Part shown: positions 1-64,000 of the stretch, piece after piece
Numbering within the stretch: the first letter of the stretch is position 1
How the letters are laid out: the number at the start of each line of letters is the position of its first letter
Assembly: GCA_051294375.1 (NCBI GenBank)
Contig: CM119265.1
Span: 21,514,278 to 21,578,277 of the forward strand
Reading direction: 5' to 3'
DNA length: 64,000 nucleotides
DNA from: Paraspadella gotoi
Lineage: Eukaryota; Animalia; Chaetognatha
Made by a program: the position numbers and the translations under genes
Notes under the pieces: generated by a model
The model's input: only the letters and a program-made list of their open reading frames with translations
What the model was told of the DNA's origin: nothing
Database searches by the model: none

Positions 1-1738
1 ATGACATAAGACTGAAATATTGTTTTCATAAGTTTTTACAAAACACGGGCGCAACTTGACGAATTCAGAAAAGATATTTGTAATGAATATTCAACAATAT
101 TAAATAAATAAAAAAACTGAAGGAATGGATCCGTCGTTGAAAAATGAATAATTCATGAACCGAGAAGCACGGAAGCACGCACGTGCATTGAACGTCGCCA
201 TTCATTGGCCCATCTAAAGCTTTCCTATGTGCGCGCGGGATGATTGGCCAAAGAGAGATTTGGCTTCAAAGCATGGAGAAAGAAGAGATCGTTTGATTGG
301 TCGGCGAAGTCATGAAGCTTGAATCCTGCTCTACGGATTTAAAGAGGAAGGAGAGTGAGCTAGCCTTTTCTTAAATTTAGTATTACATTGATAATAGCTA
401 TAACGTATGTTTTTTGCCAAATTGTAAAAACTGTGACCTGGCACCATATAATTACGAAAGAATAGTAATTGAATGGTAATTGTAGGCAAGATTGACGGTC
501 AAAACTCATAAGAAGCATACCAAAGATCAGTTAAAAATATAATAAGGTTCATATAAATTATAAATTATATAATTATATAATAAATTAAATAAATTATAAT
601 CTGGGCAATTATGGGCAATTATGGACAATTATGGGCATAATCATTAATCAATCCAAAAATTGAAAAAATTATGTTCTTTTTTTCAAATACCTTTACATAA
701 AAATCCGTTATAAGGCGCAACATTTGTCAGTTTTCTGTTTTCTTTGATTAACAGATAAAAGAACATCGACAACCAGCAAACAGTTGCACAGTTTTTTTCA
801 AGTATAATCTTCCCCGAAAAGCAATTATTTATTTAAATCCTTCAAAAAATCCGCCCAATTTTCATTCCTGCAACGCTTTTCTGAATGATGCGATAAAAAC
901 GCGAGGTAACTCGTTTTTGACATTTTGTTTATCAATTTAACATTTTGATGTAAACATTTGGTGCCGTTCATTGACCGTTGAGACAAAATTAACCTCTGTT
1001 AAATAGGTTTACATCATGTTTTTTCTTGCTAATCCGTCTTGTTTTTTTTCTAAAGAGAGCATAATGATTTTATAACGAGGGCTTTTATTCGTCATCTGTG
1101 CTTTGTTGGTTCTCTTTTAATCTGCCATGCCGAATCTAAACCGTGGTAGGTCGGATTTTGCAAATGATCTGTGGTGGATGTGTTAGCGATGGGAAGTCAA
1201 CCGCAATAGTCACTCCGCTTTTCATCAGGAGAGAAAAAAGTCTTTCTCATTTGGCAGTAAGTTAAGCCGAAAATCGGAACACACTTCGTCACCTTACGGC
1301 ACAGTACACGGCCCAGCACAGCCCAGCACAGCCCTCGCCTAGGGCCCAGGGCCCAGGATTAAGTTGGAATTTCCTCACAATTTTACTACATTTGTTTTGG
1401 AAATTTTGATTTTTATTAGGAATTTTTGTTGAGCACAAATGATGAAATGATCCCTAACGATAAGTCCGAACTCAGATATCACGATTCACGAGACTTCGGT
1501 TCTAACATTTTTATCGTTCAATTTTGACATTACTACTAAAGAATATCTCTTAGACTTAGTTTTAAACTTTTTTCATTACTAGCTTTTTAAAAAAAAATTT
1601 TTTAAGTTGCCACTTGTTCACGGAATTGTAATATTGTAATATTTCTGCAATTGCTTTAAATTTCATTTGGTTCGCTCCTTTCGCATTCGAGAATAGAAAT
1701 GGGCTTGTGAAACAGAAGTTGTCGATTTAAATTTGACG

Positions 1739-4700
1739 ATGGACGATTCGCTCGAGGAAGCGATCCGTTCTAAAGACACGGGCGAGAGACGATGGCGCGG
1801 CGCCGACGATGTCGCCAGAGCAACTGCGCCCACAGAAACTCCGTGGGAGCGCGTGAGGTCGGAGAAAGAGGCACCGACGACTCTGATGCGCGACAGGAGA
1901 AACATGATTCTCGAAGAGGAAGAATTCTTCGGCGGCGGCGGCGCCACTTATCCCTCGGTCGTCCCTCCGCGTTCCCCGGGGATGACCGCCAAGATGGCCT
2001 CCGACTCGAATCTGTTAAATCCCTATTCGAGGTAGTCGAGCGTCGCAAAGCATTTAATTCGTGGTAGTGTCTTTGTTCGTATGAGGATCTTTGATTCTTC
2101 AAGATGTGCCTTGGCTTGGAACTGTGATTCTCTCGTTTGTACTAAATTCACGGTTTTAATTTCTTTATGGAAGAAAACTAAACGAAGCGGAGACGGATTC
2201 GACGCGCGGTAGTGCCAACGCGTACGCGTCGTCTTCGGTGAGAAGTTCTCGCTCGCGTTCGAGCGCGGGACTGCCGAGGTGATTTTTTTTTTTATTACTC
2301 CATTCATTTTCGTTTCGCCTCATTACGTTTTAGGTCTTGTTCTTTTGTTCATTAGTTTTTATTTTGGTTAACACAGCAGCATGCACGACAGGGGTTCGTA
2401 CCACTATCCAAACGCTGGTTCCGCTTTCAGTGATGATCTATCTTGGAATGATGAGGGTTATGTAAGTATAAGGAGGTTTTTTCCGCATTTGAGGTAAAAG
2501 CTTCCTGTTGATTGACATTAGTATAATGTACTTAAATGTTGGAAGTCTCGGTTCTCAACCGTTTTAGTTATTCACTTCAGGTATTTATCATTCAATAGTC
2601 ATTGTCCTCCATAACAAATAAAAGTTTTATACCCACTTCAGACGTTTTTAAATATGAATTCCGATGTTTTTTTGTTCTAAGTTATTGTTCTAAGATATTT
2701 ATTAAAATGAGAAAACAATTTTTCACATTTATTTTATTGGAATTAATGGACGTTTCTGATTGTTTTCTATTTCTAATTAACTTCCAGGTTTCCTTGTTTC
2801 TATTGAATAGCACAAAAGCATAAAAGTCAATCATTTGTTGAAGCAATTGTTATTAAACAACACTTGAGCTATTGATTAATTCCCCTTTTTTATCCCCAAA
2901 ATCTTATCCGTTTCGACTCTTGCGACTTGAAAATCCGTCATCACCAAAGTCGACAATCTCCACCCTCCCGCAGCGTGAGAGCCGCTGGGGCACAATGGAA
3001 GGGGTACCCGGTCCTTCGGGGGTCGGCCGAGCGGGATCTATATCGGACTCTCTGTCGCCGGGTTCTTATCACGGGGCGACCATGCGTCATCGAACGCAAC
3101 GGCGCAGCAATGACAGAAAGATAGGGCACAGACGGGTGGACGAGGAGGGGAACGTCTCGTACAAAAAGGTGATGACAAGAGAGGGACGATATTTCAGGGA
3201 AATATATGCCAATTTTTTAAACCTAATACACCAGCTTTATTATATTGTATAACTTTAGTTGATATTGAACGCTTTTTTGTTTTTGTTCATTTTTCTTTAG
3301 ACGCCATCCTCGGAGCTAATGGCAGCGATTCAGCTTGGAATTGCACAATCACTAGTCAATTTGAAAAGTGCACCTCAAAGAGATGTTCTTTTGCAAGATT
3401 TTGCTGTTGTTGATACCGTATACTTTCCAAGGTATGTAATTAATTTCTAAAACAATTTTTTCATCATTTTTAAAATTGCAGTGACGTGATCGTATACAAG
3501 TGTTTTGCAAATCTTAGCAATAAATTATTAATTAACCTTTTGAATTTTTTTACATCTAAAATGTTACCCTGAAAAAATTCCTTATTTTGATAATAATGTT
3601 GCGTGTTCATCAGCAAATACGCTGGAGATATTGTGCAACACAGTATCTGTATCGATGAAGGTGTATCTTCGCCTGCGAGCACCCTCAAGCAAAAGTATGA
3701 CACAATTTCACTGAATTTCATTAAGCACAAAACCATGGCTGCGGTAATACAAAATTAATAAAATACAAGATTGAAAGTTTTCTTGTAATTTGTTTTTTTT
3801 TTAAATTTACCCAGTAAACAGCTTTTCAAAAATACACCTTGCTTTTCCAGTTTGTAGAATTTTATCTATTGTCAGCACCAGAATATTTTTTTTTATGAAA
3901 TTAATTTTCTTGGTTATAACTTTCAAAGTTTAATTGAGCATGCTACATCGAGCTATAAACTGACTATACCATGATTATGCGGCGAGCTTTTAAGGTTTTT
4001 CTAATTTGACATACAATCCAAATCCATTTTCGAAAAAAAAATTTGAACTACGTTTAGTAAAATTCATGGTTATCTTTCGTCAATTGTGTTAAGTTAACTT
4101 TGAATTGATAATAATATTACTTTTATCTCTAAATATAAATGTGTTCAAATTTAAAAACCGAAATAAGCAACGCAAATACAATCAATGCTTTCTTTGCTTT
4201 CGCTCGAAATTAAGGTGAAAGATCAATTTTTATTATTTAAAAAGCTTTTCTTTGCATGATCTATTTTGAGTTATTTTGATTATTGTTAACTGAGATATAA
4301 TTAAATTATAATTGTGTTGCAACGGAAAGATTAACCATGTACAGGCTTTTAAATTACTTCAGCATTCGTTACAAGTTATGGCATTTTTACGCAATATACA
4401 TTGCAATTTAAGCTCTTGTCTCAGTTCTTTTTAGGGTAAAATAGGGTAGCCCAACACTAATAAATAAAAAAATATTATATATTAAGAAGTAACGTAAAAG
4501 GCTACTACAAAAATAGATTCATGTTGAAAGCAACAGAAAGGTAAAAATAAATTAGTTTTATTTAGACTAGAAACTAGCCTTTAACAACCGTTGTGCTACC
4601 CAGTAACTAGGTTTGTAGAATGTAAGAGAGAAGAAAAAAATTATGAAAATATTTTTCTTTTTTGATTCCTGTTGTTTTTTATTTCAGTGATGGAAGCCAA

Positions 4701-7700
4701 ATCACGGCATCTCATCAATTTTCTGACTTTCGGTTCAAAACGTATTCCCCAGTGGGCTTTCGTCATTTGCGCGATATGTTCGCCATTCAGTCAGATGATT
4801 TTCTTGTGAGTTTCTTTTTAACGTTTAGATATCATTAAAAGCTCAGTAAAACTTTTCCGATTTAAAGAAATGCGTTAACTGTTAAGCAATGAAGGGACAT
4901 GATAAACCAAATCATATATTGTCCTTCAGATTTCCGTTTGCAACGAGTCGCTTAAAGAATTGTCAAATCCCGGAGCCAGCGGATCCATTTTTTTCTTATC
5001 CCGCGACGACGAATTCATCATCAAAACTGTGCAACACAAAGAAGCAGAGTTTCTTCAAAAGCTTTTACCCGGGTATTACATGGTAAGATAATTCTTTAAA
5101 CGTTAATGTATTCAATTGCTTAAATATAAAAGCTATCTCTTTAAAAAATTTACTAAATTTTGATTATTTTATATTTTATAATTTATATTTTATAAGAAAT
5201 ATCCTTCATTTATGCATAAGTTTTGTTTTTAGCCGAATAATTTTCAGCCATTACCGTCATGTGCAAAAAAATCGCTCCACTTTATTCCGGACTTTAAAAT
5301 TATTCTATATATGTACTTGAATTCTTTTTAAAAATTTAAAAAGTGAATTTAAATTTATTGAAAGATGGATCGGCTCTCAAAATAAATAAATAATAATCTT
5401 AAGGTTATTAATATTTACGATGAATGACAGGTCCATAATTCTGAAGCTTTTAGATAAAAGTCGATTTTCCCGTTTAAAATTATTTTTTTATAAAATTCTT
5501 AGAAATGTTTTTATAGAGGGTCTGAAATTTAAAGTTATAAAGTGACCATATTTTTTTGCACGAGTGTATTTGAAACGTCGTTACCGAGCTCATGAAATAT
5601 CAACCGCTTTACTCTTTTATTTCAGAATCTAGTCCAAAACCCAAGAACACTTTTGCCAAAGTTCTTCGGTTTATTTTGCTATCAGTGTAGTGGGAAAAAC
5701 ATTAGATTAAGCATCATGAACAATTTGTTGCCAACGTCGATTCCCATGCATCTGAAGTACGATCTCAAAGGCTCAACGTTTAAAAGAAAAGCGTCAAAAC
5801 ATGAAAGGGCGAAAAAGGTAACCCGAACCGTCCCTTCTTTCGCTAAGGTAAGGATTTGCTGTCCGCGTTAACTCTCCTATCTTTCCCATCGCTTCAGTCG
5901 CCGACCTTTAAAGATCTGGACTTTTTGGAGCAACATCCTTCGGGGATCGAACTCGAGGTCGAGACCTACGAGGCTTTGGAGAAGACTCTCCGCCGCGACG
6001 TTCGCGTCCTCGAGTCCTTCAAGATCATGGATTACTCGCTCCTCCTTGGAGTGCACAACCTCGACGAATATGAGCGGGAGAAGAAGAGAACGTGCGTATT
6101 TGCTTGACTGTTTAAATCCTAATTAAATTTTTTTAAATAAGTTGAAAGTTTTATTCGAACCATCACTTTAACTTAGACGCGAAGAACGCAAAAAAGCAGA
6201 CGTCACTCCAGACTCGGGCGGCGGCGACAACGACGACCCCGAAAATGATGGCGATAACAACGAATCGCAAGAAGAAGCGGAATCTGAGGGTCTCGGCGCC
6301 ATCGCCAAATTGGCTGGAGCTTCAGTTAAAGGTAACATGAAAGGCGCAAAATTATAATTATTATTATCGTTGTTATTATTATTATTATTATTATCTCATG
6401 AAGTTACCGGATTCGCCTGAAAAAAATGAAAAAAATTGAAATTTATAATAACATATTTTATATTTTTGACCTAACTTTTTATAAAGAGTCACAATCTTTA
6501 ATAAATATATTTTGAAAATGAATTATTTTGTAAGGTTGGATAATGTTTAGCAGTCGATTATTTTTTAAAATTTTAATCATCGGTGAAAAATGATAAAAAT
6601 TAACGGTAAAACGTTAAAACCGGTTAATTTGGTTGGTAACTATCCTTATTTTTGGAGAATCACAGGAACTGCCAAAATGTCTTAATAAAATATTAGTTTA
6701 TATTCTAATTAATTTATATTGACCCCCTTTTCCTTTTATTTCTTTTTCTGGCAGACGTATATTCATTAACAATAAATTCTTCAAAAAAAAACAACTACAA
6801 AACAAAAAAAATCCTAAAGGATTGTGTACTTATTCATAAGGAATTTAAAATTCTGGTATAGGAGCAGTGAGCATTTGTTAACAGACAGTACCTTGGGAGA
6901 GTGGGACTCGTTGAACTTGAAACAAACAGAAGATTTTGGGCCATCAAAAACTCAAAATAAAAACATTTTAAAATTAACCGTTAATTTTAAAAAAATTAAT
7001 CGATCAATTTGAAGAGACAGTAATTATTGTAATGTGTTAGTGATAGAACCGTTCAATATAAACAGTCCCTGAGCTTCGGATCAGGGTGTAACACCATGTT
7101 ACAGGCGGGTTAAGCACCCCGTCCCTCTTAACTGCTAGGCGACCACCGGGCTAGAACCCTGGACCTTTGGGTTGGGAGACGAATGACTTGCCTCTGGCAC
7201 CAATGGCCGCTGATGAACGGTTGGTGGATTTTAGTCCACCATAAATTAAAATTATTTTTCATCGATGATTAACCGTTAATCGTTAATCGGATAAAAGGCC
7301 TAATTGGGACGAGCTGGAAGGGAAAATGCTATCCGAGAGGCAAATATAGGATATCCCCCCACATTACATATTAATTTATTATAATTATATTTGTTCGCAG
7401 CCATGATTGTTCGTCAGAAGTCGATGAATCGCGAGCGCCTTTCGACGTTCACTACGGCTATGGAGTCCATAACAGCGGAGACGCTGAACGACCCGATAGA
7501 TTTGGACGAAGACATTCCGTGAGTGATAAAATAAATGATTATAACGGACGACGAATCTGGCTGAAAGCTCGACTCGCTCTTCATTCCTTAATTGATACAA
7601 TTTGCTTCTAACAGCGTCGGCGGCATTCCAGCTCGTAACTCCAACGGGGACCGTCTGCTTCTCTTCATTGGTATCATCGATATCCTCCAGAATTATCGTC

Positions 7701-10700
7701 TCGTAAAGAAAATGGAGCATGTGTTCAAAGCGGTCGTTCACGATGGGGTAAAAAAGGAGCGAGATTTTCACGCTTAAATATTTTTTTTTTCGCCATTATT
7801 GATAATCAACAATTTGACAGGATACCGTTTCCGTTCATCGCCCCGATTTTTACGCTGAACGTTTCCTCGATTTCGTTCTGAAAAAAGTGTTCCGCAAAGT
7901 GCAATCACGTAAGTGACGTTTTCAATCCTATCTTTTTTCCCATTTCCTTCCTTCCTTCCTTCCTTCCTTCCTTCCTTCCTATCTTTCTCTTACCCCGCAA
8001 TCCACTCAGAATGGTTTTTTTTTTATACTTTTTTGCATTCTCGTGAATGTCATGAATTAAATGAACATGCTCGCAGAGTTTTTGCGCATTCAACATCGCT
8101 TTGCATCAATTTTAGTCGCTATTTTTGCTTGTAGTGGTTATTTGCATTATTAGAATTCCCGCTTGAAACAAACCCCTGAACTGGGAATTTCTGTTATTAT
8201 CTTATGAAGCGTCGGAATATATTGAATAATAAATAGTATAACAAGTTAATTTTTAGTATTTAACTAGACGGTCAAAAAAATTTCAGCGAGCTTACCAAGA
8301 AAATATCTTTGCTATTCTGAAGTGGATACTTAGAATTTTGGAAAAAAATATATTTAGAAATACCCATATTCTCTGTGACGTTCCTGTTATATCATATCCC
8401 TACCGCATTAACAATTAACCAAGTTGTACCTCTCTTTAATAAAAAAAGTGGATCCCCCTGATTCTGCGGAATGCACTGGAGTTCAAAAATTCCGCAAGAT
8501 AGCGCTTGGTGTCGTCGCTTCTGAGGGTAAAAAAAATTAAAATAAAAAAATGATCGTCCCGATTATTTTTTTACTTAATGTAATCACCTTAAAAGATTTA
8601 AGTACAATTATTTTTTTTCTTATTTTTCCTTGTGTACTAAATTATTAACCTTCAATCAGTCCACTTATACGCAACGTTAATCGCTATTTTAAGTATATTT
8701 TATGGTTCATCATTGGCACCGCTTTTTTCAGACTTTTGGACGTATGACCTTTTTACGCTCTTATATGCCGTGTAGTTTCATTTTTCTGGGGTCATTAATT
8801 GTGGTAATGCTAAAGTGAACATTTACATACTTTTGGAGCGGGTTCTGCAAGTTTTTTAATATTTTTTCCTTTTTACATTTTTATTCCTTCCCTTATGATA
8901 TTTTTTCGTCTGCATGGTGCATCTTTTATTCGCATGACATCAAACTTTACCAATTGCTTCTCGCGTTGTCTGGTAAAGTGGATCCCTGGCCGGCGCGCTC
9001 TCAACAGTCAATGTTTTCGTCGATAAGAAAAAAGGTTTCGAGTCGTTCACATACCAGCGACGGTTCAAAAGGGACGAGTAATTCTGAGAAACGGAGGGAC
9101 GGGATCAGACCAAAATGTGGCGCGAGTTGCTCTTTGTGTCTTCACGGTGCTACCAAACAAAAAGTTGGATACAATCGTAACAGAAGTAGTGAAAGAAAGC
9201 CAGGTTGGGGCTTACTAACTTTCTTAAATCATCCAAGTTAATTAGGCATCCTTGTCAAGTCTGACGGCCTTAATGCATATTATTATCAAGAATTTTTCTA
9301 AAATAGTATTTGTTATAATCCTGATTGATGCAGATGGCACGGTAAAACTTTTACCGCCTTATTCGAATTTGTCATCACGGACAAAATTACCGCCACAAGT
9401 GTCCTTCGCTACCACATTAGCCGATAATGTTATAGCCACCCCAGGCTCTCTTCACCTGCATCCGGATATGCAGGGAAAATACGACTATTCCCCCCATGGA
9501 GGGTGAGACCAAGTTTTACTGCTGTGTTGCGAATTTGTTTATAGTATCTTCTCGTGTTTTTTTTTTCGTCGCAATCTCCTGCGCTTGCGACGATTTTGTG
9601 ACGATGGTCCCCATAAATGTCGTTGTCGTCGTCGGCGTTCCAATTATAGATCACCCTTTCTTAAATTATTGGTAATTGTATGAAGTTGAAGATTTAGACA
9701 TATTCTCATCAAGGTTCTTGAAAACTGATAAGGTACTACATTAAATGTGATTTATTGATTTTATATAAACAAAAAAAAATTATTTTATTTATGTCTCTTT
9801 CTCTCTGTCTTTTTCTCAGTCGCTGCCTTTTCTGATTTGTCCAAAAACGAGTTGAGCTCCGCAGCGGCTGAACGTTACGCGTCTCTCTCTCACTCGCTCT
9901 CTTCTCTAACTTTTTTTCTCTCTATTTCTTTTTTTTCTTTCTGTCTCTCTGTTTTTTTATTAAAAAAAAAATTGTATCAGCATCGAACTCGTGATGTTAA
10001 GAATGGCAGTCGCACATGTTATCATTTCACCATCTTTTCCTTTTTTTTTATTTTTTCATTATCTCTCTTACATTTATTCATTCAATTTCTTCAATTAAAT
10101 TAAATAAATTAAATTCGTTTAATTTAATTAATTCAGTTCTTACTTTTAAGTTTATTTATTCAATACAATTTATTTATCTCAATTCTTTTTTTTTTAGAAT
10201 GAAATTTAAAGTTAAACTTAATTCATTCATATTTATTTTATTTCATTTTATTCATTTCATTTTTATTTATTTATATTTATATTCATTTATTTATTTATTC
10301 TTATATATTAAGCCAAGTTTATGAATAAAACTTTTTGTATCAAATATGAATTTTTGTTTGAGTTTCAAAGTTTGTCATGGGTCCATAATTTTTATCTGCG
10401 ATTACGACGATCCTTATACTTTTAAGATTTTTTTTGAGGCCTCTCTGACGATCAGTGTTATCATGTCCCACATGATGGGCAGTAGTCTAAGTTTCTTTTG
10501 CGAGCAGCCGAGGAGGTATATATACATATTGAATGATGTAAACGAGTTTTGTTTGTTAGTGTCGTCGAATTAAAGTTCAGCGATGTTGCAGGGTTTTAAC
10601 TCTCTCGATGAATCGTCGCCCTCATTCTTTCTATGGTATGCGATCATGCGCCCTTCCTTCCCCTACCGCCTCAACCCGGCGGAGACGGTCGCATCTCAAC

Positions 10701-13700
10701 TCCACTTGAAGTCCACTTTCTCACGAATTTTTGACTTGGCGTCTTTTTCGTTTTTTGCTTGCTTATTTATACGTCTTTAGTTTAGAATTTGATTATGAAT
10801 ATATGAGGAAATTAAACCGTAATTAAAGGTAATATTTTACTGTTGTTAGATTTGAGTTTTGAAGTTTTTTCCTTCGTCTCCGTCTTCATTGCTGTTTTTG
10901 CTAATGCGTCGAATGTTTTTATCTATAGTTAACGGGTTTTTTAAATTTTACTAATGATTTTCGTAACAAAACACATGCAAATACAAATAAAATTATAAAA
11001 CTTTTATTAAAAAAGCATTACATATGAATCGCGGCAGCATAGTGGATCGATTAGATCGTTTAAAGTAATTCTGTTGTAAAATTAAGATACGTAAAACCAA
11101 TTCACAAACGCCATCAACGCCTCATCCTGTTAACTTTTTTTGGATACTTTTGCTTCCGTGATTCATTAATTATTTAACAACCAGATGATCAAAAAACATA
11201 GTGCATGTGGTACAGACGTTTGGTTTAAAATGTTTTCTTTCATTTACACATTTTAATTCCACTTTTATTCTTGTCCGCAACTTTCTCTCCCTAGCCCTAA
11301 AAAGTTCCCCCTCGAAGCGTGGCAAGATGTCGCGTTTCGGACGGCAGTCCGTGTCGGTCGACGTCGCCGCAGTGGGTCCCAGTAGCGAAACACCACAAGG
11401 AGGCAAGTGACAGATTTCATCGAAGAAAGTATCATCTAACTAGTTCGGAATTCATCCTTTTTAGTTTTGTTGGCTGGCAAGAATGTCTCCGAGACCGGAA
11501 GTAAGTTATAAGTCCATACGCTGAAGTCTACAGACTTGCTGATCTTCCTCCTTACTTTACTTCCCAAGAATCGCCGTTGATCAAAGTCGCTTCGGTTTCT
11601 CCGGCTGTTCGTATGACCGGTGTTCCGGAAGAGTCCCCCCGGTCGAATGGCGAGACGGCTGGATTAGCCGCTGCGCCCCCGGCCGTCGGTGGAAACCTTC
11701 CTAAAAACGGCGTCACGTCCGATTCGTCGTCTTCTGGAATTTCCTCGGCGGGGCAGACCACCTTATCTCATCTCTCGCCTCAACTCCGGTCTTAAAATTT
11801 TATTAATGATTAATCCGATATCTTTCTTTCAATAAACCAATCGTGTCGACTTTCACTTCTTCAGGCGAGTCCTCAGTCCAGAGCCGGGCGCGGGCGGCGG
11901 AGTTGCCTGGTCTCCTCCCCACAGTTGGGCTGGATCCACTCCGACTCACACCGAGGGCACCCCGTCCTTCACGGAATCCAGTTCTTCGGAATGGATCGGG
12001 GGTGAGAAAATGACTGAAAAACTCTGGTCGACGCCGTTGCGCTCTTTGGTCCTTTCAGAACCACTGCTACTCTTCCCCTTCCCTTCGCCGCAGACCTTTC
12101 GCACGGATCCGAAGCCATTTACCCTCCCGACCACCGAAAATCTGAGACATCCGTCGTCCCCCTTCCGGCCGATCCTCGATCTGGCGACGTCGGTGGCGCC
12201 ACCCTTAACGGAAACTCTTTCGACGAGAGCCGAACGCCGACGCTGACTCCGAGAGAAGGCGGTTCGCTCGACCTGACCCCGACGGCGGAGGTGAGAAACA
12301 AGGGGTTTGGGGGTGCAGAGTTGAGCGATTTCGGTTTCTTTTTACGTTGAAGCTCGCGTCCACCGATAAATGTCCGTAAATGGCTTGGCATGAAAATTTA
12401 AGGTTCGATCTTTTGAGAATTAAGTTTGTTTCTTCACTACCGACTCAAGACGTCGTAGATTGTATTCAATTTCTGTGTTTTTCATCTCGTCGCTTTTTGA
12501 TTAGTTTATTTTTTTGTTTTTTCATAGCAGCTTCAATATAATATACGGCAATTAACAATAATTAATGTCTTCTCGTTCCAAATTTTTTATTCCCCTTTTA
12601 TTCTTGCACGCGAACCAACACTTAAAAATCGCTCAGCCCATATAATCTTCTATCGTTCGACACTCTTCACCTCTCTCTCCCCCCCTCCTTTTCTCTTGTC
12701 TCTCTCTATAATGATAATTTCGTCGATTCTCGCTCGATTTGTCGACGTGTCCCCTTCGGACCATGGCCACCCCAACAATTTAAATGTCATCCGCTGATAG
12801 TCGTTCATGCATAATTAAGCATATAAACTCGACTGTAATCGAATAAGAAATTCGGAAATTATTGTTTAACACCAACTTAATGCTCTTTCACCAGTCATTA
12901 GAAGCTTGCAATCACGACTTGGATTAGGTAAAAATAGCATGTTTTTTCCTTTTTCCTGACCCTTCTATTAATATCGTGAGCCGTCTTTTTGCCACTTCAA
13001 CTTCCCCTTCCAAAAATTCAGATTTTTTTTTCTCTTTGCTTACACTTATTTTAACCCCTAAATAGTGGTCATTATCTTGGGACGAATCTAAGCATGTTAT
13101 TATCTTATATTGTCAGTGAGTGAATTGTTTCCATACATGGCTATATAGTATATACTGACTTGACCGAATAGTTCGCGGAGTTTCTGTAATTTTATCTCTA
13201 GCAAAGTTTTATCATAATATAAACAAGGGCTTTACAATTTGCTCATTTGATAATATCGTGAAAATCTTTGTCGGTTTTAGAAATTTTACATCTACATTTT
13301 ACATCATTTTACCATCTTTAAGTTTAACTATCTTTAAAGTTAAAATCTTTGCATTCATACGGTAAGTCTGGAATTAAGTAGAAGGCAATCAAAACAAAAA
13401 CAATTTTATTAACAGGTCTAAAAAAGATAGGTTGTGGACGCGTCCAAAAGGTAACAACGTTTTTCCAGAGTTCAAATGTTCAAGGCAGAAAAAAAAATCA
13501 CTAACAAGCGTCTTATTCGGTTAAGAGGTGACTTTTATGCTACTAACTGACTTAAACTGAAAATGCAGCCATAGCTAATTTAGATCTGTACTCACTATTT
13601 TCTGGAACTACCTTTAGGTTCGCAGACTATAAATCCAAAATTTCTGTCCGTGATTTTTCCATTTCAGCTCTTTTTTGTAGAATGCATATTCGTCCGTTTC

Positions 13701-14189
13701 TTTCTTCTCCAGCTGCCCCATCCGCCTCTGCCTTCCCACCCGACATCCCTGCGTCCCGCCCCCGTCAGCCGCGCCCTTTCCTCTGACCATCATCGCGCCC
13801 CGCCTCTGCACGAGGCCTTTTTCGAAGGCGCCCTCTCTGCCCCTTCCCCTGTTGAGGACGAAGCGGCTGTCATTGCCGCAGCCCCATCATTTTCGGAACA
13901 GCTCCGAGCGCATCGTGAGTCTCTCACGCGTCCCTCCCCACCCTCGCTCGCTTTAATTACCGACATCGATTCGGCGATGGACGAACCGTCGCCCGAACGT
14001 CCCGCCATCTACATTCCGAGAGCCGAACTCTTCACACAACTTCATCGAGAAATGGAGGCGGCCGAGTCGACGTCTACCCCCGAACGAAATTCCCGTGCCC
14101 AACACCTGTTGGCTCGACAAGAGGCTTTGGCAGGGGAGGCGTTCCGCGACGAGGACGACGTTCCGGAAATGGAAATCACGTATTTGTGA
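1739..14189 (+). CDS. PIP5K1: Type I phosphatidylinositol-4-phosphate 5-kinase (multi-exon; gene span)
   Basis: Spliced exons give family motifs: [14 protein letters not shown] (~3126-3168), [13 protein letters not shown] (3301-3431), [18 protein letters not shown] (4688-4804), [42 protein letters not shown] (4930-5082), [24 protein letters not shown] (5626-5817), [50 protein letters not shown] (11294+). The first and last exons are inferred from GT-AG phase and composition. Confidence 0.93.
7061..7136 (-). ncRNA. Twister ribozyme, type P5 (copy A)
   Basis: Minus strand reads AGCAGT-TAA-GAGG-GA-CGG-GGTGCT-TAA-CCC-GC-C-TGTAACA/TGTTACA-CCCTGA-T-CCG-AA-GC-TCAGGG-ACTGTT. P5 is AGCAGT/ACTGTT, T1 CGG/CCG, T2 GC/GC, P3 7 bp, P4 6 bp, and the conserved UAA and GA are present. 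P2 is short. Predicted cleavage U|A between 7112 and 7111. Confidence 0.8.
7138..7210 (-). pseudogene. tRNA-derived head (degenerate cloverleaf) directly upstream of twister A
   Basis: 72-nt unit with acceptor stem GCGGCCA/TGGTCGC, T-arm-like GGGTTCTAGCCC and anticodon-loop-like CTCCCAA. The D and anticodon stems are broken, so it is not called as a functional tRNA. Confidence 0.7.
9960..10030 (-). repeat. Degenerate tRNA-derived interspersed repeat; related copy at ~54242-54310
   Basis: Both copies read ttaaaaaaaaaattg..t..g....gaactcgt....ttaaga.t.gca.t....catgttatcattt next to CT-rich tracts. The minus strand has B-box-like GAGTTCGATGC / GAGTTCAAGCC. Confidence 0.45.
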
Positions 14190-16869
14190 AATTATGTTTG
14201 TCATCCTCCTATTCTTCCCTCACACCCATTCAAAATCCCAACTTCATTTCCAGTTTTTTTTTGTTTTTTTTTCGCGCTATTTCAGTTTTTCTTTTTTTTT
14301 AATTAACCGCCCGAAAGTTCGTTTACTTCATCCGCCATATCCCGACTCCGATGGTTTTTCAAATTTTTTGGGCGTCATTTGAATGTTTTTATTTTTAAAA
14401 AATATAAAGATGATGTAGACTGGCCGAGCGTAATGTATCAGTCGACTATGTACGAAACGTTCTCGTACTGTTTTACGAAATTATCCGTAAAGAGCATAGA
14501 AAGCGAAAACTATGATTCAAGTTTTTCTGTACTACCTGTGTTCGTCAACTTGCAACATTTTTCTTATCTTTTCCATTTACCCCTCGAATTTTTAATATGC
14601 GAGACTGTACTTTAAAAAAACGATTTTTTTCCTCCTTTTATTTACCTTTTGTGGTGTTTCCAGTTATATCCAGCTAGCTGTTATTGTTTTTCCCCAAATT
14701 TTGTAATGACACACACAGAACAGTAATAAGAAATTAATTCAGCGGTAATCTATGCAAATTATAATTATATAGATTTCACAAGAATTGTGTCACAACCACT
14801 ACTCTTATACTTTAATACTTTCTGCTTTCGGAGTTCTCAAATACATTGTGTAGTACTTTTAAAAAAATTGGAGAACATAACTAACTAGATGGTGAATTTG
14901 TGTGGTGCAACACATTGTGATAATCTTATTCCATTCAATTTTAATATTATATTCTTTTTCAGTTCAAATTCTCATAAATGTATTACTATTATATCATTCA
15001 GCATCACTGCTGAGGCCTTATATCACATCATAAAAATTAAGATCCCAAATATTTGATCACACACTAAATTCGTTTATTTAATTTACCAAATCTGGCTTAA
15101 TTATTGCTACTGAGTAGCAAAAGTTGTCAACGTGATTAAGCTTTCGTCGCTTATGATTACTTTGTCAGAGAAATGTCTATATCATTCTTATTAATATCAT
15201 TAATTATTAAAACCAGTCCTATTAATTTAAATTTTTTTCATTTAATGCAATGCTGTATTTTTACTCATAGTCAGTCGTATATAATTTAAAAAATCATTAA
15301 CTAGTTTGGAGTCGGCAGATATTTGGCAGCACCCATCAACCTTCCATAATATTGCAAGTCAGCTTTTAAATAATTGTAATTTGTAATTAAATTTAAAACA
15401 TACTTTTAAGTAGGCCTTCTTCCAGATTGCCATAAATTTAGGCATTATTGTTGTTGTTATTATTGTTAAGCATTATTTAGGCTGAGATTACGGATTAGTT
15501 GAGAATTAATAAAATTATAAATCGGGTTTAAATTATGCAACATGATTAGGAGTAGCTTAACTCAGTAAGGTGGTTAAGAAATTTAAATTAATTTTTTAAT
15601 ATTTATTTATAAATAGGAACGGTTAAAAATTTTTTTAAGATTTTTTATTTTTAAGATCGGATTCAGGTAGCTTGCAAAAAGTTGTCTACACAAAGTATAA
15701 TTCTTTTTTCGATATTTTGATGTGGGTGAAAAATATGAAAAACTATTAATAATCATCATCATCATATTTCAATAATTTTATTACTTATTTTTAATTTTGA
15801 CCAAGAAAACGTAAGAATTTTGGAAAGTTGTAGTTATATATTTTTTTTTATTTATTCAACTTTTTATGCTTTATCAGAATAGGTCAAAAAAATTTAAGAT
15901 TGATTTAAAAAAATGTTATTATTATTTAGTAAAATTATTTTTTTACCTAAAAGTAGACTTCAAGACTAAAGTTTTGAACCCCCGCCCATATTGAATTTAA
16001 TTTCATAGTAGATTTCTAATATGATGATTTTTCTGTTTTTGAAATTGTCAATGGACTTATGAGGGGAAAAAAAATATGTGTTCTATGCAAGATACTTCCC
16101 CTTCAAACTGTCTGTGACACATTTCAAATATTATAAATATAAATGTGGTATTCTCCTTTGCGAGGAAGGAATATGTTGTTTTGTTTCTGGTCGAGGGCGC
16201 TGGTTTTTATTTTAAAAAATCGAAAAACCTTAAGTTCCTGGGATTTAGTCTGCTTTTACAAGATGTGCTTGTGTTGTGCACATTTTTTTCTGGGTTTGTT
16301 CTTTGCCTGCTTAAGTTATCTTAAGCTTAAGTAAGATTTTAATTTTCGCAGACAAATCATGTGCTTGTATGGCACAGTAAAATCTGCTACGTAACTATTT
16401 TCCCAACAAAAATATTTTTTTAAAATTTTATCATTAATAATTTTATTATTAATAATCATTAATAATTTCCGTAGAATTAGGCCCAAAATGGCTCTACTGG
16501 ATTTTCGAATCCTTAACGAGATAATTATAATTAGAAACAAAAGTTTTTATTCCCCTGAAAACAAAACTGTTCGGACAGTAAAATTAGGAAGGGGCTCCTT
16601 GAGTAACTTTTCAATCTACCCGTAACTAAAGTTATGTGCTAAAAGTTAATTGATTTTCGAAATTAAGATGTATTATATTATCTAAAAAAATTATATTTAG
16701 CTTTAAAATTTGAACAATTATTTTAAGAAGTATTATTAAAAAAAAAAAATTCTTCATAAAAAATATAAAAATGAATGAAAATATAGATATAGGTGAAATT
16801 ACACTAAGTAGGCTTAGTCGTTCTTACATTTTTTTAACCATATAAAAAATGCGTTAATTATATAGAGTT

Positions 16870-17128
16870 CTGTGGCAGCAAGACTTAAAGCTGCCTCACT
16901 GCTGTCCGTCCTCAGCCTCGTCTCAATGGCTGAGCAGGCTAAATCATCTCATTCCATCCGTGCGTCCCAGGTTCAATCCCTGGGTATCCCGGTTCTGGCT
17001 TAAATGTGACGGTGCCGGTATAAACATGCCAGTGACAGGAGGCGGTCACTGAGGGTCCGCAGCCCCTACGCCAGTTGGTGAGATACCCCGCGCCCCGGGT
17101 ATCACAGGCTATCCTCCCGTTGCCATAG
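16870..17128 (+). mobile_element. SINE/retrozyme-like element: A-box/B-box tRNA-like segment plus twister ribozyme inside a closing four-way junction (copy B)
   Basis: A box TGGCTGAGCAGG (16927-16938), B box in T-arm CCCAGG-TTCAATC-CCTGGG (16966-16984), twister 16995-17074, and 3' end GTTGCCATA shared with the copies at 35286 and 35697. Confidence 0.75.
16995..17074 (+). ncRNA. Twister ribozyme, type P5 (copy B, best preserved)
   Basis: P5 CTGGC/GCCAG; P2 ATGT(17004-07)/ACAT(17024-27); GA 17008-09; T1 CGG(17010-12)/CCG(17057-59); mini-P1 TGCCGGTA; TAA 17021-23; T2 GC/GC; P3 CAGTGAC/GTCACTG; P4 AGGG/CCCT. All consensus elements are in the right order. Predicted cleavage 17021|17022. Confidence 0.88.
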
Positions 17129-18208
17129 TTCAAACTTAAATTTATGGGTTTTAACCATTTTTATCGAGTGTATAAACGAGATCGTGATGGTTTCGATTGA
17201 AAGCTTGCAGGGATCTGTTACGTCATTATCTGTCCAAAGTCTGGTGGCAAGATGCTTATTTATTAAATGAATATATAATTTCATTGCTTTTCTCAGGTGA
17301 TGCATTGTAATATTATTAGCAATCACTTGTAGAGTTGGGTCGGATTTTATTCTAAATCGCTTGACCCGACTCCTTCCAAGAATCTTTTCGAGCGACACAA
17401 AGGAAAAACGCGGATCTCAACAAAGAACTGGAATATGACGAGCGAGAGGATGAGAAATCTCTCAACGATTCTGATGACGTGGAATTCGGAAGGAACTCTT
17501 CGTATTCAGCCTCGAATGACAGAAAAAAAAAATCACTTCTTTCCTTTTGGGATGTCATTCATTTGAATATCAAATTGTAAGCCTCGCGATTTTTCCCCCC
17601 GATTGCGTGCGTCGGTTGTATAAAAACTTTTTTCCTTTTTTTCAATTTTACTTACATGTCGCTAATTTCAAGTTTTTGTGAAAAATTCTTTATCCGTACT
17701 CTTTACAAATATTTTAATTATTAAAGCTCTACCCGGACAATTTAACTATAAATTTCTTTCTTTCTTTATTTTTAAACTATAAATTTCTTTCAAAATAAAA
17801 AATATCCTTAGTTGGAATTTTGTTAATATTTATTTAAAATGTGTATAATTTTTGCCAAAATAAAAATCGTTTAACCCAATAAATATAATATAATATAAAA
17901 AAGAAACTAGATCAAAGTGAAACTGATAGCTGACAAATCCGCTCGTCGAAGACGCCTGTTTCTTTTTCCCGTTCAGGGACGCGGTCGTAAATTATTTTTC
18001 TGAATCCTCGGGAGATCTTGCGGTTCGAACCGGTTTATTTAGTTTTGTTTTTTTTTTATTTCGTTTTCAGTTCGGAGCTTGACACGGATCTTACAAATCT
18101 TATACCCGGAACAGTTTCTAAAAAAAACAACAACAAAAAAACATTTACGATTTGTTTGGGAAACTATTCCAATGAAGATAAAAATAAAATAAGCAAACTG
18201 GATAGAAA

Positions 18209-21200
18209 ATGGCGGCTGCATCAGACGGCCCCACCATCTCCGGTGCCCTGAACCCCTTCGACGAGTACATGAGCGACTCTGATGACGACGTGAGTCAATA
18301 AATAATTATATAATCATAAAAGCAGGTCATCTTTCTCTTTATTTTTACTCTTTTTTGAGTATCGTTAATTTCGCCATGTTTAAATACCTCTTTCCATTAC
18401 TTATTCAGTCGCCTTCGTCAATGGCCTCGGGCTTAGACCGCAGAGCGAGCGCCTTCTTCACCTCCGAACCCAGCGGCGCCCATTCCGATCTAACCGGAGA
18501 CGAGAAGGAACTTCTCTCCAAGCTGGAAAGAGAGAATAAGTGAGTCTAATCCTTATTGACTCAATAATTCGAAGCCTCGAATTACGAGCCATCCCTCTCT
18601 TAAGGCGCCTCGAGGAGGATCGAAAGGCGGCGACGACGCTCTCGGCGGCGACGCACCTTGTTCCGATCGGCGTTAACCTGGCGCGACGCGCGTCCGGAAC
18701 TTCACTCGTTTCGTCCAATTCCAACAGCAACGTCGCGAGTGAGTATATAGGGTAGTGCGGGGTAATTCGGAACAGGGGTAATTTGGAACACTGCCATATA
18801 GAATTAAAATAATTATGTACTAATCTTCTAATTTTTTTAGTTTTATTTTATTTCACCAACTTGACTTCCATAATTAACGTTACAGCATTTCGCAATTTCA
18901 AAGCTGCGAGTCAAATTTCGTCTTTGAGTTGTCGTTTTCAAGCCTCTGACAGTCATATTTGACGTAATATGACTTTTTAATATTAATATATAACAGACGA
19001 GACTACTAATTTTTAGTTCTTAAATAGTATTAAAAAAATAATTCAATTATTTTTTACATAGCTACAATTAAATTGGGGTAAAACGGAACACCTGTAGACT
19101 GTGTAGAGTTTTGCGTTTCCTCGTATGCTTTTTATAATGTGTTAGCGGTAACTTTACTATTCGACGACCGAAACCAACCTTAGCTACCACCAGTCAGTGG
19201 TTTGTTAATCGATTAAATTTTGTTTTCCCCTCTAACGTAGAATCTCAGTTTGCGCAGGAATATAAATTTTTGTTAAGTTTTATTAAGAAACATAAATTTC
19301 GGACATGTTTCGGATTCAATGAATCTTAATTCATATGTCAAAAAAAGAGCGGTATTAAAAATACATTGATGCCGTAGAATGCTTGAGAATATTTTTTTTT
19401 ATATTGTAAAGTATCAATAAAATTTACAAGGCTCCGGGTAACTTTTCTGTGAAAGACAATGCATTATCATATTATGCAGCAACATTTATCCCTTACTTTA
19501 TAAGGGATAAATCTTTTTCACTACTCGCCAAGGACCATTTTTGCCACAAATCTGATAAAAAATATTATGTCAGAGATATAATATTAATAATAATATGAGT
19601 AGTCCTCTTGATCAAAAAAAAAAATAAAAACAGTTAGAGATGATAATAATAATAATAATAATAATAATAATAGAGAACTATTTTTATGCTGTTGAGAACG
19701 AATCTTTTTATTCAGTTTTAGGGAGGTCTTAATATATATCAAAACCTATTTAACGGCCAAAAAATGTTTGACAATGAAATTAACCGACTTTTCCAAACCG
19801 CGACAATTTTTTATTCCATTATGGTATCATCCCTTTGCTTAAAAGTTTACTAAATTTTTTTTTTAATTTCAAACCGTGAAATTTTTAAAATATTGTGACT
19901 TTAGTCACTTCAAACAAATGCTTCTGCTTCTCCCTGAAGGTTCGACAGAGGACCCCAATTCTGCGGAATCGTCCTTAGAAGAAGATCGTTGGAGCCTCTG
20001 GGGAAAGATCGTCAACGATTGGGACTCATATCGCAAAAAAACAGCCTTTGTTAAGGTAGGTTTTACTTTAAGAGAAAAGAGATTTCAAAATAACATAAAT
20101 CTGGGGACTTCGCCTTATCTTACAAATTTTACTATTGAAGGTTCTTGTATGTTTGATATTTATATTATTTTATAGGTTAATACTCGACGGTTTACGTTTG
20201 CCGTTTAAAAAATTCTTAACGGATACTACTGTAAATTTTCTGAGTCCAAATCATTTTTATACAATATCAACAATTTATTTTTTTTTCGTTCATTTTCTGG
20301 GATTGTCCCAATAAACTGATTATTGAAAATGTTGAATAGAGAAGCAGAGTTTATTACGCATCCCTTCCAAAACTGTCGACTTTCTGACAGCAGCAAAAGA
20401 GGAAGGAATGGCAGCATTCCTTATGAGGGCGGTCGCAACAGCATATAACACTTTCCCTGGACACTTTGAGAAAGTCATGGTTGCCGAAGGAGAATTATTT
20501 AAATAGATTGTATTCTGTTAATATTTTTATATATATATACCAATTTTCGCCAAATTGTCGTCGCCGCAAGATATTATTTTTTTTTACCCGTTCAATTTTT
20601 AATTTCGTCCCAAAAGTCCTGGACCTCCTTGTATATAAAAGTGAACAGGAAAAAAATTAAATGATAAAAATTGACTTTTGTTTTTTCAATTTGAACTCCT
20701 TTCAATTTTCACATTTTTCATTTTTCACATCTCAATTTTGTATGACTATGAGTTTAAAAAATTGTAAGGGACAATACAATCTTTTAAAAAAACCCCATCT
20801 GGAGTGAAGACCTTTTGCAAGCACTGAGCAAGCTTTTGTTACCGCGCCCGGTAAGAAAGCTTCCATTCCTACCACTGTGACCGCTTTCAGAAAATGGAGA
20901 TATGTAGGAGACACGTTGGACTTCTGACTTGAGCACCTCTCATTCTTAAAAGTCTAGGGTATCACAATCAGGAAAACAGGGGGGTAACAATTCCGGTTTC
21001 GTTTTTCTCTTGATTTCTGCTAAAAAAATTTAAAATTTTGTTTAGGAATGGCGCGGAAAAATTAGACATGTGATGGAAGAAAAATAAAGTAAGACAGTTA
21101 TCGAACAATTTTTAGGTCAAATCTATCGATCGAAACCTCTGTCGAGCTGTCAGTAAAACTTTATCAGAAAAAAGCTGAACCTCCCTGTAAAATATTTTCT

Positions 21201-24200
21201 TTTTTTTTAATAAAACATCTGTGGGCTCGTTGGAATTAAATATTAATAGTTCACGGTGATTTTTTTTTCTTAACAAAACAATATGCTAACAGTCAAGGCT
21301 TTGAATCGCGAATATTCTCTGTATTTCAGATCTTCTTTCAATTAATTTTTGGTAACTTTACTGATTCTCGCTTTGATCGACCTTTCTGATTTTTCAAGTT
21401 TGGACGAACGTTACCCTCGCACAAAATCATCTTTTCTCTTTTTTGTTCTGCGTGATGGTCCTGTGAAATGTGTTTTATAAGTTTTAAAACTGCGTGGCTG
21501 AGCAATTGCTTAAAGGTTGAAAATCATTTCTCTTTTATACCTTGACACACTGTGGAATTTCAGGAAGCACTTCATCCTCCGCCATACTTGGAATTAGCGG
21601 CACGCAGTGGTATACTGCTAACTAAAATTACCCAATATTTCGATTATTTAAAAACATTTTTTGCTAAATTTGTTTTACCTGTCCCGCTTCAATCCGAACC
21701 AACTTTTTGTAATCCAGAGGTTCCTTATATCTCTGTATAGGATGGTAGGTCTTGCCCAAAATATCACTAGTTGGCGGTACTCCAGGCCATTCCTCCGTTT
21801 CTCTTTCAATTTCCATTAATTTATGGCTATCATCTACTTTGTTACCTAAATTCGGGAAAGCTGAACTCATTTTTAAGTTCGGTAAACATTTTCTTTCTGC
21901 TTTCTGGGTAACTACTTTTATTTATTTTTATATAGTTGTAGAGAGTACCCACCTGCGAACAACCATTTTACTCGTCCTATTGTCCCGTTTTTTTACCGCT
22001 ATTTTTATTTATACTATCTCTTAAACACTAGTATTATTTTCATTTAAAGTCTCAATCTTTACCTTGGCAGTATCATGACATAACTAAACCTTGTTTCATG
22101 TTGCGAACCTGCAAATCTCACGCACCAAATCAGTATGATATTTTTCGCGTATTTCCAATATGGGCATGAGCCTTGGTTGTAAACCCTGTGTTATTAAATT
22201 TTTTAACTTTTTTTTTTTTATCTTTCACTACTATTGAAACCTTAAAGAAAGGGCAGAGGCAAGACGTAGTAAGTCCGATTTTACATGACGTTTGTCTGAT
22301 ATTTGTCGTCGCGTCACGTTTATGCGATTTTTTTCCTTGGCTGCCGCTGCCTCTATTTGAGAATCGGTTAGTGTAATGAGCGAGCCCCAACTGTCAACTT
22401 GATCGACAACCTGTTATAATAAAAAATCATTAGTTAATCTAAAGTTAATCAAATGAATACCTCGCACTTACTGATTCCACTTTCTCTTCCGAGGGAGCTT
22501 TGATTAATTCCGGTATATCCCATGGCAAGGATTTTTCTTGGCCAAATGCCCCTATATAGCTTCCAAGTATTGTCCATAGCCGAACGGTTCCTGAACTACT
22601 TGCAGAAGCCACTAACTCCTGATTTTTAAGAATTTTTTCAATAAAGTAAATTTTAACAGAATATTTGATATGAATAACTAACCTTTTCATCAATAAATTG
22701 CACTGCGACTGTGCTTTTAACATGCGCAAGCCAGCAATTAAGCCGTAAAGGAATTTTCAGAGTTTCGGCATCGAGATGTGATGGTAAAGAATCGGCGAAG
22801 GAGGAATATGTTTTATAGCGCAGCTTGGCAATTGATAGCAAATAGGGAAACCTTAAGCGATATAATTTAATTTGAATTTTTTTCTGTCGTTTATTATAAT
22901 GTTATATGATTTTTTAAAAGCTTTACCTTTGGAAATAAGGGTGTGCTTCTAGAACTTCATCCTCATCCTCCATTGTGCACAAAACCTGTTTTCCTTCTTC
23001 GCACCACCCACTAATATCCCATATATGAAGGTGGCCAGTGCTACATTTATAAAAAAAAATTTATAGATTGTTTTACAACAGTGAAAGTTGTCAATAAGTT
23101 ACCTATCTCCTATAAAAAGCATAGTTTCCTTTTCATCAACATCGATGCACATTATGCCACTTGATTCATTAAAGGCAGCATGGAACTGACCAACGAGGCC
23201 ACCTTGAGGATGTGTTGACCAAGCCCTAATCTGGCATTAGTATTAATTTTTTATTATAAATATTTATTTTTGAATATGATGGTTTTGATTAAATATTTTT
23301 CGTTCAATTGTTAATCTAAAGATGCTTCACAAGCTTATTTGTGTAAGGCTATTACTACGACAGAAATGCCTCAACTTTTCGTCATTTGAATTTACTTACC
23401 CATCCCCCTGAATCAGCTGCAATTAGTGTGGCGGTTAAACGCTTCTGTTCTCTAGTTTTTAAAAAAATTATCTTCTCTATCTGAATATGTAATAAAGCTA
23501 GATTGATAATAATTCGATAATATCTGAAATATTTTTTTTTACCGCGTTTCTGTATTTGTCAGACTCGACATCAACATCATAATTATTTATGGTTTCTGTT
23601 GGAACTTCAATAATTTGTTCTGCACCAATGCATACTCCATAAGGATTAATCTATGATTATTCCCGTGAAAATAAATAATTAAATTAAAATCATTTATTAA
23701 CTGCTGTTATTTCTCACCTTGTCTTTGGCATCTTCTATAGTCCTTCTCATTAATTTTCCGAACACTGACTGTGGATAATCTAAATATGACATTGAGCTAT
23801 TCTATTATACCCGTTTTTTTTTGTTGAATCGTGAACGTCGTAGTGGCGGTTTTTTTTTTATAATACCAAGTGTTATATAGGTTATATAGGTTTTGATTGA
23901 AAATTAAGTTACCTGGTTCTTCAAAGCCTTGTGAATGTGTAGATGTTTTAGCTATTGGGGGTAATATTATTCCCTTTGTTGTGTCAGCCGGTATATTCGA
24001 ATCTGGGCCAGACATTTCACTTTGTCTTGATCCTTTTCGTCGACCATCTGTTTTCATTCAATATTTAAAATTTATTTAAAACTGTTTTAGATGTACCATT
24101 AGATCCAGTTCTCCTTTTATATTAACTATCAAATGATCCTGGTGATGTTTGTAACTTTGATGGTGTGAGAGAAGGTTTTGATTTTGTATCTTGCCCGGCC

Positions 24201-27200
24201 GAGATAGATTGATGGCTTCGCGTCTTTGTCACTAAGGCAAGTGTAAGCATTAAAGATGGTTTATTTGCGGGGTATTGAAGTATTTTATTTTTTTGCTACT
24301 TCGAATTTTGTAAATGTTTAATAAATTATACAAATCTTATGGTTAACTAAACATTCAATTTTTGTTAACTTTAATCATATAACTTTTTGCTTTTACTAAA
24401 TATATAATATTAAATTTGTATTACTTTTAACAAGCAGAAAGCATTGGCATAATTTTTTTTAAATTCAGAAGGTTTTTTCCCAATCTAATTATGATCGCAA
24501 ACTTGTCATAAAAAATTTGGCAAACAATTTTCGTTTTCACTACTCCATACTATGTAAAAGTAAAATTTTCAATAAATAATACATTTTTTAGAATAAAACT
24601 GAAATTTTTAAACATTAATTTACCCTTTAAGGAAGGTTTCGTCTTTCCACTTTTTTGACTATTGCCAGGATCGTCAAGCATTCTCTTTCCTCCCGAATCT
24701 ATTTGTCCCATTTCTTTAAGCGCCATCATTGACCAAACAGTAATAGGATAGCGAGATGTTGTTGCATCAAGACGAAAAATCAAATATCCTGTAGAAGATA
24801 GTAAAAAATATTTCATAAGATACTTAAATATTTTTTTCCTTTCTTTGTGGTTTTTCCTCCATCTCAAAACGAGTAACACAGAATAAGAATTTAATTCTTG
24901 CGAATGACTAAACCCTGTACAAGAGGCGAATTTAGGATTCGCCACAGTAACGTGAATAGTTCCAAAAATTCATGAGATTGATACAACTAAAGTGTCATTA
25001 ATGAATGTTTTGTTCATCAGTGTAGAAATAGGTTTTTTGTTCTGATGAAGGCCAACAGTTTAGCTGAAACATGTACGTTTTTTAATAAAAATGAAAACAA
25101 ATTTATTGTTTGTAAACAAACTTAATTTTTATTAATTAATTATTATTCTCTATATAAAAAAATTCTTGTGTCTTTATTTCGTCGAAATAAAAGAATGAAA
25201 GGGAGCAGTTTATTTGGTGTCATTCGCTTTGGGATCCAGAGTAAATACTTCTTTGTCTTTAAAACCTGCCTGTATCTAAATTCCATACTATCATTTCGCC
25301 GTCATATGCTCCTGTAACTAAAATATGCAGTGCCTCATTTGCTGACATTGACAAAATATCCTCTTTATGCTTTTGGGGCCAAACTTTGGTCAAAGGATCA
25401 ACAGCCTATTTAAAAAGTTTGTATCTTTGGATATTATTAATATCTTATTAATATTATCTGGCAACCAGATGAAAAAATGAATAAACCTCATTGTCCACAC
25501 CATCAACAAAAACTGTCACTCTTTTATTCCAACCGGCTGCAAAAATACATTGCTTTGCAAATACAATGCATGTAACTTCTGTGTTTCCAACTGTCTCCAT
25601 CGTTCTTAAAATTTGCCCTGAAATGTAAATACTTTACTTTTGGTGGTTTACCCACTGATATTTTTTTATACCATTGTTGTAATTCCATATTTTTAATGTC
25701 CCGTTTGAAGCCCCAGTTATTAATCTAGTTTTTTTTTCAACAAAGCAAGTTGCGGTTATTTCAACTGGTTTTAATCCATGCATTGATGTCGTATGCGCGT
25801 TGATAAATTGGATAACTTTTTGACCTAACATTAATACATGAAGTAGATTAAAACCCCAGAAACTTTCGCTTATGTCACTTATTTTTGTACCTGTGGCGAT
25901 ATCAAATACTGAAATAGTTGAATTTATGTCCGTACTCACTATTACTTCAAAAATGTCATTGTAAAGAGCCGAAGTGACCTGATATTAAAATTTTGACTTT
26001 GTGCCTTAGATTTTTTGACGAAATCTAAATTATGGATTTTTATTTAACGTACTTCGCAAGTATGTGACACTGGTTTCCCTGCTTGTTCTTTGGGGTCCAA
26101 TTGTTCTAGTAAAATTACAACGTTGGTTGCTATTCCCAATGACAATAATTGGGGATTGAAGCAAACTGCTCCTATGCTTCTATGGGTGTTTTTGTCAAAT
26201 AATACGCGTGGACTATAAAAAAAATATATTCCTACAATATTGCCACTCACATATAAATGTATTGGTAATTACGTTAAAGTTTGTAAAGATAATCCGTCTT
26301 TCATATTCCAAACAATGATTACATTGTCCTTGGAAACTGATATAAGCTGATCACGAAAAGAATCCATTTGTAATTGAATAACGGAAACAGTATGACCTTT
26401 CATCACTCCAATAGAATGATTAGGAATAAAAGGATCCCATAGTTTCACTAGCCCATCCTCAATGTTTGAAATACTGATTAATTTTTTTCTTTCAAAATCC
26501 TAATTTTACCATCTAAGAAAAAAGTATATCACATTATTAGTCGAGGATATCTATTCGAAAACTTGTTCAATTTTTTTATAAATCTGAATGTTTCCGAATC
26601 GACATCGAATTTCCTTTCAGTAGATTCCATTTTTTCGTAGGTCAAATCGTTTAGAAGTAACAAGCAAAAATGATCGCTACTTCAAATGAAAAATGGCGAA
26701 AAAATTTAGTTTTCTACCATTTTTGTATTTAGTTATTAAATTTTATTTTGAATGGAGTTAGTTTTTTTTTTAAAGTTTTTAATTGAATAGTTTTCAACAA
26801 TTATGTGATATACCTTTTTCCTAGATGGTAATCAGTTGCAGATTCCCTTACTGATTGTCCAGTGATGATCACGTTTCCATTCGAGCGAAATTCAAAACAA
26901 TTTATTCCTCTTGAATGTTTAAAATAATGACCATGTGGTTCTGGTGACGGCTCTTCAAGATTTATATGCCCAAAGAACATAGCTGTTTCGAAGTCGCTTT
27001 AATAAAAAAAATAATAAAATAACAATTTTTGGCTGAATAATATTGATTCATTTTTCGAAACCTGCAACAAGAGAGAAAAAAATTATTCCGTGCTTTTTCG
27101 AAATATTTTACACTTGTCACCCAATCGCGGTGCAGATTTTTGTATAGGACAGCGTTTAAAGTGACACATTTTCCTGAAAATGTATATTAGATATGGACAT

Positions 27201-30200
27201 AAAAACAAAACCTTTTATTGTCCATGAAATGAGCCATACCTTTGATCATCTCTTCAAGTCGTATAACTTGAACTTCTGTTTGTTTTTTATACCTTCACAT
27301 AAATAACCTATTATTATAATTTGTAAATACTTTTCTTAATACTAATTTTATTATTAGAAATTTCTCAAAAGATTGAAGTGTTCAAAAGATTTTTACATTA
27401 TAAATACAGTGACGTGATTAATCTTTCTTTCGTTTTGTTTGTGTTATTTGAGATTAAATAGGACTAAGCTCTGACGAAAAAAGCCAGAGGTTTTTTTAAT
27501 ATATTCTTTTACCGGCCAATGTAGAATGATGGCAATATTGCTATTGTTAAGTTTCAAAAAAAATCCGACCATAAATATAGAAAATATTAACCAAAATCTT
27601 TGGAAAATCCACCCCTTCTTTGGAAGATTTTCACCATAGACGATTTTTATTGAATCTGACTCCCGGTTGAAAACTCTTAAAATTCCGATCATTAGCTCCT
27701 CTTTTACTTTTACTTTAAATAAAAATTTCACCAAAATGGACTAATTCATTTTACCATGATTGTATCATATTAATATAACCAAATAAAATGTGAAGAAAAA
27801 TTTTGAGAGCACGTGGGCAATAGACTTGTGGAGTCCCACACTTCGACCACAGGCACTTCGATGGACTTGTGGACAACTGACGGAGGCGGTGACAGAGGCT
27901 GACACCCTCGACGACAAAGGGTCTCGGCGTCACTCGCGACGGCACCACCAAAGGGGCGCTGGATGCGGCCGCGCCCACTTCCGGCGACGAGGGGAGTTAA
28001 CGGCAGTCTCCCCCAGTAATGGCGCGACGGGTCATAGGATGGAGATAAGCCTGGCAAGGCAGTCTGACTACTAGTTCCTCGACAGTAAAAGGGCCTTATT
28101 TGTGTCTTCGTCCTTTGGGGTCATAGGACGGAGATATGCCTGGCGAGGTAGGCTGACTACGAGTTCCTCGACAGTGGAAAAGTAAAAGTCAGTGGATCAA
28201 TTTTATTAAAAGTATCAGAAATTGTGGATCAACAATGGTTCTTTAGGTTTGTTTTAAATTTGTTAAAAATAAAGACTATAATAAAGATATTACTGTAGTC
28301 GGGCATTGCATAAGTTCACCCCGCCTATGAGCATGACACCTTCAGTCGTGACTCGGTTGCTCATTGAGTAAAGCCATCAGCTCATGACCACTAGGTACCA
28401 GGTTCAATCCCAACCCGGTACCTACCCTGCGGGAAGCATGAGGACGGCCGTAAGCCGCCTTGGGGGCGTGGAAAGCCCTCAAGCCTGATTCCAAGCCCAG
28501 GACCCGTTCCATGGCTGCTAGAGGGGGTCATAGAAGTTATGGATAGTCATCTTCAGCCCACATAGCGCCTTATCCACATTAGCCATTATAATAATTATAG
28601 GTATCAAGTATATTTAGCAAAGGAGGAATTGTTGTAAGCAGAAAAAAGGCACAATAAATCTTAAGATCATAATAGATATATTATATCAGTTTCACACATA
28701 TGGATGATTCATAGGCCTTAATATACAGTAAGAAAGATGAAATAAAATGACTATCGCCAGAACTGCTGCTGGTGAATTTTTGCGCATCATTTTTGGGAAT
28801 CAAGAATGATCAATTTGTTGAGAGAAAATCTATTTGCATCTCCTGTAACCAGAGGTTTTGCGAGGAAAGCCTAGTTTTTGCGCAACAATAAAAAGAAATA
28901 TTGCTTTCTGTACTATTCCAATATTTTTCTTATTTGAAAGATTCTTTTTGGGTTTTTAGTTAGACTTACCCCTACAGTACCTAGATTTAAAAAATAAAAT
29001 TTTTCTTCTTAGAATTTTCCATACAGTAAATATTTCAAAAAACCTTGTTTTTTGGAATCAAATTCCCTATTATTTTTTGGTCGATAGAAAAAAAAAAAAT
29101 TCGTCGAATACTGCTAATCCCTATCTATGGCGAAAATCTTCCAAAGAAGGGGTGGATTTTCCGAGGATTTTGGTTAATATTTTCTATATTTATGGTCGGA
29201 TTTTTTTGAAACTTAACAATATCAATATTGCCATCATTCTACATTGGCCGGTATAAAAATATATTTAAACCTCTGGCTTTTTTCGTCAGAGCTTAGTCCT
29301 AACATTATCTAATATATTTTCTTACCAAATGTTAACCTCTGCTTCTCTCTCTCTCTTACAAAATTTAATTTCTTTTCCCTCACATTCTCTCTCTCTCTCT
29401 ACCAACTTAAACCTGTCCTCACATTTCACCACTGTTCTGTCTCACATCTTTGTTGGCCATTTTTTCCCTCTCTATCACTCTCTCTCTCTCTCTCTCCCTA
29501 AGTCAATTTTGAAAACATGAAAATGTGAATTGTCAAAGCATTGATGAAGGCTTGAATGTAAGCCAAAACTTGTCTGTACCACTAAAAATAAATTCGTTGA
29601 TGTAAAAAGACTGTCTTTAATCTCAAATAAATACAGTGACAAAAAACTAAGTTAACCTCATCGGGTTTTACCTGCACCATATAGTTTCAATTTAAGATCG
29701 CCAAAACAATTCATAATTTTGTAAAAACTATAAAAGTGTTTTTAATTATGAATCTAGTAATAATTTACTTGCTAGTTTTGGTAAATAAACCTGATCCATG
29801 CAAAGCTTCATGCCAGACAACAGCGGTGACATTTCCATTGTTGTCACCCATAATCATTATAGCTTGATTCATGTTATCTTTGTTAAACCAATAGTCAATG
29901 CAACCCAAGCAGGTCTCAAATCCGACGATGTGATAGCGTCTGAAAGAAAAATTTCAGAAAATTTGTTAAAAAACTAATTAAATAATACTTTATTTTTTGT
30001 GGATTACCTCCAAAAAGAAGTGCCGGTTGTATCATAAATATGGATATCACGATTGGTAGTTGTGGCGGCTATTGCATTAACATTAAGCATTGAACAGGCG
30101 TCAAGGATCCAAACCTATTTAAAAATCCCATGAAAACGAAAGGCCAATTATTTTTCTTTTCTATATTACCTTACTGTTCATTGCTTTACGAGTAGGAGTG

Positions 30201-33200
30201 TCTTTATCTAATGAAAGGTCCATCGGCTGTAAAAAATTTTAGATGAGCATTTTTTGAAATTTTATTTTTAAAACAACTCGCTTCTGCCTACACTTGTTCA
30301 TTTTTAGGCTTTCGGATATAATTTTTTAATATTTATATATATGTATTATTATAAAAGAGACGAAAAAGTTTTTACAACAACGGTTTATTTTTATTCAATG
30401 GACATGTTTCGACTTTTGTACAAGTCTTCATCAGCAAATATCAGTTTTTTACCCAATATGTATTATTATATAAAATCCCATTTTCTAACCTCTGATCTTC
30501 GATGTTCTAAAGTAGGAGACCAAAAATTAACAATTCCGTCTTTAGATATGGATAAAAGACTACCATTCAAGTAATCTAATTGGTTGGCTACAGCCTCTTG
30601 TTTATTAGCATGTCTCATTGAAGGAATGAGTAAGAGTTTGATTACATTGACTTTATGACTGGGATGTCCCTAAAAGAAAAGGAGTACATAGAACAATGAA
30701 ATGACTCAAGAATTTTTTTAAAATTATACTTCTAAAATGTAAATATTAATTCTATATACCTCTAAAGACGGCCTGGGAAAAGGTTTTAAAACACTCATGG
30801 ATTGCATTATGTCTTTTTCTTGAAATTCTAATAACATATATCCGAGGTATTCATCCCAATCAACGTTTTCATCGCAGTTGGCATCAATCTAACAATTGGG
30901 TTTTCTTTTTATGAAATTTACCCCTTTACAAGATAATATTTTACTCTGTCGTTATTTTAAATGTTGACTATTACTATGGTTAACTTTACCATTTAATACC
31001 CCTAAGTGAATAATATCAAAGTTGAAAGTTCATGCAATCGTCAGTTTTCTAACTTTCATGAAAAGTAATTCGAGTTCTCTTTCAGTGAGCTGAGGCATGA
31101 TTGTTTTCATTGCTGCGACAAATTCTTCGATATCCAAAGCTTAAATTAAAGCGGAGGAAATGCTGAGCACCCAAATAGAAAGCCTTTTCAGTAATTTGCA
31201 CACAACCTACTTCCTCCCCCGTCGGCGTCCGCTTCCAAGAACATTTTTTCCAAGCGGATCAGTTGTTTCTTGTTAAGTTCTTTTTCGATTTTTGCTTCCA
31301 TGTCAGTCTCACTCCCGTTGTCATCTTCGCTAGTTTTTGCCGCCGCCTGAAAATTTTACGAGAATTTAAAATTTTCACCGTGGACCGCATTATGAAATTT
31401 TCTCCGACTTCCCTTCGTCTGACTTCATCTATTCGTCCTACTAACTCGCAAAACTAGAGAATCGTAACAGAAATCTTTTCTCGGGATCCGCAGAGTTCGC
31501 CGTCAGTAGAGAAATCGATCAAAACAGGAAAAATCGGGGCATCGAGATGGGGTCTTCAGTGTCGCAGGGTTAAGGCTTTCCGAGTAACTAAGTCACTAAC
31601 CTCGAAAATATAGGGTAATTTCGGCTCCGAATTCGCGCGAAACGAAAAGACCCGAGGTCGCGAAAAGATTTCGAGGCCAACTCAAAAAAACTTATACACT
31701 ATCATCGAAAATGACCGCAAAATTTTTTCAGTTAAATAATTAATACTTCCATTATTTTATACTATTTGATTAAGTGTTTAAATCTTAATGGTTACGAAAA
31801 TAAAATACTTGGAAAATTTCGCGAAGTTCGTTTGACTTTGAGCGTTTTGATATACATCCTATTTAAGTTTTAAGCTTTATTTTTGGGAATGACTTTTTGA
31901 TGACACGTACAAAAAAGGAAAGCTATTCATTCCTCCATCGATTCAACCGAGTATTGACCTACTACATGGGACGTGGTTAATGTTCACTCGTCTTGCGATC
32001 CTCGCTTGGCCCAGAAAACTCTTTCCTCCTATGCCCGTGCCTCAAACTGGCTCAGATCTCAAGCCAGAGTGCCCTACTACGCTATCTGTGGTTAAAACCT
32101 ACCCCGTTTTAATTCTCGCGCATATAGAGCGTTTAAGGTGATCCAGTTTCCCGCGGAATATCGAAATTGTGAAAGTTTTTTATTTGCCTCGAGGAAAAGG
32201 TTTTCAGTAACATAACCTCTTCTTCTTCGTCCTCGTCGTCGTCGTCCCCCTAAATTTGAGAGAAAATGTTTGTTCAAGGATGAACGTTGAACCAGTTTTG
32301 AACCTGTAGCAACAATGGATTTATTTACCTCATTGTCATTTTTTCCGCCTTTGACGTCATTCGCTGACAAAAAGTATTAAAATACATGCAAATTGTGTGG
32401 ACATAATGGCAATTATTATGAAACATATATGCATACAAACATACTTAGAAACAATTTGTCTACAACCTAACCGTTTCTCTTATGAAATTGGTACAACCAA
32501 TATATATTTCTCTTGTTTGTTGTAATGATTGTTGTTATTGTGCAATGTGCATCTGTATCATTAACTTGATATGTATAAAAACACCTCATTATTATATAAA
32601 TGAATGGATAATTTTTCTATTGGTTGTACCAATTTCATAGAAATTTTCTTCTCTTGACGGCGAGAGGGAGGGGACACCCTCGCCCGGGAGGGCCCCTGAG
32701 AAGAGAGAAAAAAAAGAAAATAAGAAAAACCGTATAACCGATGTCTATTGCCGCTCATGGTTAAAAATAAGCGCTAAATCTCATCTAGTCAGAAGGTTTA
32801 ACAAATTTAGACCCATCGCTCAGACTAGAAGAGGGGCACAATGATTGTGTTAAAAAAAAACAATTTCAGTAAAACACCAATGCCAGGTTGCAAGACCTGG
32901 AGGCAGAAGCACTGGAGAAATGTTCAAGGCAAAAAGTCGGTAATCGAAAACTAAAAACTTAAATTATGGAGAGCGGGTGGGGGCCGACTAGGGGGCCTGT
33001 GGTGGGGCCCGCCATTCTCTCGCCGCCCCTGCTCACCATTGATGCTGGAATCGCTGTCATCATCGCGGTTCCCCGTGTAGTATTCGTCTATTGATATAAA
33101 GCAATTATATATTTATCTTTTTAATTTTAAGAAGAATTTAAAATGTTCAAACTTGCCTAAGTAGTGTTCTTCGTTGAAAGGCATTTTGGAAGAAAAAAAT

Positions 33201-36200
33201 TCCGAGCTTTTATTGAGTATTGCTCGTTTCCTTGAGCTGTTTTTTTACTGTGAAATATTGGTTTCTAGGAACTGGTGCGTCATGGCATTCCGAGGCCTTT
33301 TCGTGGGCTTGCTTGGCAACTCATATCTGGAGCGTACGATTCGGGATCAAAAGAATTATACAGGTTTTCACGAACCTCGTCTACCCATCGCCCTATCATT
33401 TTTAAATCAATACTGGATTAATTTTACTTTCGCCGACCGGGGTTAAGGGTGGTTTAGGGTTACGGGTATTTAGGGTTAATAGATAATAATTTTTTTTAAT
33501 TTTTTTAAAAATAAAAAGTTTAAATTGGTTTTTCAAAAAACGCCAAAACCCCGGTCGGCGAAAGTAAAATTTTGCCTCAATACTTTTTGTTTTTTCAGCG
33601 AATACATGAAACAGACTTCGCCGTGCGAGAAAATCATCCGGCGAGACATCGCGAGAACTTATCCCGAAAACGATTTCTTTCGTGAGAAGGATGGCTTGGG
33701 CCAGGAGAGCCTTTTCAACGTCATGAAGGCTTACTCTCTGCATGATCGGTTTGTAAATCTTTTTGCTTACTTTTCAATTATTTTTAAACCAATTATCCGT
33801 TGAAATTTATTTTCATTTTGTTTGCAGTGAAGTGGGCTATTGCCAAGGTTCCGCATTCATAGTCGGTCTTCTTTTAATGCAAATGCCGGAGGAAGAAGCT
33901 TTCGCCGTACTCGTTCAACTCATGCAGAGATTTCAGCTGAGAGAATTGTTCAAACCGTCCATGCAAGGTTATTGAATACTGTTCAGTATTCAGTGTATAC
34001 AGATTACATAGGCTTATCTGATAACAATGATCTCGGTCTCACTTCTTCTGTAAACTATGAAGCTTAACTTTTAAAGCATTTTCACGAGGCTCAAGGTGTT
34101 ATTGCATCGATTATTACTACTATTATTATTATATTAGAAAGATTTACTTTATATTTCAGAACTAGGACTTTCGATGCATCAGCTAGATTCGTTGGTCCAA
34201 GAGCAACTTCCCGATCTTCATGCACATTTCACTCAACAGAACTTTCATACTACTATGTACGCGTCGCCATGGTTTCTGACGCTCTTTGCCACCTCGTTGC
34301 CACAGGTACATATTTGCTTCTATAGTCTTATATTAACCTCAGCCCTTTCTGTTACTACATATTTGTATCTATTACATATGAAAATTTGCAAATTACTTGT
34401 TTCACTATTTTCTATTTTATATTTATGAAGGATTTAGTATTTAATCTTATTTTTAATCAAACATATATTGCTTTCTTTCTTAAAAATGTTTTATTTATCT
34501 AATAATTCAATTTGGGAAGGGGAAGTCAGTGTTGTCTTCTGGAAATAGAGGGAGCATCTATACAACACAAGGTTAGATTACTATCTGTCCTAGTTTTCTA
34601 ATAGATATCACACATCATTTCTGTTAGAAAGTCATTAATGAAAAATCATAATATCTAAGAGGCTGAACAGAAAGGGGTGGGAATGGATAATTTTTTAGGG
34701 GTTACCAAAGTTATATATGATTTTTTTTACCAATAGGGATAAGACTACCATGTAGAATTGTATGTTCTGATAGGGATACATACCGGGGAAAGGTCTATAG
34801 GGGCACCTTTATGTCATGAATATAATTTTAAAATTATATTTTTTCTTTATTCTACTTTTTAATTATTTCTTTTTTGAATATTTTTATCTTTTATTTTTAT
34901 ACAATGGGAAGGTCATCAGTTGGGAACCTATACCCTTCATGGATTTCGGCTCTTTAATCCCAATATCCAGGTATAGGCGAGCCATCACCAAATGGTGATC
35001 CTTCATTGTTGCTTATCTTATATTTTAAATGTATATCTTGAATGTTTATCTGAAACAGACCAAAGCCCTGGAGAAATTTTATTAAGGTTTTGTAATAATT
35101 TGTAATTTGTAAATAAATAAAATAAGTTAAATAATTAGTTTAATAATAAGTTAATAATTAAGGGTATGTTAATGTAAAGTTAACATTAAGTTAATTGGTA
35201 AAAGTTAAAAAATAAATTAAATCAGAGAGTTAAATATAATAAATATATATATATAAAGCAGTGTTTATTTTGAGTATTATAGTATTATGGCAACTGCCGG
35301 GTTTCCTGTGATGCCCATCTCACTGTTGGCTTTGGGGGCTTCTGACCCTCAGTGACGCCTCCAGTCACTGGCGCAGTTACTCTAGGACGGTCTTGCTTTG
35401 CCAACGCAGAGGGAAGACTGGATGGAACACAACGCCTGGGATGGTGTGTTCCCCCTCTGAGCCAATGGGATTGGCTAAACGATGATGGACATGAGGTGGT
35501 GTGAATATACCACCACAGGATCCCCAGTCCATCACTCGGGTTCCTCAAGCCTGAGAGGTGTCTGACAAGACTATTACCATAGTGGGAGAGAGAGAGCGAG
35601 CGCGAGTTGAGGGGGCATAGGCGTTTGTCGTAGCGTACCCAAAGTTGGCAGGGCATAGGCATTTGTCGTAGCGTATCCTGAGAAGGGCTCACCACTTATG
35701 GCAACAGCCTGCAATGACCTTTGGGATGGGGCATCTCAATGTTGGCTTTGGAGGCTTCCCACCCTCAGTGACGCCTCCAGTCATTGGCGCGGTTACCCTC
35801 GGACAGTCTCGCTTTGCCAACGCAGAGGGAAGTCGTTAGGACTGTGGGATGGTGTGTTCCCCCTCTGAGCCAATGGGATTGGCTGAACGATGATGGACGT
35901 GAGGCGGTGTGTATATCCCGCCACAGTATCTAATATTTCTTTAGCATTTTCGATTTCTTATGTTAATGTTTTTTTCAACTCAGGATCTTGCTGCGCGCGT
36001 CATGGATCTCATTTTGGCTGAAGGAACGATCTTTATTTTCCAAATGGGAATGGCTATACTACGCATGTCCGCTTTGGACCTCATGGCTCTCGACATGGAG
36101 CAAATGATTCGGGTGAGAAAATATATGGAGCCGAATGCGTGCAAGAATAACCTCATTTTATGAAAAAATTTGTAATCGAAAGAAATTCATCGTACACCTT

Positions 36201-39200
36201 GATTCCGCTTCAGTTCTTCCAGAAAGAAGTGCCGCAGCAAGCGGAATCTGACGGACTGGAATCGCTGGTCCAGTCCGCCCTCGGCGTCAAAATATCCGCG
36301 AAAAAAATGAAGAAGTGGGAAAAAGAATATTTGCAGATCAAGTCGAAAGAGCACGAGGAGCTCGTCGAACTTCGACGACTAAGGACAGAGAACAAACTTC
36401 TCAAACAGCGGATCGTTCATCTCGAAAAGGTGAAGAATAAATTTTTTCTTTCACAAAATTTTTCATATTTACGCTACTGGCTTGATATAGCAAAGAAACA
36501 GAAATTCTAAGCCTCTAAGTTTATTGATTTCCGAATTTTAAAGCGTAGCGTAACTTACGAACTTTTCATTGCACTTTTATCAAAATTTTTTCTAACTTCT
36601 AAGTCTCAAAAAATTTATAATCTACAAGCGGATGGCGGATGTTTGATCTTCGGACGTGGCTTAAGCCGGACGTTCATTCGCCGGCAAATCTGGACAGTCA
36701 GCGAGGCATTCGAGCAGGTCTTTCTTGTGGAAGATGTTAGGGTACTGCTCTCGAGATAAAATCCTTCCCATTGCCTTTACGAACGAAACAGTCAGTTTGA
36801 ACTAAAAATTTTTTGACAGAGAAAATTTTTTTATCCCACCTTTCTTTGTGAAATTTGGTATTTCGATTTATTGGCGTAAAGCGGCGGAAATATGAGTTTG
36901 GATGCATCGGCGTATGTCGGGTATTTAATCTTTGATCGTACTCGCCTGGATGAAATGGAAGTGTTGAGAAAACTTTTAAAAGATTTGAATGCGATGGGTT
37001 TCGTCAATCACTTGTCGTCCTCCACGTTGTATTTTCTCTGCTCGCTTCGGTTCAGGAAGAGACTGGTATCGTGTTCGTAATTAGGAATTTTTCCCAAGCG
37101 AGCGTTTTCCAGGATGTTGCGTCGAACGCCGAAGCGGTCGCCGTCTTTAACGAAAAAGTTCTGTGGCATCTATTTCAAGGGTAACTTGATTTAATTATAA
37201 TTTTGATATTGCCTTTAAGCATGATATTCCGCCAGGGCATGATGTAACGCCCTGCGTCCATGTGTCGTTCGTAATTGTCCCCTCCATACCATCCGAACAC
37301 GGTTGAGTGTTGACCATAATTGACGCAGGCGGCGATCTAAAAATTAGCGCGGTATTTTTGGGGTTAGGCTAATAATAAAAGTTTACTTCATCTGTAAACC
37401 CTATTACCCGAGAATGATATGCGTAATATGGAATTCTTTTTTCGCTCGTGGAGAAATCCAAGCGATGTTTCAATCGATTGGTACAAACGGTTCTCTAAAA
37501 AAAATATGGAGTAGTATAATAGTATTGTTTTACCGAATTTTACTCAGTTTTTGTCTTGCCTGGCACTCTTCATCAGTTCCCTTGGTCAAAATCCCGATAG
37601 CCTGATAGGGACGTTGCAGCGGCCCGTCCGGCCCCCGAGGCTTGAGTTTAAAGCGAAATTTCTTGATTGGCTTGACGTAGCCGGTGTTGCAGAGATCTTT
37701 GAGCTTTTTCTGTTCGCAAACGGGGATGCCGCCTTTTTTTGGTTTAGGCGCCGGCGCCACCGCCACAACGATTTTCACAGCCCCCGAGGCATCCTTCGCT
37801 TGGATTTTATCTTTCTTCTCATCCAAACAGTGGCAGTCGAATTTACAATCACAAATTTTAACTTTTTCCGCCTTTTCCGCCGGCTTCTCGTCCTTGCAGT
37901 GGCAGTCGGCCTTTTGACAGCCGCAGTTTTTCGCTTTTTCCGCCATCCCTTCGGTTTGAGTGTAAGGAGTTATTTTACGCGGAGGTTTTAATAAGTATTT
38001 TTAACGAATGTGACCCATTTTTAGGAGAGCGCGGCCTTGGCCGACCGGTTGATCCAAGGGCAAGTGACGCGAGCACAAGAAGCCGAAGAACTCTTCGTTC
38101 TCAGGCGGGATCTAGCTTCCGCAAAGCAGCAAGGCAGCGACGCCGCGGGGGAGTTGGCGCGGACCAAAGAGGAATTAGAGAAATTGTCTGCTAAGGTATG
38201 TGGGTGGGTGATGTATCTCTAGATTTGATCAGAAGAACAGTTTGTTTTTGCTTTCCGTCTGATAGAAGAAACAATTAATCCAATGCTGCACATTAGGGTG
38301 GAGTGATGAAAAGATTTAGCGATGGAACAATGTTTTTTTCTGCCTTTGTATATGTAATAAAAAATAATTAAGCCATTTTTTAAAAAAAATTTGTATAACA
38401 GTATCATTAATTGAATTTTATTTATAGTAATATCCTTATAAAATCATAAAATTTTAAAATAATATTTTTCATCATATAGTTTCTACTACAAAGCGTGAAA
38501 AAATGGAGAATTTGATTTTTTCCCCATTTTTGATGCTGAAGACATTGAAATTTTTGATAACATATTTTATATTTTTGATCTAACTTTTTATAAAGAATCA
38601 GAATCTTTAATAAAAATTTTTAAAAATATTTTTAAAATTTATGATTTTATAGGGATATTACTATAAATATATTGTAATTAATAATACTTTTCCCCAAACA
38701 ATATAAGCAAAATATTTTTTTTAATCTTTAATCATACTGTCTCACGTTTAAATATCCTTGTTTGTTCTCTCAAATAAAATATATGTTCCCCAGTGCTCCA
38801 CTCTACTGCACAGCTGTTCGGAAAATTTAACTATTTGTATTTTTTTTAAATAGACAATAAACAATTATTATAGGATGGCAGAAAAAACTATCAATCTGTC
38901 ACTTATTTTAGTCCAGCCTTCAATAAGAATTGTTTCCAATTTTTTTTTAATTTTAGAGAATATTCGTGCGAAAAATCATGTTTTACTTTTGAGTTTGGCG
39001 GAAAAAGAGGCGAATTTCACAGAAAAATGAACTCCGATTAATAAATACTCTTTAAATTCGTATTTCTCGTTTTTATTTGGCTGAAAAGTTAATGGTCATG
39101 GCTTTCCACTTTTGTTCACGCTTGTTTCTTCGCGCTTGTTTCTTCACAAAACTTCACTCTCGACGCGTCTGGCACCGTCGCTCTTGCCTCCCGCACAAAT

Positions 39201-42200
39201 TTTCTTCTATTTCATTTTCATTCCTCTTTCTCTTTCTGACTTTTTATCAGAAATTCTCGCTTGATTGTTTTGTCTCCGTCCATTTAGTAAATTTTAGACT
39301 CAAATTAATGTTATAAATGTTTTGAGCGGTTAGTTAAATGTAAATTATAGAATTTTTAGTTTGAATGGATCTCAATCGCTGCTCAGATCTGACGTATTAG
39401 CGAATGTAATAGTTTGTTTAATTCTCTCTCTTCGTCACTTTCCCTCTCACATTTCATACCGGCATCAGTCGCTCACTTGCACACCTACCGAATCCAAACA
39501 AGACTTACCCACACTTGCTATAAAATCATCACCTTCAGCGCCTGCCGCGTTGGCCGAGGCTTGTCAGCCACCGTTAAAAACTGACACTTCCGCTCATGAA
39601 AATTCATCGGCCGATCTTCAGTCTTCGCCTCCTCTCCGACCTTCTCTCGCAGTCCGACACCCGGTCCCGCTAAAAATTCATGAGGTCCGGGTTTCTACTA
39701 CCGTCGAAGTCGCGGACGCTTTTCAACAACAGCAGTTAAAATCGCTGTTGGAGTCAGATTCTCCCGTTTGGACTCTCGAAAATTTTTCCGAGCCAAAATC
39801 CCTGGCTGACTGCGTTACTTGTCATGATTTTTCGGGCCGGGGGTACGCCGCAAATCCGGCCAAAATGTTTAAACCTTTGGTCGTCGTCCGAGGAACTCGC
39901 CGAGAGACGTCGAAACTCGGGACGGAGAAGAACCTAAAATCTTCGTCGATAACGATGGAGGAAAGAGTGGAGGCGGATCTTAAACTCTCAACGGACGATA
40001 GCGTTGAGACGGCGACAATCGCCTCAGTTAGCCCAGCGACATTCTTTAATTCTTCTTTCAAAACCCCCGGTATCTCGATGGCGCCTGTAAGTCGTTTCTT
40101 TTCGAGATCCTATTCGATTTTTACATTTTAAATTGTCAGTTTTTTTTTTTTGTTTTTTTTTTGCATGTTCTCACTGTATAAATGATAAGTTTTTTGCCTG
40201 CTGTTATTTGTGTTTTTGCATACATTTAAGTTATGATCGTTTTTTTATTTTTTGGTTTGCCACTGGTTCATTGACTGCGTTTTGTTTTGCTTTAGCAATT
40301 AGCATGTTTCATACTTTTGACTTCGTATTTTACCAGTTTAACCATGAGCCATAAGGTCGTAGCCATAAGGTTTAAATCGTTGATTTCATATCATTCAAAG
40401 ATTTAATGGGAAATTAATATTTGACTCGGATATAATTTTGTACTCAGTGACGTGTTGAGCATGCCTTTTTTACATTTGAGCTTTTACAATCCACTAGTTA
40501 TCGTTTTTTCGTTCTTTTTTTTTCAGCATGTTGGAAAGGCCGCGTTCGAGACGGAAGCTTCCGAAATGATCAAAGCGCTTCAAGTCGAGTTGATGGCCAT
40601 TCGGCTAAAGGAAGCCGAGAGCGACCACAGCATCAAGGAACTGGAGACAAAGTTGGAAGAGACTCTCGAGGTAGTTGTTAATATATGACGAAAGGAAGTT
40701 CTTTAGTATCTTACTATACGAGACTTTTCGGATTTTTTTTAGGCAAATCGTGAGTTGCAAGAAGGCCCCAACGGTTCTATTGCGTCATTGCAGGATGAGT
40801 TGACGGCTGTGAAATTACGAGAGGCCGAAGCCAATCTCAGCTTGAAAGGTTAATGTGTATTGTGTAAATGTCTACAGTACAGTAGTGTACAGTACTGTAC
40901 TGTACACTCTACGTTGTATAGTATTGTGTTGTCTTGACAATCAAACTGAATTTGTATATGCGAAATTCGTTTCAGAAATGAAACAAAAAGTTTTGGATCT
41001 GGAGCATCAATGGAAAAATTACATTAATTCTGTGGAAGGTGTTACCATCATGAAAGAAGGTTCCAAGGTAGAGTTTTAATCGTTCAGGGTTCTATGAGAA
41101 ATGTTAAGTCAAAGTTTTTACGTTGAATACTCTCCGTACCACTTGTTTTTTCTAGGCCGAGAAAAAAGAGATGATAAAAATTCAAGAGGATTTGATGCTT
41201 GCGAAGTTAAACGAAAACTCCGCGGCGGCATCGGCAAAAGATCATCGGCAAAGGCTTATGGAGATGGAGACGCAGGTTCTTATTTTCTATTAGATTCCGG
41301 ACCAGTTTTGCTCCTCACTTCATCTGTTCATCGCCCTTTAACTCACCCTCGTTTACCCTTCTCCCTGCGGCCACAGAATCAAGTTCTCGCCAATCAACTT
41401 CGTCGCCAGGACGACGAGATCACGCGCCTCAAAGATCGTGTCGTGGAGAAGTCTTCGTCGGAGCGTTCCCTGCGCCACAACATTCTCGAATTTCGCCATC
41501 AAGTCTCCGATCTCGAGTCAAAAGTAAGATGGTGGGAGAACGCCGCCGTCGAGATCGCCAGCGCCGCCCTCGCCTGCGGCCAAGTCGGCGCCGCGTCCGG
41601 CGACGGCGCCGCAGAAGGGCTGGGCGCTGTGGCGCGCGCCGTCATCGACCGTGTGGGCGAGGGGGAAAGGAGGGGAAAGCGCAAGTCGAGGGGCGAGGAA
41701 CAGAGGGCGAGACGAAGAGGGCGAGACAGCGAAGGGTGGAACACGACTACGACCGATGCCGACGGGGAAGAGTCTGACGACGACGATAACATTTCCATGG
41801 ATACAACGACCAATGAAAGCCTCAACCTTGCGTTTTCTATTAAACCAATGGTTAAATCCGAGGAGGAAGGCCCGTGGAATGATTTTGCCAGACATATCGG
41901 AGTCGGCAACAACGGGATGACGGAAGACGAAGAGGCGGTGGCGATAAATAAGGCCAGAACGGACGAGGAGGCGATGGAGGTGGTAAAGGAAAGTGAATCT
42001 GAGGCTAAAATCGTGGTAGAAGTGCCCGTCCATAAGCCCGTTCTTGATACGGTTGACGCCGTGGACAAGGTCGTCACCGAATCCCCTCCCGTCGTTGAAT
42101 CTTCACTTTCCGACGTCGACGAAACTGCGATGACGGCGAGGTCGACGAACACTTCGAATCCTAATCTCAAAGCTCTTGCGGCGGAAGATGAGCCGAAGAA

Positions 42201-45200
42201 GGACGTTGTTTCTCTTTCTGTTGCCTTCGAGACTAACCCTGCCAAACCCGAGCGCAATCTTGAAAAGAAAGACGACCTAACTGAGGTTCACCAATCCGAT
42301 TCAGTTGATGCGGTGGTGGCTTCGACATCCGAGGACGAAACCGCTCCAGCCCCGAATTTCGCCAGAGCCGCGAGCGTCAGATTCTCGCACTCGCGCTTTA
42401 ACCCTACCACGCCTTTCAGCAGGGCGAAACGCCGCACAACCCCGTCGCTCGGCGCCGCAAAACGTGCCACTTCTGACGTTGGCTTGAATTCTAATCGAGA
42501 CGAAAATAGCAACACGAAAATTTCGTCCACGGACACGCCTTTTGTTTACACGTCAGAAGATTTAGCCGTCAAAAGCGCCGTCGATGTGACTGGGGAGACA
42601 GATGCGAAAAAACAAAAGACTCAAGAAACTCGTGAATCGGAAGATGAATGGCTTTAGAAACTTAAATAGTTAATTGAACTAAACAGGAAATCCAGCGCTC
42701 GGATGAAGATCTTAAGAAAAAATACAGATTTGCTATTACTCGAATGCGCGTATTAAATCCTTATCAATCTATTACGTATAATATTACCTGGCACTTTATA
42801 AGCCTTTGTATGATCCCAAACCTACTGTGAGACACGCGTTCCTTGTATTTTCATTTTGGTCATATAACAGTCAATGGTGAAGCATGATTCACAGCAGTTT
42901 TGAACATTATCACATTTTTTTCGACTGGCAGTCTTATTTTACTGAATTTTCTGAAATCTTAATTATGTTTTTTAAACTTACCATAACTGGAAAGTACGTG
43001 CTTACGTGCTTTCTTCTTTTTAATTGCGGGTTCTTAAATCCAAATTCCAGAGATTTGATTAAAAGATTTAAATATTGCTGAGACTGACTAGACAGACTTA
43101 ATTTTGCATGATATAATTAATAATAATGATGATTACTAGTAAAAGTAGCAAGTTAATTAGTTTTGGGTTCGCTTTACACCAAGTTCTAAATATTGTTGAT
43201 AACCACGACTTATTTAATGATTGCCAAATTTTTGTTTTTCAGTTTGAACGTTCTGTTTGATTTATTAATAAAGGGTATTTTTCGGTAGTCATTGTAGATT
43301 GGTGTCTACCATGAAAACAAAAGGTAAGACATGTAGTACATGCACGTTTACCAGATAACCACCACAGATAACTATCTCCGTGCACTTGCTTGAAACGTTG
43401 CATGATTTTCTTGTTTTATTTCTGAAAGTTTTACAATTTTTTCTTGCACTACATAATTTTTTCCCAACACCCTGTGAACGTGTCAGATCTCTCAGTGGGT
43501 TTGGATCTTTTCAATTACATTTTATTTATATCGGTGTCTTGTAGATCAACAATTATTCCGCTGTTCAGTGTAGCAAATTCGTCTGTATTTAACGCTACAT
43601 TAGGTTCACTTTAAATCTCAATGAGTAGTCCCATAAAGTTTTCAGACTAAAAGATTTAAAAAAGCATATTTCGCATATTTTTCCGTAAATATTTATTTCT
43701 CACTTTCCCGTTTCCGTTCCCATTCCTTGCTTTCCCCCCCCTTTCCCTCCTTGCCAACTTCACCGTATCGCCGCAAAGCTAAGAGAAGAAAATATGATGG
43801 GTCGCATCAAGGAGGCGGAGCACCATCAAATCGTTGGCGACCTCCAGAGAAAAGTTGCAGAATTGGAATCAAAGGTAATTTTCACGCAAATTTCAATTTT
43901 TGTTAGTACTTACTTTTTTCATAGTTTTGATTTTGACACGGCAGTTAGTTTTAGTATAACTTGTTTTCTTTATTAAACAATTCTAATAGCAAGAAAAGAT
44001 CAAATCAACTTTTCAAAAAAATTTAATATTTTAATTAATTTTTATACTTTTCTCTCCGACAGCACCTGGAGCTGGTTACTTCGGGTCAACTCTCTCTGCA
44101 CGAAGCCGACGCGAACGACGCCTCATTGGCGGCGCTGTCTTTCTTGGCGCGCGAGGAACGCAGCGACGGGGCGGGCGTTTCGCAGCAAGGTGCGTTGCGT
44201 GGGAAAGAGGCAGACGCTGCGGCTCTGGAGGAGGAGATCGAGCAGATGCGCGTCAACGAACGCGTCGAGGCGCGTCTCTTACAAGGTTAGTCGAAAATCT
44301 TTCGTCCAAAAGTCGAAAAACTATAGATCATCACCGATTTCTCTTTCTCGCCCCTTTCGCTAGACTCTTCCTCGAGAGGGCGTCGCTTTAACGGTGACCG
44401 CTCCGCCTTAGAGTTGGGCGTCGTGGACGAAGACGAAGAAGACGACGACGTCGAGTTGAAGGTAGATTAAAAATGACGAGCTTCTTTTTAATCTAAATAT
44501 TTTTTTATGGATCGTGTTATTTTTGTCAAAAAAACATTTTTAGGCCGTACTTAATTCTACTTTTAAAGAAGCAAGACACGAATTAGAAAATCTCTTGTTT
44601 CCCGACGAAAAGGCGAGGGACCTGGAAAATCAGCTGCTTTTAGCCACAGACGTTTTGAGGTGAAAAAAAGAGGGATTTTATCGGTTAGGTCATATTTTTG
44701 CAAAAGAACTGTTGACACTGTCAATGACAGAATTCGATTGCTTCGCCCGGATTACAACTTTCAACTTTTTATTTTTAGTAATAAATCTTCGGCTCGTTGC
44801 TCCTTCAACCACAAAACCTTTGACACTCCTGGACGATTACCCACCGACAATCTTTTCGGTAAATCTTTTGTCTATTGCTTGACGATTTTATTAGTTACGC
44901 CACAAGTACTCGCGGAGCAACTCTATATAAGTCACATTTCGGTCGGTCGGTTAAAGATGCTCATAGTTATAACTCGCTTATAGTTTGTTGCTCATTTGTT
45001 AAGACAAAAAACCTCAAATCTAATTCTAAGCGACTACTAGCACCGCCTTTTATTTTTTAAAGATGTTATTTCAATGCAGTACGTGTAGAAAATTTATGGG
45101 ATAACAAAGTCACTGCGGCGCAACATAACATTTTCGTTCTCGTTTAATTTTAATTAATTCAAGTTAATTTTTACTATATATTACATTATCCCTTAGAAGC

Positions 45201-45468
45201 TTCCGCGCCTCCCGACAAAATGGGAACCGTCGAACAAAGCATTCACTCGGCGCATTTGCGATCGGCCGCCCAGGCCGACGTCGCCTCCAACTCTAGTCAA
45301 GAGACGAGTCGCGTGTTGTCTCGCAACGATTCCAATGTTGGACTCGATGTCGAGCTCTTGCTGGCGGGAATCGGCGCCAGTTGCGACGCCGGGAACTCGA
45401 GGTCGCCTTCCGTGGCTTCTTCCGACACATTCCAACCTATTGTTACTAACATTAAAGCTCCATCTTGA
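18209..45468 (+). CDS. EVI5: EVI5-family TBC-domain Rab GTPase-activating protein with C-terminal coiled coils (multi-exon; gene span)
   Basis: Exons: LLSKLERENK..LEED, LARRASGTSLVS, WSLWGKIVNDWD (19940-20055), ELVRHGIPRPFRGLAWQL (33270+), [135 protein letters not shown]. The 3' end is ambiguous because of alternative terminal exons. Confidence 0.93.
18751..18793. repeat. Probable terminal repeat of a DNA-transposon remnant
   Basis: Doubled motif GGGGTAATTCGGAACA-GGGGTAATTTGGAACA, with a third copy at ~19075. No partner inverted end was found. Confidence 0.35.
19301..19335 (-). pseudogene. Decayed Penelope-type hammerhead remnant
   Basis: The minus strand has stem GATTC/GAATC followed by CGAAACATGTCC, but the CUGANGA core has degenerated. 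Confidence 0.35.
21338..31301 (-). CDS. EF-hand plus WD40-repeat protein (WDR49/EFCAB8/WDY-like), nested antisense in the large EVI5 intron
   Basis: Spliced minus-strand exons read MEAKIEKEL..MFLEADADGGGS|LDIEEFVAAM..LFMK|IDANCDENVDWDEYLGYMLLE (two EF hands), then WD repeats (ITATCFVEKKTRLITGASNGTLKIWNYN; ASASSSGTVRLWTILGSYIGAFGQ). The last exon ends KLPKIN-stop at 21338. The start may extend to the ATG at 31390. Confidence 0.85.
25042..25075 (+). ncRNA. Minimal type I hammerhead ribozyme motif (Penelope-like element remnant)
   Basis: CTGATGA-A-GGCCAA-cagt-TTAGCT-GAAAC-AT-GTA with palindromic stem III (ACATGT), followed by AATAAA. Stem I is poor. Confidence 0.55.
28029..28175 (+). repeat. 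Two 58-bp direct repeats (period 89)
   Basis: GGGTCATAGGAyGGAGATA.GCCTGGCrAGG.AG.CTGACTAC.AGTTCCTCGACAGT at 28029-28086 and 28118-28175. Confidence 0.85.
28293..28587 (+). mobile_element. tRNA-derived segment plus twister element (copy C)
   Basis: tRNA-like segment ~28350-28421 with CTCATGA loop and B box GGTTCAATCCC (28401-28411), then twister fold 28429-28507. Long-range pairing CTATGA/TCATAG; 3' end TAGCCATT. Confidence 0.6.
28429..28507 (+). ncRNA. Twister ribozyme, type P5, partly decayed (copy C)
   Basis: P5 GCGGG/CCCGT; GA followed by GGA pairs with TCC (T1); TAA 28451-53; T2 GC/GC; P3 CTTGGGGGC/GCCCTCAAG; P4 CCTG/CAGG. P2 (GCAT vs GCC) is disrupted. Confidence 0.65.
29541..29574 (+). 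pseudogene. Decayed hammerhead motif
   Basis: TTGATGA-A-GGCTT-gaatgt-AAGCC-AAAAC-TT-GTC, i.e. two core substitutions relative to CTGATGA...GAAAC. The downstream aaaataaa..cgttg.tgtaaaaa tail is shared with the 30354-30455 insert. Confidence 0.55.
30354..30455 (-). mobile_element. ~100-bp Penelope-like insertion with hammerhead and 15-bp target-site duplication
   Basis: Flanked by ATATGTATTATTATA (30339-30353 and 30456-30470). The minus strand has CTGATGA-A-GACTT-gtacaa-AAGTC-GAAAC-AT-GTC (30434-30401), then AATAAA. Confidence 0.75.
32474..32645. repeat. Short foldback element
   Basis: tatgaaattggtacaaccaata (32481-32502) vs tattggttgtaccaatttcata (32618-32639). Confidence 0.7.
33420..33571. 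mobile_element. MITE-like element with 25-bp perfect inverted repeats and internal TTAGGG-like units
   Basis: AATTTTACTTTCGCCGACCGGGGTT (33420-33444) vs AACCCCGGTCGGCGAAAGTAAAATT (33547-33571); interior ggtttagggttacgggtatttagggtta. Confidence 0.75.
35286..35518 (-). mobile_element. Twister-bearing element, copy D (tandem unit 1; ribozyme fold 35325-35405)
   Basis: Minus strand has A-box TGGCTCAGAGGG and GTTGGC-AAA-GCAA-GA-CCG-TCCTAGAG-TAA-CTGC-GC-CAGTGAC/GTCACTG-AGGG-T-CAG-AA-GC-CCCC-AAA-GCCAAC. It ends GTTGCCATA like copy B. T1 has one mismatch. Confidence 0.75.
35697..35926 (-). mobile_element. Twister-bearing element, copy E (tandem unit 2; ribozyme fold 35741-35821)
   Basis: Diverged direct repeat of copy D, 411 bp away. 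P2 covaries (GCG/CGC vs GCA/TGC) and T1 is weakened (CTG vs GGG). Same GTTGCCATA end. Confidence 0.72.
37008..37946 (-). CDS. Small orphan Lys/Cys-rich protein, nested antisense in an EVI5 intron
   Basis: ATG-initiated 138-aa ORF (MAEKAKNCGCQKADCHCK..CDCKFDCHC) continued by putative spliced exons (IAACVNYGQHSTVFGWYGG.., MPQNFFVKDGDRFGVRR..EDDK-stop). No family recognised; downstream splice phases are uncertain. Confidence 0.6.
38401..38687. mobile_element. AT-rich foldback/MITE; internal segment also present at ~6447-6520
   Basis: atttatagtaatatccttataaaatcataaa vs tttatgattttatagggatattactataaat. Internal ataacatattttatatttttga.ctaactttttataaaga.tca.aatctttaataaa matches 6447+. Confidence 0.7.
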
Positions 45469-46037
45469 TGAGAAGAAATTGGGGAAGGAAAAACAACCGC
45501 TAATGTTTACTTAATCAACTTTTATCTCGAACCCTTATCTCACCGCACATATCCGTTCTTTTACTCCTTTTATGGGCTTTTTTCTTCGTTTTCTAAGTGG
45601 TTTATTGTATCATTTGTCTTGTCTATAAGACTTTTTTTGCGATTGAAATTTTTTACCGCCATGTACTTGCTACTGTTTTTTGTAGTTTTCCTATTAGAAA
45701 TATTTTTCTGTCAGATTTATCCAGCTTACAGGCGTATATTTAACATTATGTTGAGTCAAGATTGTTTTTACAGCTATTCGGATTTTTTCCTTTTCTGTAA
45801 TCCTTCTATACCTTTTTTGCAGCAGTTAGGCCAGCGATTTAGCTAAGTCCATAGTTTCGCCGAATCACGAAATTACTAGCCAACTAATCAGGAATGACGT
45901 TCGTCACATTGAAGAACAAACTAGTCCGTTAGATAGAAGAAAAAACAAAAGCAATCTTCCGCTGACGAAGCAAAGGAAGTTTTACTCTTACTTTTCCTTT
46001 TCTTTTTTTCCTTTTTTTTCCTCTCCTTTTCCTTCCA

Positions 46038-48758
46038 ATGAAGCCTCTTGTCATCTTCGGATCCGAGCGTAAATACGTTCCTGTAGTGGACGAGAATGGC
46101 GACCTCGTCGCCTACCGCCCCACCGATGCCACCCCCCCACCTCCTCCCCCTACCAACGATGCCGCCCCTCGCCCCCGAAGAAGGAAGAAGCGGAACGCCG
46201 TCTTCGTGGTCGAGTCCAAGGGTAAGCACAGCGTGGTCCCCTGCCGACCGGACACGCCTCCTCCGCTCGTGCAAGGAAGCGACAAGGATGAAAAAGAGGA
46301 AGAGAAGAGAGCGACGAAAGTCGCTTTCGAGCGGAACTCGGTGTCCAAGTTGCTGGACGATCTGAGTCATAAGTACGCCGCCTCCAAACTCCCGACTAGG
46401 GAGACAATCAGACGGCGGGCCTCGGAGAGACTTTCTCGCCGGCTTGAGAACGAGAATTTGAATCGTGACGAGGAAAGACCGGGGCGAGACGATCCCGTGC
46501 TCGTTTATCGTCGAGCGAGGTTCGTATTATTTATTCGCTACTAGTCATCGTGATATTATTCTTTCATATTCAGAGCAACACTATAAATTTGAATTACCAA
46601 TTGAAAAAAGTGATAATTCATTTATATTTTTACTTAGTCCTTCCAAATCGGCTCCTATCACGGTCCTCGACAAAAACTTTGGCTACAATCCTTACGGGTC
46701 GACCACATCGTCTTATTGGTCGTCATCGCCGCGTTCTCTAGCTCCTCCCCCGCCGCCGCCTCCTCCACCGCCGGGTGAAATAGTTTGCGCCGTTTGCGGC
46801 TTTCCCTATTGCATCTGCGGTTTCGGGATTCCCAGTTTCGAAACTTTCGACGGAGGACCGCCAGGTTTTATAATTTATTAAAAATGTCCCCAAGAAGAGT
46901 AATAAGAAATGGAAAATTATAACGTTATTTTTTTCGCTATTTACCAGCATTCGGACGTGCCGCCCCGCCGCAGCCGGAGGAGGAGGAATATTCCATGTCC
47001 TCGGCGTATTACCCTCCGCCTCCACCCCCGCCTATCAGTTATCCTCCTTACTACCCGTCTTACAGTTACACTCCGTATTACAGCTCTTATTATGATGCTC
47101 GGTCGGGAAGCGGAAGATATTGTCATTGTGAGCGGAACAATCAACGAGCAAGCAGTAGTCGATCTTGGTCCGGGGAGGGCAAGGCCACGTCGCAGCAGTC
47201 GAAAAAAAAGTAGGTATAACTGGTGCTTTGGCTGTAACTACGTAGTTTTTCTTGACATTTGTTTCGGCTAATACTAAAGTTTGAGTGTTGTCGGATTTAA
47301 CTTGCTCAAAACGATTCCCTTTTGTTTCAGAAAAGCCAGAGAACTCGAAGATCAAAAGACGAGTCGCTCCCGGGATTCTTCCTCGTCGTCCACTTCCTAT
47401 TCGGAATACTTTAACATTAATAAGGACAAAAATAAAAGCAAAAATAGAAATTCAAATGATAATAGAATGACGGCGAGTGATTGAGAAAACCGATGTTTTT
47501 CGGGTGATATTATGATAAGTTTGCCAATATTTCTATAAAGCGATGGTTTTGTAGATATGATAACAATTACGTGTATATATAATGGAATAAGAACATGAAG
47601 GGTAAATCACTAAATGAACATCTCTCTAAGCGCCGTAAAACGTGGTTTTCCTCTCCACTTATTCCGCCCGATGCCCGTTTTCGGTGCCTCCCTCGAGTTA
47701 GCGCTCCCGAAGCCTTCCGGTGGTCTACTTCCGACAAATCTTTACGGAACGCAACGAGTCTTGCACTAAAGGCAGTCCTCAGGATGGTTATTTCAAGTTA
47801 GCGTCTCCAGGGAGAAAACGTCCGCAGTCCCCCGCGCGCGACGAATCCGTCTCACAGTCGCCCGAGGTTCCGCCGCCGATTATCGCTGAGGAGCCTAAGT
47901 TTTCCGTCGCGAGTCGAATATCGTCTCCCAAAGCCAGCCTCGTTGAGGCGCCTCCGCCTCCGTTTTACAATTGCAGGGAACTCTCGTGTGCCCCGCTCGT
48001 GATAAGGGCGAAATGCGCTGCACCCATGATCTCGCAGTCGCCTTGTATTGCTCCTTGTTCCGATGCTTATTATCCGAGACCAGTGCGTCAATTTATTCCT
48101 CGGTTGAACGATTATTCTTGCCCTGGGAACCGAGAGGACGACCTCGCCGCGAGGGCTTGGACGAACGACTGTTCCGAGGATCGCTCGTCTCCTTTGCATA
48201 ATCTGGTCCGTGGTGACCCTTGTCGCAGTGGAGTCGTAAGACGTTTTGTGGGCAGACCATCGAAAGCTTGCGAGGTCAGTAGAGGGTTAATCTTATTAAT
48301 TATTATTACTGCCATTGTTGTCTACTAGCGGTCTCAATGGTCAGGTATGTGCCCGCCTCCCCTGCGTATGTTGCCTTCGATGCGTTTGCTACCCTTGTAT
48401 CTGTCCCGCGTCGGGCGTCGCGTCTTGCCCGACCTGTTTCCTCAACCCCTGCGCGTGCCGGGCCTCTGGTCCCTCCCGCTCCAGTCGCTCTTCGTGGCGA
48501 ACGCTTCTCGAGACAGAAGAGGAGCTGCTGAGACGCCTGGTGGGTCGCGTCCGCCAGGTGGACTCTCGATCTTCGACGGCCAAGCGCCAGATCGACCAAA
48601 TGAAGCGCCTCTACGAAACACGGACGTCGAAGACGAATGACGTGGCGGGTGACGTGGGGAAGCTGAAAGGAGAGAATAAAAACCTTGCTGAGCTAAGAGA
48701 GAAACTGGAGGAGGAGAGAGAAAAGCTGAGAAAGGTGATAACCGAGTGCGACTGTTGA
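46038..48758 (+). CDS. Orphan Pro/Ser/Tyr-rich and Cys-rich protein(s) with C-terminal coiled coil (one or two genes)
   Basis: GC-rich exon-like ORFs at 46038-46520, 46639-46864, 46949-47211, 47331-47484, 47702-48274 and 48345-48758, separated by AT-rich intron-like gaps. CxxCxxxxCxC motifs recur (CAVCGFPYCIC, CLRCVCYPCIC, CPTCFLNPCAC). Confidence 0.55.
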
Positions 48759-48889
48759 AACACTTGCCTCCTTGACAACTACATAATCTATTGTCCATCA
48801 AAAGCTTTTTTTTTTAATTTTCTTTAGGCTAACGCAGTTTTTTTTTTTGTCAACAATTCTCGATTGTTTTTGTCTTTATTCCCCGACAG

Positions 48890-50138
48890 ATGTTACGTTT
48901 TATTTTTTGTTGTCTCTACGTTTTCTTTGCACGAGCCGTGGCTTATCACCCAGATGAAAATGATCCCAACATTTATACGTTTTCGTTCTGCGAACAACAG
49001 CTGGACTGGGTAAACGCGCAGTCTCACTGCTTGAGAGAAGGCGGAAGACTTCCTGTCATTAACAACTACTTTATGCAGCAGTACATTTTCACCCATATCA
49101 AGCCGAGAGTCAGATTGTGGATCGGGCTTTCCGATACGAGCGAAAACGGTAAGGATCGTTGAGTTAAAATTTTTCATAAATGGTCAGTGGTCACATTGTG
49201 GGAGTCATAATGGATGCAAGAACAAGTAAGAGAATATGTATGCACGATGTTAATTGTAATTGACGAAACGAGAATATATGGTTGATTTGTTAGTGGTCTG
49301 ATCGGCGGTGAGTCAGGTATGTAAATGAATGAATCTGTCCAGAAGCATCAATGTGACCACTGAGATCTACGGTCGACACGAGGTCGTCCATAAAGATTAA
49401 AGAGCCTTTAATAAAGGGTAAACGTTGAAACTCTCTTAGGTGACGGGAGATGGTATTGGGTGGACGAAACGGCGGCCACTTACTTTTATTGGGCACCCAT
49501 GGAGCCCAACTCCTTCGCTTTGGAGAAGAAGCAGAGATGCGTTCAGATGAATTACAACCCCGAGGGACAATGGGACGACGCCAGTTGCGCCGTGAAAAAG
49601 CCATTTGTTTGTCAAAAGTTAAAACGAGGTTTGTTTTTAAATTATTTCATTTAATTATTATTTTGATTATTTCATTTAATATTTTTAATCCACTTTTTTT
49701 TCAGAATATCGCCATTTTTTTCCTAATTTTCCTTACAAGTTGGGACACGGTATTCCCGGTTCCAACCACGTTCCTCACCGACAAAGTCATATCCCTCACC
49801 GACAAAGTCACATCCCTCACCGACAAAGTCACATCCCTCACCGACAAAGTCACATCCCTCACCGACAAAGTCACATCCCTCACCGACCAAACCACATTTC
49901 TCAACAGCCTAATCATATCCCGCAACAATCCAATAATTTTCCCTCTCAAATTCAGCCTCATGGGTCCAATAACTTCGCGCCTCATTCTCCGTTGCACAAT
50001 CACTTTGGTGGGCAGGGTCCTCGATATTACAACCAAGATGTCAGTAATAAAAATTCTTACAATCATGGCACGTTCCAATACGGAACTGGAAATTCAGATT
50101 ACCGCCGTCGCGAAAATTACGGCTATCGAAAGAAATAG
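48890..50138 (+). CDS. Secreted C-type lectin with His/Pro/Gln-rich repeat tail
   Basis: Signal peptide, WVNAQSHC, WIGLSD, EPN motif, GQWDDASC..KPFVCQ. The phase-1 splice puts the last exon in the PHRQSHI frame. Confidence 0.85.
49768..49893 (+). repeat. 21-bp coding tandem repeat (~6 copies)
   Basis: (cacatccctcaccgacaaagt)n encoding HIPHRQS. Confidence 0.95.
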
Positions 50139-50446
50139 TTCTTTAAAATTTAATTAAATTAATTTATTCGTACCATGTGACTTTTATGGAATTTTTTTAG
50201 ATGTTTAATGGTGGTTTTTTTTTTTCATTACAACAATTCGTTTTTCTGAAATTAGTGTGATTTTGTTTTTCTCTTTTTCTTACCTCGCTCTGAAAACAAA
50301 AGACGAAACAAGATCCGTTATTTCTTGTATGATTGATTTTTGTTGTAATGAAGCGTTTATTGGTTTCCAATTTTTTACTACGCTACCAGAACTAACTACT
50401 GAAATTATTACATTATCAGTTATTTAGTTGAAACAATTAAAAAATC

Positions 50447-51868
50447 ATGTCGGTTGTTGGGCAACCGACGGTTCACTTCCCCTCGGTCGATCCCGGGAAA
50501 GACCTAGGTGGTGATACTCAAAAGGACGGAATTTGTAGCGCCGCTTCCTCTGGGTACGAATCTCGAATTGACAGAAATGTTCCATCCTATGGTCAACGTT
50601 CGTCGTCCGAAGACGACTGGACGTCTGACGAAAGTTTTGGCGAAAAGGCTCAGGCTGACGACAACGCCGGTGCACAAACTGCGGATCCCGGCGATGACGA
50701 GGACGGAACTCCCAACGAACAAATCGCGACTGACGTCTTTGATCGTCAGCGTCGCCTAGACGACAAGTTTTTATTCCTTCCGGCGCCAAAAGTCATCCAG
50801 GACTCTAGATCGCCAATGCAACGTCTTCACGATTATTTGGCGAGTAAAGAGGCGAAGTCCGTTGATCCGACTCCAATGGCGCAACTGAAGCAATACTTGC
50901 GCAACAAAATCTCCGTCGGCTTCGAAAAGGCCGGAAACTATGAGCTTGACCCGTCGAACAACCGCGTGGACAAAAACGACGACGTCAATAAGACCTCGTC
51001 CAACTTCAGTCTCAACAGCCTCACCTCTCAGGAATCGGGCGTCACTTCCGCGACGACTCAAACTCTAGATTCCGCCGACGAAGTCTTTTCTCACACTTAC
51101 GTCTTGAAGCAGAAGCGACTAGACAAAATGCGCCGCAGGAGTTCGGCGCGGAGTCGGTCCAGCGATTCTGAGACGCGTTGCTGCTTCATTTGCAACCAAG
51201 TCGGCCACGTTGCTCGTCGTTGCCCCTTAAGGGCCAGCCGGAGTGCTTGTCCCCGTTGCCAAGCTCTCGTCGATCCGAATGGCAAGGAAAAAGTCAGAAA
51301 AGGTTCTCAAACGTACGTGCCTGAAACGTCCGTTTTTGAAGGGGTGGCCAAGGGCAGCCGATTTGACACTTTCGACTCCATTCCCATCACCTTAACTGGG
51401 CAGAAAACCAGCAATTTATGTAGTATTAAACGGTTCGAAGAAGCCAATTTGCACCAAAAGGTAAAGAGAGAAAGAAATATAACTCTATCAAGATATAAAA
51501 TTTATGTTTCCTCAAGGTGGTGGACAATGTTCTAAGCGAAAACTATGAAAAAGCGACTCCGGTTCAGCGCTACGCCATCCCTATCATCCTCCTTGGGCGC
51601 GACCTAATGGCCTGTGCCCAGACGGGCTCTGGCAAGACTCTCGCCTTTGTCCTCCCTATTCTCAGTCAGATATTCGGTCGAGGCGTCGCGAATATCGAGT
51701 CCAAGTCTCCACTAGCTCTCATTCTCGTTCCGACGAGGGAGTTGGCGTCTCAGGTCCACAAGCACGTGGAGCGATTCGGTCGAGGGACGGATATTAAGTC
51801 GATGACTCTATACGGGGGTACCAGCCTCGCCTTTAACGTGCAAAAGATTGAAGAGGTTATTTTATGGA

Positions 51869-51917
<49 letters not shown>

Positions 51918-53063
51918 ATAAACCGTTTATCAGGGATGTCACATTGTCATTGCTACTCCGGGTCGACTTTTGGCTCTGATGCACCGAAAACAAATTAATC
52001 TTTCAAATGTCAAGTATTTCGTGCTGGACGAAGCCGACCGATTGCTTGACTTGGGCTTTGAGTCTGACATTGTCAATATACAAAAAAACGGTAGGTTTAT
52101 ATAATTTTCTCATTTTTATGGTAAAATTAAAAACTTGACCATCTCTTTTTAGGAATGCTTCCCAAGGGTCAACGTCAAACCATGATGTTCTCAGCAACTT
52201 TTCCTAAATCCGTCCAATGCTTAGCGGCGTCCTTTATGATCAATCATCTTTTCTTGTGCGTTGGAGATGAAGGCGTTGCCTGCCACAATGTCAGGCAATC
52301 AGTGATTCTAGTCCCCGCTGCTGAAAAGAAGCGAAAGCTTATTGAAATTCTCAACCAGTTGACCGGGGAGAAAGTGATGGTGTTCGTCGAGCAAAAGGTT
52401 TGGGATTAAACGATTTTAGTAGATATCTGTATTCTGTTTTGCGAAAGGCCTCGTAATTATAATTATATTCAAACAAAAATGTTTATTGAAAAGTACTTGA
52501 TTGTTTCTCTTCAGCGAAATGCAGATTTTTTGGCGTCTTATCTCTCGCTCACCGGTTTCCCATCTACTTCGATCCACGGCGATCGTGAACAGCCGCAACG
52601 CGAGGAAGCTTTGCGCGACTTCCGGCGCAAGACCACGCCTATTCTCATCGCCACTAATGTCGCTGCTCGTGGTCTCGACATCCCCGAAGTCGAAATGGTG
52701 GTCAACTATGACGTTCCGTCTTCTGCGGACGAGTACGTACACCGAGTGGGACGTACGGGACGATGTGGTAACCTAGGCAACGCTATTACATTCTTCGACG
52801 ACGAAAACACCGTCGACGTCGAGCTTTCTCCGGAGATTGTCCGCCAGCTCCGTCTTTGCCAGCAAGACGTTCCGAAATGGCTGGAGCTTCTTGCGGAGAA
52901 AGTCAAGGCCGCCGAGTCGAGGTCTTCTCGTGATTCGCGAAACTCGTTAAAGCGAGGAATGCGAGCCAAGGGTCCCAGCGAATATCTAGTGGATGCCGCT
53001 ATGAGTTCTGCAGAAGATTGGGAAGACTTCCAACAAACGCAAGAAGAAGAAACGTGGGACTGA
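50447..53063 (+). CDS. vasa: Vasa/DDX4-like DEAD-box RNA helicase with one CCHC zinc knuckle
   Basis: [14 protein letters not shown]; [95 protein letters not shown]; acidic Trp terminus EEETWD. Confidence 0.88.
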
Positions 53064-53226
53064 CAACGGTTTTTATTTTTAAATTATGAGCCATAATGTC
53101 CACGGTTTCATTTTGCTTTTTTTTTATTGAATTTTTATTTTACGTGCTTTTAATAAATTTGAAATATATACTATTTTTTAAACAATTTTAAACACGCTTT
53201 TTATTTCTTGTCTTTAACAAGCAAAG

Positions 53227-55994
53227 ATGAATCTTTTTACCGTCGCCATTTTTTTCTACGTCGTCATCGTCGACGATGTGGTCGTCCCTTCCCACGAATC
53301 GCTTTCGACTCCTGAAGAAAGTTTGGTGCTTCACGTGGACGCCGCCTCTTGGTCGAAGGCTCGCGAGTTTTGTCGCCGAACAAAGTCCGATCTCATCGTT
53401 ATCGAAACGAAAAAGCAACAGGAAATTGTCAATGATTTTGTCAAGAGCCAGGGCTTTCATGGTTCGTCTCACGAGTTACAAACCGTAATTTGCTGAAAAA
53501 GATCGACTAATGTCGGTATAAAATCAAATTTAGGCAAATACTGGATCGGCGCTACCGACCTTATTCGCGAAGATTCTTGGAAGTGGATCAACGGTGACGT
53601 TTTAAACTACACAAATTGGGCCCCCGGCCAACCAGATAACTACTGGGACCAGGATTGCTTGATGTCGAGCGGAACTAAAGGTTCTTTGTTTTAGTTTTAT
53701 TTGATGACATTTATAAAGAAAGTATAATTTTTTTATTTTTTTATCGTCGCAATCGCTAAGCGTTTGCGACGATATTGTATCGCTTTTGCCCATAAGTGGC
53801 GTCGTCATCGTTGTCGTCGTCGATGATTAAATGATTAAATTTCGGTGTATGAAGCTTAAAATTTATATACAGCTTCTCATCATCGATGTGCTTAAAATTG
53901 AGTCTGGACAGTTATTAAATATGTTTTGTTTACGTTTTATTAAAACAAACAAATTTTCTCTCTTTTATTTTCATATTTCTTTCTCTCTCTCTTTTCTCTT
54001 TTAATTACATCTCTCTCTCCCTCTCTCTTTTCCCTAGTCACTGATTCATAATCATAGGGGGAAAAAAACGAGCCTGCAGCTGGCTCTGCAGGGGCTTATT
54101 ATTTTTCTCTCTTTTCTCCTGCTGTTTCTGCTGCTGCCTTTTGAGTCTGCAGCTGGCTCTGCAGTGGCTCTTTCTTTTTCTCTCTTTTCTCCTGCTGCTG
54201 CCTTTTGATTTCTTTCTTTTCTCTCTCTCTCTGCGTTTTTATTAAAAAAAAAATTGAATTAGGCTTGAACTCGTAAAATTAAGAGTCGCATTCGTGCATG
54301 TTATCATTTTGCTATTTTTCAGAAACTGTAACTTTAATTTTCTTCTGTACTTTATTATTTTTTTTTATTGACAATCGCAAAATAGAATTTTTCTTTGTTT
54401 ATAATTTAATTTTCTTTTCTCAAATTTTCTTTTTTTTAGTATCAAAATTTGTCGTCAATCCAGATTTTTCTTATGCTATTGCGACGATCCTTATGCTTTT
54501 AAGATTTTTTAAAATTGGAAGGAGATTGTCTAGTTTTGAAGTAATTGTACCTAGGCCTGTGGGACGATGAAAATTGCGACCGGCGCCAGGCTTTTCTCTG
54601 CGAATATTCCTGGAACTCCCATCCTCTTGCTCGCCCTCGCCTTCGACCCTCCTTTTCTTACCGGTTCCACCCGGAGTCGCTTCCCTGGAGCCAAGCCCGG
54701 CGTCAGTGTCGTCTCGAAGGCGGCTTTCTCGCGATTCTCGACTCGGCTCAAACCCATTACGACGTACTCTTTCGCTTCCACGGGGATTTCTGGATTGGCG
54801 CTGCCAATTTCTTGGAAAAAGATGGCGCTCCCAGCGAAAATCCTTACGCTTCCCGATTTTGGCGTTGGATCAACGGCGTCGAGATGGATACGCCGCACTG
54901 GAAGGACGAGACGCCCCCGACTTCGGACCACCGTCTCTGCGCCCTCAACAATTTTTATGATCAAGGGAAATTTGGCGGAGTCAGTTGTGCAGATAGGAAG
55001 CCTTTTCTCTGCATGTATCCCGACGTCGACCTCTGTACCGTGACGCGGTGTTTGAACGGCGGCACCTGTAGAAATCTTCTCAACGGCCACCTGTGCACCT
55101 GCGTCGAAGGATTCGGAGGGGATTTCTGCGAGATTGACCTGGACGATTGCGCGTCCGATCCATGTCAAAACAAAGGCGTCTGCGTAGACAGGCCCGTCGG
55201 ATTCGTTTGCAACTGTCTGTAAGTTATGCAGTGGGCAATTTGAGAATTGAAAGTATAAGTTAATTGTATTTAAATTATACTGAACAATTTTTTAGTCCTG
55301 GATTCAGTGGCGAAACTTGCGATGTTAACATTGATGAATGTGCCTCTAACCCTTGCCTCAATGACGGCGACTGTTTGGACCGAATTAATTCCTTTCTCTG
55401 TTGGTGCCCCCGCGGGTTCGCCGGCCGGCTTTGCCACAACGCCTTAACCGATCCTTGCCTAGAACAGCCATGCGCTAACGGCGGACTTTGCGTCGAAGGA
55501 TCTATGGGGTTAGAAAAGAAAGAAATGACTTAGTGAGAAAACATTTTGTTATGTAGCTTACCTCTTTCTCCTACAGGTCGTTTCTTTGCCTTTGCCCTGC
55601 CGGTTTTACCGGCGCCAATTGCTCCACCGACGCCAACGAGTGCGCCTCCTCTCCTTGCCTTAACGGTGCCACCTGCGTCAACGGCGCCAACGCCTTTGCC
55701 TGCCAGTGCGCGACCGGGTTCGAGGGCGCCTCGTGCGAACGACGCCGAAACGCCTGCCAATCGTCACCTTGCCTAAACGGCGCCGTCTGCGTGAACGAAC
55801 CCGGCGCGCACGAGGACTTCCGGTGCCTCTGCCCTGAGGGAGTCTTTGGTCTACGCTGCGAGGACGTAGAGGACGAATGCGAGTCGAATCCCTGTCTAAA
55901 CGGGGGCACGTGCGTCAACGACGTCGCCTCCTATCACTGCGTCTGCGGTCCTGACACTTTCGGCAAAAATTGCGTGCGTGACAACCGCTCTTAA
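53227..55994 (+). CDS. Secreted protein with two C-type lectin domains and a run of EGF repeats
   Basis: [30 protein letters not shown]; [14 protein letters not shown]; multiple [18 protein letters not shown] units; GT-AG introns. Confidence 0.88.
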
Positions 55995-56116
55995 AACTTT
56001 ATCGTTTATATTTTGGATTTATTTTTAAAGGTTTTAACTCTTAATCATGTCATGTCACGTTATACATTTTTGATGCTTTTTTTTACATTTACGTATTTAC
56101 CAAAAGCTCAGAGGTG

Positions 56117-56965
56117 ATGACGGAAAAATTTCGTTTCCTTCTTTTTCTCTTCTTATGCCCGATGTGGGCAGAGTCGACAAAATGCTTTTCGTGTCTTTAC
56201 GCTGGAGCTGGCCCAATCGTCTGCGCCAACGAGATCGTCGCCTCCAAACTTCCTCCGACGGTATCGACGATCGATTGCGGGATCGGAAAGCGTTGCTTCG
56301 CGGAGAGGACCCGTTACGTTGCTGGGGGAAGCGTCTACAGCGTCTCGCGCGGCTGTTTGCCAGAGAATGACGTAGTAGAAAACGGATGCAGATCTGATAT
56401 TCATTTCGAAAAATGCCGTTTTGTCTGCGATGACAAACTTTGCAACGGCAAAAAAGTTTTGAACGTTAATTTCACCATTTCCCCGACCACACGAAATGAC
56501 TTTTCTTCTCATCGAACAAAAGCTCCTACCACCAAGAATCCCCGCCTTTCGCCCACCTCAACGAATCATCCTTTTCTTACCACTTGCTTCGCTTGTTCCT
56601 GGTCTGGAACCGCGCACGCTTCAGAAAATTGTCTGCGCGACCCTCGTGAATTTCCCGACCTATTCATCAAAACTGTCTTTTGTTCTAAAAACTGTCAGAC
56701 GCATTCTATTAGGAATAAGCGGAACGGGAAGTTGCGAAGTATATTTCGAGGGTGTTCTATTGAAAGACCCAAAAAAGTATGCGTGAGTGACCTCTATTTT
56801 CAAACGTGTGTCTCGATTTGCGCGGAAAATCGATGCAATATGAACGAGGTGGAGTTTATCAAAAAACAAAAGACAACCAAAGGAGGCGGGTCCCGGATTT
56901 CGTGCTTTAACTTTTTAATTGTTTTACTGTTAATTTTAATCTCGCCCGTCTTAGGCGAGATTTAG
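56117..56965 (+). CDS. Intronless two-domain Ly6/uPAR (three-finger, quiver-like) protein, probably GPI-anchored
   Basis: Signal peptide; two KCFSC/TCFAC...C.....CN domains with a Thr/Pro linker; hydrophobic C-terminus. Confidence 0.8.
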   Translation: MTEKFRFLLFLFLCPMWAESTKCFSCLYAGAGPIVCANEIVASKLPPTVSTIDCGIGKRCFAERTRYVAGGSVYSVSRGCLPENDVVENGCRSDIHFEKCRFVCDDKLCNGKKVLNVNFTISPTTRNDFSSHRTKAPTTKNPRLSPTSTNHPFLTTCFACSWSGTAHASENCLRDPREFPDLFIKTVFCSKNCQTHSIRNKRNGKLRSIFRGCSIERPKKVCVSDLYFQTCVSICAENRCNMNEVEFIKKQKTTKGGGSRISCFNFLIVLLLILISPVLGEI

Positions 56966-57164
56966 GTTTACTTGGGCTGCTTAGTGACGTAGTCGTTGTC
57001 ACGCTTTTTTACAATTGGATATTATAAAAGTGTGTAATTGTAAGAAGTTAAAAATGTATATATAGTTTTTCATCATCAAGATCTTTTAACAAAAAATAAT
57101 ATTTGAGAATTATAAAATATATTTATTTGTTTTTCTCTCTCTCTTTCTTTTTAAGTTCATTAAA

Positions 57165-57655
57165 TATCATCGCATCAATCAATAATTGATTTTGTATTAA
57201 TGAATAATTATTATCGCACTATTGACTGATTATTATCATATCATTGAATAATTATCATCACATCAATCACTCGTTATCAAATCAATCACTCATTATTATC
57301 ACATAAATCAATCATTAATTTTTATTGCTTCTATCAATCGTTATCCTACCATCAATCATTATTACATTATCATCGCATAAATCATTTGTTATCGTCATAT
57401 TAATCAATCATTCATTATCCCATCAATCAATATTTTGTTTTCATCGCATCAATCAATAATTTGTTATTATCGCATCAATCTATTATTTATTATTATCGCA
57501 TTTATTTATAATTCATTATTATCGCATAAATATATAATTTATCTTCGCATCAATCAATAATTTATCATCGCATCAATCAATAATTTATCATCGCATCAAT
57601 CAAAAATTAATTATCATCGCATCAATCAATAATTTGTTATCATTTCATCAATCGT
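57165..57655. repeat. Degenerate minisatellite (~24-bp unit)
   Basis: Repeated tatcatcgcatcaatcaataatt variants. Confidence 0.85.
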
Positions 57656-57813
57656 TGAGTTTTTTTTCTTGGATAATTATTGAGCGATGAATCATTGTGC
57701 TTTTCAGATTTTTTCATTATTTTCCTTGGATAGTAACATCTGTCGAGATCACTATACTTTTATAAAATTTTTATATTAAAACATTTCGTTTCGTTTTTAG
57801 ATACAGTTTTATT

Positions 57814-60025
57814 ATGACAGTTACTTACAACGCAGAAGTAGCTACCAGCAAATTCTTTACTTTTACCAAGCTGCTCTTCAAATGGCGAGGCAGCGCTTAC
57901 AAGATTTTGTTGTCAGATTTTCTTATGTTCGCGTTTTTTTACACGCTGTTTGCGGTTATCTATCATTATGTTCTGGTAGATAACAGCGAGCATAAAAAGG
58001 TAAGACTTTCACACATGATAGCATTTCATAATTTGAAAAAAAAATAAAAGTAGATAAATTTATTTTGTACCTAGCTCTTCGAACTTTTTTGTTACTCCAC
58101 AAACAAGTTTATGGATTGGATTCCTCTCACTTTTGTTTTAGCCTTTTATGTGTCATTGGTCATAAAAAGATGGTGGGACATGATAACACTTATGCCTTGG
58201 CCCGATTCGCTCGCATTGAAGGTATGACTTAAATTTACGGCAACTTGGTTTTACTGCAAAACTTGGGGTTATTTTGAGAATATAAAATACAAAAAATGAT
58301 AATATCGGAAAATATCAGGTGACTTCGCTGATCCTCGGCTTCGACGAGGGCGGGCGACGTCTTCGTCGAACTCTCATGCGCTACGTCAACGTCTCTCTCG
58401 TCCTCCTGCTTCGTGAGATCAGCGTCAAGGCGAAAAAGAACTTTCCCACTCTGCAGCACGTCGTCAACGCGGGTCTACTCACGCCTTCCGAACTAACCAT
58501 CATAGAGGAGATCGAGTCTCCAGATCGCAAGTTCTGGATTCCGCTGGTGTGGTGCACCGCTCTGGTCAGACGGGCCAGGATGGAAGGGAGGATTCGGGTA
58601 ACGAATAGGTTTTGAATGCGAGTCCCAATTTTAGTCGTTGCAAAAGTAAAAGCAAGAATTATTTTTCATATTACAGCACGATTACTCCGCTCAAGTTCTA
58701 TTGGAAGAATTAAATAATTTCCGCGAATCTTTGCTACGACTTAAGAATTATGATTGGATTAATATACCCTTGGTTTACACTCAAGTCGTAACCATCGCCG
58801 TTTATGTGTACTTCTTTGCCTGCGTCTTCGCCAGACAGAGGTAAACCAAATTTAAATTTGTGATAATCACATTAAACAACAATTAACTATCAGACTATTT
58901 TTTCTTAGATTCGACTCGTCTGATCACGGCCTGGCAGTAACGGAATTTTTCTACCTGCCAATTTTCACGATACTCGAATTCTTTTTCTTCATGGGTTGGC
59001 TTAAAGTCGCCGAGTCTCTCGTCAATCCCTTCGGCGAAAACGACGAGGACCTCGAGATTATTTACATCATCGATCGCAACATCAAGTATTCGGCCGTCGT
59101 CGTCGATTTGCTGCACAATCAATATCCCGAGCTCAAGGATCCCTTAGAAGATCCCGTGCCCCCCGACATGCCGTATACGGTGGCGGCCATGAAGTACAAG
59201 CAGCAAACTCCCTACGCCGGATCTACCGTCAACGTGCACACGACTGGAGAGGACGCTTTTATCGTTAAGGACGTTGAGGACGACAACCTTACTCCTTTGG
59301 AGGAAAATATCCTGCAGGATTTAGAATCTGGGGTAAACCAGTCGTTCATGGAATCCCGCGTGCCAGTCATCAAAACCCTCTCGAGAACCAAGGAAGACGC
59401 TGTCAGTTCCGTCGGGAAAAGCAACGTCAATATCCCCGTTGTCATTCGCACGGGAAGTCGCTCTTCAGTAAGAGGCGAGCATCGGCGTGGGATCCGAGGG
59501 ACTTTACGACGCACTCTTCGCCTCGGCCGTGATTGTTGCTTTCGTGTTTGCTCGCTGCCCCCGCGCCGCTACACGATAATTGTGAAGGAAGATGACGCGG
59601 CCAAAGATGCCGCCCGCATCTGCTTGGAGGGTGCCAACTCCTCCTTTTGCTCCATAAACTCCGAAGACGGGAGCCGTCGAGACTCTAGCCCGGGCAGATC
59701 TACTCCTTGCTCCACCTCGACGCGAGGATCTCGTTCTCCTTCCGCCTCCTCTGTTCGCTCTAACGACGGCACCATCTCTGCCCAAATCTCGCGCAAAAGT
59801 GGTGGAGCGGCAACCGGTGCCGGCGTCTGTGCCGCCTCGACGCCCACGGGGGAATCACGGCCAAAACGTCCCATGACGGCCAAAGAACGAAACAGTCGTT
59901 CTCGCGTCTTGAATCGAAAGTTACGCGGCGGCGAATCCACGCAGACTGTGGACGTCGGAGACATGAGTTTCAAGGTGGTTAGTGCGCTTCAATCTTTATC
60001 ATTCTCCGTGTCTCAGAACGAGTGA
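57814..60025 (+). CDS. Bestrophin-family anion channel (divergent)
   Basis: MTVTYNAEVA..LLFKWRGSAYK, IPLTFVLAFYV..RWW..PWPD, RRTLMRY, YDWINIPLVYTQVV, GWLKVAESLVNPFGE. Confidence 0.93.
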
Positions 60026-61134
60026 CACAAAAAAAAATTAGATTCCGCGTAAAAGATTGATAATATTTATGGGCAATTGGGCATCATTTAATAAAAAAGT
60101 TACCTGACGTCATGACGTTTTCAAATTTTTTTTTTTTTAAATCTAACAAGAACAGTTTCAAAATGACCAGTTTTCATGTCGGGTCAAACTGCAAAGTTTC
60201 GTCATCGCAGGCTGAAATAAAAATCCTAAAGATTAATAATTATATTTAAACGCCTCCAACAATATCAGTTTTTATAGCCAAAAGTTAGTATTTACTTTTT
60301 AATAATAAGTAAACGACGGAAAGATATAGGGTCACTAGGGTATTTTGAGGGGTAAGGGAAATCCCCTCAACTGATGATGACTTTGACCTGAAAATATTTT
60401 TTCTTGAGAAAGTCTTGCACAGTGAACTGAATCTTTTTTTTACAAGAATCAAAGTATTATGAAGGCGATTGTGGTCTCACTATTGTCCAGAAAGCGAGCA
60501 TGGTCTCAGCCTCCAGGTCATAGTCCACATCAGCCGTCGATCATCTTGCCAACAAAGAAGAAGAAGAGTTGTCAACCATCACACATCATAGTACAGCCAA
60601 TCCCATAAAAGGGGATCAGTCAATAGCTAAAAAGATTTTATTTCGAATAAAAATCATTTTTTTGACCTTAAAATGCCAAAGGTCTCTACAAAAGCAAGCA
60701 TACGGCCATCTTGCAAGCAGATTTTAGAAAAGAAAACATCCCATCGCGCAATGGAATGGAATGCAATGGAATAAGCGCTCCGCGGTTTTTGCAATTTTGA
60801 CAATAGTTGCAAGAAATGTAAAAGTATTAAAAAACCCAGATCGAGTCGAGTTTTCAACAGTGAGGAATTGTGTCCCTCGTTTTGGAACACGGAGTAGTTT
60901 AAATTATAAATTGTATGCTTGGAAAGAAAAAACGAAAAGTTTTCTTGCTTCCGCAACGAATGTTTGTTTTTTATTGTAAAAAAAAACCAAAAACATTCGT
61001 TGCCGAAATAATTAAGTAACTTTTCGTTGTTTTTTTAAAATAAAAAACGCAACGAAGAGATAACTTACTCGTTGAAATTGTATACTTAAAAAGTTGCGTT
61101 TTTTTGAAACCCAAAGGTTCGTAAAACTGATTCA

Positions 61135-63034
61135 ATGGTATCGAGCGAAGGAATCCTTACGCCAACTTGGCGCCCGATGGCACGTGCGCGCCACGTTCGC
61201 GCCAAAGACAACACCGTTCGCAGTCAACCTCTCTCTGTCAAGGAAAGACCCGCCAAGTCTGGAAGACTGGATTGCAGGTTTTAGATGTGTCCTTGTACTT
61301 TGTACAATCTGTCGGAACCATTCTGTGACACTCATTCATCTCTTAGCAACTCTGCGACGACCTCGGCGAAAGGAAGTTCCCGTCGAAATTCTTTTCTTCC
61401 TCAAGAATCCTACACTTCCTTCACGTCGGACATTCGCATCAGGAGGCCAAATAACATTCGCGTCTACGATTCCCACACTTCGTTAACTTCTCATCAATCC
61501 AACATTGGTTACAATTTATCTATGTCTAGTCTAGTATCTCATATTTTCTCAATTTGAATAATGAATACTTTCCCTGTGCGGTTGTGCGTAGACGACGTGC
61601 CGCGCGTGCAAAAACCCGGTCGTTATCGCACTTCCAGCAACATAAGCGCCGCCCGTTCCAATGCCCGTTCTCGACGCACTTCCATCCACGACGAAACCGA
61701 GCCAGCAAGTCCCGCTCAAGTCGGAATCTGCGTCGCCGACGTGCCCGGCAGCGCCGCTGGAGTTACGTTAGAACCGGAAACGGAGCCTACGACGGAACCT
61801 GGAAAATCCGACTCGGTCCGGCGATAAATCGATAATTGCTACCTCCGATTCTTCCATTTATTTTTCCTTCGTTTCCCATGGCATCAGGCCGCTTTGGGCG
61901 AAACCTTCGATCCCAACTCAGTTGTGGTTCCGGAAACGGTCGCGGACGTTCAAAGCGTCATCGTCGTCGACGAGGTCGAAGTCCTGGGACAACCGATCGT
62001 CGTCGAGGAGGCGAATCTCATCGCCACTCTCCCCGAAGGCATCGACGCCAATTCTCCTTCGACGGAGAAGCAAGTGACGTTTAACCTCGACCCGCAAACG
62101 ATCCTCGTTGATCCTTCACTGCCCGCCGCGTCGACAATGGAGGGCGCACTGGTTGAGAGCAGCGCGGAAAGTGCTGGAAACGATGTCGCCGCGGGTGGGT
62201 TTAATAGAATTAAGTGGGTTGTTTTGTTTAAAAATTTAATTAGTAGCTAATTAGTAGCTAATTAGCTAATTATCACTATATTTTCGTAAAAATCTTTTTA
62301 ATGATAATTAAAATAAGAATTTTTTCTTTAAACTTTTCAGATGTTAAGTTGGACGCTGAGGACTCTAGCGTCTACTCCAGTGTCTACGCTGAAGAAGAGA
62401 CTGATACTTGTTCGACGGTCTCGTCCATTCCGGCTGCTGAAGCTTACAGGTTAAGAAAATATGTTCGTGTCATCATTTTGCTTCCTCTTCGTGCTCATAA
62501 GTTCATTCAGTTCTTACTCTAAATACATTTTTTTAAAGGCCCGAATATATTGAGTACATTTTCGACAAGAAGCCCGGCGTGGCAATTTTGGAACCCATCG
62601 CCGAATGCTCTTCCGACGTATCCCTCACGTCACAAAGCAGCTCCATCTCCTCAAAGCCTCAGTCCTTTCCTGCCGTCTCCTCCAAAGCCCACCGGCGCTT
62701 CAGCGTATCAAACCTCGGCTCCGTCGAGGAAAGACTAGAGGAACGACTCGAGGAAATGGACAAAAGCGTCTCCATGGAAACGCTCTCCGTGCGAGAGGCG
62801 AATTCTATCGACGCTGCCGCATCCGACTCGAGCCCTCCGACAACAGAGCTCGACACCGGGACGCCGATATCGTCGTCGACGGCCGTCGTCGTCACTGCGA
62901 GCGAGTTGGAGACGCTGGACGACGCCGCCAACGCCATCGAGAAGATCGCCACGGAGATAGAGGGCGGAACGGAGACTGAAGGGGAAGGAAATCTCGAAAA
63001 GATTCTTAAAGGATTTTTAGATCGAAACGCTTGA
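61135..63034 (+). CDS. Orphan acidic low-complexity protein (multi-exon; 5' end uncertain)
   Basis: GC-rich exon-like segments at ~61135-61277, 61348-61481, 61592-61820, 61889-62194, 62341-62449 and 62540-63034 with splice-like borders. No domain recognised. Confidence 0.5.
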
Positions 63035-63170
63035 TTCAATTGTCTTCAATTTATTTTACATATTAAATGTATGTACATTGCCATTAACTTTACCTTTGGC
63101 TAATAATTTGAGTCTGTTTTTCGTTAATCCAGAATTCGTGTAATTGAAAAGAAGTTTCTGCCGGTCGTGA

Positions 63171-63852
63171 ATGACGCGCCTGTACAGTGACGCCATGGAT
63201 TACACGGAGCATCCCCGCCACCGCCCCAATCCAAACCGGGGGGGCGCGCGGCCCGATTTCCGTCGATTCCACGAGTCGGCCATGAGAGGCGCGCCTTTTC
63301 GCAACGGCTCCCTCCGCCTCCCGATGAGAGGCCAGGGGCCGTTAAACGACGTTATGTTCTCTCCGTTAGCTCCGATGCCGCCGCTCCCTCCGATGGCTCT
63401 GCCTCCGATAGGTAGGACCCAAAAATAGCAAAAGGAAAACAAAATTATACTCTTTTGCTCATTTTATTTTTCCTTTGACTCAGCCAACGGTCATCACCTC
63501 ATCGTCCCTCACAATGGGCCGCTCCTCTCGCCCCCGCCGCGCCCCCGCATGAGCGTGACCAAGGGAGAGTGGATTCCTCTTACCAAGTTAGGCCGACTCG
63601 TCAAGGAGATGAAGATCAAGAGTCTGGAGGAGGTCTTCCTCTACGACCTCCCGATACTAGAGCCAGAGATCTTCGAGCACTTTCTGGGCATCACAATCAA
63701 GGAAGAGGTGCTGGCTGTCGTCCCGACAGACAAGACGCTGCCAACAGGAGAAAGATGCGTCCGGTTCAAGGCGCTGGCCGTAGCGGGAGACAGCAACGGA
63801 CACGTCGGGCTCGGGGTTCAGATATCGAAGGAAGTAGCCGTCGCCATTGCGG
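63171..63852 (+). CDS. RPS2: Divergent 40S ribosomal protein S2 (uS5)-like gene, 3' part probably beyond the window
   Basis: Exon 63171-63411 splices in frame to 63484+, giving [33 protein letters not shown]...RFKA...[18 protein letters not shown]. Confidence 0.8.
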
Positions 63853-64000
63853 GTTTGTGGTTTAGTTTTTCTTAGGTTTTTTTTTTTGTTTTGTTTGTTT
63901 GTTTGTTTGCTTGATTTGATTTTTAATTAGCCGGATTGAAAGAAAAGTATGCGAAAATTAAGTGCGCTCTATTGTATTTGTCATCATTCGTCATCATTTG

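Follow-up and report, generated by a model that had tools for sequence, protein, structure and literature searches.

Helenus TRIMs (TRIMp3) are described as non-coding elements of less than 1.3 kb with two LTRs which contain tRNA-like A and B boxes (Kojima 2024, PMC10886601). For the animal Helenus elements the available text of that paper gives a 4-bp TSD, a PBS of the Gypsy type, a PPT, solo LTRs and several families per genome, and Kojima proposes that Helenus originated from a SINE-like unit inserted in the LTR of a TRIM. A ribozyme in each LTR is found in the plant LTR retrozymes, for which the available texts describe a cut-and-circle route (Cervera 2016, PMC4918200; PMC7761336). Reports of this layout so far come mainly from plants and concern another ribozyme than the one considered here; a 2026 preprint (10.64898/2026.07.22.740005) likewise presents LTR retrozymes, in its accessible part, as still mainly plant elements. 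Twisters are common in animal genomes and the only role we found for them in the literature is at the 5′ end of LINEs. According to the accessible parts of PMC5408937 and PMC11662667 they tolerate flaws in P1, P2 and P4, and P1 is reported to be dispensable. Twister cleavage combined with RtcB yields circles in cells in the engineered Tornado system (10.1101/2023.07.11.548538, available text). The openly accessible literature yielded no report of a twister in an LTR or a TRIM.

Judged from sequence, five GC-rich islands in the window (the whole 64-kb stretch of DNA which was analyzed) are likely the LTRs of four short non-coding families, Helenus-type TRIMs with a decayed tRNA-type promoter and a twister fold. 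A preliminary description had taken them for five copies of a dispersed, tRNA-headed SINE/retrozyme hybrid. Its core is supported: the retroelement is non-autonomous, and a promoter-like segment derived from a tRNA is combined in it with a twister fold of type P5. Of the hybrid, the retrozyme half stands and the SINE half is not supported. Nor are there five independent copies, but four families, because copies 5 and 4 are the LTRs of one element. A vasa/DDX4 sequence, 55–68% identical to its best named invertebrate matches, places the host among the animals and no more narrowly.

The islands are well delimited, with a GC content of 0.52–0.58 as compared to 0.15–0.40 in the AT-rich outer flanks. 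All five contain P5, P2′, GA, T1′, a short P1 loop, TAA, P2 and GC, followed by P3, P4, T-nnn-(A/C)A-GC, P4′ and P5′, in exactly the order that had been claimed. The conserved GA, U^AA, T2 GC/GC and L4 letters are present in P5 order in 5/5 copies, and the P5, T1 and P4 stems had been quoted correctly. The families are only 47–61% alike, and T1 varies between them (CGG/CCG or GGA/TCC). That the stems nevertheless keep their pairing is fully true for copy 2, where P2, P4, T1 and T2 are complete and which is the only site without a mismatch. The other copies have flaws in P2, with two pairs left in copy 1 and one in copy 3, and in both copy 4 and copy 5 a single mismatch affects P2 and another T1. 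P1 is vestigial, a loop of 6–8 nt with at most two pairs closing a 4-nt loop. Comparing the three related sequences of copies 2, 4 and 5, we count six double-sided pair changes. One change that distinguishes copy 4 from copy 5 may be due to CpG decay.

With a scored twister descriptor the islands are the top five sites of the 64-kb window, reaching 27, 25, 23, 23 and 22 of 27, and the sixth-ranked site reaches 13/27. A site at 31154–31248 was dropped with a score of 13. In 300 block-wise dinucleotide shuffles, 0.007 sites per window scored ≥22 and none ≥23, the distance ranges of the descriptor having been fixed only after the copies had been inspected. The preliminary description had named a scan with the Rfam twister-P5 model as its check and a missing hit as speaking against it; the scan gave no match and thus came out against it. 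The likeness to a type-P5 twister holds for letter order and pairings and fails for this model. Rfam yielded no significant twister or tRNA match in the whole window and in four sub-windows (copy 2 twice, copies 1 and 3), copies 4 and 5 being covered by the whole-window scan, and no hammerhead match in the window. The sole twister match was to twister-P1 at 17030–17068 (13.6 bits, E = 1.6; gathering cutoff 67.2). We also built a model of our own, R1, from copies 2, 4 and 5, since MAFFT misaligned copies 1 and 3. R1 recovers copy 1 unaided (20.5 bits, E of roughly 0.005) and misses copy 3. Descriptor and R1 thus lend model-based support to the twister fold despite the absent Rfam twister-P5 match.

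The twister folds in the five islands are real. A chance likeness within GC-rich repeats would fit the lack of a significant Rfam match and a descriptor whose distances were tuned on these copies, but it would leave unexplained the gap between the scores of the islands and the next site, the 0/300 shuffles at the upper scores, the independent recovery of copy 1 and the position and strand of the twister, which with respect to the boxes are the same in every copy; we regard it as extremely improbable. In copy 2 the nested twister fold has −19.5 kcal/mol, with pseudoknots uncounted, and is less stable than the MFE structure (−26.0), the z-scores of the twister cores are unremarkable and the stability of the predicted circle is not out of the ordinary (z = −1.4). 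In metagenomes a generic twister pattern matched at least 120 loci, and among the best 25 ranked none pairs in both P2 and P4; a metagenome scan with the P3 stretch common to copies 2, 4 and 5 gave no match. As a control for cleavage, the G-to-A mutant of the general base is weak because cleavage falls only from 0.76 to 0.54; exchange of the A that follows the cut, in contrast, abolished it (PMC11662667, accessible part).

Copy 2 is a solo LTR of 257 bp on the forward strand (16871–17127, TG…TA) with a 9-nt terminal inverted match and a perfect 4-bp target duplication, GTTC, at 16867–16870 and 17128–17131. Its A box (16927–16937) and its B box (16970–16980, in a T-arm hairpin) precede the intact twister fold at 16995–17074 (27/27), with GA at 17008–17009. 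The U^A step of the predicted cut between 17021 and 17022 had been placed correctly. Copy 2 is 59–61% identical to copies 4 and 5 (z about 9–11) and hence belongs to a related family. Loose contig ends lie before 16870 in nine contigs of run X5 and two of run X9. In the two X9 contigs the sequence upstream of the LTR start is purine-rich in 21 of its last 24 letters, a weak observation (agreement 0.65).

Copy 3 is a forward-strand solo LTR of 285 bp inside another repeat (28294–28578, TG…CA). Its target duplication is imperfect (TTAC/TTAG, 3/4), and in runs X1 and X6 a joint from 28293 to 28583 marks the empty site, skipping 289 bp, that is, the element plus 4 bp. Loose contig ends occur before 28294 in 126, 66 and 116 contigs and behind 28578 in 60. 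The B box is found at 28401–28411 and the A box is decayed. In the twister fold (28429–28507, 23/27, T1 GGA/TCC) P2 is broken, and the cut is predicted between 28451 and 28452. Copy 1 represents a divergent family and is probably a solo LTR on the reverse strand (7033–7243), its ends being approximate and drawn by eye; at these ends no target duplication was found. It has a tRNA-sized segment (7138–7210) with a closing stem of 7–8 bp, also seen by eye, and a twister fold at 7061–7136 (25/27) with T1, P3, P4 and P5 intact, a short P2 and a predicted cut between 7112 and 7111.

Contigs placed on 16550–33400 cover copies 2 and 3, with copies 1, 4 and 5 outside. Their depth is about 1e5 on the two copies as compared to about 50 on unique flanks, which marks the copies as highly repeated and is not a copy number. 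Run X9 contains spliced contigs besides contigs on copies 2 and 3; the contigs carry no information on strand, ends or independent transcription.

Copies 5 and 4 form a full two-LTR element of 640 bp on the reverse strand (35286–35925) between ATAC duplications at 35926–35929 and 35282–35285. Its 5′ LTR is copy 5 (35697–35925, 229 bp; A box kept, B box lost) with a twister fold at 35741–35821, and its 3′ LTR is copy 4 (35286–35517, 232 bp) with a twister fold at 35325–35405. The twisters occupy corresponding places in the two LTRs, and the predicted cuts, at 35795/35794 and 35379/35378, are 416 nt apart. The internal region of 179 bp (35518–35696, GC 0.55) contains a 36-nt direct repeat and becomes purine-rich over a short stretch next to the 3′ LTR. 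A PBS-like segment starting with TGG (35685–35694) lies 2 nt beyond the 5′ LTR; it shares 9/10 first letters with a published tRNA-Trp PBS (Kojima Fig S2) and then diverges, host tRNAs lying outside this comparison. Past 10 nt the segment fits no tRNA, and the PPT of the element is short. The LTRs are identical in 194 of 224 aligned columns (86.6%), and this element, the sole example in the window, is by its sequence evidently old. Copy 4 by itself also has a flank match of 3/4 (ATCC/ATAC).

The ends are TG…TA/CA in 4/5 copies. A perfect 4-mer flank match occurs in four of 168 end-motif pairs (about 0.8 expected), and two of these four are copy 2 and the two-LTR element. A candidate sixth element at 15721–15990 has matching 4-bp flanks but an AT-rich sequence without the cassette, and was put down to chance. 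A MITE derived from a cut-and-paste DNA transposon, carrying these RNA motifs by accident, would likewise have 4-bp duplications and short inverted repeats at its ends, and the inverted match of copy 2 and the single units at three of the four insertions would agree with this. Yet one duplication encloses two direct repeats with a PBS/PPT-like spacer, and a strand-specific promoter–ribozyme cassette has no role in DNA transposition, so that we consider a MITE very improbable. Hardly better placed is the tRNA-headed SINE which trims its own transcript by the twister and depends for its mobility on a LINE or a Penelope-like enzyme. Short dispersed copies, copy 1 without a clear duplication, and tRNA-type boxes ahead of the ribozyme, as in the Schistosoma hammerhead SINEs (PMC6765202, available text), would suit it; it is already largely refuted by the fixed TG at the start, which lies well ahead of the tRNA-like part, the TA/CA ends, the 4-bp duplications in place of the longer, variable ones of a SINE, the missing A-rich or simple-repeat tail and the two-LTR element with TGG 2 nt after the first LTR. 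A Penelope pseudo-LTR was set aside on the TG…CA ends, the 4-bp TSD and the PBS-like segment. LTR ends, 4-bp duplications and one element with two LTRs whose interior resembles a PBS at one end and a PPT at the other thus argue for a Helenus-type TRIM and not for a SINE.

The term tRNA-headed is also wrong in itself, as the tRNA-like part is internal, with the A box 53–56 nt from the start in copies 2, 4 and 5. The claimed A and B boxes hold for copies 2 and 3, where 0/1000 shuffles each were as good, and not for copies 1, 4 and 5 (108, 334 and 729 of 1000 as good). In copy 2 the two motifs together have a single mismatch. ARAGORN found no tRNA genes. No copy contains a T4 run, which is weak evidence (P about 0.09) as A4 is nearly absent as well.

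From these features we infer how the elements may be transcribed, cut, circularized and copied. The twister in the LTRs of these TRIMs is predicted to cut out a unit RNA which is then circularized and copied by a borrowed reverse transcriptase, likely of Gypsy; on balance we lean toward this reading. Pol III would start at the tRNA-like segment within the 5′ LTR. Cuts by both twisters at U^A would strip off the leader, together with any read-through, so that a 416-nt RNA would remain whose ends are a 5′-OH and a cyclic phosphate and which lacks terminal redundancy. By the P5 permutation half a ribozyme would remain on either side of the cut, and the roughly 12 pairs of P5, P2 and T1 would keep the two ends in contact until they are joined by a host ligase such as RtcB. 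The junction of the circle would read the same as the genomic LTR. A tRNA could then prime at the PBS, reverse transcriptase running round the circle would rebuild two LTRs, and an integrase would make the 4-bp duplication. Solo-LTR formation and decay would explain copies 1–3. Against this explanation speak the absent Rfam twister-P5 match, the more stable MFE fold of copy 2 and the state of the single two-LTR element, which is old and has poor boxes, a PBS-like segment that diverges after 10 nt, a short PPT and, in each of its twisters, a mismatch in T1.

It is also conceivable, if rather unlikely, that no circle is needed and the twister stands in for the T-run, which in ordinary Helenus LTRs terminates transcription by Pol III. 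The ribozyme of the 3′ LTR would then make the 3′ end, that of the 5′ LTR would often stay uncut and the stretch from start to cut would serve as R repeat for strand transfer. In most Helenus LTRs (PMC10886601, supplement, as far as available) a T-run follows the tRNA-like part at the place taken here by the twister, and the missing T4 and the competing MFE fold of copy 2 fit as well. But LTRs are identical at birth, therefore selective cutting would require context-dependent folding, and circles accumulate from plant LTR retrozymes (PMC4918200, available text). A SINE-like unit with a ribozyme might instead have been inserted once into a TRIM LTR, the fold being idle in copying. The flaws in 4/5 folds and the wide occurrence of Helenus without a visible ribozyme (PMC10886601, available text) point in this direction; neutral decay, however, would not let four such divergent families keep the catalytic letters while swapping P2, T1, P4 and P5 pairs, and we regard an idle passenger as clearly unlikely.

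If the circular route applies, twisters gain a second, testable job, the P5 permutation has a biological reason in holding both cut ends together, and engineered twister/RtcB circularization has a natural counterpart. LTR retrozymes would reach beyond plants and hammerheads to include animals and twisters, and they would be linked with Helenus, where the puzzle is how a Pol III transcript gains the ends that LTR-type copying needs. In the LTRs of the wasp elements Helenus-2_SyJa and Helenus-2_SyUm we noticed by eye, in the published sequences, a hammerhead-like motif at the same place. Animals may harbor Pol III LTR retrozymes, TRIM LTRs with a tRNA-derived promoter and an interchangeable ribozyme (type-P5 twister here, hammerhead in these two wasp families) which replicate via a unit-length RNA circle; for this class as a whole we see not quite an even chance. 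That Rfam misses families of very high copy number also implies an underestimate of twister numbers and the presence of ribozymes without annotation in repeat libraries.

Compared to the type-P5 twister (PMC5408937, PMC11662667, as far as available) the folds share the order of P5, P2, T1, T2, P3 and P4 and the GA, UAA, GC and L4 letters, whereas P1 is vestigial, the Rfam P5 model is unmatched and they are known as predicted folds. The twister variants of the Schistosoma LINE Perere-3 (PMC8501958, available text) are likewise weak-P1 twisters inside an animal retroelement; Perere-3, in contrast, is an autonomous non-LTR element with a single 5′-trimming ribozyme and is described there without tRNA promoter or LTRs. 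The Schistosoma hammerhead repeats (PMC6765202) have, as here, a Pol III promoter directly upstream of the ribozyme, so that cutting leaves the promoter at the 3′ end of the unit, but they carry a hammerhead, are tandem and are described in the available text without LTR, PBS or PPT structure. With Tornado (available text) the elements share ribozyme-cut, paired ends and RtcB ligation, all predicted here, whereas Tornado is synthetic, uses two different flanking ribozymes and is not mobile. The likeness to Helenus comprises the 640-bp non-coding two-LTR element, 4-bp duplications, A and B boxes in the LTR, solo LTRs and the presence of several families, besides segments which resemble a PBS and a PPT. 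The tRNA-like part is near the LTR 3′ end in most Helenus LTRs of that paper and in mid-LTR here, and the twister fold is the feature of the present elements, no ribozyme being mentioned in the available text of PMC10886601. With the plant LTR retrozymes they share one ribozyme per LTR, a 4-bp TSD, PBS and PPT (PBS- and PPT-like here) and solo LTRs, and presumably also Gypsy-type mobilization and a unit RNA without R region. The plant elements have a type III hammerhead and a tRNA-Met PBS, with no tRNA-derived promoter described in the available texts, and their circles are demonstrated whereas ours are predicted from sequence alone. In their predicted working the present copies are thus like LTR retrozymes, but by definition, with a twister in place of the type III hammerhead, they are not members of that group.

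Five GC-rich islands in the window, at about 7033..7243 (minus strand, copy 1), 16871..17127 (plus, copy 2), 28294..28578 (plus, copy 3), 35286..35517 (minus, copy 4) and 35697..35925 (minus, copy 5), were parsed directly from the sequence, and both the islands and the element order claimed for them in the preliminary description are present in all five. In 5/5 copies the order is P5, a 4-nt P2′ arm, GA, T1′, a loop of 6-8 nt, TAA, P2, GC, P3, P4, T-T1-(A/C)A-GC, P4′ and P5′ (P, stems; T1, pseudoknot; primed, opposite strand). The letter-level twister consensus agrees with the Rfam consensus line. Read at the sequence level, the parsed order is that of this consensus with the termini located in P5; twisters are described as P2, P4 and two pseudoknots, with P3 and P5 optional (PMC5408937).

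Only copy 2 is mismatch-free under a strict descriptor, for which 0.02 sites are expected per shuffle of the window. In this copy the fold spans 16995-17074, with the predicted cut at 17021|17022. A scored descriptor (maximum 27), whose spacing limits were set post hoc with the copies already seen, gives the five copies 27, 25, 23, 23 and 22 and the next-ranked site of the window 13. Flaws are present in four of the five twister folds and the MFE z-scores of the twister cores are ordinary. In 300 local dinucleotide shuffles a score of ≥22 was reached by 0.007 sites per window and one of ≥23 by none, and we regard a chance resemblance to a twister as extremely unlikely. A covariance model trained on copies 2, 4 and 5 picked up copy 1 (E ~0.005) and missed copy 3; in the alignment of the training copies 89% of the cells are paired and double-sided changes occur at 6 pairs, counted over only three related rows. 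The Rfam twister-P5 model had no match in any scan of the whole window or of sub-windows, the sole Rfam twister signal being twister-P1 (13.6 bits) across P3-P4-L4 (L4, the P4 loop) of copy 2. The preliminary description is in part confirmed: descriptor and covariance model support the type-P5 fold, the Rfam twister-P5 model gives no match, and the fold is intact only in copy 2. We are confident that the copies carry a real twister fold.

Twister cleavage tolerates flaws in P1, P2 and P4, whereas pseudoknot mismatches reduce it (PMC11662667). Since T1 is intact in copies 1-3, these are the better ribozyme candidates; by the same analysis the twisters of copies 4 and 5 are likely weakened. The twisters of the repeats could also be mere passengers, which we consider improbable.

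The repeats themselves are very probably LTRs of the TRIM type. Copy 2 (16871-17127) has TG...TA ends and is flanked on both sides by GTTC; copy 3 (28294-28578) has TG...CA ends and the flanks TTAC and TTAG. Contigs of two runs contain an empty-site joint, 28293->28583, which skips exactly copy 3 plus 4 bp; at the ends of copy 3, breaks are seen in 60-126 contigs per run. Copies 5 and 4 repeat each other in direct orientation (194/224 aligned columns identical) on either side of a 179-bp GC-rich spacer with AG-TGG at its start and a short purine run at its end. A single ATAC duplication brackets the entire 640-bp element (35286..35925, minus strand), in which copy 5 is the 5′ and copy 4 the 3′ LTR; copy 4 considered alone also has a flank match of 3/4. 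Copies 2 and 3 are solo LTRs; at copy 1, probably another one, no target duplication was found. The four families share just 47-61% LTR identity. Contig depth is ~1e5 over copies 2 and 3 versus ~50 over unique DNA, figures not convertible to a copy count, and the families of both copies are therefore highly repeated. The 179-bp spacer between copies 5 and 4 further contains, at 35605-35678, a 36-nt direct repeat (86%) together with a CT-rich run.

The preliminary description had seen a tRNA-headed SINE/retrozyme hybrid. The TG...TA/CA ends, the 4-bp duplications and the two-LTR element do not bear out its SINE half, and in spite of the tRNA-like segment we hold a SINE to be highly unlikely; the retrozyme half is supported. 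That these short repeats with their duplications are MITEs is very unlikely, one duplication enclosing two direct repeats and the spacer between them.

Several other features surround the copies. Inverted repeats of 182 bp (27459-27640 and 29301-29124; 94% identical, contig depth high) flank the repeat that hosts the copy 3 insertion, and the unit 27459-29301 likely represents a DNA-transposon-type element carrying nested insertions. Immediately upstream of copy 3, two GC-rich direct repeats (28029-28182; 58-65 bp, spacing 89 bp) belong to a moderately repeated host element. Pieces of another high-copy family at 17195-17272 and 32597-32639 are linked by contig joints and common loose ends. Spliced contigs of sequencing run X9 reveal a transcribed gene at 20871-24624 (minus strand) with at least 14 introns of 55-392 bp. 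A vasa/DDX4-like gene with a CCHC knuckle lies at 50441-53063 (plus); its closest named invertebrate relatives reach just 55-68% identity, which marks the host lineage as poorly sampled. At the window end (63429-63875, plus) lies coding sequence for a divergent S5/uS5 ribosomal protein (rpS2-like). Bestrophin and EGF genes are also present; together with the vasa/DDX4-like gene and the introns seen in RNA contigs they show that the host is an animal.

The A and B boxes reach significance in copies 2 and 3; in copies 1, 4 and 5 they have decayed. Copy 1 keeps, by eye, a tRNA-sized segment with a closing stem of 7-8 bp. In the four copies still having a B box, P5 follows on the same strand after 11-17 nt. 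Runs of T4 are absent from the 1388 nt of the copies (2.3 expected, P ~0.09).

From the observed anatomy and insertion footprints we suggest, with somewhat better than even confidence in the whole chain, the following route. Pol III would initiate at the tRNA-like segment of the 5′ LTR and encounter no T4. The twisters of both LTRs would cleave at U^A and release a 416-nt RNA with 5′-OH and cyclic-phosphate termini and no R repeat. From a unit RNA of this kind a two-LTR element cannot be obtained by ordinary strand transfer. Plant retrozymes overcome the missing R repeat through circularisation (PMC4918200), and we favour a circle here as well; the main alternative, in which the twister of a linear transcript merely stands in for a T-run terminator and which would suit the missing T4 runs, is in our view unlikely. 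The P5 permutation places the general-base G 5′ and the general-acid A 3′ of the cut, and P5, P2 and T1 span it; therefore both ends of the unit RNA would remain paired, which in the Tornado system is the geometry for RtcB ligation (10.1101/2023.07.11.548538). A tRNA-primed Gypsy reverse transcriptase could then travel round the circle and an integrase generate the 4-bp duplication. Animal Helenus elements, TRIMs with a tRNA promoter, depend on Gypsy (PMC10886601).

In structure, apart from PBS and PPT, the two-LTR element agrees with the definition of Helenus, and Pol III would transcribe it. Its PBS-like segment starts with TGG and matches the tRNA-Trp PBS (Kojima Fig S2) for 9/10 letters only before diverging, and the PPT-like end is a short purine run. 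Our literature searches, including preprints and a TRIM paper from 2026, with subscription papers and Repbase notes outside their scope, retrieved in the texts covered neither a twister in LTRs or TRIMs nor a tRNA-promoter LTR retrozyme from an animal. In the main text of Kojima ribozymes appear solely within a reference title, and by eye we saw no twister in those consensus LTRs of the supplement that we read (PMC10886601). In most of these the tRNA-like part sits close to the 3′ end and a T-run comes after it. The 277-bp wasp LTRs Helenus-2_SyJa-LTR and Helenus-2_SyUm-LTR (DataS1, PMC10886601; 4-bp target duplication) have it in mid-LTR and, directly after the B box, what by eye appears to be a type III hammerhead whose long loops are complementary; this motif goes unmentioned in Kojima's text, and the internal regions of both elements contain T4 runs. 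Ribozymes in retroelements have precedents: twisters are published for Perere-3 LINEs (PMC8501958) and also mentioned for RTEs, and Schistosoma SINEs with a promoter followed by a hammerhead are known (PMC6765202). Compared with LTR retrozymes, the present element lacks the defining hammerhead but would work in a retrozyme-like manner.

Follow-up and report, generated by a model that had tools for sequence, protein, structure and literature searches.

The juxtaposition of a full-length tRNA-like sequence and a predicted twister ribozyme raises the question of what the two would do together and whether they belong to this locus alone. The original observation was of a tRNA-like unit abutting a twister at positions 7061 to 7210 of the window, by which is meant the whole 64,000-nucleotide stretch of DNA that was analyzed. 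These coordinates hold, on the minus strand. However, the locus is not a tRNA-processing device confined to one site but an aged copy of a dispersed transposable element present in very high copy number, and it is very probable that this is a mobile element with both a twister fold and a head derived from a tRNA. The interpretation that we prefer, with a probability of about 0.5, is that the copy is a solo LTR of a gypsy-mobilized non-autonomous element that would combine a Pol III promoter of the Helenus type with a cutter of the retrozyme type, here a predicted twister. It should be noted that most comparisons with published elements below refer to parts of the cited papers and not to their entire content.

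A Decayed tRNA-like Head

7139–7210, minus strand: decayed tRNA-Gly(CCC)-like head of 72 nt, with discriminator C7138 (Rfam, ARAGORN, and pairing check)
7191–7203, minus strand: A-box-like stretch, putative Pol III promoter element (read by eye)
7149–7158, minus strand: B-box-like stretch with GGTTC, putative Pol III promoter element (Rfam tRNA alignment)

The tRNA-like unit had been described as a full-length cloverleaf, and it is indeed full-length, aligning with 71 of 71 positions of the Rfam tRNA model, but the D and anticodon arms are mostly unpaired. The acceptor stem (7210–7204/7145–7139) is intact as described, with six Watson-Crick pairs and one G·U pair, and four of five pairs form in the T stem of the window copy; the anticodon stem has two of five pairs in the register tested (three of five in the ARAGORN drawing) and the D stem one of three. 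The Rfam alignment scores 11.1 bits (E 7) relative to a gathering score of 29. ARAGORN makes no call at the unit at its default threshold and reports a “possible pseudogene tRNA-Gly(ccc)” there from a threshold of 85%, its calls in the whole window numbering 0 at 90% and 26 at 80%. The predicted fold of the unit is a three-way junction (z −2.73; 7 of 200 shuffles are as good). The four paired arms and the passing model score of a functional tRNA are thus both lacking, and the unit is a full-length decayed tRNA derivative, not a cloverleaf or a working tRNA. The stretch at 7191–7203, which we take to be A-box-like when judged against the general consensus, matches box A of Helenus elements (TRGCY...YGG) only partly.

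A Predicted Type-P5 Twister

7061–7136, minus strand: predicted type-P5 twister fold (descriptor and pairing check)
7136–7130/7067–7061, minus strand: P5 (pairing)
7125–7124/7109–7108, minus strand: P2, two Watson-Crick pairs only (pairing)
7121–7119 with 7079–7077, minus strand: pseudoknot T1, three G-C pairs and a possible U·G (pairing)
7106–7105 with 7074–7073, minus strand: pseudoknot T2, two G-C pairs (pairing)
7103–7098/7092–7087, minus strand: P3 (pairing)
7085–7081/7072–7068, minus strand: P4 (pairing)
7123, minus strand: predicted general base, G7123 (from the twister literature, PMC8501958)
7111–7112, minus strand: predicted cleavage site, U7112/A7111 (placed by the UAA motif of the descriptor match)

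Two bases, C7138 and U7137, separate the tRNA-like unit from P5, as had been predicted, and the twister layout and cut position are likewise borne out at the level of pairing: all of the stems and both pseudoknots pair, and the core motifs occur with P2, P4, and P5 in the order of the P5 type. Cleavage at U7112/A7111 would give a 5′ product of 99 nt from 7210, of which 27 nt are the 3′ trailer, in agreement with the length foreseen. The descriptor used in these searches was composed after inspection of the sequence and then control-tested on 20 phage loci. It has a single match in the window and none in 100 shuffled windows, and among the phage loci it recovered seven of eight Rfam Twister-P5 sites (the positive loci include two apparent duplicates), with 0 matches in the 14 loci that have no Rfam match. 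In contrast to the descriptor match, the Rfam twister family (RF02684) gives no match up to E 10, even on 88 bases, and so does not reach its gathering score; no Rfam hammerhead matches at the element. With a model built from seven phage twisters the site scores highest (19.4 bits, E 0.03; the next is 11.2), in a shifted register that places UAA at 7101–7099. This alternative register was rejected because it leaves P2 unpaired.

It should also be recognized that a competing hairpin, in which the G-run of T1 pairs with the C-run of P2, has a predicted energy of −28.0 kcal/mol versus −17.7 kcal/mol for the nested fold that is compatible with the twister, a comparison in which the pseudoknots are unscored. 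Positions 7077 and 7121 of T1 both vary, but this was not counted as covariation since both are CpG transitions and their linkage is unreadable. The descriptor has 0 matches among the at least 120 loci listed for viruses from a loose motif, a metagenome scan with a twister-core motif gave 0 loci, and no tRNA is near the seven phage twister loci. Phage contig L122 carries two Twister-P5 matches about 240 nt apart (299–355 and 538–599), and locus L129 is twister-like by eye at 295–353, with no Rfam or descriptor match.

A High-copy Dispersed Repeat

7010–7243, minus strand: whole mobile unit of 234 bp, candidate solo LTR with ends TA-TG...CA (loose ends, contig depth, and MFE)

The stretch containing this unit is present in nine sequencing runs of one organism, and its extent, with sharp ends, is given by the contigs of five runs. 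Loose contig ends cluster at 7009/7010 and at 7243/7244 in all five of the runs examined; runs X4, X5, and X6 contain 140, 109, and 82 junction contigs at 7009/7010 and 240 (at 7243–7245), 136, and 124 at the right edge, respectively. The flanks in these junction contigs are AT-rich and unrelated, with a consensus agreement of 0.39–0.51. The summed contig depth in DNA runs is 4–5 orders of magnitude greater over the unit than in unique flank (3.3–4.1 million versus 142 in X4), although these values are not copy numbers, and blastn finds no second copy within the 64-kb window. The CpG ratio of the element is 0.63 versus 1.28 for the window, and the fold of the whole unit has an MFE z of −3.15, with none of 200 shuffles as good. 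Many internal deletions with filler, each in a single contig, are seen among the copies. In X9, a run guessed to be of RNA, contigs span the element and the predicted cut, but contigs of this kind reveal neither strand, ends, nor level. Two X9 contigs carry 7211–7243 only, diverging exactly at the tRNA boundary; such a lone 33-bp end module possibly represents a sister family or a partner. Of the 60 open reading frames listed for the window, 16 were scanned with Pfam, and none of these has a domain of a reverse transcriptase, an integrase, or a transposase. A single metagenome locus (L286) matches the terminal 22-mer of the element, over those 22 bases only and in apparently coding DNA, and was treated as chance.

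The window copy differs from the majority letter of the run contigs at eight positions, and three of its eight minority letters (7116, 7160, and 7195) are CpG transitions. At 7062 (P5), 7086 (P3), and 7160 (T stem) the majority letter restores a pair, and the three variants at paired positions that exceed 20% in X4 or X6 (7136, 7139, and 7142) all preserve pairing. With only 20 positions across the unit varying at 1% or more, little weight can be given to the invariance of the core. Given that the locus belongs to a high-copy transposable element, its tRNA part most likely represents a Pol III promoter that was captured.

These observations bear directly on the view that the locus yields a stable tRNA-like RNA of about 100 nt with a cyclic-phosphate end, which would act in the cell as an RtcB substrate, a primer, or a decoy. 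The acceptor and T arms are retained, with the common variants preserving their pairs, and such a fragment would arise as a by-product if solo copies were transcribed by Pol III and cut. However, the unit is a high-copy element with the eight minority letters given above in this copy, its D and anticodon arms are lost, and an intact acceptor-T stack is more likely to be trimmed by RNase Z; also, a T-loop motif precedes a loose twister motif in 145 phage loci, of which 27 have a tRNA, and none of the 145 passed the relaxed descriptor. Nothing supports the proposed role as primer or decoy, the only site complementary to the tRNA-like 3′ end, by eye, being the acceptor stem itself. We therefore consider this explanation very improbable.

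Ends, Apparent Target Duplication, and Internal Architecture

7006–7009, plus strand: left copy of the apparent 4-bp target-site duplication, AATT (sequence)
7244–7247, plus strand: right copy of the apparent 4-bp target-site duplication, AATT (sequence)
7222–7241, no strand assigned: terminal 7-bp hairpin, 2 nt inside the element end (sequence and fold)
7214–7222, no strand assigned: 5′ arm of the inverted repeat as read on the minus strand, 21 bp inside the unit (shuffles; paired in the whole-unit MFE fold)
7047–7055, no strand assigned: 3′ arm of the inverted repeat as read on the minus strand, 37 bp inside the unit (shuffles; paired in the whole-unit MFE fold)
7010–7060, minus strand: 3′ end module, U5-like (sequence)

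The 9-bp inverted repeat that had been taken to bracket the unit is present, and when the two end zones were shuffled 20,000 times one arose in 79 cases, but the true ends of the mobile unit are 37 and 21 bp further out. Four-base matches between the flanks are expected by chance at about 0.9–1.2%. Other copies in the run contigs have a 4-nt V-T-A-Y frame on both flanks, with ATAT, GTAC, ATAC, CTAC, and AAAC on the left and CTAT, CTAC, GTAT, ATAT, ATAG, and ATAC on the right. The AATT/AATT pair breaks this frame identically on both sides, which favors a 4-bp duplication, the copy-by-copy comparison being for the window copy only (n = 1) and the family-wide frame being indirect. Both a 6-bp duplication starting with TA and a 2-bp TA duplication were rejected, the former because left flanks lack TA at −6/−5 and the latter because one variable base separates TA from each end. 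Short CTACCT-like starts recur in some right-flank consensuses, possibly reflecting a purine tract or else a target in a microsatellite; the loose-end consensuses contain no clear shared internal sequence.

On the minus strand, CA is at the 3′ terminus and TG is 2 nt in from the 5′ terminus. Because the internal part of several animal Helenus elements has TA as its last two bases, directly before the TG of the LTR (PMC10886601 supplement, in part), the extra 5′ TA may, by analogy, be an unremoved two-base extension. The sharp ends, the unrelated flanks, the 4-nt flank frame, and AATT on both sides are consistent with a solo LTR, as are the majority letters that complete pairs and the common paired-position variants that keep them. 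Against this reading, the ends are not TGT...ACA and the extra TA is constant, the terminal hairpin resembles a signal of DNA elements, as do the asymmetric inverted repeats, a Rfam twister score is absent, and no two-LTR copy, PBS, or PPT is present among the displayed joints and loose ends of contigs, which collapse shared junctions. The sole end-to-start joint among those displayed is a single-depth contig that joins two copies through 38 AT-rich letters, without PBS or PPT.

The hairpin and the asymmetric repeats that flank the tRNA-twister cassette favor instead a non-autonomous DNA element, either HINE/Helentron-like or of an unclassified type with subterminal repeats, whose end modules (7243–7211 and 7060–7010) would be the mobility signals and whose cassette would be captured cargo with no role in transposition. 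The retention of 7211–7243 alone in the two X9 contigs and the abundance of internal deletions with filler also fit this scheme, and HINEs carry subterminal repeats and a 3′ palindrome (PMC4067079). The 5′ repeat of HINEs is, however, 2–4 nt from the end, whereas the arms here are 21 and 37 bp in, and HINEs insert in TT without duplication, unlike the 4-bp duplication frame of this element, so that assignment to HINE/Helentron was rejected (PMC4067079). CryptonS, which has TATGG at both ends, was likewise rejected since the motif is at one terminus only. DDE elements need terminal inverted repeats, and the ends at 7010 and 7243 have none. A DNA element is a rather unlikely alternative to the solo LTR.

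The P1 Linker and a Possible Dimer

7113–7118, minus strand: minimal P1 with one G·U pair and a palindromic tetraloop; self-complementary 6-mer (linker length and self-duplex)

In the Rfam consensus P1 starts five bases after P2′, which here leaves 7118–7113, a linker of 6 nt versus 17–42 nt in seven phage twisters. P1 normally has at least 2 bp, and cleavage is slow without it (PMC8501958), whereas in the monomer of the present sequence a single G·U pair is possible. Because P1 is nearly absent and the hairpin described above competes with the fold, cutting by the monomer is doubtful. The 6-mer is, however, self-complementary in register, with a self-duplex of −3.8 kcal/mol, and the majority letter at 7116 makes its central pairs Watson-Crick in most copies. 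Hammerheads with a single-pair stem and a palindromic tetraloop require dimers (PMC7229834 and PMC6765202), and by analogy we infer a domain-swapped twister dimer that shares P1, so that cleavage may occur mainly in the dimer; the palindromic one-pair P1 predicts cleavage that is gated by dimerization. Since such a 6-mer is self-complementary by chance in about 6% of cases, the dimer is a lead and not a result.

Dimer dependence also invites comparison with the Schistosoma SM-α type of SINE-like or non-LTR retrozyme, in which Pol III would read through tandem units and ribozyme-cut monomers would be inserted by target-primed reverse transcription with a LINE or Penelope enzyme. SM-α and the animal non-LTR retrozymes have a tRNA or Pol III promoter beside a self-cleaving ribozyme, and dimer-dependent ribozymes with a one-pair stem and a palindromic loop, in this case a tetraloop, are known among them, in Penelope elements and in amphibian retrozymes (PMC6765202, PMC4918200, PMC7229834, and bioRxiv 10.64898/2026.07.22.740005, each in part). 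Their ribozyme is a hammerhead and they form tandem arrays with longer target duplications, whereas a predicted twister, dispersed monomers, and a 4-bp frame are found here. Furthermore, none of the joints displayed (15 of 63 and 15 of 20) is a direct head-to-tail one, both ends are sharp, 33 bp precede the tRNA, and the copies do not begin at the predicted cut site. The 3′ end module has no A-tail, simple repeat, or T4 terminator, the first U run being in the flank at 6995. An origin of this kind is unlikely. A tRNA-derived SINE has the tRNA head at its very start and a tail, A-rich or of simple repeats, at its end, and this class was rejected in view of the 33-bp leader and the sharp, non-repetitive end.

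Proposed Mechanism and Its Significance

In the solo-LTR interpretation, Pol III would initiate at the tRNA head of the upstream LTR and, because no T-run follows the head, would read through the element. The twisters in both LTRs of a full-length copy would each cut at U7112/A7111, probably with the palindromic P1 linkers paired as a dimer, and RtcB would close the released unit, which has a 5′-OH and a 2′,3′-cyclic phosphate, into a circle. A gypsy-type reverse transcriptase and integrase, which the non-autonomous element would borrow, would then copy the circle into DNA and insert it with duplication of 4 bp, in most cases as a solo LTR. RtcB circularization has been demonstrated in vitro for animal retrozymes, according to parts of that literature. 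The RtcB ligation that was originally suggested is in this respect plausible, but the relevant step would be circularization of the cut element transcript as opposed to ligation of a tRNA fragment of about 100 nt. The window copy would be an aged solo insertion that is antisense in an intron and unable to cut the host pre-mRNA.

A tentative proposal, which we think rather improbable, is an animal “twister retrozyme”: an LTR element without genes, equipped with a Pol III promoter of tRNA origin, whose twister would act as a domain-swapped dimer by way of its palindromic P1. If it is correct, two-LTR transcripts would be cut to circles and the many solo copies in host transcripts would be left largely uncut; a twister gated by dimerization would then exist in nature, and the element would connect TRIMp3 elements with retrozymes.

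Twisters are widespread, and Rfam misses the present form entirely, so that counts of short-P1 twisters in animal genomes may be too low. The one function proposed for twisters in the literature covered is 5′-end processing of RTE LINEs (PMC8501958, in part); the mechanism outlined here, if true, would be a second and different one. It would also unite two separately described kinds of element, the Pol III-driven TRIMs (Helenus and Cassandra) and the ribozyme-cut LTR retrozymes, the latter having been described from plants, with hammerheads, in the parts of the literature that were covered.

Relation to Known Elements

The closest parallel for the promoter is Helenus (TRIMp3; PMC10886601, in part), in which a tRNA-derived non-functional sequence with box B GGTTC is located in an LTR-sized repeat, with a 4-bp duplication in animals and solo copies. 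Like the present element, Helenus has no primer site complementary to the tRNA-like 3′ end in the account of Kojima (PMC10886601, in part). Most Helenus LTRs are, however, TGT...ACA, many with a T-run after the tRNA, whereas a twister is at that place here and the ends are TA-TG...CA; also, Helenus is defined by two LTRs around a PBS and PPT, and no two-LTR copy is seen in the displayed joints and loose ends of the contigs. The main text of PMC10886601 does not contain the word “twister,” and four L4 motifs have one match in its supplement, in an internal part, although line breaks can hide matches.

The plant LTR retrozymes (PMC4918200, PMC7761336, and PMC9695139, in part) resemble the element in having a self-cleaving ribozyme in an LTR-sized repeat, a 4-bp duplication, and many solo LTRs, and their proposed circular RNA intermediate, closed by tRNA ligase, parallels the model presented here. 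In one Nicotiana benthamiana retrozyme family, for which the source was likewise partial, 9 complete elements are found among 304 matches, and solo or partial LTRs dominate. These retrozymes have a type III hammerhead and, as far as the cited portions go, no tRNA-derived promoter, in contrast to the predicted twister and tRNA head of this animal element; assignment to the LTR retrozymes was rejected since their type III hammerhead is replaced by a twister fold. By analogy, the element would join a Helenus-like promoter and duplication with a retrozyme-like cutter, membership in either group not being established.

With regard to the ribozyme itself, twisters of type P5 (RF02684) and the Schistosoma T-variants in Perere-3 (PMC8501958, in part) share with it the GA-NGG, UAA, GC, and UCCN-AAGC motifs and both pseudoknots, and P1 is weak in the T-variants too. 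However, the T-variants mark the 5′ end of an RTE LINE, whereas this ribozyme is mid-element behind a tRNA and its P1 is a 6-nt self-complementary linker. The theta ribozymes (PMC10879173, in part) are also small ribozymes directly 3′ of a tRNA, but they are HDV-like, occur in phage, and cut adjacent to a real tRNA, as opposed to 27 nt past a decayed one in an animal repeat. Neither a tRNA-plus-twister element nor a dimeric twister was found in the literature searched, which comprised sources other than subscription journals and Repbase.

Host Intron and Neighborhood

6332–7400, plus strand: host intron (GT..AG) of the PIP5K gene, with the element antisense (gene structure)

The host gene is identified by the downstream exon at 7610–7744, which matches PF01504 (PIP5K) with E 3.5e-10. 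Degenerate inverted arms and palindromes are present around the element (6573–6607/7238–7272, 6966–7003, and 7265–7290), and they have in common with the element's own inverted repeat a heptamer (6976, 7047, and 7271). The element may have inserted into an older one of low copy number.

The same intron contains a second AT-rich dispersed repeat at 6432–6519, which is deep in four sequencing runs and has another copy at 38544–38627 (90.6% identity over 85 bp by blastn). A fragment of a further repeat is at 6828–6892, and the consensus common to the loose ends behind 6892 finishes in CACTG-TA, which we take to resemble a Tc1/mariner-type MITE end. Two other pairs of sequences in the window are possible small elements, a 182-bp inverted pair at 27459–27640/29124–29301 (94%) and a 207-bp direct pair at 35316–35522/35732–35930 (85%). 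The genome, judged to be that of an animal, also bears lectin-EGF, bestrophin, and DEAD-box genes, and the CCHC and DEAD-box helicase exons at 50441–53063 are presumably vasa-like.

Follow-up and report, generated by a model that had tools for sequence, protein, structure and literature searches.

The window, by which we mean the whole stretch of 64,000 nucleotides that was analysed, contains five copies (A to E) of a unit that carries a ribozyme fold. Host genes were recognized across 18210-36300 and 50441-63875; they include an EVI5-like TBC gene (identified by eye), whose introns contain copies C, D and E, as well as a vasa-like helicase, a lectin/EGF protein, a bestrophin tail and a divergent ribosomal S5-domain gene. 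Judged by one search with a vasa fragment, whose best matches reached ~60-68%, the host is an invertebrate-like animal. Copy B, to which the original prediction referred, is organized as follows, with all features on the + strand:

16867..16870, left target-site duplication of copy B, GTTC
16870..16899, 5' arms of the putative four-way junction, namely the outer strand, a hairpin whose loop is AT-rich, and the inner strand
16871..17127, copy B, very probably a solo LTR; it reads TGTG...CCATA, and its ends are imperfect inverted repeats, TGTGGCAGC / GTTGCCATA
16927..16938, A-box-like motif, TRGCY..YGG as in PMC10886601
16970..16980, B-box motif GGTTCAATCCC
16995..17074, fold of a P5-opened twister ribozyme with P2 4/4 and P4 3/3; cleavage is predicted between 17021 and 17022
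17010-17012 with 17057-17059, T1 pseudoknot, 3/3
17013..17020, loop-less self-complementary P1 segment, self-duplex -10.9 and hairpin +5.0 kcal/mol, predicted dimer helix
17078..17107, 3' arms of the putative junction: inner strand, hairpin (pair probability 0.91-1.0), outer strand
17128..17131, right target-site duplication of copy B, GTTC

The other copies form one two-LTR element (E-D) and represent further families (C and A):

35926..35929, - strand, upstream target-site duplication of E-D, ATAC
35697..35925, - strand, copy E, forming the 5' LTR of E-D, with cleavage predicted after 35795
35518..35696, - strand, internal region of E-D, 179 nt, with a TGG primer-site-like start at 35694 and a short direct repeat
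~35564-35586, - strand, segment within this internal region complementary to the LTR 3' end
35286..35517, - strand, copy D, forming the 3' LTR of E-D, with cleavage predicted after 35379
35282..35285, - strand, downstream target-site duplication of E-D, ATAC
28294..28578, + strand, copy C, solo-LTR-like, another family, TGT...ACA, flanks TTAC/TTAG, B box; its ribozyme has a twister fold with palindromic P1 and damaged P2
7028..7243, - strand, copy A, LTR-like, another family, TAT...ACA, tRNA-like head, clean duplication absent; its ribozyme has a twister fold with self-complementary P1

The E-D element measures 640 nt (229 nt for E, 179 nt for the internal region and 232 nt for D); its LTRs share 194 identical columns, and it is decayed and CpG-depleted. 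An exact 4-bp duplication was found in two of the four insertions (B and E-D), while three of four bases agree in C and none was found in A; the chance of a 4-mer match in this window is 0.006 per site. Since these duplications are combined with sharp ends next to unlike flanks, and since the internal segment is present in RNA (see below), we concluded that copy B is very probably a solo LTR and E-D a complete, non-coding two-LTR miniature retrotransposon (TRIM). The 136-aa frame across E-D had no Pfam match, and no reverse transcriptase or integrase was detected among the 23 frames scanned of the 60 long frames. The purine tract before D is weak, consisting only of GGGGA three bases upstream of D. 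The LTR ends and the 4-bp target-site duplication speak strongly against reading copy B as a SINE monomer. At least four families of such elements are present within the 64-kb window.

The observation that GTTGCCATA terminates copies B, D and E proved correct. Because the two ends of the unit form imperfect inverted repeats, GTTGCCATA is the right end of the LTR, and it is likely an integrase site. The proposal that this terminus is recognized by a mobilizing enzyme is therefore probably right, but not with LINE, Penelope or rolling-circle machinery as the candidates: both ends are sharp and 4-bp duplications flank them, which makes the integrase and reverse transcriptase of an LTR retrotransposon the likely mobilizing enzymes.

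Some of the surroundings deserve mention in their own right. Copy C is enclosed by a DNA element with long terminal inverted repeats at 27459-29301 (arms 94-100% complementary), which also contains a GC-rich piece at ~27830-28200 with a ~95-nt direct repeat. Copy A lies inside an AT-rich element at 6555-7295 with repeated TTAACGG motifs, probably a MITE. In the internal region of E-D, a motif of ~25 nt occurs twice, 41 nt apart, at 35595-35665 (- strand), and is a possible packaging signal.

Assembled contigs of the host organism were taken from a public run (X1), whose depth was not used for ranking expression. X1 is not on record as RNA, and its RNA nature is an assumption, supported by one contig that reproduces a host exon letter for letter and departs at the splice acceptor; since, in addition, intron bins are almost empty, X1 behaves as RNA. 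The family is present in this RNA. Cover on copy B starts at 16870 and stops at 17127, with six contigs departing before 16871 and ten behind 17127 into dissimilar flanks. One contig connects the B-type end at 17127 to 16870 via other letters, and in B-type two-LTR contigs a C precedes TGTG. AG-TGG follows directly after the LTR end in E, and AGTGG likewise in one B-type contig; a purine-rich loose end of the B type was seen in two contigs (0.65 agreement). The internal region of E-D is represented by many contigs with a summed depth of ~10,000-20,000, the same order of magnitude as the LTRs. In one further contig (depth 142), two LTR 5' ends are joined head to head with exact termini, corresponding to window positions 35518 and 35925. 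Contig cover of ~80 also runs from the end of copy B into the unique flank (17128-17220). No cover was seen upstream of B, and another, small contig comes from near an acceptor-like AG at 17167; copy B may feed transcripts into a host exon.

The tRNA-type promoter boxes are preserved to different degrees. They are canonical in B; C has a good B box, A has a tRNA-like fold, and in D and E the B box is degenerate. ARAGORN called no tRNA. By eye, B and D/E both have an AT-rich loop, perhaps with a TATA-like role, ~40 nt upstream of the A box. No T4 stop was found on the sense strand, an absence that is not significant (7.4% of shuffles). The 5' arm had been placed ~55 nt upstream of the A box, so that a simple Pol III monomer would not contain it, and both statements hold, the A box starting 57 nt after the 5' arm. 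The consequence drawn from them, a read-through or circular RNA or a single-stranded DNA intermediate, can be kept for the RNA, while nothing calls for a single-stranded DNA hairpin substrate. The two-LTR structure explains this puzzle, because the 5' arm (U3) enters the RNA through the second LTR.

All five copies were identified as twister folds opened at P5 by an anchored dissection, from which the pair counts given here were taken (a MAFFT alignment misplaced A and C). The fold shares with the type-P5 twisters, a permutation named in PMC10085705 and PMC6765202, the UAA cut loop, the GC of T2, P2, P3, P4 with a 10-nt loop, the GAnnG strand, the T1 pseudoknot and the opening at P5. It differs from them in P1, which is a loop-less palindrome instead of a closed hairpin, and in the T1 letters, which are off the Rfam consensus in four of five copies. 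Besides the UAA cut loop, the general-base GA, P2, P4 and the pseudoknots T1 and T2 are present, and B is complete, with intact P2 and P4; P2 is damaged in A and C. The T1 pairing covaries over A, B, C and D/E: A, B and C each reach 3/3 but do so with three different, mutually compensating sets of letters, those at matching places being G-C or C-G, and C-G or U-A. D and E reach 2/3, and the X1 majority letters repair T1 of E at 35805 and 35760, both main variants pairing at 35760. Cleavage is predicted after the U of UAA, the site described in PMC8501958, that is after 17021 in B, 35795 in E and 35379 in D.

Between GAnnG and UAA there are 6-8 nt, too few for a P1 hairpin. Instead, P1 is fully self-complementary in three of the five copies (A, B and C), each with a different sequence. 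D and E miss the palindrome by one base each (35381 and 35800), and the X1 majority letter restores it in both (19168 of 19168 and 13007 of 13175 of the depth); a minor variant of the B family at 17013 (~11% of depth) breaks the outermost P1 pair. The calculated self-duplex energies are -10.9 kcal/mol for B, -10.7 for C, -11.0 for the majority form of D/E and -3.8 for A, with positive values for all hairpins. As a null set we used matches to a broader motif pattern (8 viral and at least 118 metagenome loci), none of which was a convincing twister among the matches listed: of these 126 listed chance matches, two had a fully self-complementary P1 and none combined T1 3/3 with P2 4/4. The family-specific pattern had no match in viral and metagenome contigs, and the canonical P5 pattern found five viral loci, three of which are ordinary P1-type twisters. 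Rfam models at gathering score returned nothing in the 64 kb, and nothing at E up to 5 in 16700-17300; below threshold, twister-P1 matched parts of D and B with 19.7 and 13.6 bits against 67.2, and there was no twister-P5 match. HDV-like, pistol, hairpin and hammerhead readings were dropped by eye, and Rfam gave no hammerhead call. Taken by its sequence features, the family has with high probability an active twister. Because its P1 is palindromic and has no loop, this twister probably acts in dimeric form.

The original prediction was that copy B closes as four flush helices around the promoter and the ribozyme. Indeed, CTGTG (16870-16874) pairs with CACAG (17103-17107) and CTCAC (16895-16899) with GTGAG (17078-17082), and the hairpins GCAGC..GCTGC (16875-16894) and ATACCC..GGGTAT (17083-17102) lie between them with no linker bases. 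The shortest helix of the best perfect junction in copy B has five Watson-Crick pairs, while all 300 dinucleotide shuffles gave two or three and none reached even four, in a test designed once the pattern had been seen. Since none of the 300 shuffles matches it, the junction of copy B is not a chance arrangement. The other copies had been said to keep the same topology, but perfect 5-bp helices are absent from them: the shortest Watson-Crick helix has two pairs in A, three in C, three in D and two in E, the fourth arm of D is ATG-GG-CAT with a 2-nt loop, and the 3' arms of E are mutated. At the same place, the inner helix of A has another sequence and 7 bp (probability ~1) and directly abuts the 5' hairpin; in C, an inner helix of 6 bp can be drawn, but the fold prediction does not contain it. 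In the D/E family, the X1 majority letters restore CTCAC/GTGAG at 35491 and 35739, and the outer helix of D extends 3 nt into the internal region.

Covariation, on which the structure had also been based, did not withstand closer comparison. The outer and inner helices have nearly the same letters in B, D and E, and there is therefore no covariation between these copies. In the hairpin around the A box, the AGCC/GGCT core is invariant and only its extension differs, running outward in copy B and inward in the D/E copies. D and E differ by four paired changes, half of them in the 5' hairpin and half in ribozyme P2, and every one is a CpG-type transition. Seven of the 13 transitions between D and E are of this type, and the CpG observed/expected ratio of the elements is 0.40-0.68 as against 1.28 for the window; since the paired changes are CpG-type transitions in CpG-depleted elements, they are weak structural evidence. 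The depletion of the elements, but not of the window, suggests methylation aimed at these repeats. Variable ends or vanishing covariation had been named as outcomes that would speak against the structure; the ends are conserved, while the junction covariation mostly dissolves.

RNA folding gave a mixed picture, calculated with an energy model that contains neither pseudoknots nor coaxial stacking and on copies that are decayed. In the fold of copy B, the 5' arm is taken up by pairing with the terminal GTTGCCATA, which leaves three of the four helices at a probability of ~0; the junction can be forced at a cost of 7.3 kcal/mol. Without the last 12 nt, this cost drops to 1.9 kcal/mol, and the outer helix and the two hairpins are formed, most of their pairs at 0.7-0.99, with the inner helix reaching 0.29 in the best case. 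A circle made of D only prefers a rod, and forcing three junction helices in it costs 13.7 kcal/mol. The first C of CTGTG in copy B belongs to the target-site duplication and not to the LTR. A helix between the LTR end and the internal region has an energy of -26.4 kcal/mol (8 of 1000 shuffles were as good, and the other strand gave -18.0) and a probability of ~0.99 in a circle made of E only. In it, the internal segment 35564-35586 pairs with 35691-35716 (- strand), comprising the LTR end and the start of the primer site, and it may gate primer binding; such a pairing recalls the U5-leader pairing of retroviruses. Judged by these models, the four-way junction as drawn is possible but somewhat doubtful, and some end-clamping helix around the promoter and the ribozyme is the likelier structure.

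The closest relatives of the element by architecture are the Helenus TRIMs (TRIMp3; Kojima 2024, PMC10886601), which are described as non-coding elements of less than 1 kb with tRNA-type A and B boxes in their two LTRs, a TGG primer site 0-2 nt past the LTR, 4-bp duplications in animals, solo LTRs and several families per genome. Two LTRs, a length below 1 kb, the 4-bp duplication and the tRNA-type boxes are common to both, and the 0-2 nt spacer and TGG with which many animal Helenus internal regions begin have a possible counterpart in the AG-TGG after E and after the LTR end in one B-type contig. The Helenus TRIMs are further characterized by a primer-binding site that matches the 3' end of a host tRNA, a polypurine tract ahead of the 3' LTR, Pol III transcription and an autonomous Gypsy partner. 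In contrast to the LTRs studied here, which carry the twister fold, no ribozyme is reported for Helenus in the accessible text of that paper, where the word occurs once, in a reference title. Neither GTTGCCATA nor GGTGAGCCC is present in the text of its supplement, in which line breaks may hide motifs. In the same supplement, the LTRs Helenus-2_SyJa-LTR and Helenus-2_SyUm-LTR from Synergus gall wasps show on inspection by eye the complete core of a type III hammerhead, its loops complementary to each other, directly downstream of the B box; these are two of the eight occurrences of the hammerhead core heptamer in the supplement, and the accessible text passes over them without remark.

Ribozymes in LTRs are established in plants. 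The plant LTR retrozymes (Cervera, Urbina and de la Pena 2016, PMC4918200) have a ribozyme in each LTR, 4-bp duplications, a primer site and no R repeat after double cleavage, and a circular template was proposed to yield solo, unit or multimeric DNA. They possess a type III hammerhead, an internal region of 300-600 nt and a tRNA-Met primer, whereas the present element is from an animal and has a twister fold and a tRNA-type promoter motif; it has the ribozyme motif in each LTR (in all five copies) and lacks the type III hammerhead. According to the accessible part of a 2020 review (PMC7761336), animal retrozymes are without LTRs, PBS and PPT; LTR retrozymes occur mainly in plants according to a 2026 preprint, and for one plant LTR the promoter was mapped (PMC12029980). 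Dependence on a partner copy has a precedent in the dimer-cleaving hammerheads of Penelope-like elements, newt and viroid RNAs, in which a palindromic, too short stem forms only between two tandem copies (PMC6765202, PMC7761336); in the Penelope elements it is stem III that is palindromic, and they cleave as dimers (PMC6765202). They represent another ribozyme class and another retroelement class than the twister LTR described here. In the twister T-variants of Perere-3 from Schistosoma mansoni, a twister with reduced P1 serves a retrotransposon (PMC8501958), but it is of the P1 type and located at the 5' end of an autonomous non-LTR element, where the duplication adjoins the cut, whereas here the ribozyme lies in the middle of the LTR. 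The literature searched, mostly openly readable papers, contained neither a twister-bearing LTR element from an animal nor a twister that naturally acts as a dimer.

Putting these features together, we propose the following cycle. Transcription by Pol III would begin immediately upstream of the A box in the 5' LTR and pass through the internal region and the 3' LTR. The two twisters of this RNA would then pair P1 with P1 and swap halves as in double hammerheads, so that each active site would be assembled from a 5' half and a 3' half supplied by different LTRs, and one site would join the ends of the future unit. Two cuts would release a unit of ~416 nt (35794 to 35379) without a repeated R region, and P5, P2, T1 and the inner helix would keep the ends of the unit together for ligation in the nicked twister. 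Since a monomeric circle could not re-form P1, it would be stable. To the junction, the first LTR would contribute the 3' arms and the second LTR the 5' arms, after the internal segment has tied up the 3' tip of the LTR; the junction is likely part of a clamp that would hold the RNA ends after the predicted double self-cut. A Gypsy-type helper would prime on tRNA, copy round the circle and integrate LTR-internal-LTR or solo-LTR DNA, by extension from PMC10886601 and PMC4918200. A cycle of this kind was proposed for the plant retrozymes. Formation of an RNA circle seems reasonably probable to us. For the overall explanation, in which copy B is the solo LTR of a twister-bearing TRIM and the junction is part of an end clamp, our confidence is moderate.

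The main competitor to this explanation concerns the junction only and is compatible with most of the rest: the four-way arrangement could be incidental, made of two hairpins and weak complementarity of the ends, while the true fold pairs the terminal inverted repeats or forms a rod. We regard this as possible, though less than probable. The junction is perfect in one of the five copies only and is not the predicted minimum in B or in the circles of D/E; the paired changes of D and E are CpG transitions, and TGTG is constrained as an LTR end. The shuffling test, the inner helices of other sequence at the same place in A (7 bp) and C (6 bp), and the restoration of CTCAC/GTGAG by the X1 majority letters are difficult to reconcile with an accidental structure. 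Another reading accepts the TRIM but lets each twister cut as a monomer; P1 would be vestigial, the RNA linear, and end-pairing would guide the jump of the reverse transcriptase in place of the R repeat. Inefficient twister activity without P1 has been reported (PMC8501958), and no circular RNA was seen in the assembled contigs, a type of data that does not reveal circles. Monomer hairpins are unstable here (+2.5 to +6.3 kcal/mol), and the bases in the middle of P1, which a monomer would leave as an unpaired loop, are self-complementary in four different sequences, as in only seven of the 126 chance matches listed, so that we consider this reading unlikely.

Two further alternatives question the class of the element itself. 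In the first, it would be a non-LTR retrozyme, SINE-like or of the Penelope type, that is inserted by target-primed reverse transcription, and E-D would be a tandem dimer. Units made of promoter and ribozyme are known from Schistosoma, for example Sm-alpha (PMC6765202), and the X1 contig with two LTR 5' ends head to head also speaks in its favour. But the ends are sharp on both sides, ~150 and ~106 nt from the cut site, and ragged 5' ends, a tail or an end at the cut site are absent; moreover, the element has 4-bp duplications, TG/inverted termini and a separate internal segment starting with AG-TGG, while the animal non-LTR retrozymes are described as having neither LTRs nor PBS and PPT (PMC7761336). 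We therefore regard a non-LTR origin as improbable. It is still harder to believe in a mobile element at the DNA level, with a rolling-circle or single-stranded DNA intermediate and the junction as the substrate of the enzyme: all pairs of the B junction are Watson-Crick and either strand could fold, but strand-specific G-U helices, the twister fold and the abundance of RNA are evidence for action as RNA. Insertion of the Helitron type is also at odds with target-site duplications.

We thus retain the reading of a twister-bearing TRIM, and its most far-reaching version can be put forward only tentatively: animals would possess genuine LTR retrozymes that bring along a Pol III promoter, in which a double twister, active only once the two LTR copies of a transcript are paired through a palindrome, replaces the R repeat, the four-way junction pre-aligns the ends of the unit, and the resulting circle is unable to cut itself; at least four families of this kind would exist here, the gall-wasp Helenus-2 elements would follow the same design with another ribozyme, and the class would be hidden among TRIMs. 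If the dimer step is true, this would be the first natural twister that needs a partner copy. The ribozyme form is missed by Rfam, and such elements are therefore likely under-counted. An LTR with a ribozyme whose cuts would release an RNA circle is so far known mainly from plants, where the ribozyme is a different one. If our interpretation is true, it joins the Pol III-driven TRIMs and the LTR retrozymes, which have been described apart so far, extends LTR retrozymes to animals, and offers a small and abundant system for testing the long-proposed model of LTR reverse transcription from circular RNA without an R repeat.

Follow-up and report, generated by a model that had tools for sequence, protein, structure and literature searches.

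Retrozymes built on the hammerhead ribozyme have so far been placed in two groups, those with long terminal repeats (LTRs) in plants and those without LTRs in animals, according to the available text of the relevant papers (PMC4918200, PMC5680766, PMC6765202, PMC7229834, PMC7761336). The plant LTR retrozymes, as described in the accessible part of Cervera et al. 2016 (PMC4918200), are non-coding elements with two LTRs, each including a type III hammerhead, and they feature a 4-bp duplication, a Met primer site, solo LTRs and a unit RNA between the two cuts. The animal non-LTR retrozymes are high-copy elements on the scale of 170-400 nt, with type I hammerheads, arranged in tandem arrays with longer duplications and, in the text available, without LTRs or a primer site (PMC7229834). 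Helenus/TRIMp3 elements are miniature LTR elements of 311-1263 bp with A and B boxes in the LTR, a 4-bp duplication in animals, a primer site for a tRNA 3' end and many solo LTRs, and no ribozyme is reported in the accessible text (Kojima 2024, PMC10886601). Twisters on animal retroelements are represented by the variants of Schistosoma Perere-3, in which a weak or absent P1 is tolerated (PMC8501958), and unpublished truncated twisters at RTE 5' ends are also mentioned (PMC7761336). Of particular interest here is the type-P5 twister, a circularly permuted layout of this ribozyme described in the available part of PMC5408937.

Here, we present a locus from a 64-kb stretch of DNA (64,000 nucleotides, hereafter the window) of the chaetognath Paraspadella gotoi. 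In our reading, which we consider reasonably probable, the locus is an old copy of an abundant, non-coding miniature LTR element of an animal, each LTR of which carries a likely type-P5 twister, and intact members of the family would release a unit-length and probably circular RNA to be copied by a likely Ty3/gypsy helper. The data include the LTR layout, the 4-bp duplications, many insertion sites, the core letters and pairings of the twister, and exact A and B boxes in a sister family.

Judged from its sequence, the locus is a miniature LTR element with two LTRs. The whole element measures 640 bp (35286..35925, minus strand) and consists of an LTR, an internal part and a second LTR between duplications of GTAT (left copy 35282..35285, right copy 35926..35929, plus strand). 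The 5' LTR (copy A, 229 bp, 35697..35925) and the 3' LTR (copy B, 232 bp, 35286..35517), both on the minus strand and delimited by repeat alignment and contig ends, match each other at 194 positions and differ by 30 mismatches and 13 gap columns. Each LTR begins with TG and ends with TA on the minus strand, and the inverted ends are imperfect. A preliminary description of the locus had correctly placed two diverged copies 411 bp apart (starts at 35286 and 35697) and had taken them for a head-to-tail tandem, which is not what the locus holds, as between the two LTRs lies a non-coding internal part of 179 bp (35518..35696, minus strand) and GTAT flanks the whole. Two nt behind the 5' LTR, a TGG-led, primer-binding-site-like sequence (35685..35694, minus strand) matches the complement of the tRNA-Trp 3' end at 9 of 10 nt in a by-eye comparison with the tRNA of the honeybee, not of the host (Fig. 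S2 in the accessible material of PMC10886601). None of the literature text matches listed for this string concerned retroelements by title. CsRn1-like gypsy elements are described as combining a tRNA-Trp primer site with 4-bp duplications (available text of PMC2582038), which is a lead only. A clear polypurine tract was not found before the 3' LTR of this one old copy, in which the last 15 nt hold 9 purines and the best stretch has 9 of 12. Further, the internal part holds a 36-bp direct repeat at 38-bp spacing (35605-35678).

This architecture closely follows that of the plant LTR retrozymes, which are likewise non-coding, with two LTRs each carrying a ribozyme (here predicted) and a 4-bp duplication, and whose primer site, solo LTRs and unit RNA have counterparts here in the primer-site-like sequence, a solo LTR and a predicted 416-nt unit (35379..35794, minus strand, from the spacing of the two predicted cuts). 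In contrast to the type III hammerhead and Met primer site of the plant elements, the element has a twister-like motif of type P5 and a Trp-like site, and it resides in an animal. It is also smaller (LTR 229-257 bp, unit 416 nt), has tRNA-like Pol III boxes and no clear polypurine tract, and its circle is only predicted (comparison with the available text of PMC4918200). Since the motif in each LTR is twister-like and not a hammerhead, the element may act like an LTR retrozyme, but it is not a member of that group as defined. With Helenus/TRIMp3 it shares the layout, namely the 4-bp duplication and the many solo LTRs, with a primer-site-like match to a tRNA 3' end, and its 640 bp fall within their size range. 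However, the LTRs here end in TA, the A and B boxes are exact in the sister family only, copies A and B lack the B box, and two twister L4 strings gave no match in the accessible Helenus supplement (PMC10886601), where line breaks can hide matches. The analogy with retrozymes drawn in the preliminary description thus survives as the best reading, but with the two-LTR layout of plant LTR retrozymes and TRIMs in place of an animal non-LTR array.

On either side of the element lies a coding stretch of a plus-strand RabGAP-TBC gene, and the two stretches cover profile positions that follow on from each other (134-181 and 183-215), which makes an intronic location, with the ribozyme strand antisense to the gene, most likely. 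The window also encodes EGF, C-type lectin and bestrophin domains, as well as a vasa/DDX4-like helicase with a zinc knuckle (50441-53063, plus strand). The top database match of this helicase, a record from a sturgeon assembly, carries a contamination flag. Its best matches are spread over many animal phyla, with identities of about 42-64%, and the source animal lacks close relatives in the protein database. No reverse-transcriptase or integrase domains were found among the 109 frames of at least 95 aa in the window, and the window holds neither a gypsy partner element nor tRNA genes (ARAGORN). Run X9, which is only guessed to be RNA, covers the flanking intron DNA too and was therefore left out as expression evidence.

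Public contigs align to the first family, that of copies A and B, in all four runs (5839, 5596, 1978 and 394 contigs), and likewise to the sister family (1678, 1707, 710 and 627 contigs). Contig cover stops at the element ends, and dozens of contigs per run continue exactly there into unrelated AT-rich DNA. In runs X1, X2 and X5, contigs with unrelated flanks number 35, 36 and 38 behind position 35517 and 48, 45 and 36 behind position 35925. The data suggest hundreds of copies or more, and depth ratios after crude division range from 179 to 1107, which are not copy numbers. The ratio of summed depth between the LTR and the internal part, a weak measure, is 2.3 to 7.8 in the four runs and gives a weak hint of two-LTR copies plus solo LTRs and not of long arrays; no contigs span the two-LTR locus. 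Of the LTR sites listed, 10 in copy A and 11 in copy B deviate from the family majority (32 further rows stand outside this list), and the insertion is therefore old. Beyond the source animal, metagenome and viral contigs gave 0 matches to the family motif, none of the 51 metagenome matches obtained with a looser pattern survived the pairing filter, and the search for relatives in phages returned no match.

A third copy, more distant than A and B are from each other, stands alone 18 kb from the two-LTR element. This solo LTR of 257 bp (16871..17127, plus strand) was delimited by its repeat match to copies A and B and by contig ends, and is enclosed by a GTTC target-site duplication (16867-16870 and 17128-17131, plus strand). 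It differs from the majority letter of its family at one listed site, which lies outside the ribozyme, and on sequence grounds the sister family is young and homogeneous, with a full twister-like core. About 170 bp downstream of the solo LTR, near 17297, there is a possible plus-strand splice acceptor; on a predicted gene structure, the solo LTR is possibly sense-oriented in a host transcript. One sister-family contig runs past the LTR end into a TGG-led, primer-site-like sequence, and in some others the stretch ahead of the LTR start shows a purine-rich consensus, with an agreement of about 0.45. These contigs hint at an internal part in the sister family too.

The twister-like motif of type P5 is present in all three LTRs, as motif A (35741..35821, minus strand), motif B (35325..35405, minus strand) and the solo motif (16995..17074, plus strand). 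The cuts predicted earlier for A and B (35795|35794 and 35379|35378) fall on U|AA sites of the minus strand that are 416 nt apart, and the solo motif has its predicted cut at 17021|17022. In all three copies, U-A-A at the cut, G-A, both G-C halves of T2 and the L4 spacing occur in P5 order. The motif has the same order as the type-P5 twister (RF02684, PMC5408937, in its available text), P2'-GA-T1'-P1-UAA-P2-GC-P4/L4, with both pseudoknots and the general acid/base positions, but differs from it in an 8-nt P1 linker, a 7-bp P3, a closed P5 and a non-canonical T1, and lies far below the Rfam cut-offs. In the solo motif, P2, T1, T2, P3 and P4 are all paired without mismatch and P5 at 5 of 6 pairs, and the first L4 A position holds a C, which is reported to be tolerated (PMC11662667, available text). 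Motif A has one T1 mismatch and one T1 wobble, one P3 mismatch and end mismatches in P2 and P4, and motif B has a mismatch in the middle T1 pair, a P1 mismatch and end-pair mismatches in P2 and P4, which gives three mismatches each across P2, T1 and P4.

None of the copies reaches a curated profile threshold. An Rfam scan of the whole window (E<=1) returned no twister match, and in an 801-nt scan twister-P1 matched copy B only, on the 3' part of its motif (19.7 bits, E 0.23, cut-off 67.2). For the solo copy, three window sizes gave nothing, 17.6 bits and 20.4 bits with the same model and cut-off. Twister-P5 (RF02684) matched none of the three copies, and no hammerhead match was obtained in the Rfam scans of the window and the locus. 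A type-P1 reading was dropped, as the Rfam alignment fails at 3 of 4 P1 pairs and 2 of 4 P2 pairs, most of which the P5 reading resolves; the missing P1 and P2 partners were found upstream of the cut site, the arrangement of the type-P5 permutation (PMC5408937, available text). As the gathering scores of RF02684 and RF03160 are not reached, we call the motif twister-like and not a catalogued member. The earlier designation of the copies as twister elements stands for the type-P5 core letters and pairings, the strand, the cut sites and the 416-nt unit, but not at the level of a curated Rfam threshold.

With a descriptor of the motif, the solo copy was the sole perfect match in the window, and there were 0 matches in 60 shuffles of the window; the descriptor was written after the copies had been seen, and this control is therefore not blind. 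At the 3-mismatch level needed for A and B, shuffles give 0.55 matches per window. A further descriptor match at 47506 was judged a chance match (AT-rich, wobble pairs). Among the copies, 5 of 23 pairs are altered on both sides, including 3 in P2, and 1 of 500 shuffles reaches as many, a count that rests on three sequences and on a structure derived from them. By our reading, at all 9 listed ribozyme-core sites at which A or B leave the family majority (again with 32 further rows outside the list), the majority letter keeps or improves pairing. The two families also differ by a swap of the middle T1 pair. For comparison, an outside set of P5 twisters was compiled from 226 loci, which yielded 78 matches past the pairing filter, 69 of them distinct, and 67 after removal of two short alternative registers (L093, L156). 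The same T1 swap occurs in 1 of these 67 phage/prokaryote twisters, which Rfam scores at 49.3 bits as Twister-P5. This phage twister (L076:584-641, minus strand) adjoins a second P5 twister, and several phage contigs hold paired P5 twisters (L057, L063, L096, L105). With a model built from the 67 outside twisters, the solo copy scored 8.8 bits (E 1.4, rank 4 of 7), and copies A and B were not matched. In pseudoknot-free folding, neither P2 (pairing probability <=0.19) nor P4 (<=0.10) is favoured. A plus-strand structure, a loop-to-upstream pseudoknot with wobble pairs, was dropped because the loop varies in the family; plus and minus folds are alike in z. The likely twister identity is based on the type-P5 reading, the compensatory changes between the two families and the fully paired solo copy.

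Mutational data for twister indicate that T1 pairs are mostly exchangeable and that unpaired T1 bases lower activity, and that flaws in P1, P2 and most of P4 are tolerated whereas T1 mismatches are the damaging kind (PMC5113685); a single PK2 flaw lowers mean cleavage from 0.76 to 0.65 (PMC11662667, available text). The T1 and P2 mismatches pointed out earlier are present in both copies (one T1 mismatch each and the same P2 end mismatch), and the suspected loss of activity is plausible for both in view of their T1 mismatches. In light of the mutational data, copies A and B would thus be weakened and probably cut poorly, but are not surely dead.

Possible promoters are found just upstream of the ribozyme. 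A scan for Pol III boxes, for which part of the B-box consensus is our assumption, located an exact A box (16927-16938, plus strand) and an exact B box (16970-16980, plus strand) in the solo LTR, 31 nt apart and just upstream of the ribozyme motif, and this is the only exact pair in the window, with a mean of 0.0 in 50 shuffles. A-box-like sequences were read at the corresponding place from copy A (35862..35872, minus strand) and copy B (35454..35464, minus strand), neither of which has a B box within 2 substitutions; in copy A, a deletion shortens the B-box region. Runs of 4 T are absent from both strands of both elements, and the sense strand therefore has no obvious Pol III terminator.

Other repeats in the window also have tRNA-like heads. 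At about 7030-7240 (minus strand), such a head is followed by a partial twister-like motif in which T1 and P4 pair, with no clear pairing in P2 and T2; this repeat is the top match of the outside-P5 model (11.1 bits, E 0.37), has no Rfam twister match and is possibly a SINE with a twister-derived body. A second tRNA-like head, at about 28340-28560 (plus strand), occurs with a canonical twister L4/T1 and a 6-nt palindromic linker, while P2 is unpaired. Relaxed scans give 1.3 partial twister-like matches per shuffled window, and each of the two repeats is weak alone. The latter motif is enclosed by a 182-bp inverted repeat pair (27459-27640 and 29124-29301; 94% identical, 1.8 kb apart), possibly a non-autonomous DNA transposon. 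A further repeat at 33420-33571 has perfect 25-bp inverted arms around telomere-like TTAGGG-type repeats, is MITE-like and is the source of weak plant-miRNA Rfam matches.

From these features we infer a replication route that follows the plant retrozyme model, as laid out in the available text of PMC4918200 and PMC7761336. Pol III would transcribe across both LTRs from the tRNA-like boxes just upstream of the ribozyme, and two self-cuts would release a unit RNA (416 nt here) in which one permuted LTR is joined to the primer site and the internal part. A host ligase would close this RNA into a circle, reverse transcription around the circle would be primed by a tRNA (tRNA-Trp), and a gypsy integrase would insert the product with a 4-bp duplication, while LTR-LTR recombination would leave solo LTRs. 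A doubly cut RNA would lack a terminal repeat, and a circle (or multimer) would therefore be needed to rebuild two LTRs. For this worn copy, the predicted 416-nt circle reaches 60% pairing (z -1.4) and does not surpass its antisense; retrozyme RNAs reportedly have a self-pairing above 70% (PMC4918200, available text).

A peculiarity of the motif is its short P1. The linker between T1' and the predicted cut measures 8 nt in 3 of 3 copies (35796..35803 in motif A and 35380..35387 in motif B, minus strand; 17013-17020 in the solo motif, plus strand), whereas each of the 67 phage/prokaryote P5 twisters has 14-25 nt, under a pattern that allowed 5-25. A 2-bp P1 hairpin would cost +2.5 to +6.3 kcal/mol over the copies. 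The solo linker is fully self-complementary, with a homoduplex at -10.9 kcal/mol versus a 2-bp hairpin at +5.0, and so, by our reading, is the majority linker of the first family, despite differing from it at 5 of 8 positions; copies A and B each break the self-complementarity once. Fully self-complementary P1 hairpins are found in 4 of the 67 outside P5 twisters. The short P1 recalls the short helix III of animal hammerheads, and in axolotl, according to the accessible text of PMC7229834, hammerheads in which a tetraloop (palindromic in one group) caps a helix III of 1-2 bp cleave better as dimers. Together with this precedent, the self-complementary linkers suggest a P1-swapped double twister, that is, a Pol III-driven animal LTR retrozyme in which the linkers of the two LTRs would pair mutually and cutting would be efficient only when both LTRs are transcribed. 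We offer this only tentatively, as possible and not as the expected outcome; P1 is dispensable in type-P1 twisters (available text of PMC5408937 and PMC11662667; PMC5113685), and monomers may therefore cut well. If true, the double twister would be the counterpart of the double hammerhead, would give exact unit-length circles and would spare host transcripts crossing the many solo LTRs.

Of the other readings of the locus, the one that survives best, and which we still regard as rather unlikely, is a Helenus-type TRIM whose active twister would serve to form RNA ends only and would give no circle. If cutting is confined to the 3' LTR copy, the RNA would extend from the Pol III start to that cut, keep a terminal repeat and replicate as an ordinary linear LTR RNA. 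This would agree with the finding that neither element has 4 T in a row on its sense strand (nor on its antisense strand), with a predicted circle that is not highly self-paired, and with the twister variants that process the 5' end of linear Perere-3 (PMC8501958, available text). However, the same motif is present in both LTRs, so the 5' copy should cut too and remove the terminal repeat, and plant elements of the same layout are reported to accumulate as circles (PMC7761336, available text). Perere-3 resembles the locus as a twister on an animal retroelement with a relaxed P1, but has a single ribozyme at the 5' end of an autonomous non-LTR element and, in the accessible text, no pair and no circle (PMC8501958).

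It is improbable that the motif came into an ancestral LTR as the passenger of an inserted tRNA-derived SINE and cuts in no member any more. The weak profile scores, the two other tRNA-head repeats with partial twister-like motifs in the window and the SINE insertion proposed as the origin of Helenus (PMC10886601, available text) point in this direction, but the double changes between the two families preserve pairings and the full core persists in the young, homogeneous sister family.

Less probable still are head-to-tail repeats as in animal non-LTR retrozymes or satellites, with 1.55 units remaining at this locus. Formally the locus does equal 1.55 units of a 416-nt circle, some TRIMs form arrays as well (LTR-11_DR; PMC10886601, available text), and arrays elsewhere are compatible with the contig data. 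The element is also, like the animal non-LTR retrozymes, of high copy number, of similar scale and from an animal, but it differs in the ribozyme class, the LTRs and the primer-site-like sequence. Exact inverted termini, 4-bp duplications and solo units stand with that sequence against a head-to-tail repeat, as the available description of the non-LTR retrozymes (PMC7229834) has longer duplications and none of these features, and the summed depth ratio of LTR to internal part, though a weak measure, is 2.3 to 7.8 in the four runs and not about 1. As the LTR model predicts two-LTR copies and solo LTRs, a rarity of tandems, proposed earlier as grounds for refutation, is the wrong test. Finally, a GC-rich, MITE-like DNA repeat with a chance likeness to twister would account for the short inverted termini, the many solo units and the weak profile scores, but is very improbable in view of two direct copies around an internal part with one common duplication, five helices and catalytic letters in twister order, and exact A and B boxes.

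The best reading of the locus is, in our analysis, an animal element akin to LTR retrozymes and Helenus that would carry a twister in place of the hammerhead, and such an element was not found in the literature searched. Judged by title and abstract start, none of the matches listed dealt with a twister in an LTR or with a dimer-requiring twister; subscription papers, the lists of Roth et al. 2014, Lünse et al. 2017, Repbase and bioRxiv supplements lay outside this search. In the young sister family, whose core is intact, cleavage, dimer dependence and the formation of circles can be tested directly. The miniature LTR retrozyme proposed here joins two things that have been described separately, the TRIMs with tRNA promoters and the retrozymes. 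As the motif is missed by standard profiles, similar families may be overlooked elsewhere. If the reading is true, twisters would have a second concrete job in animal genomes besides that in Perere-3, and the route of retrotransposition via ribozyme and circle would have arisen again with another ribozyme class.
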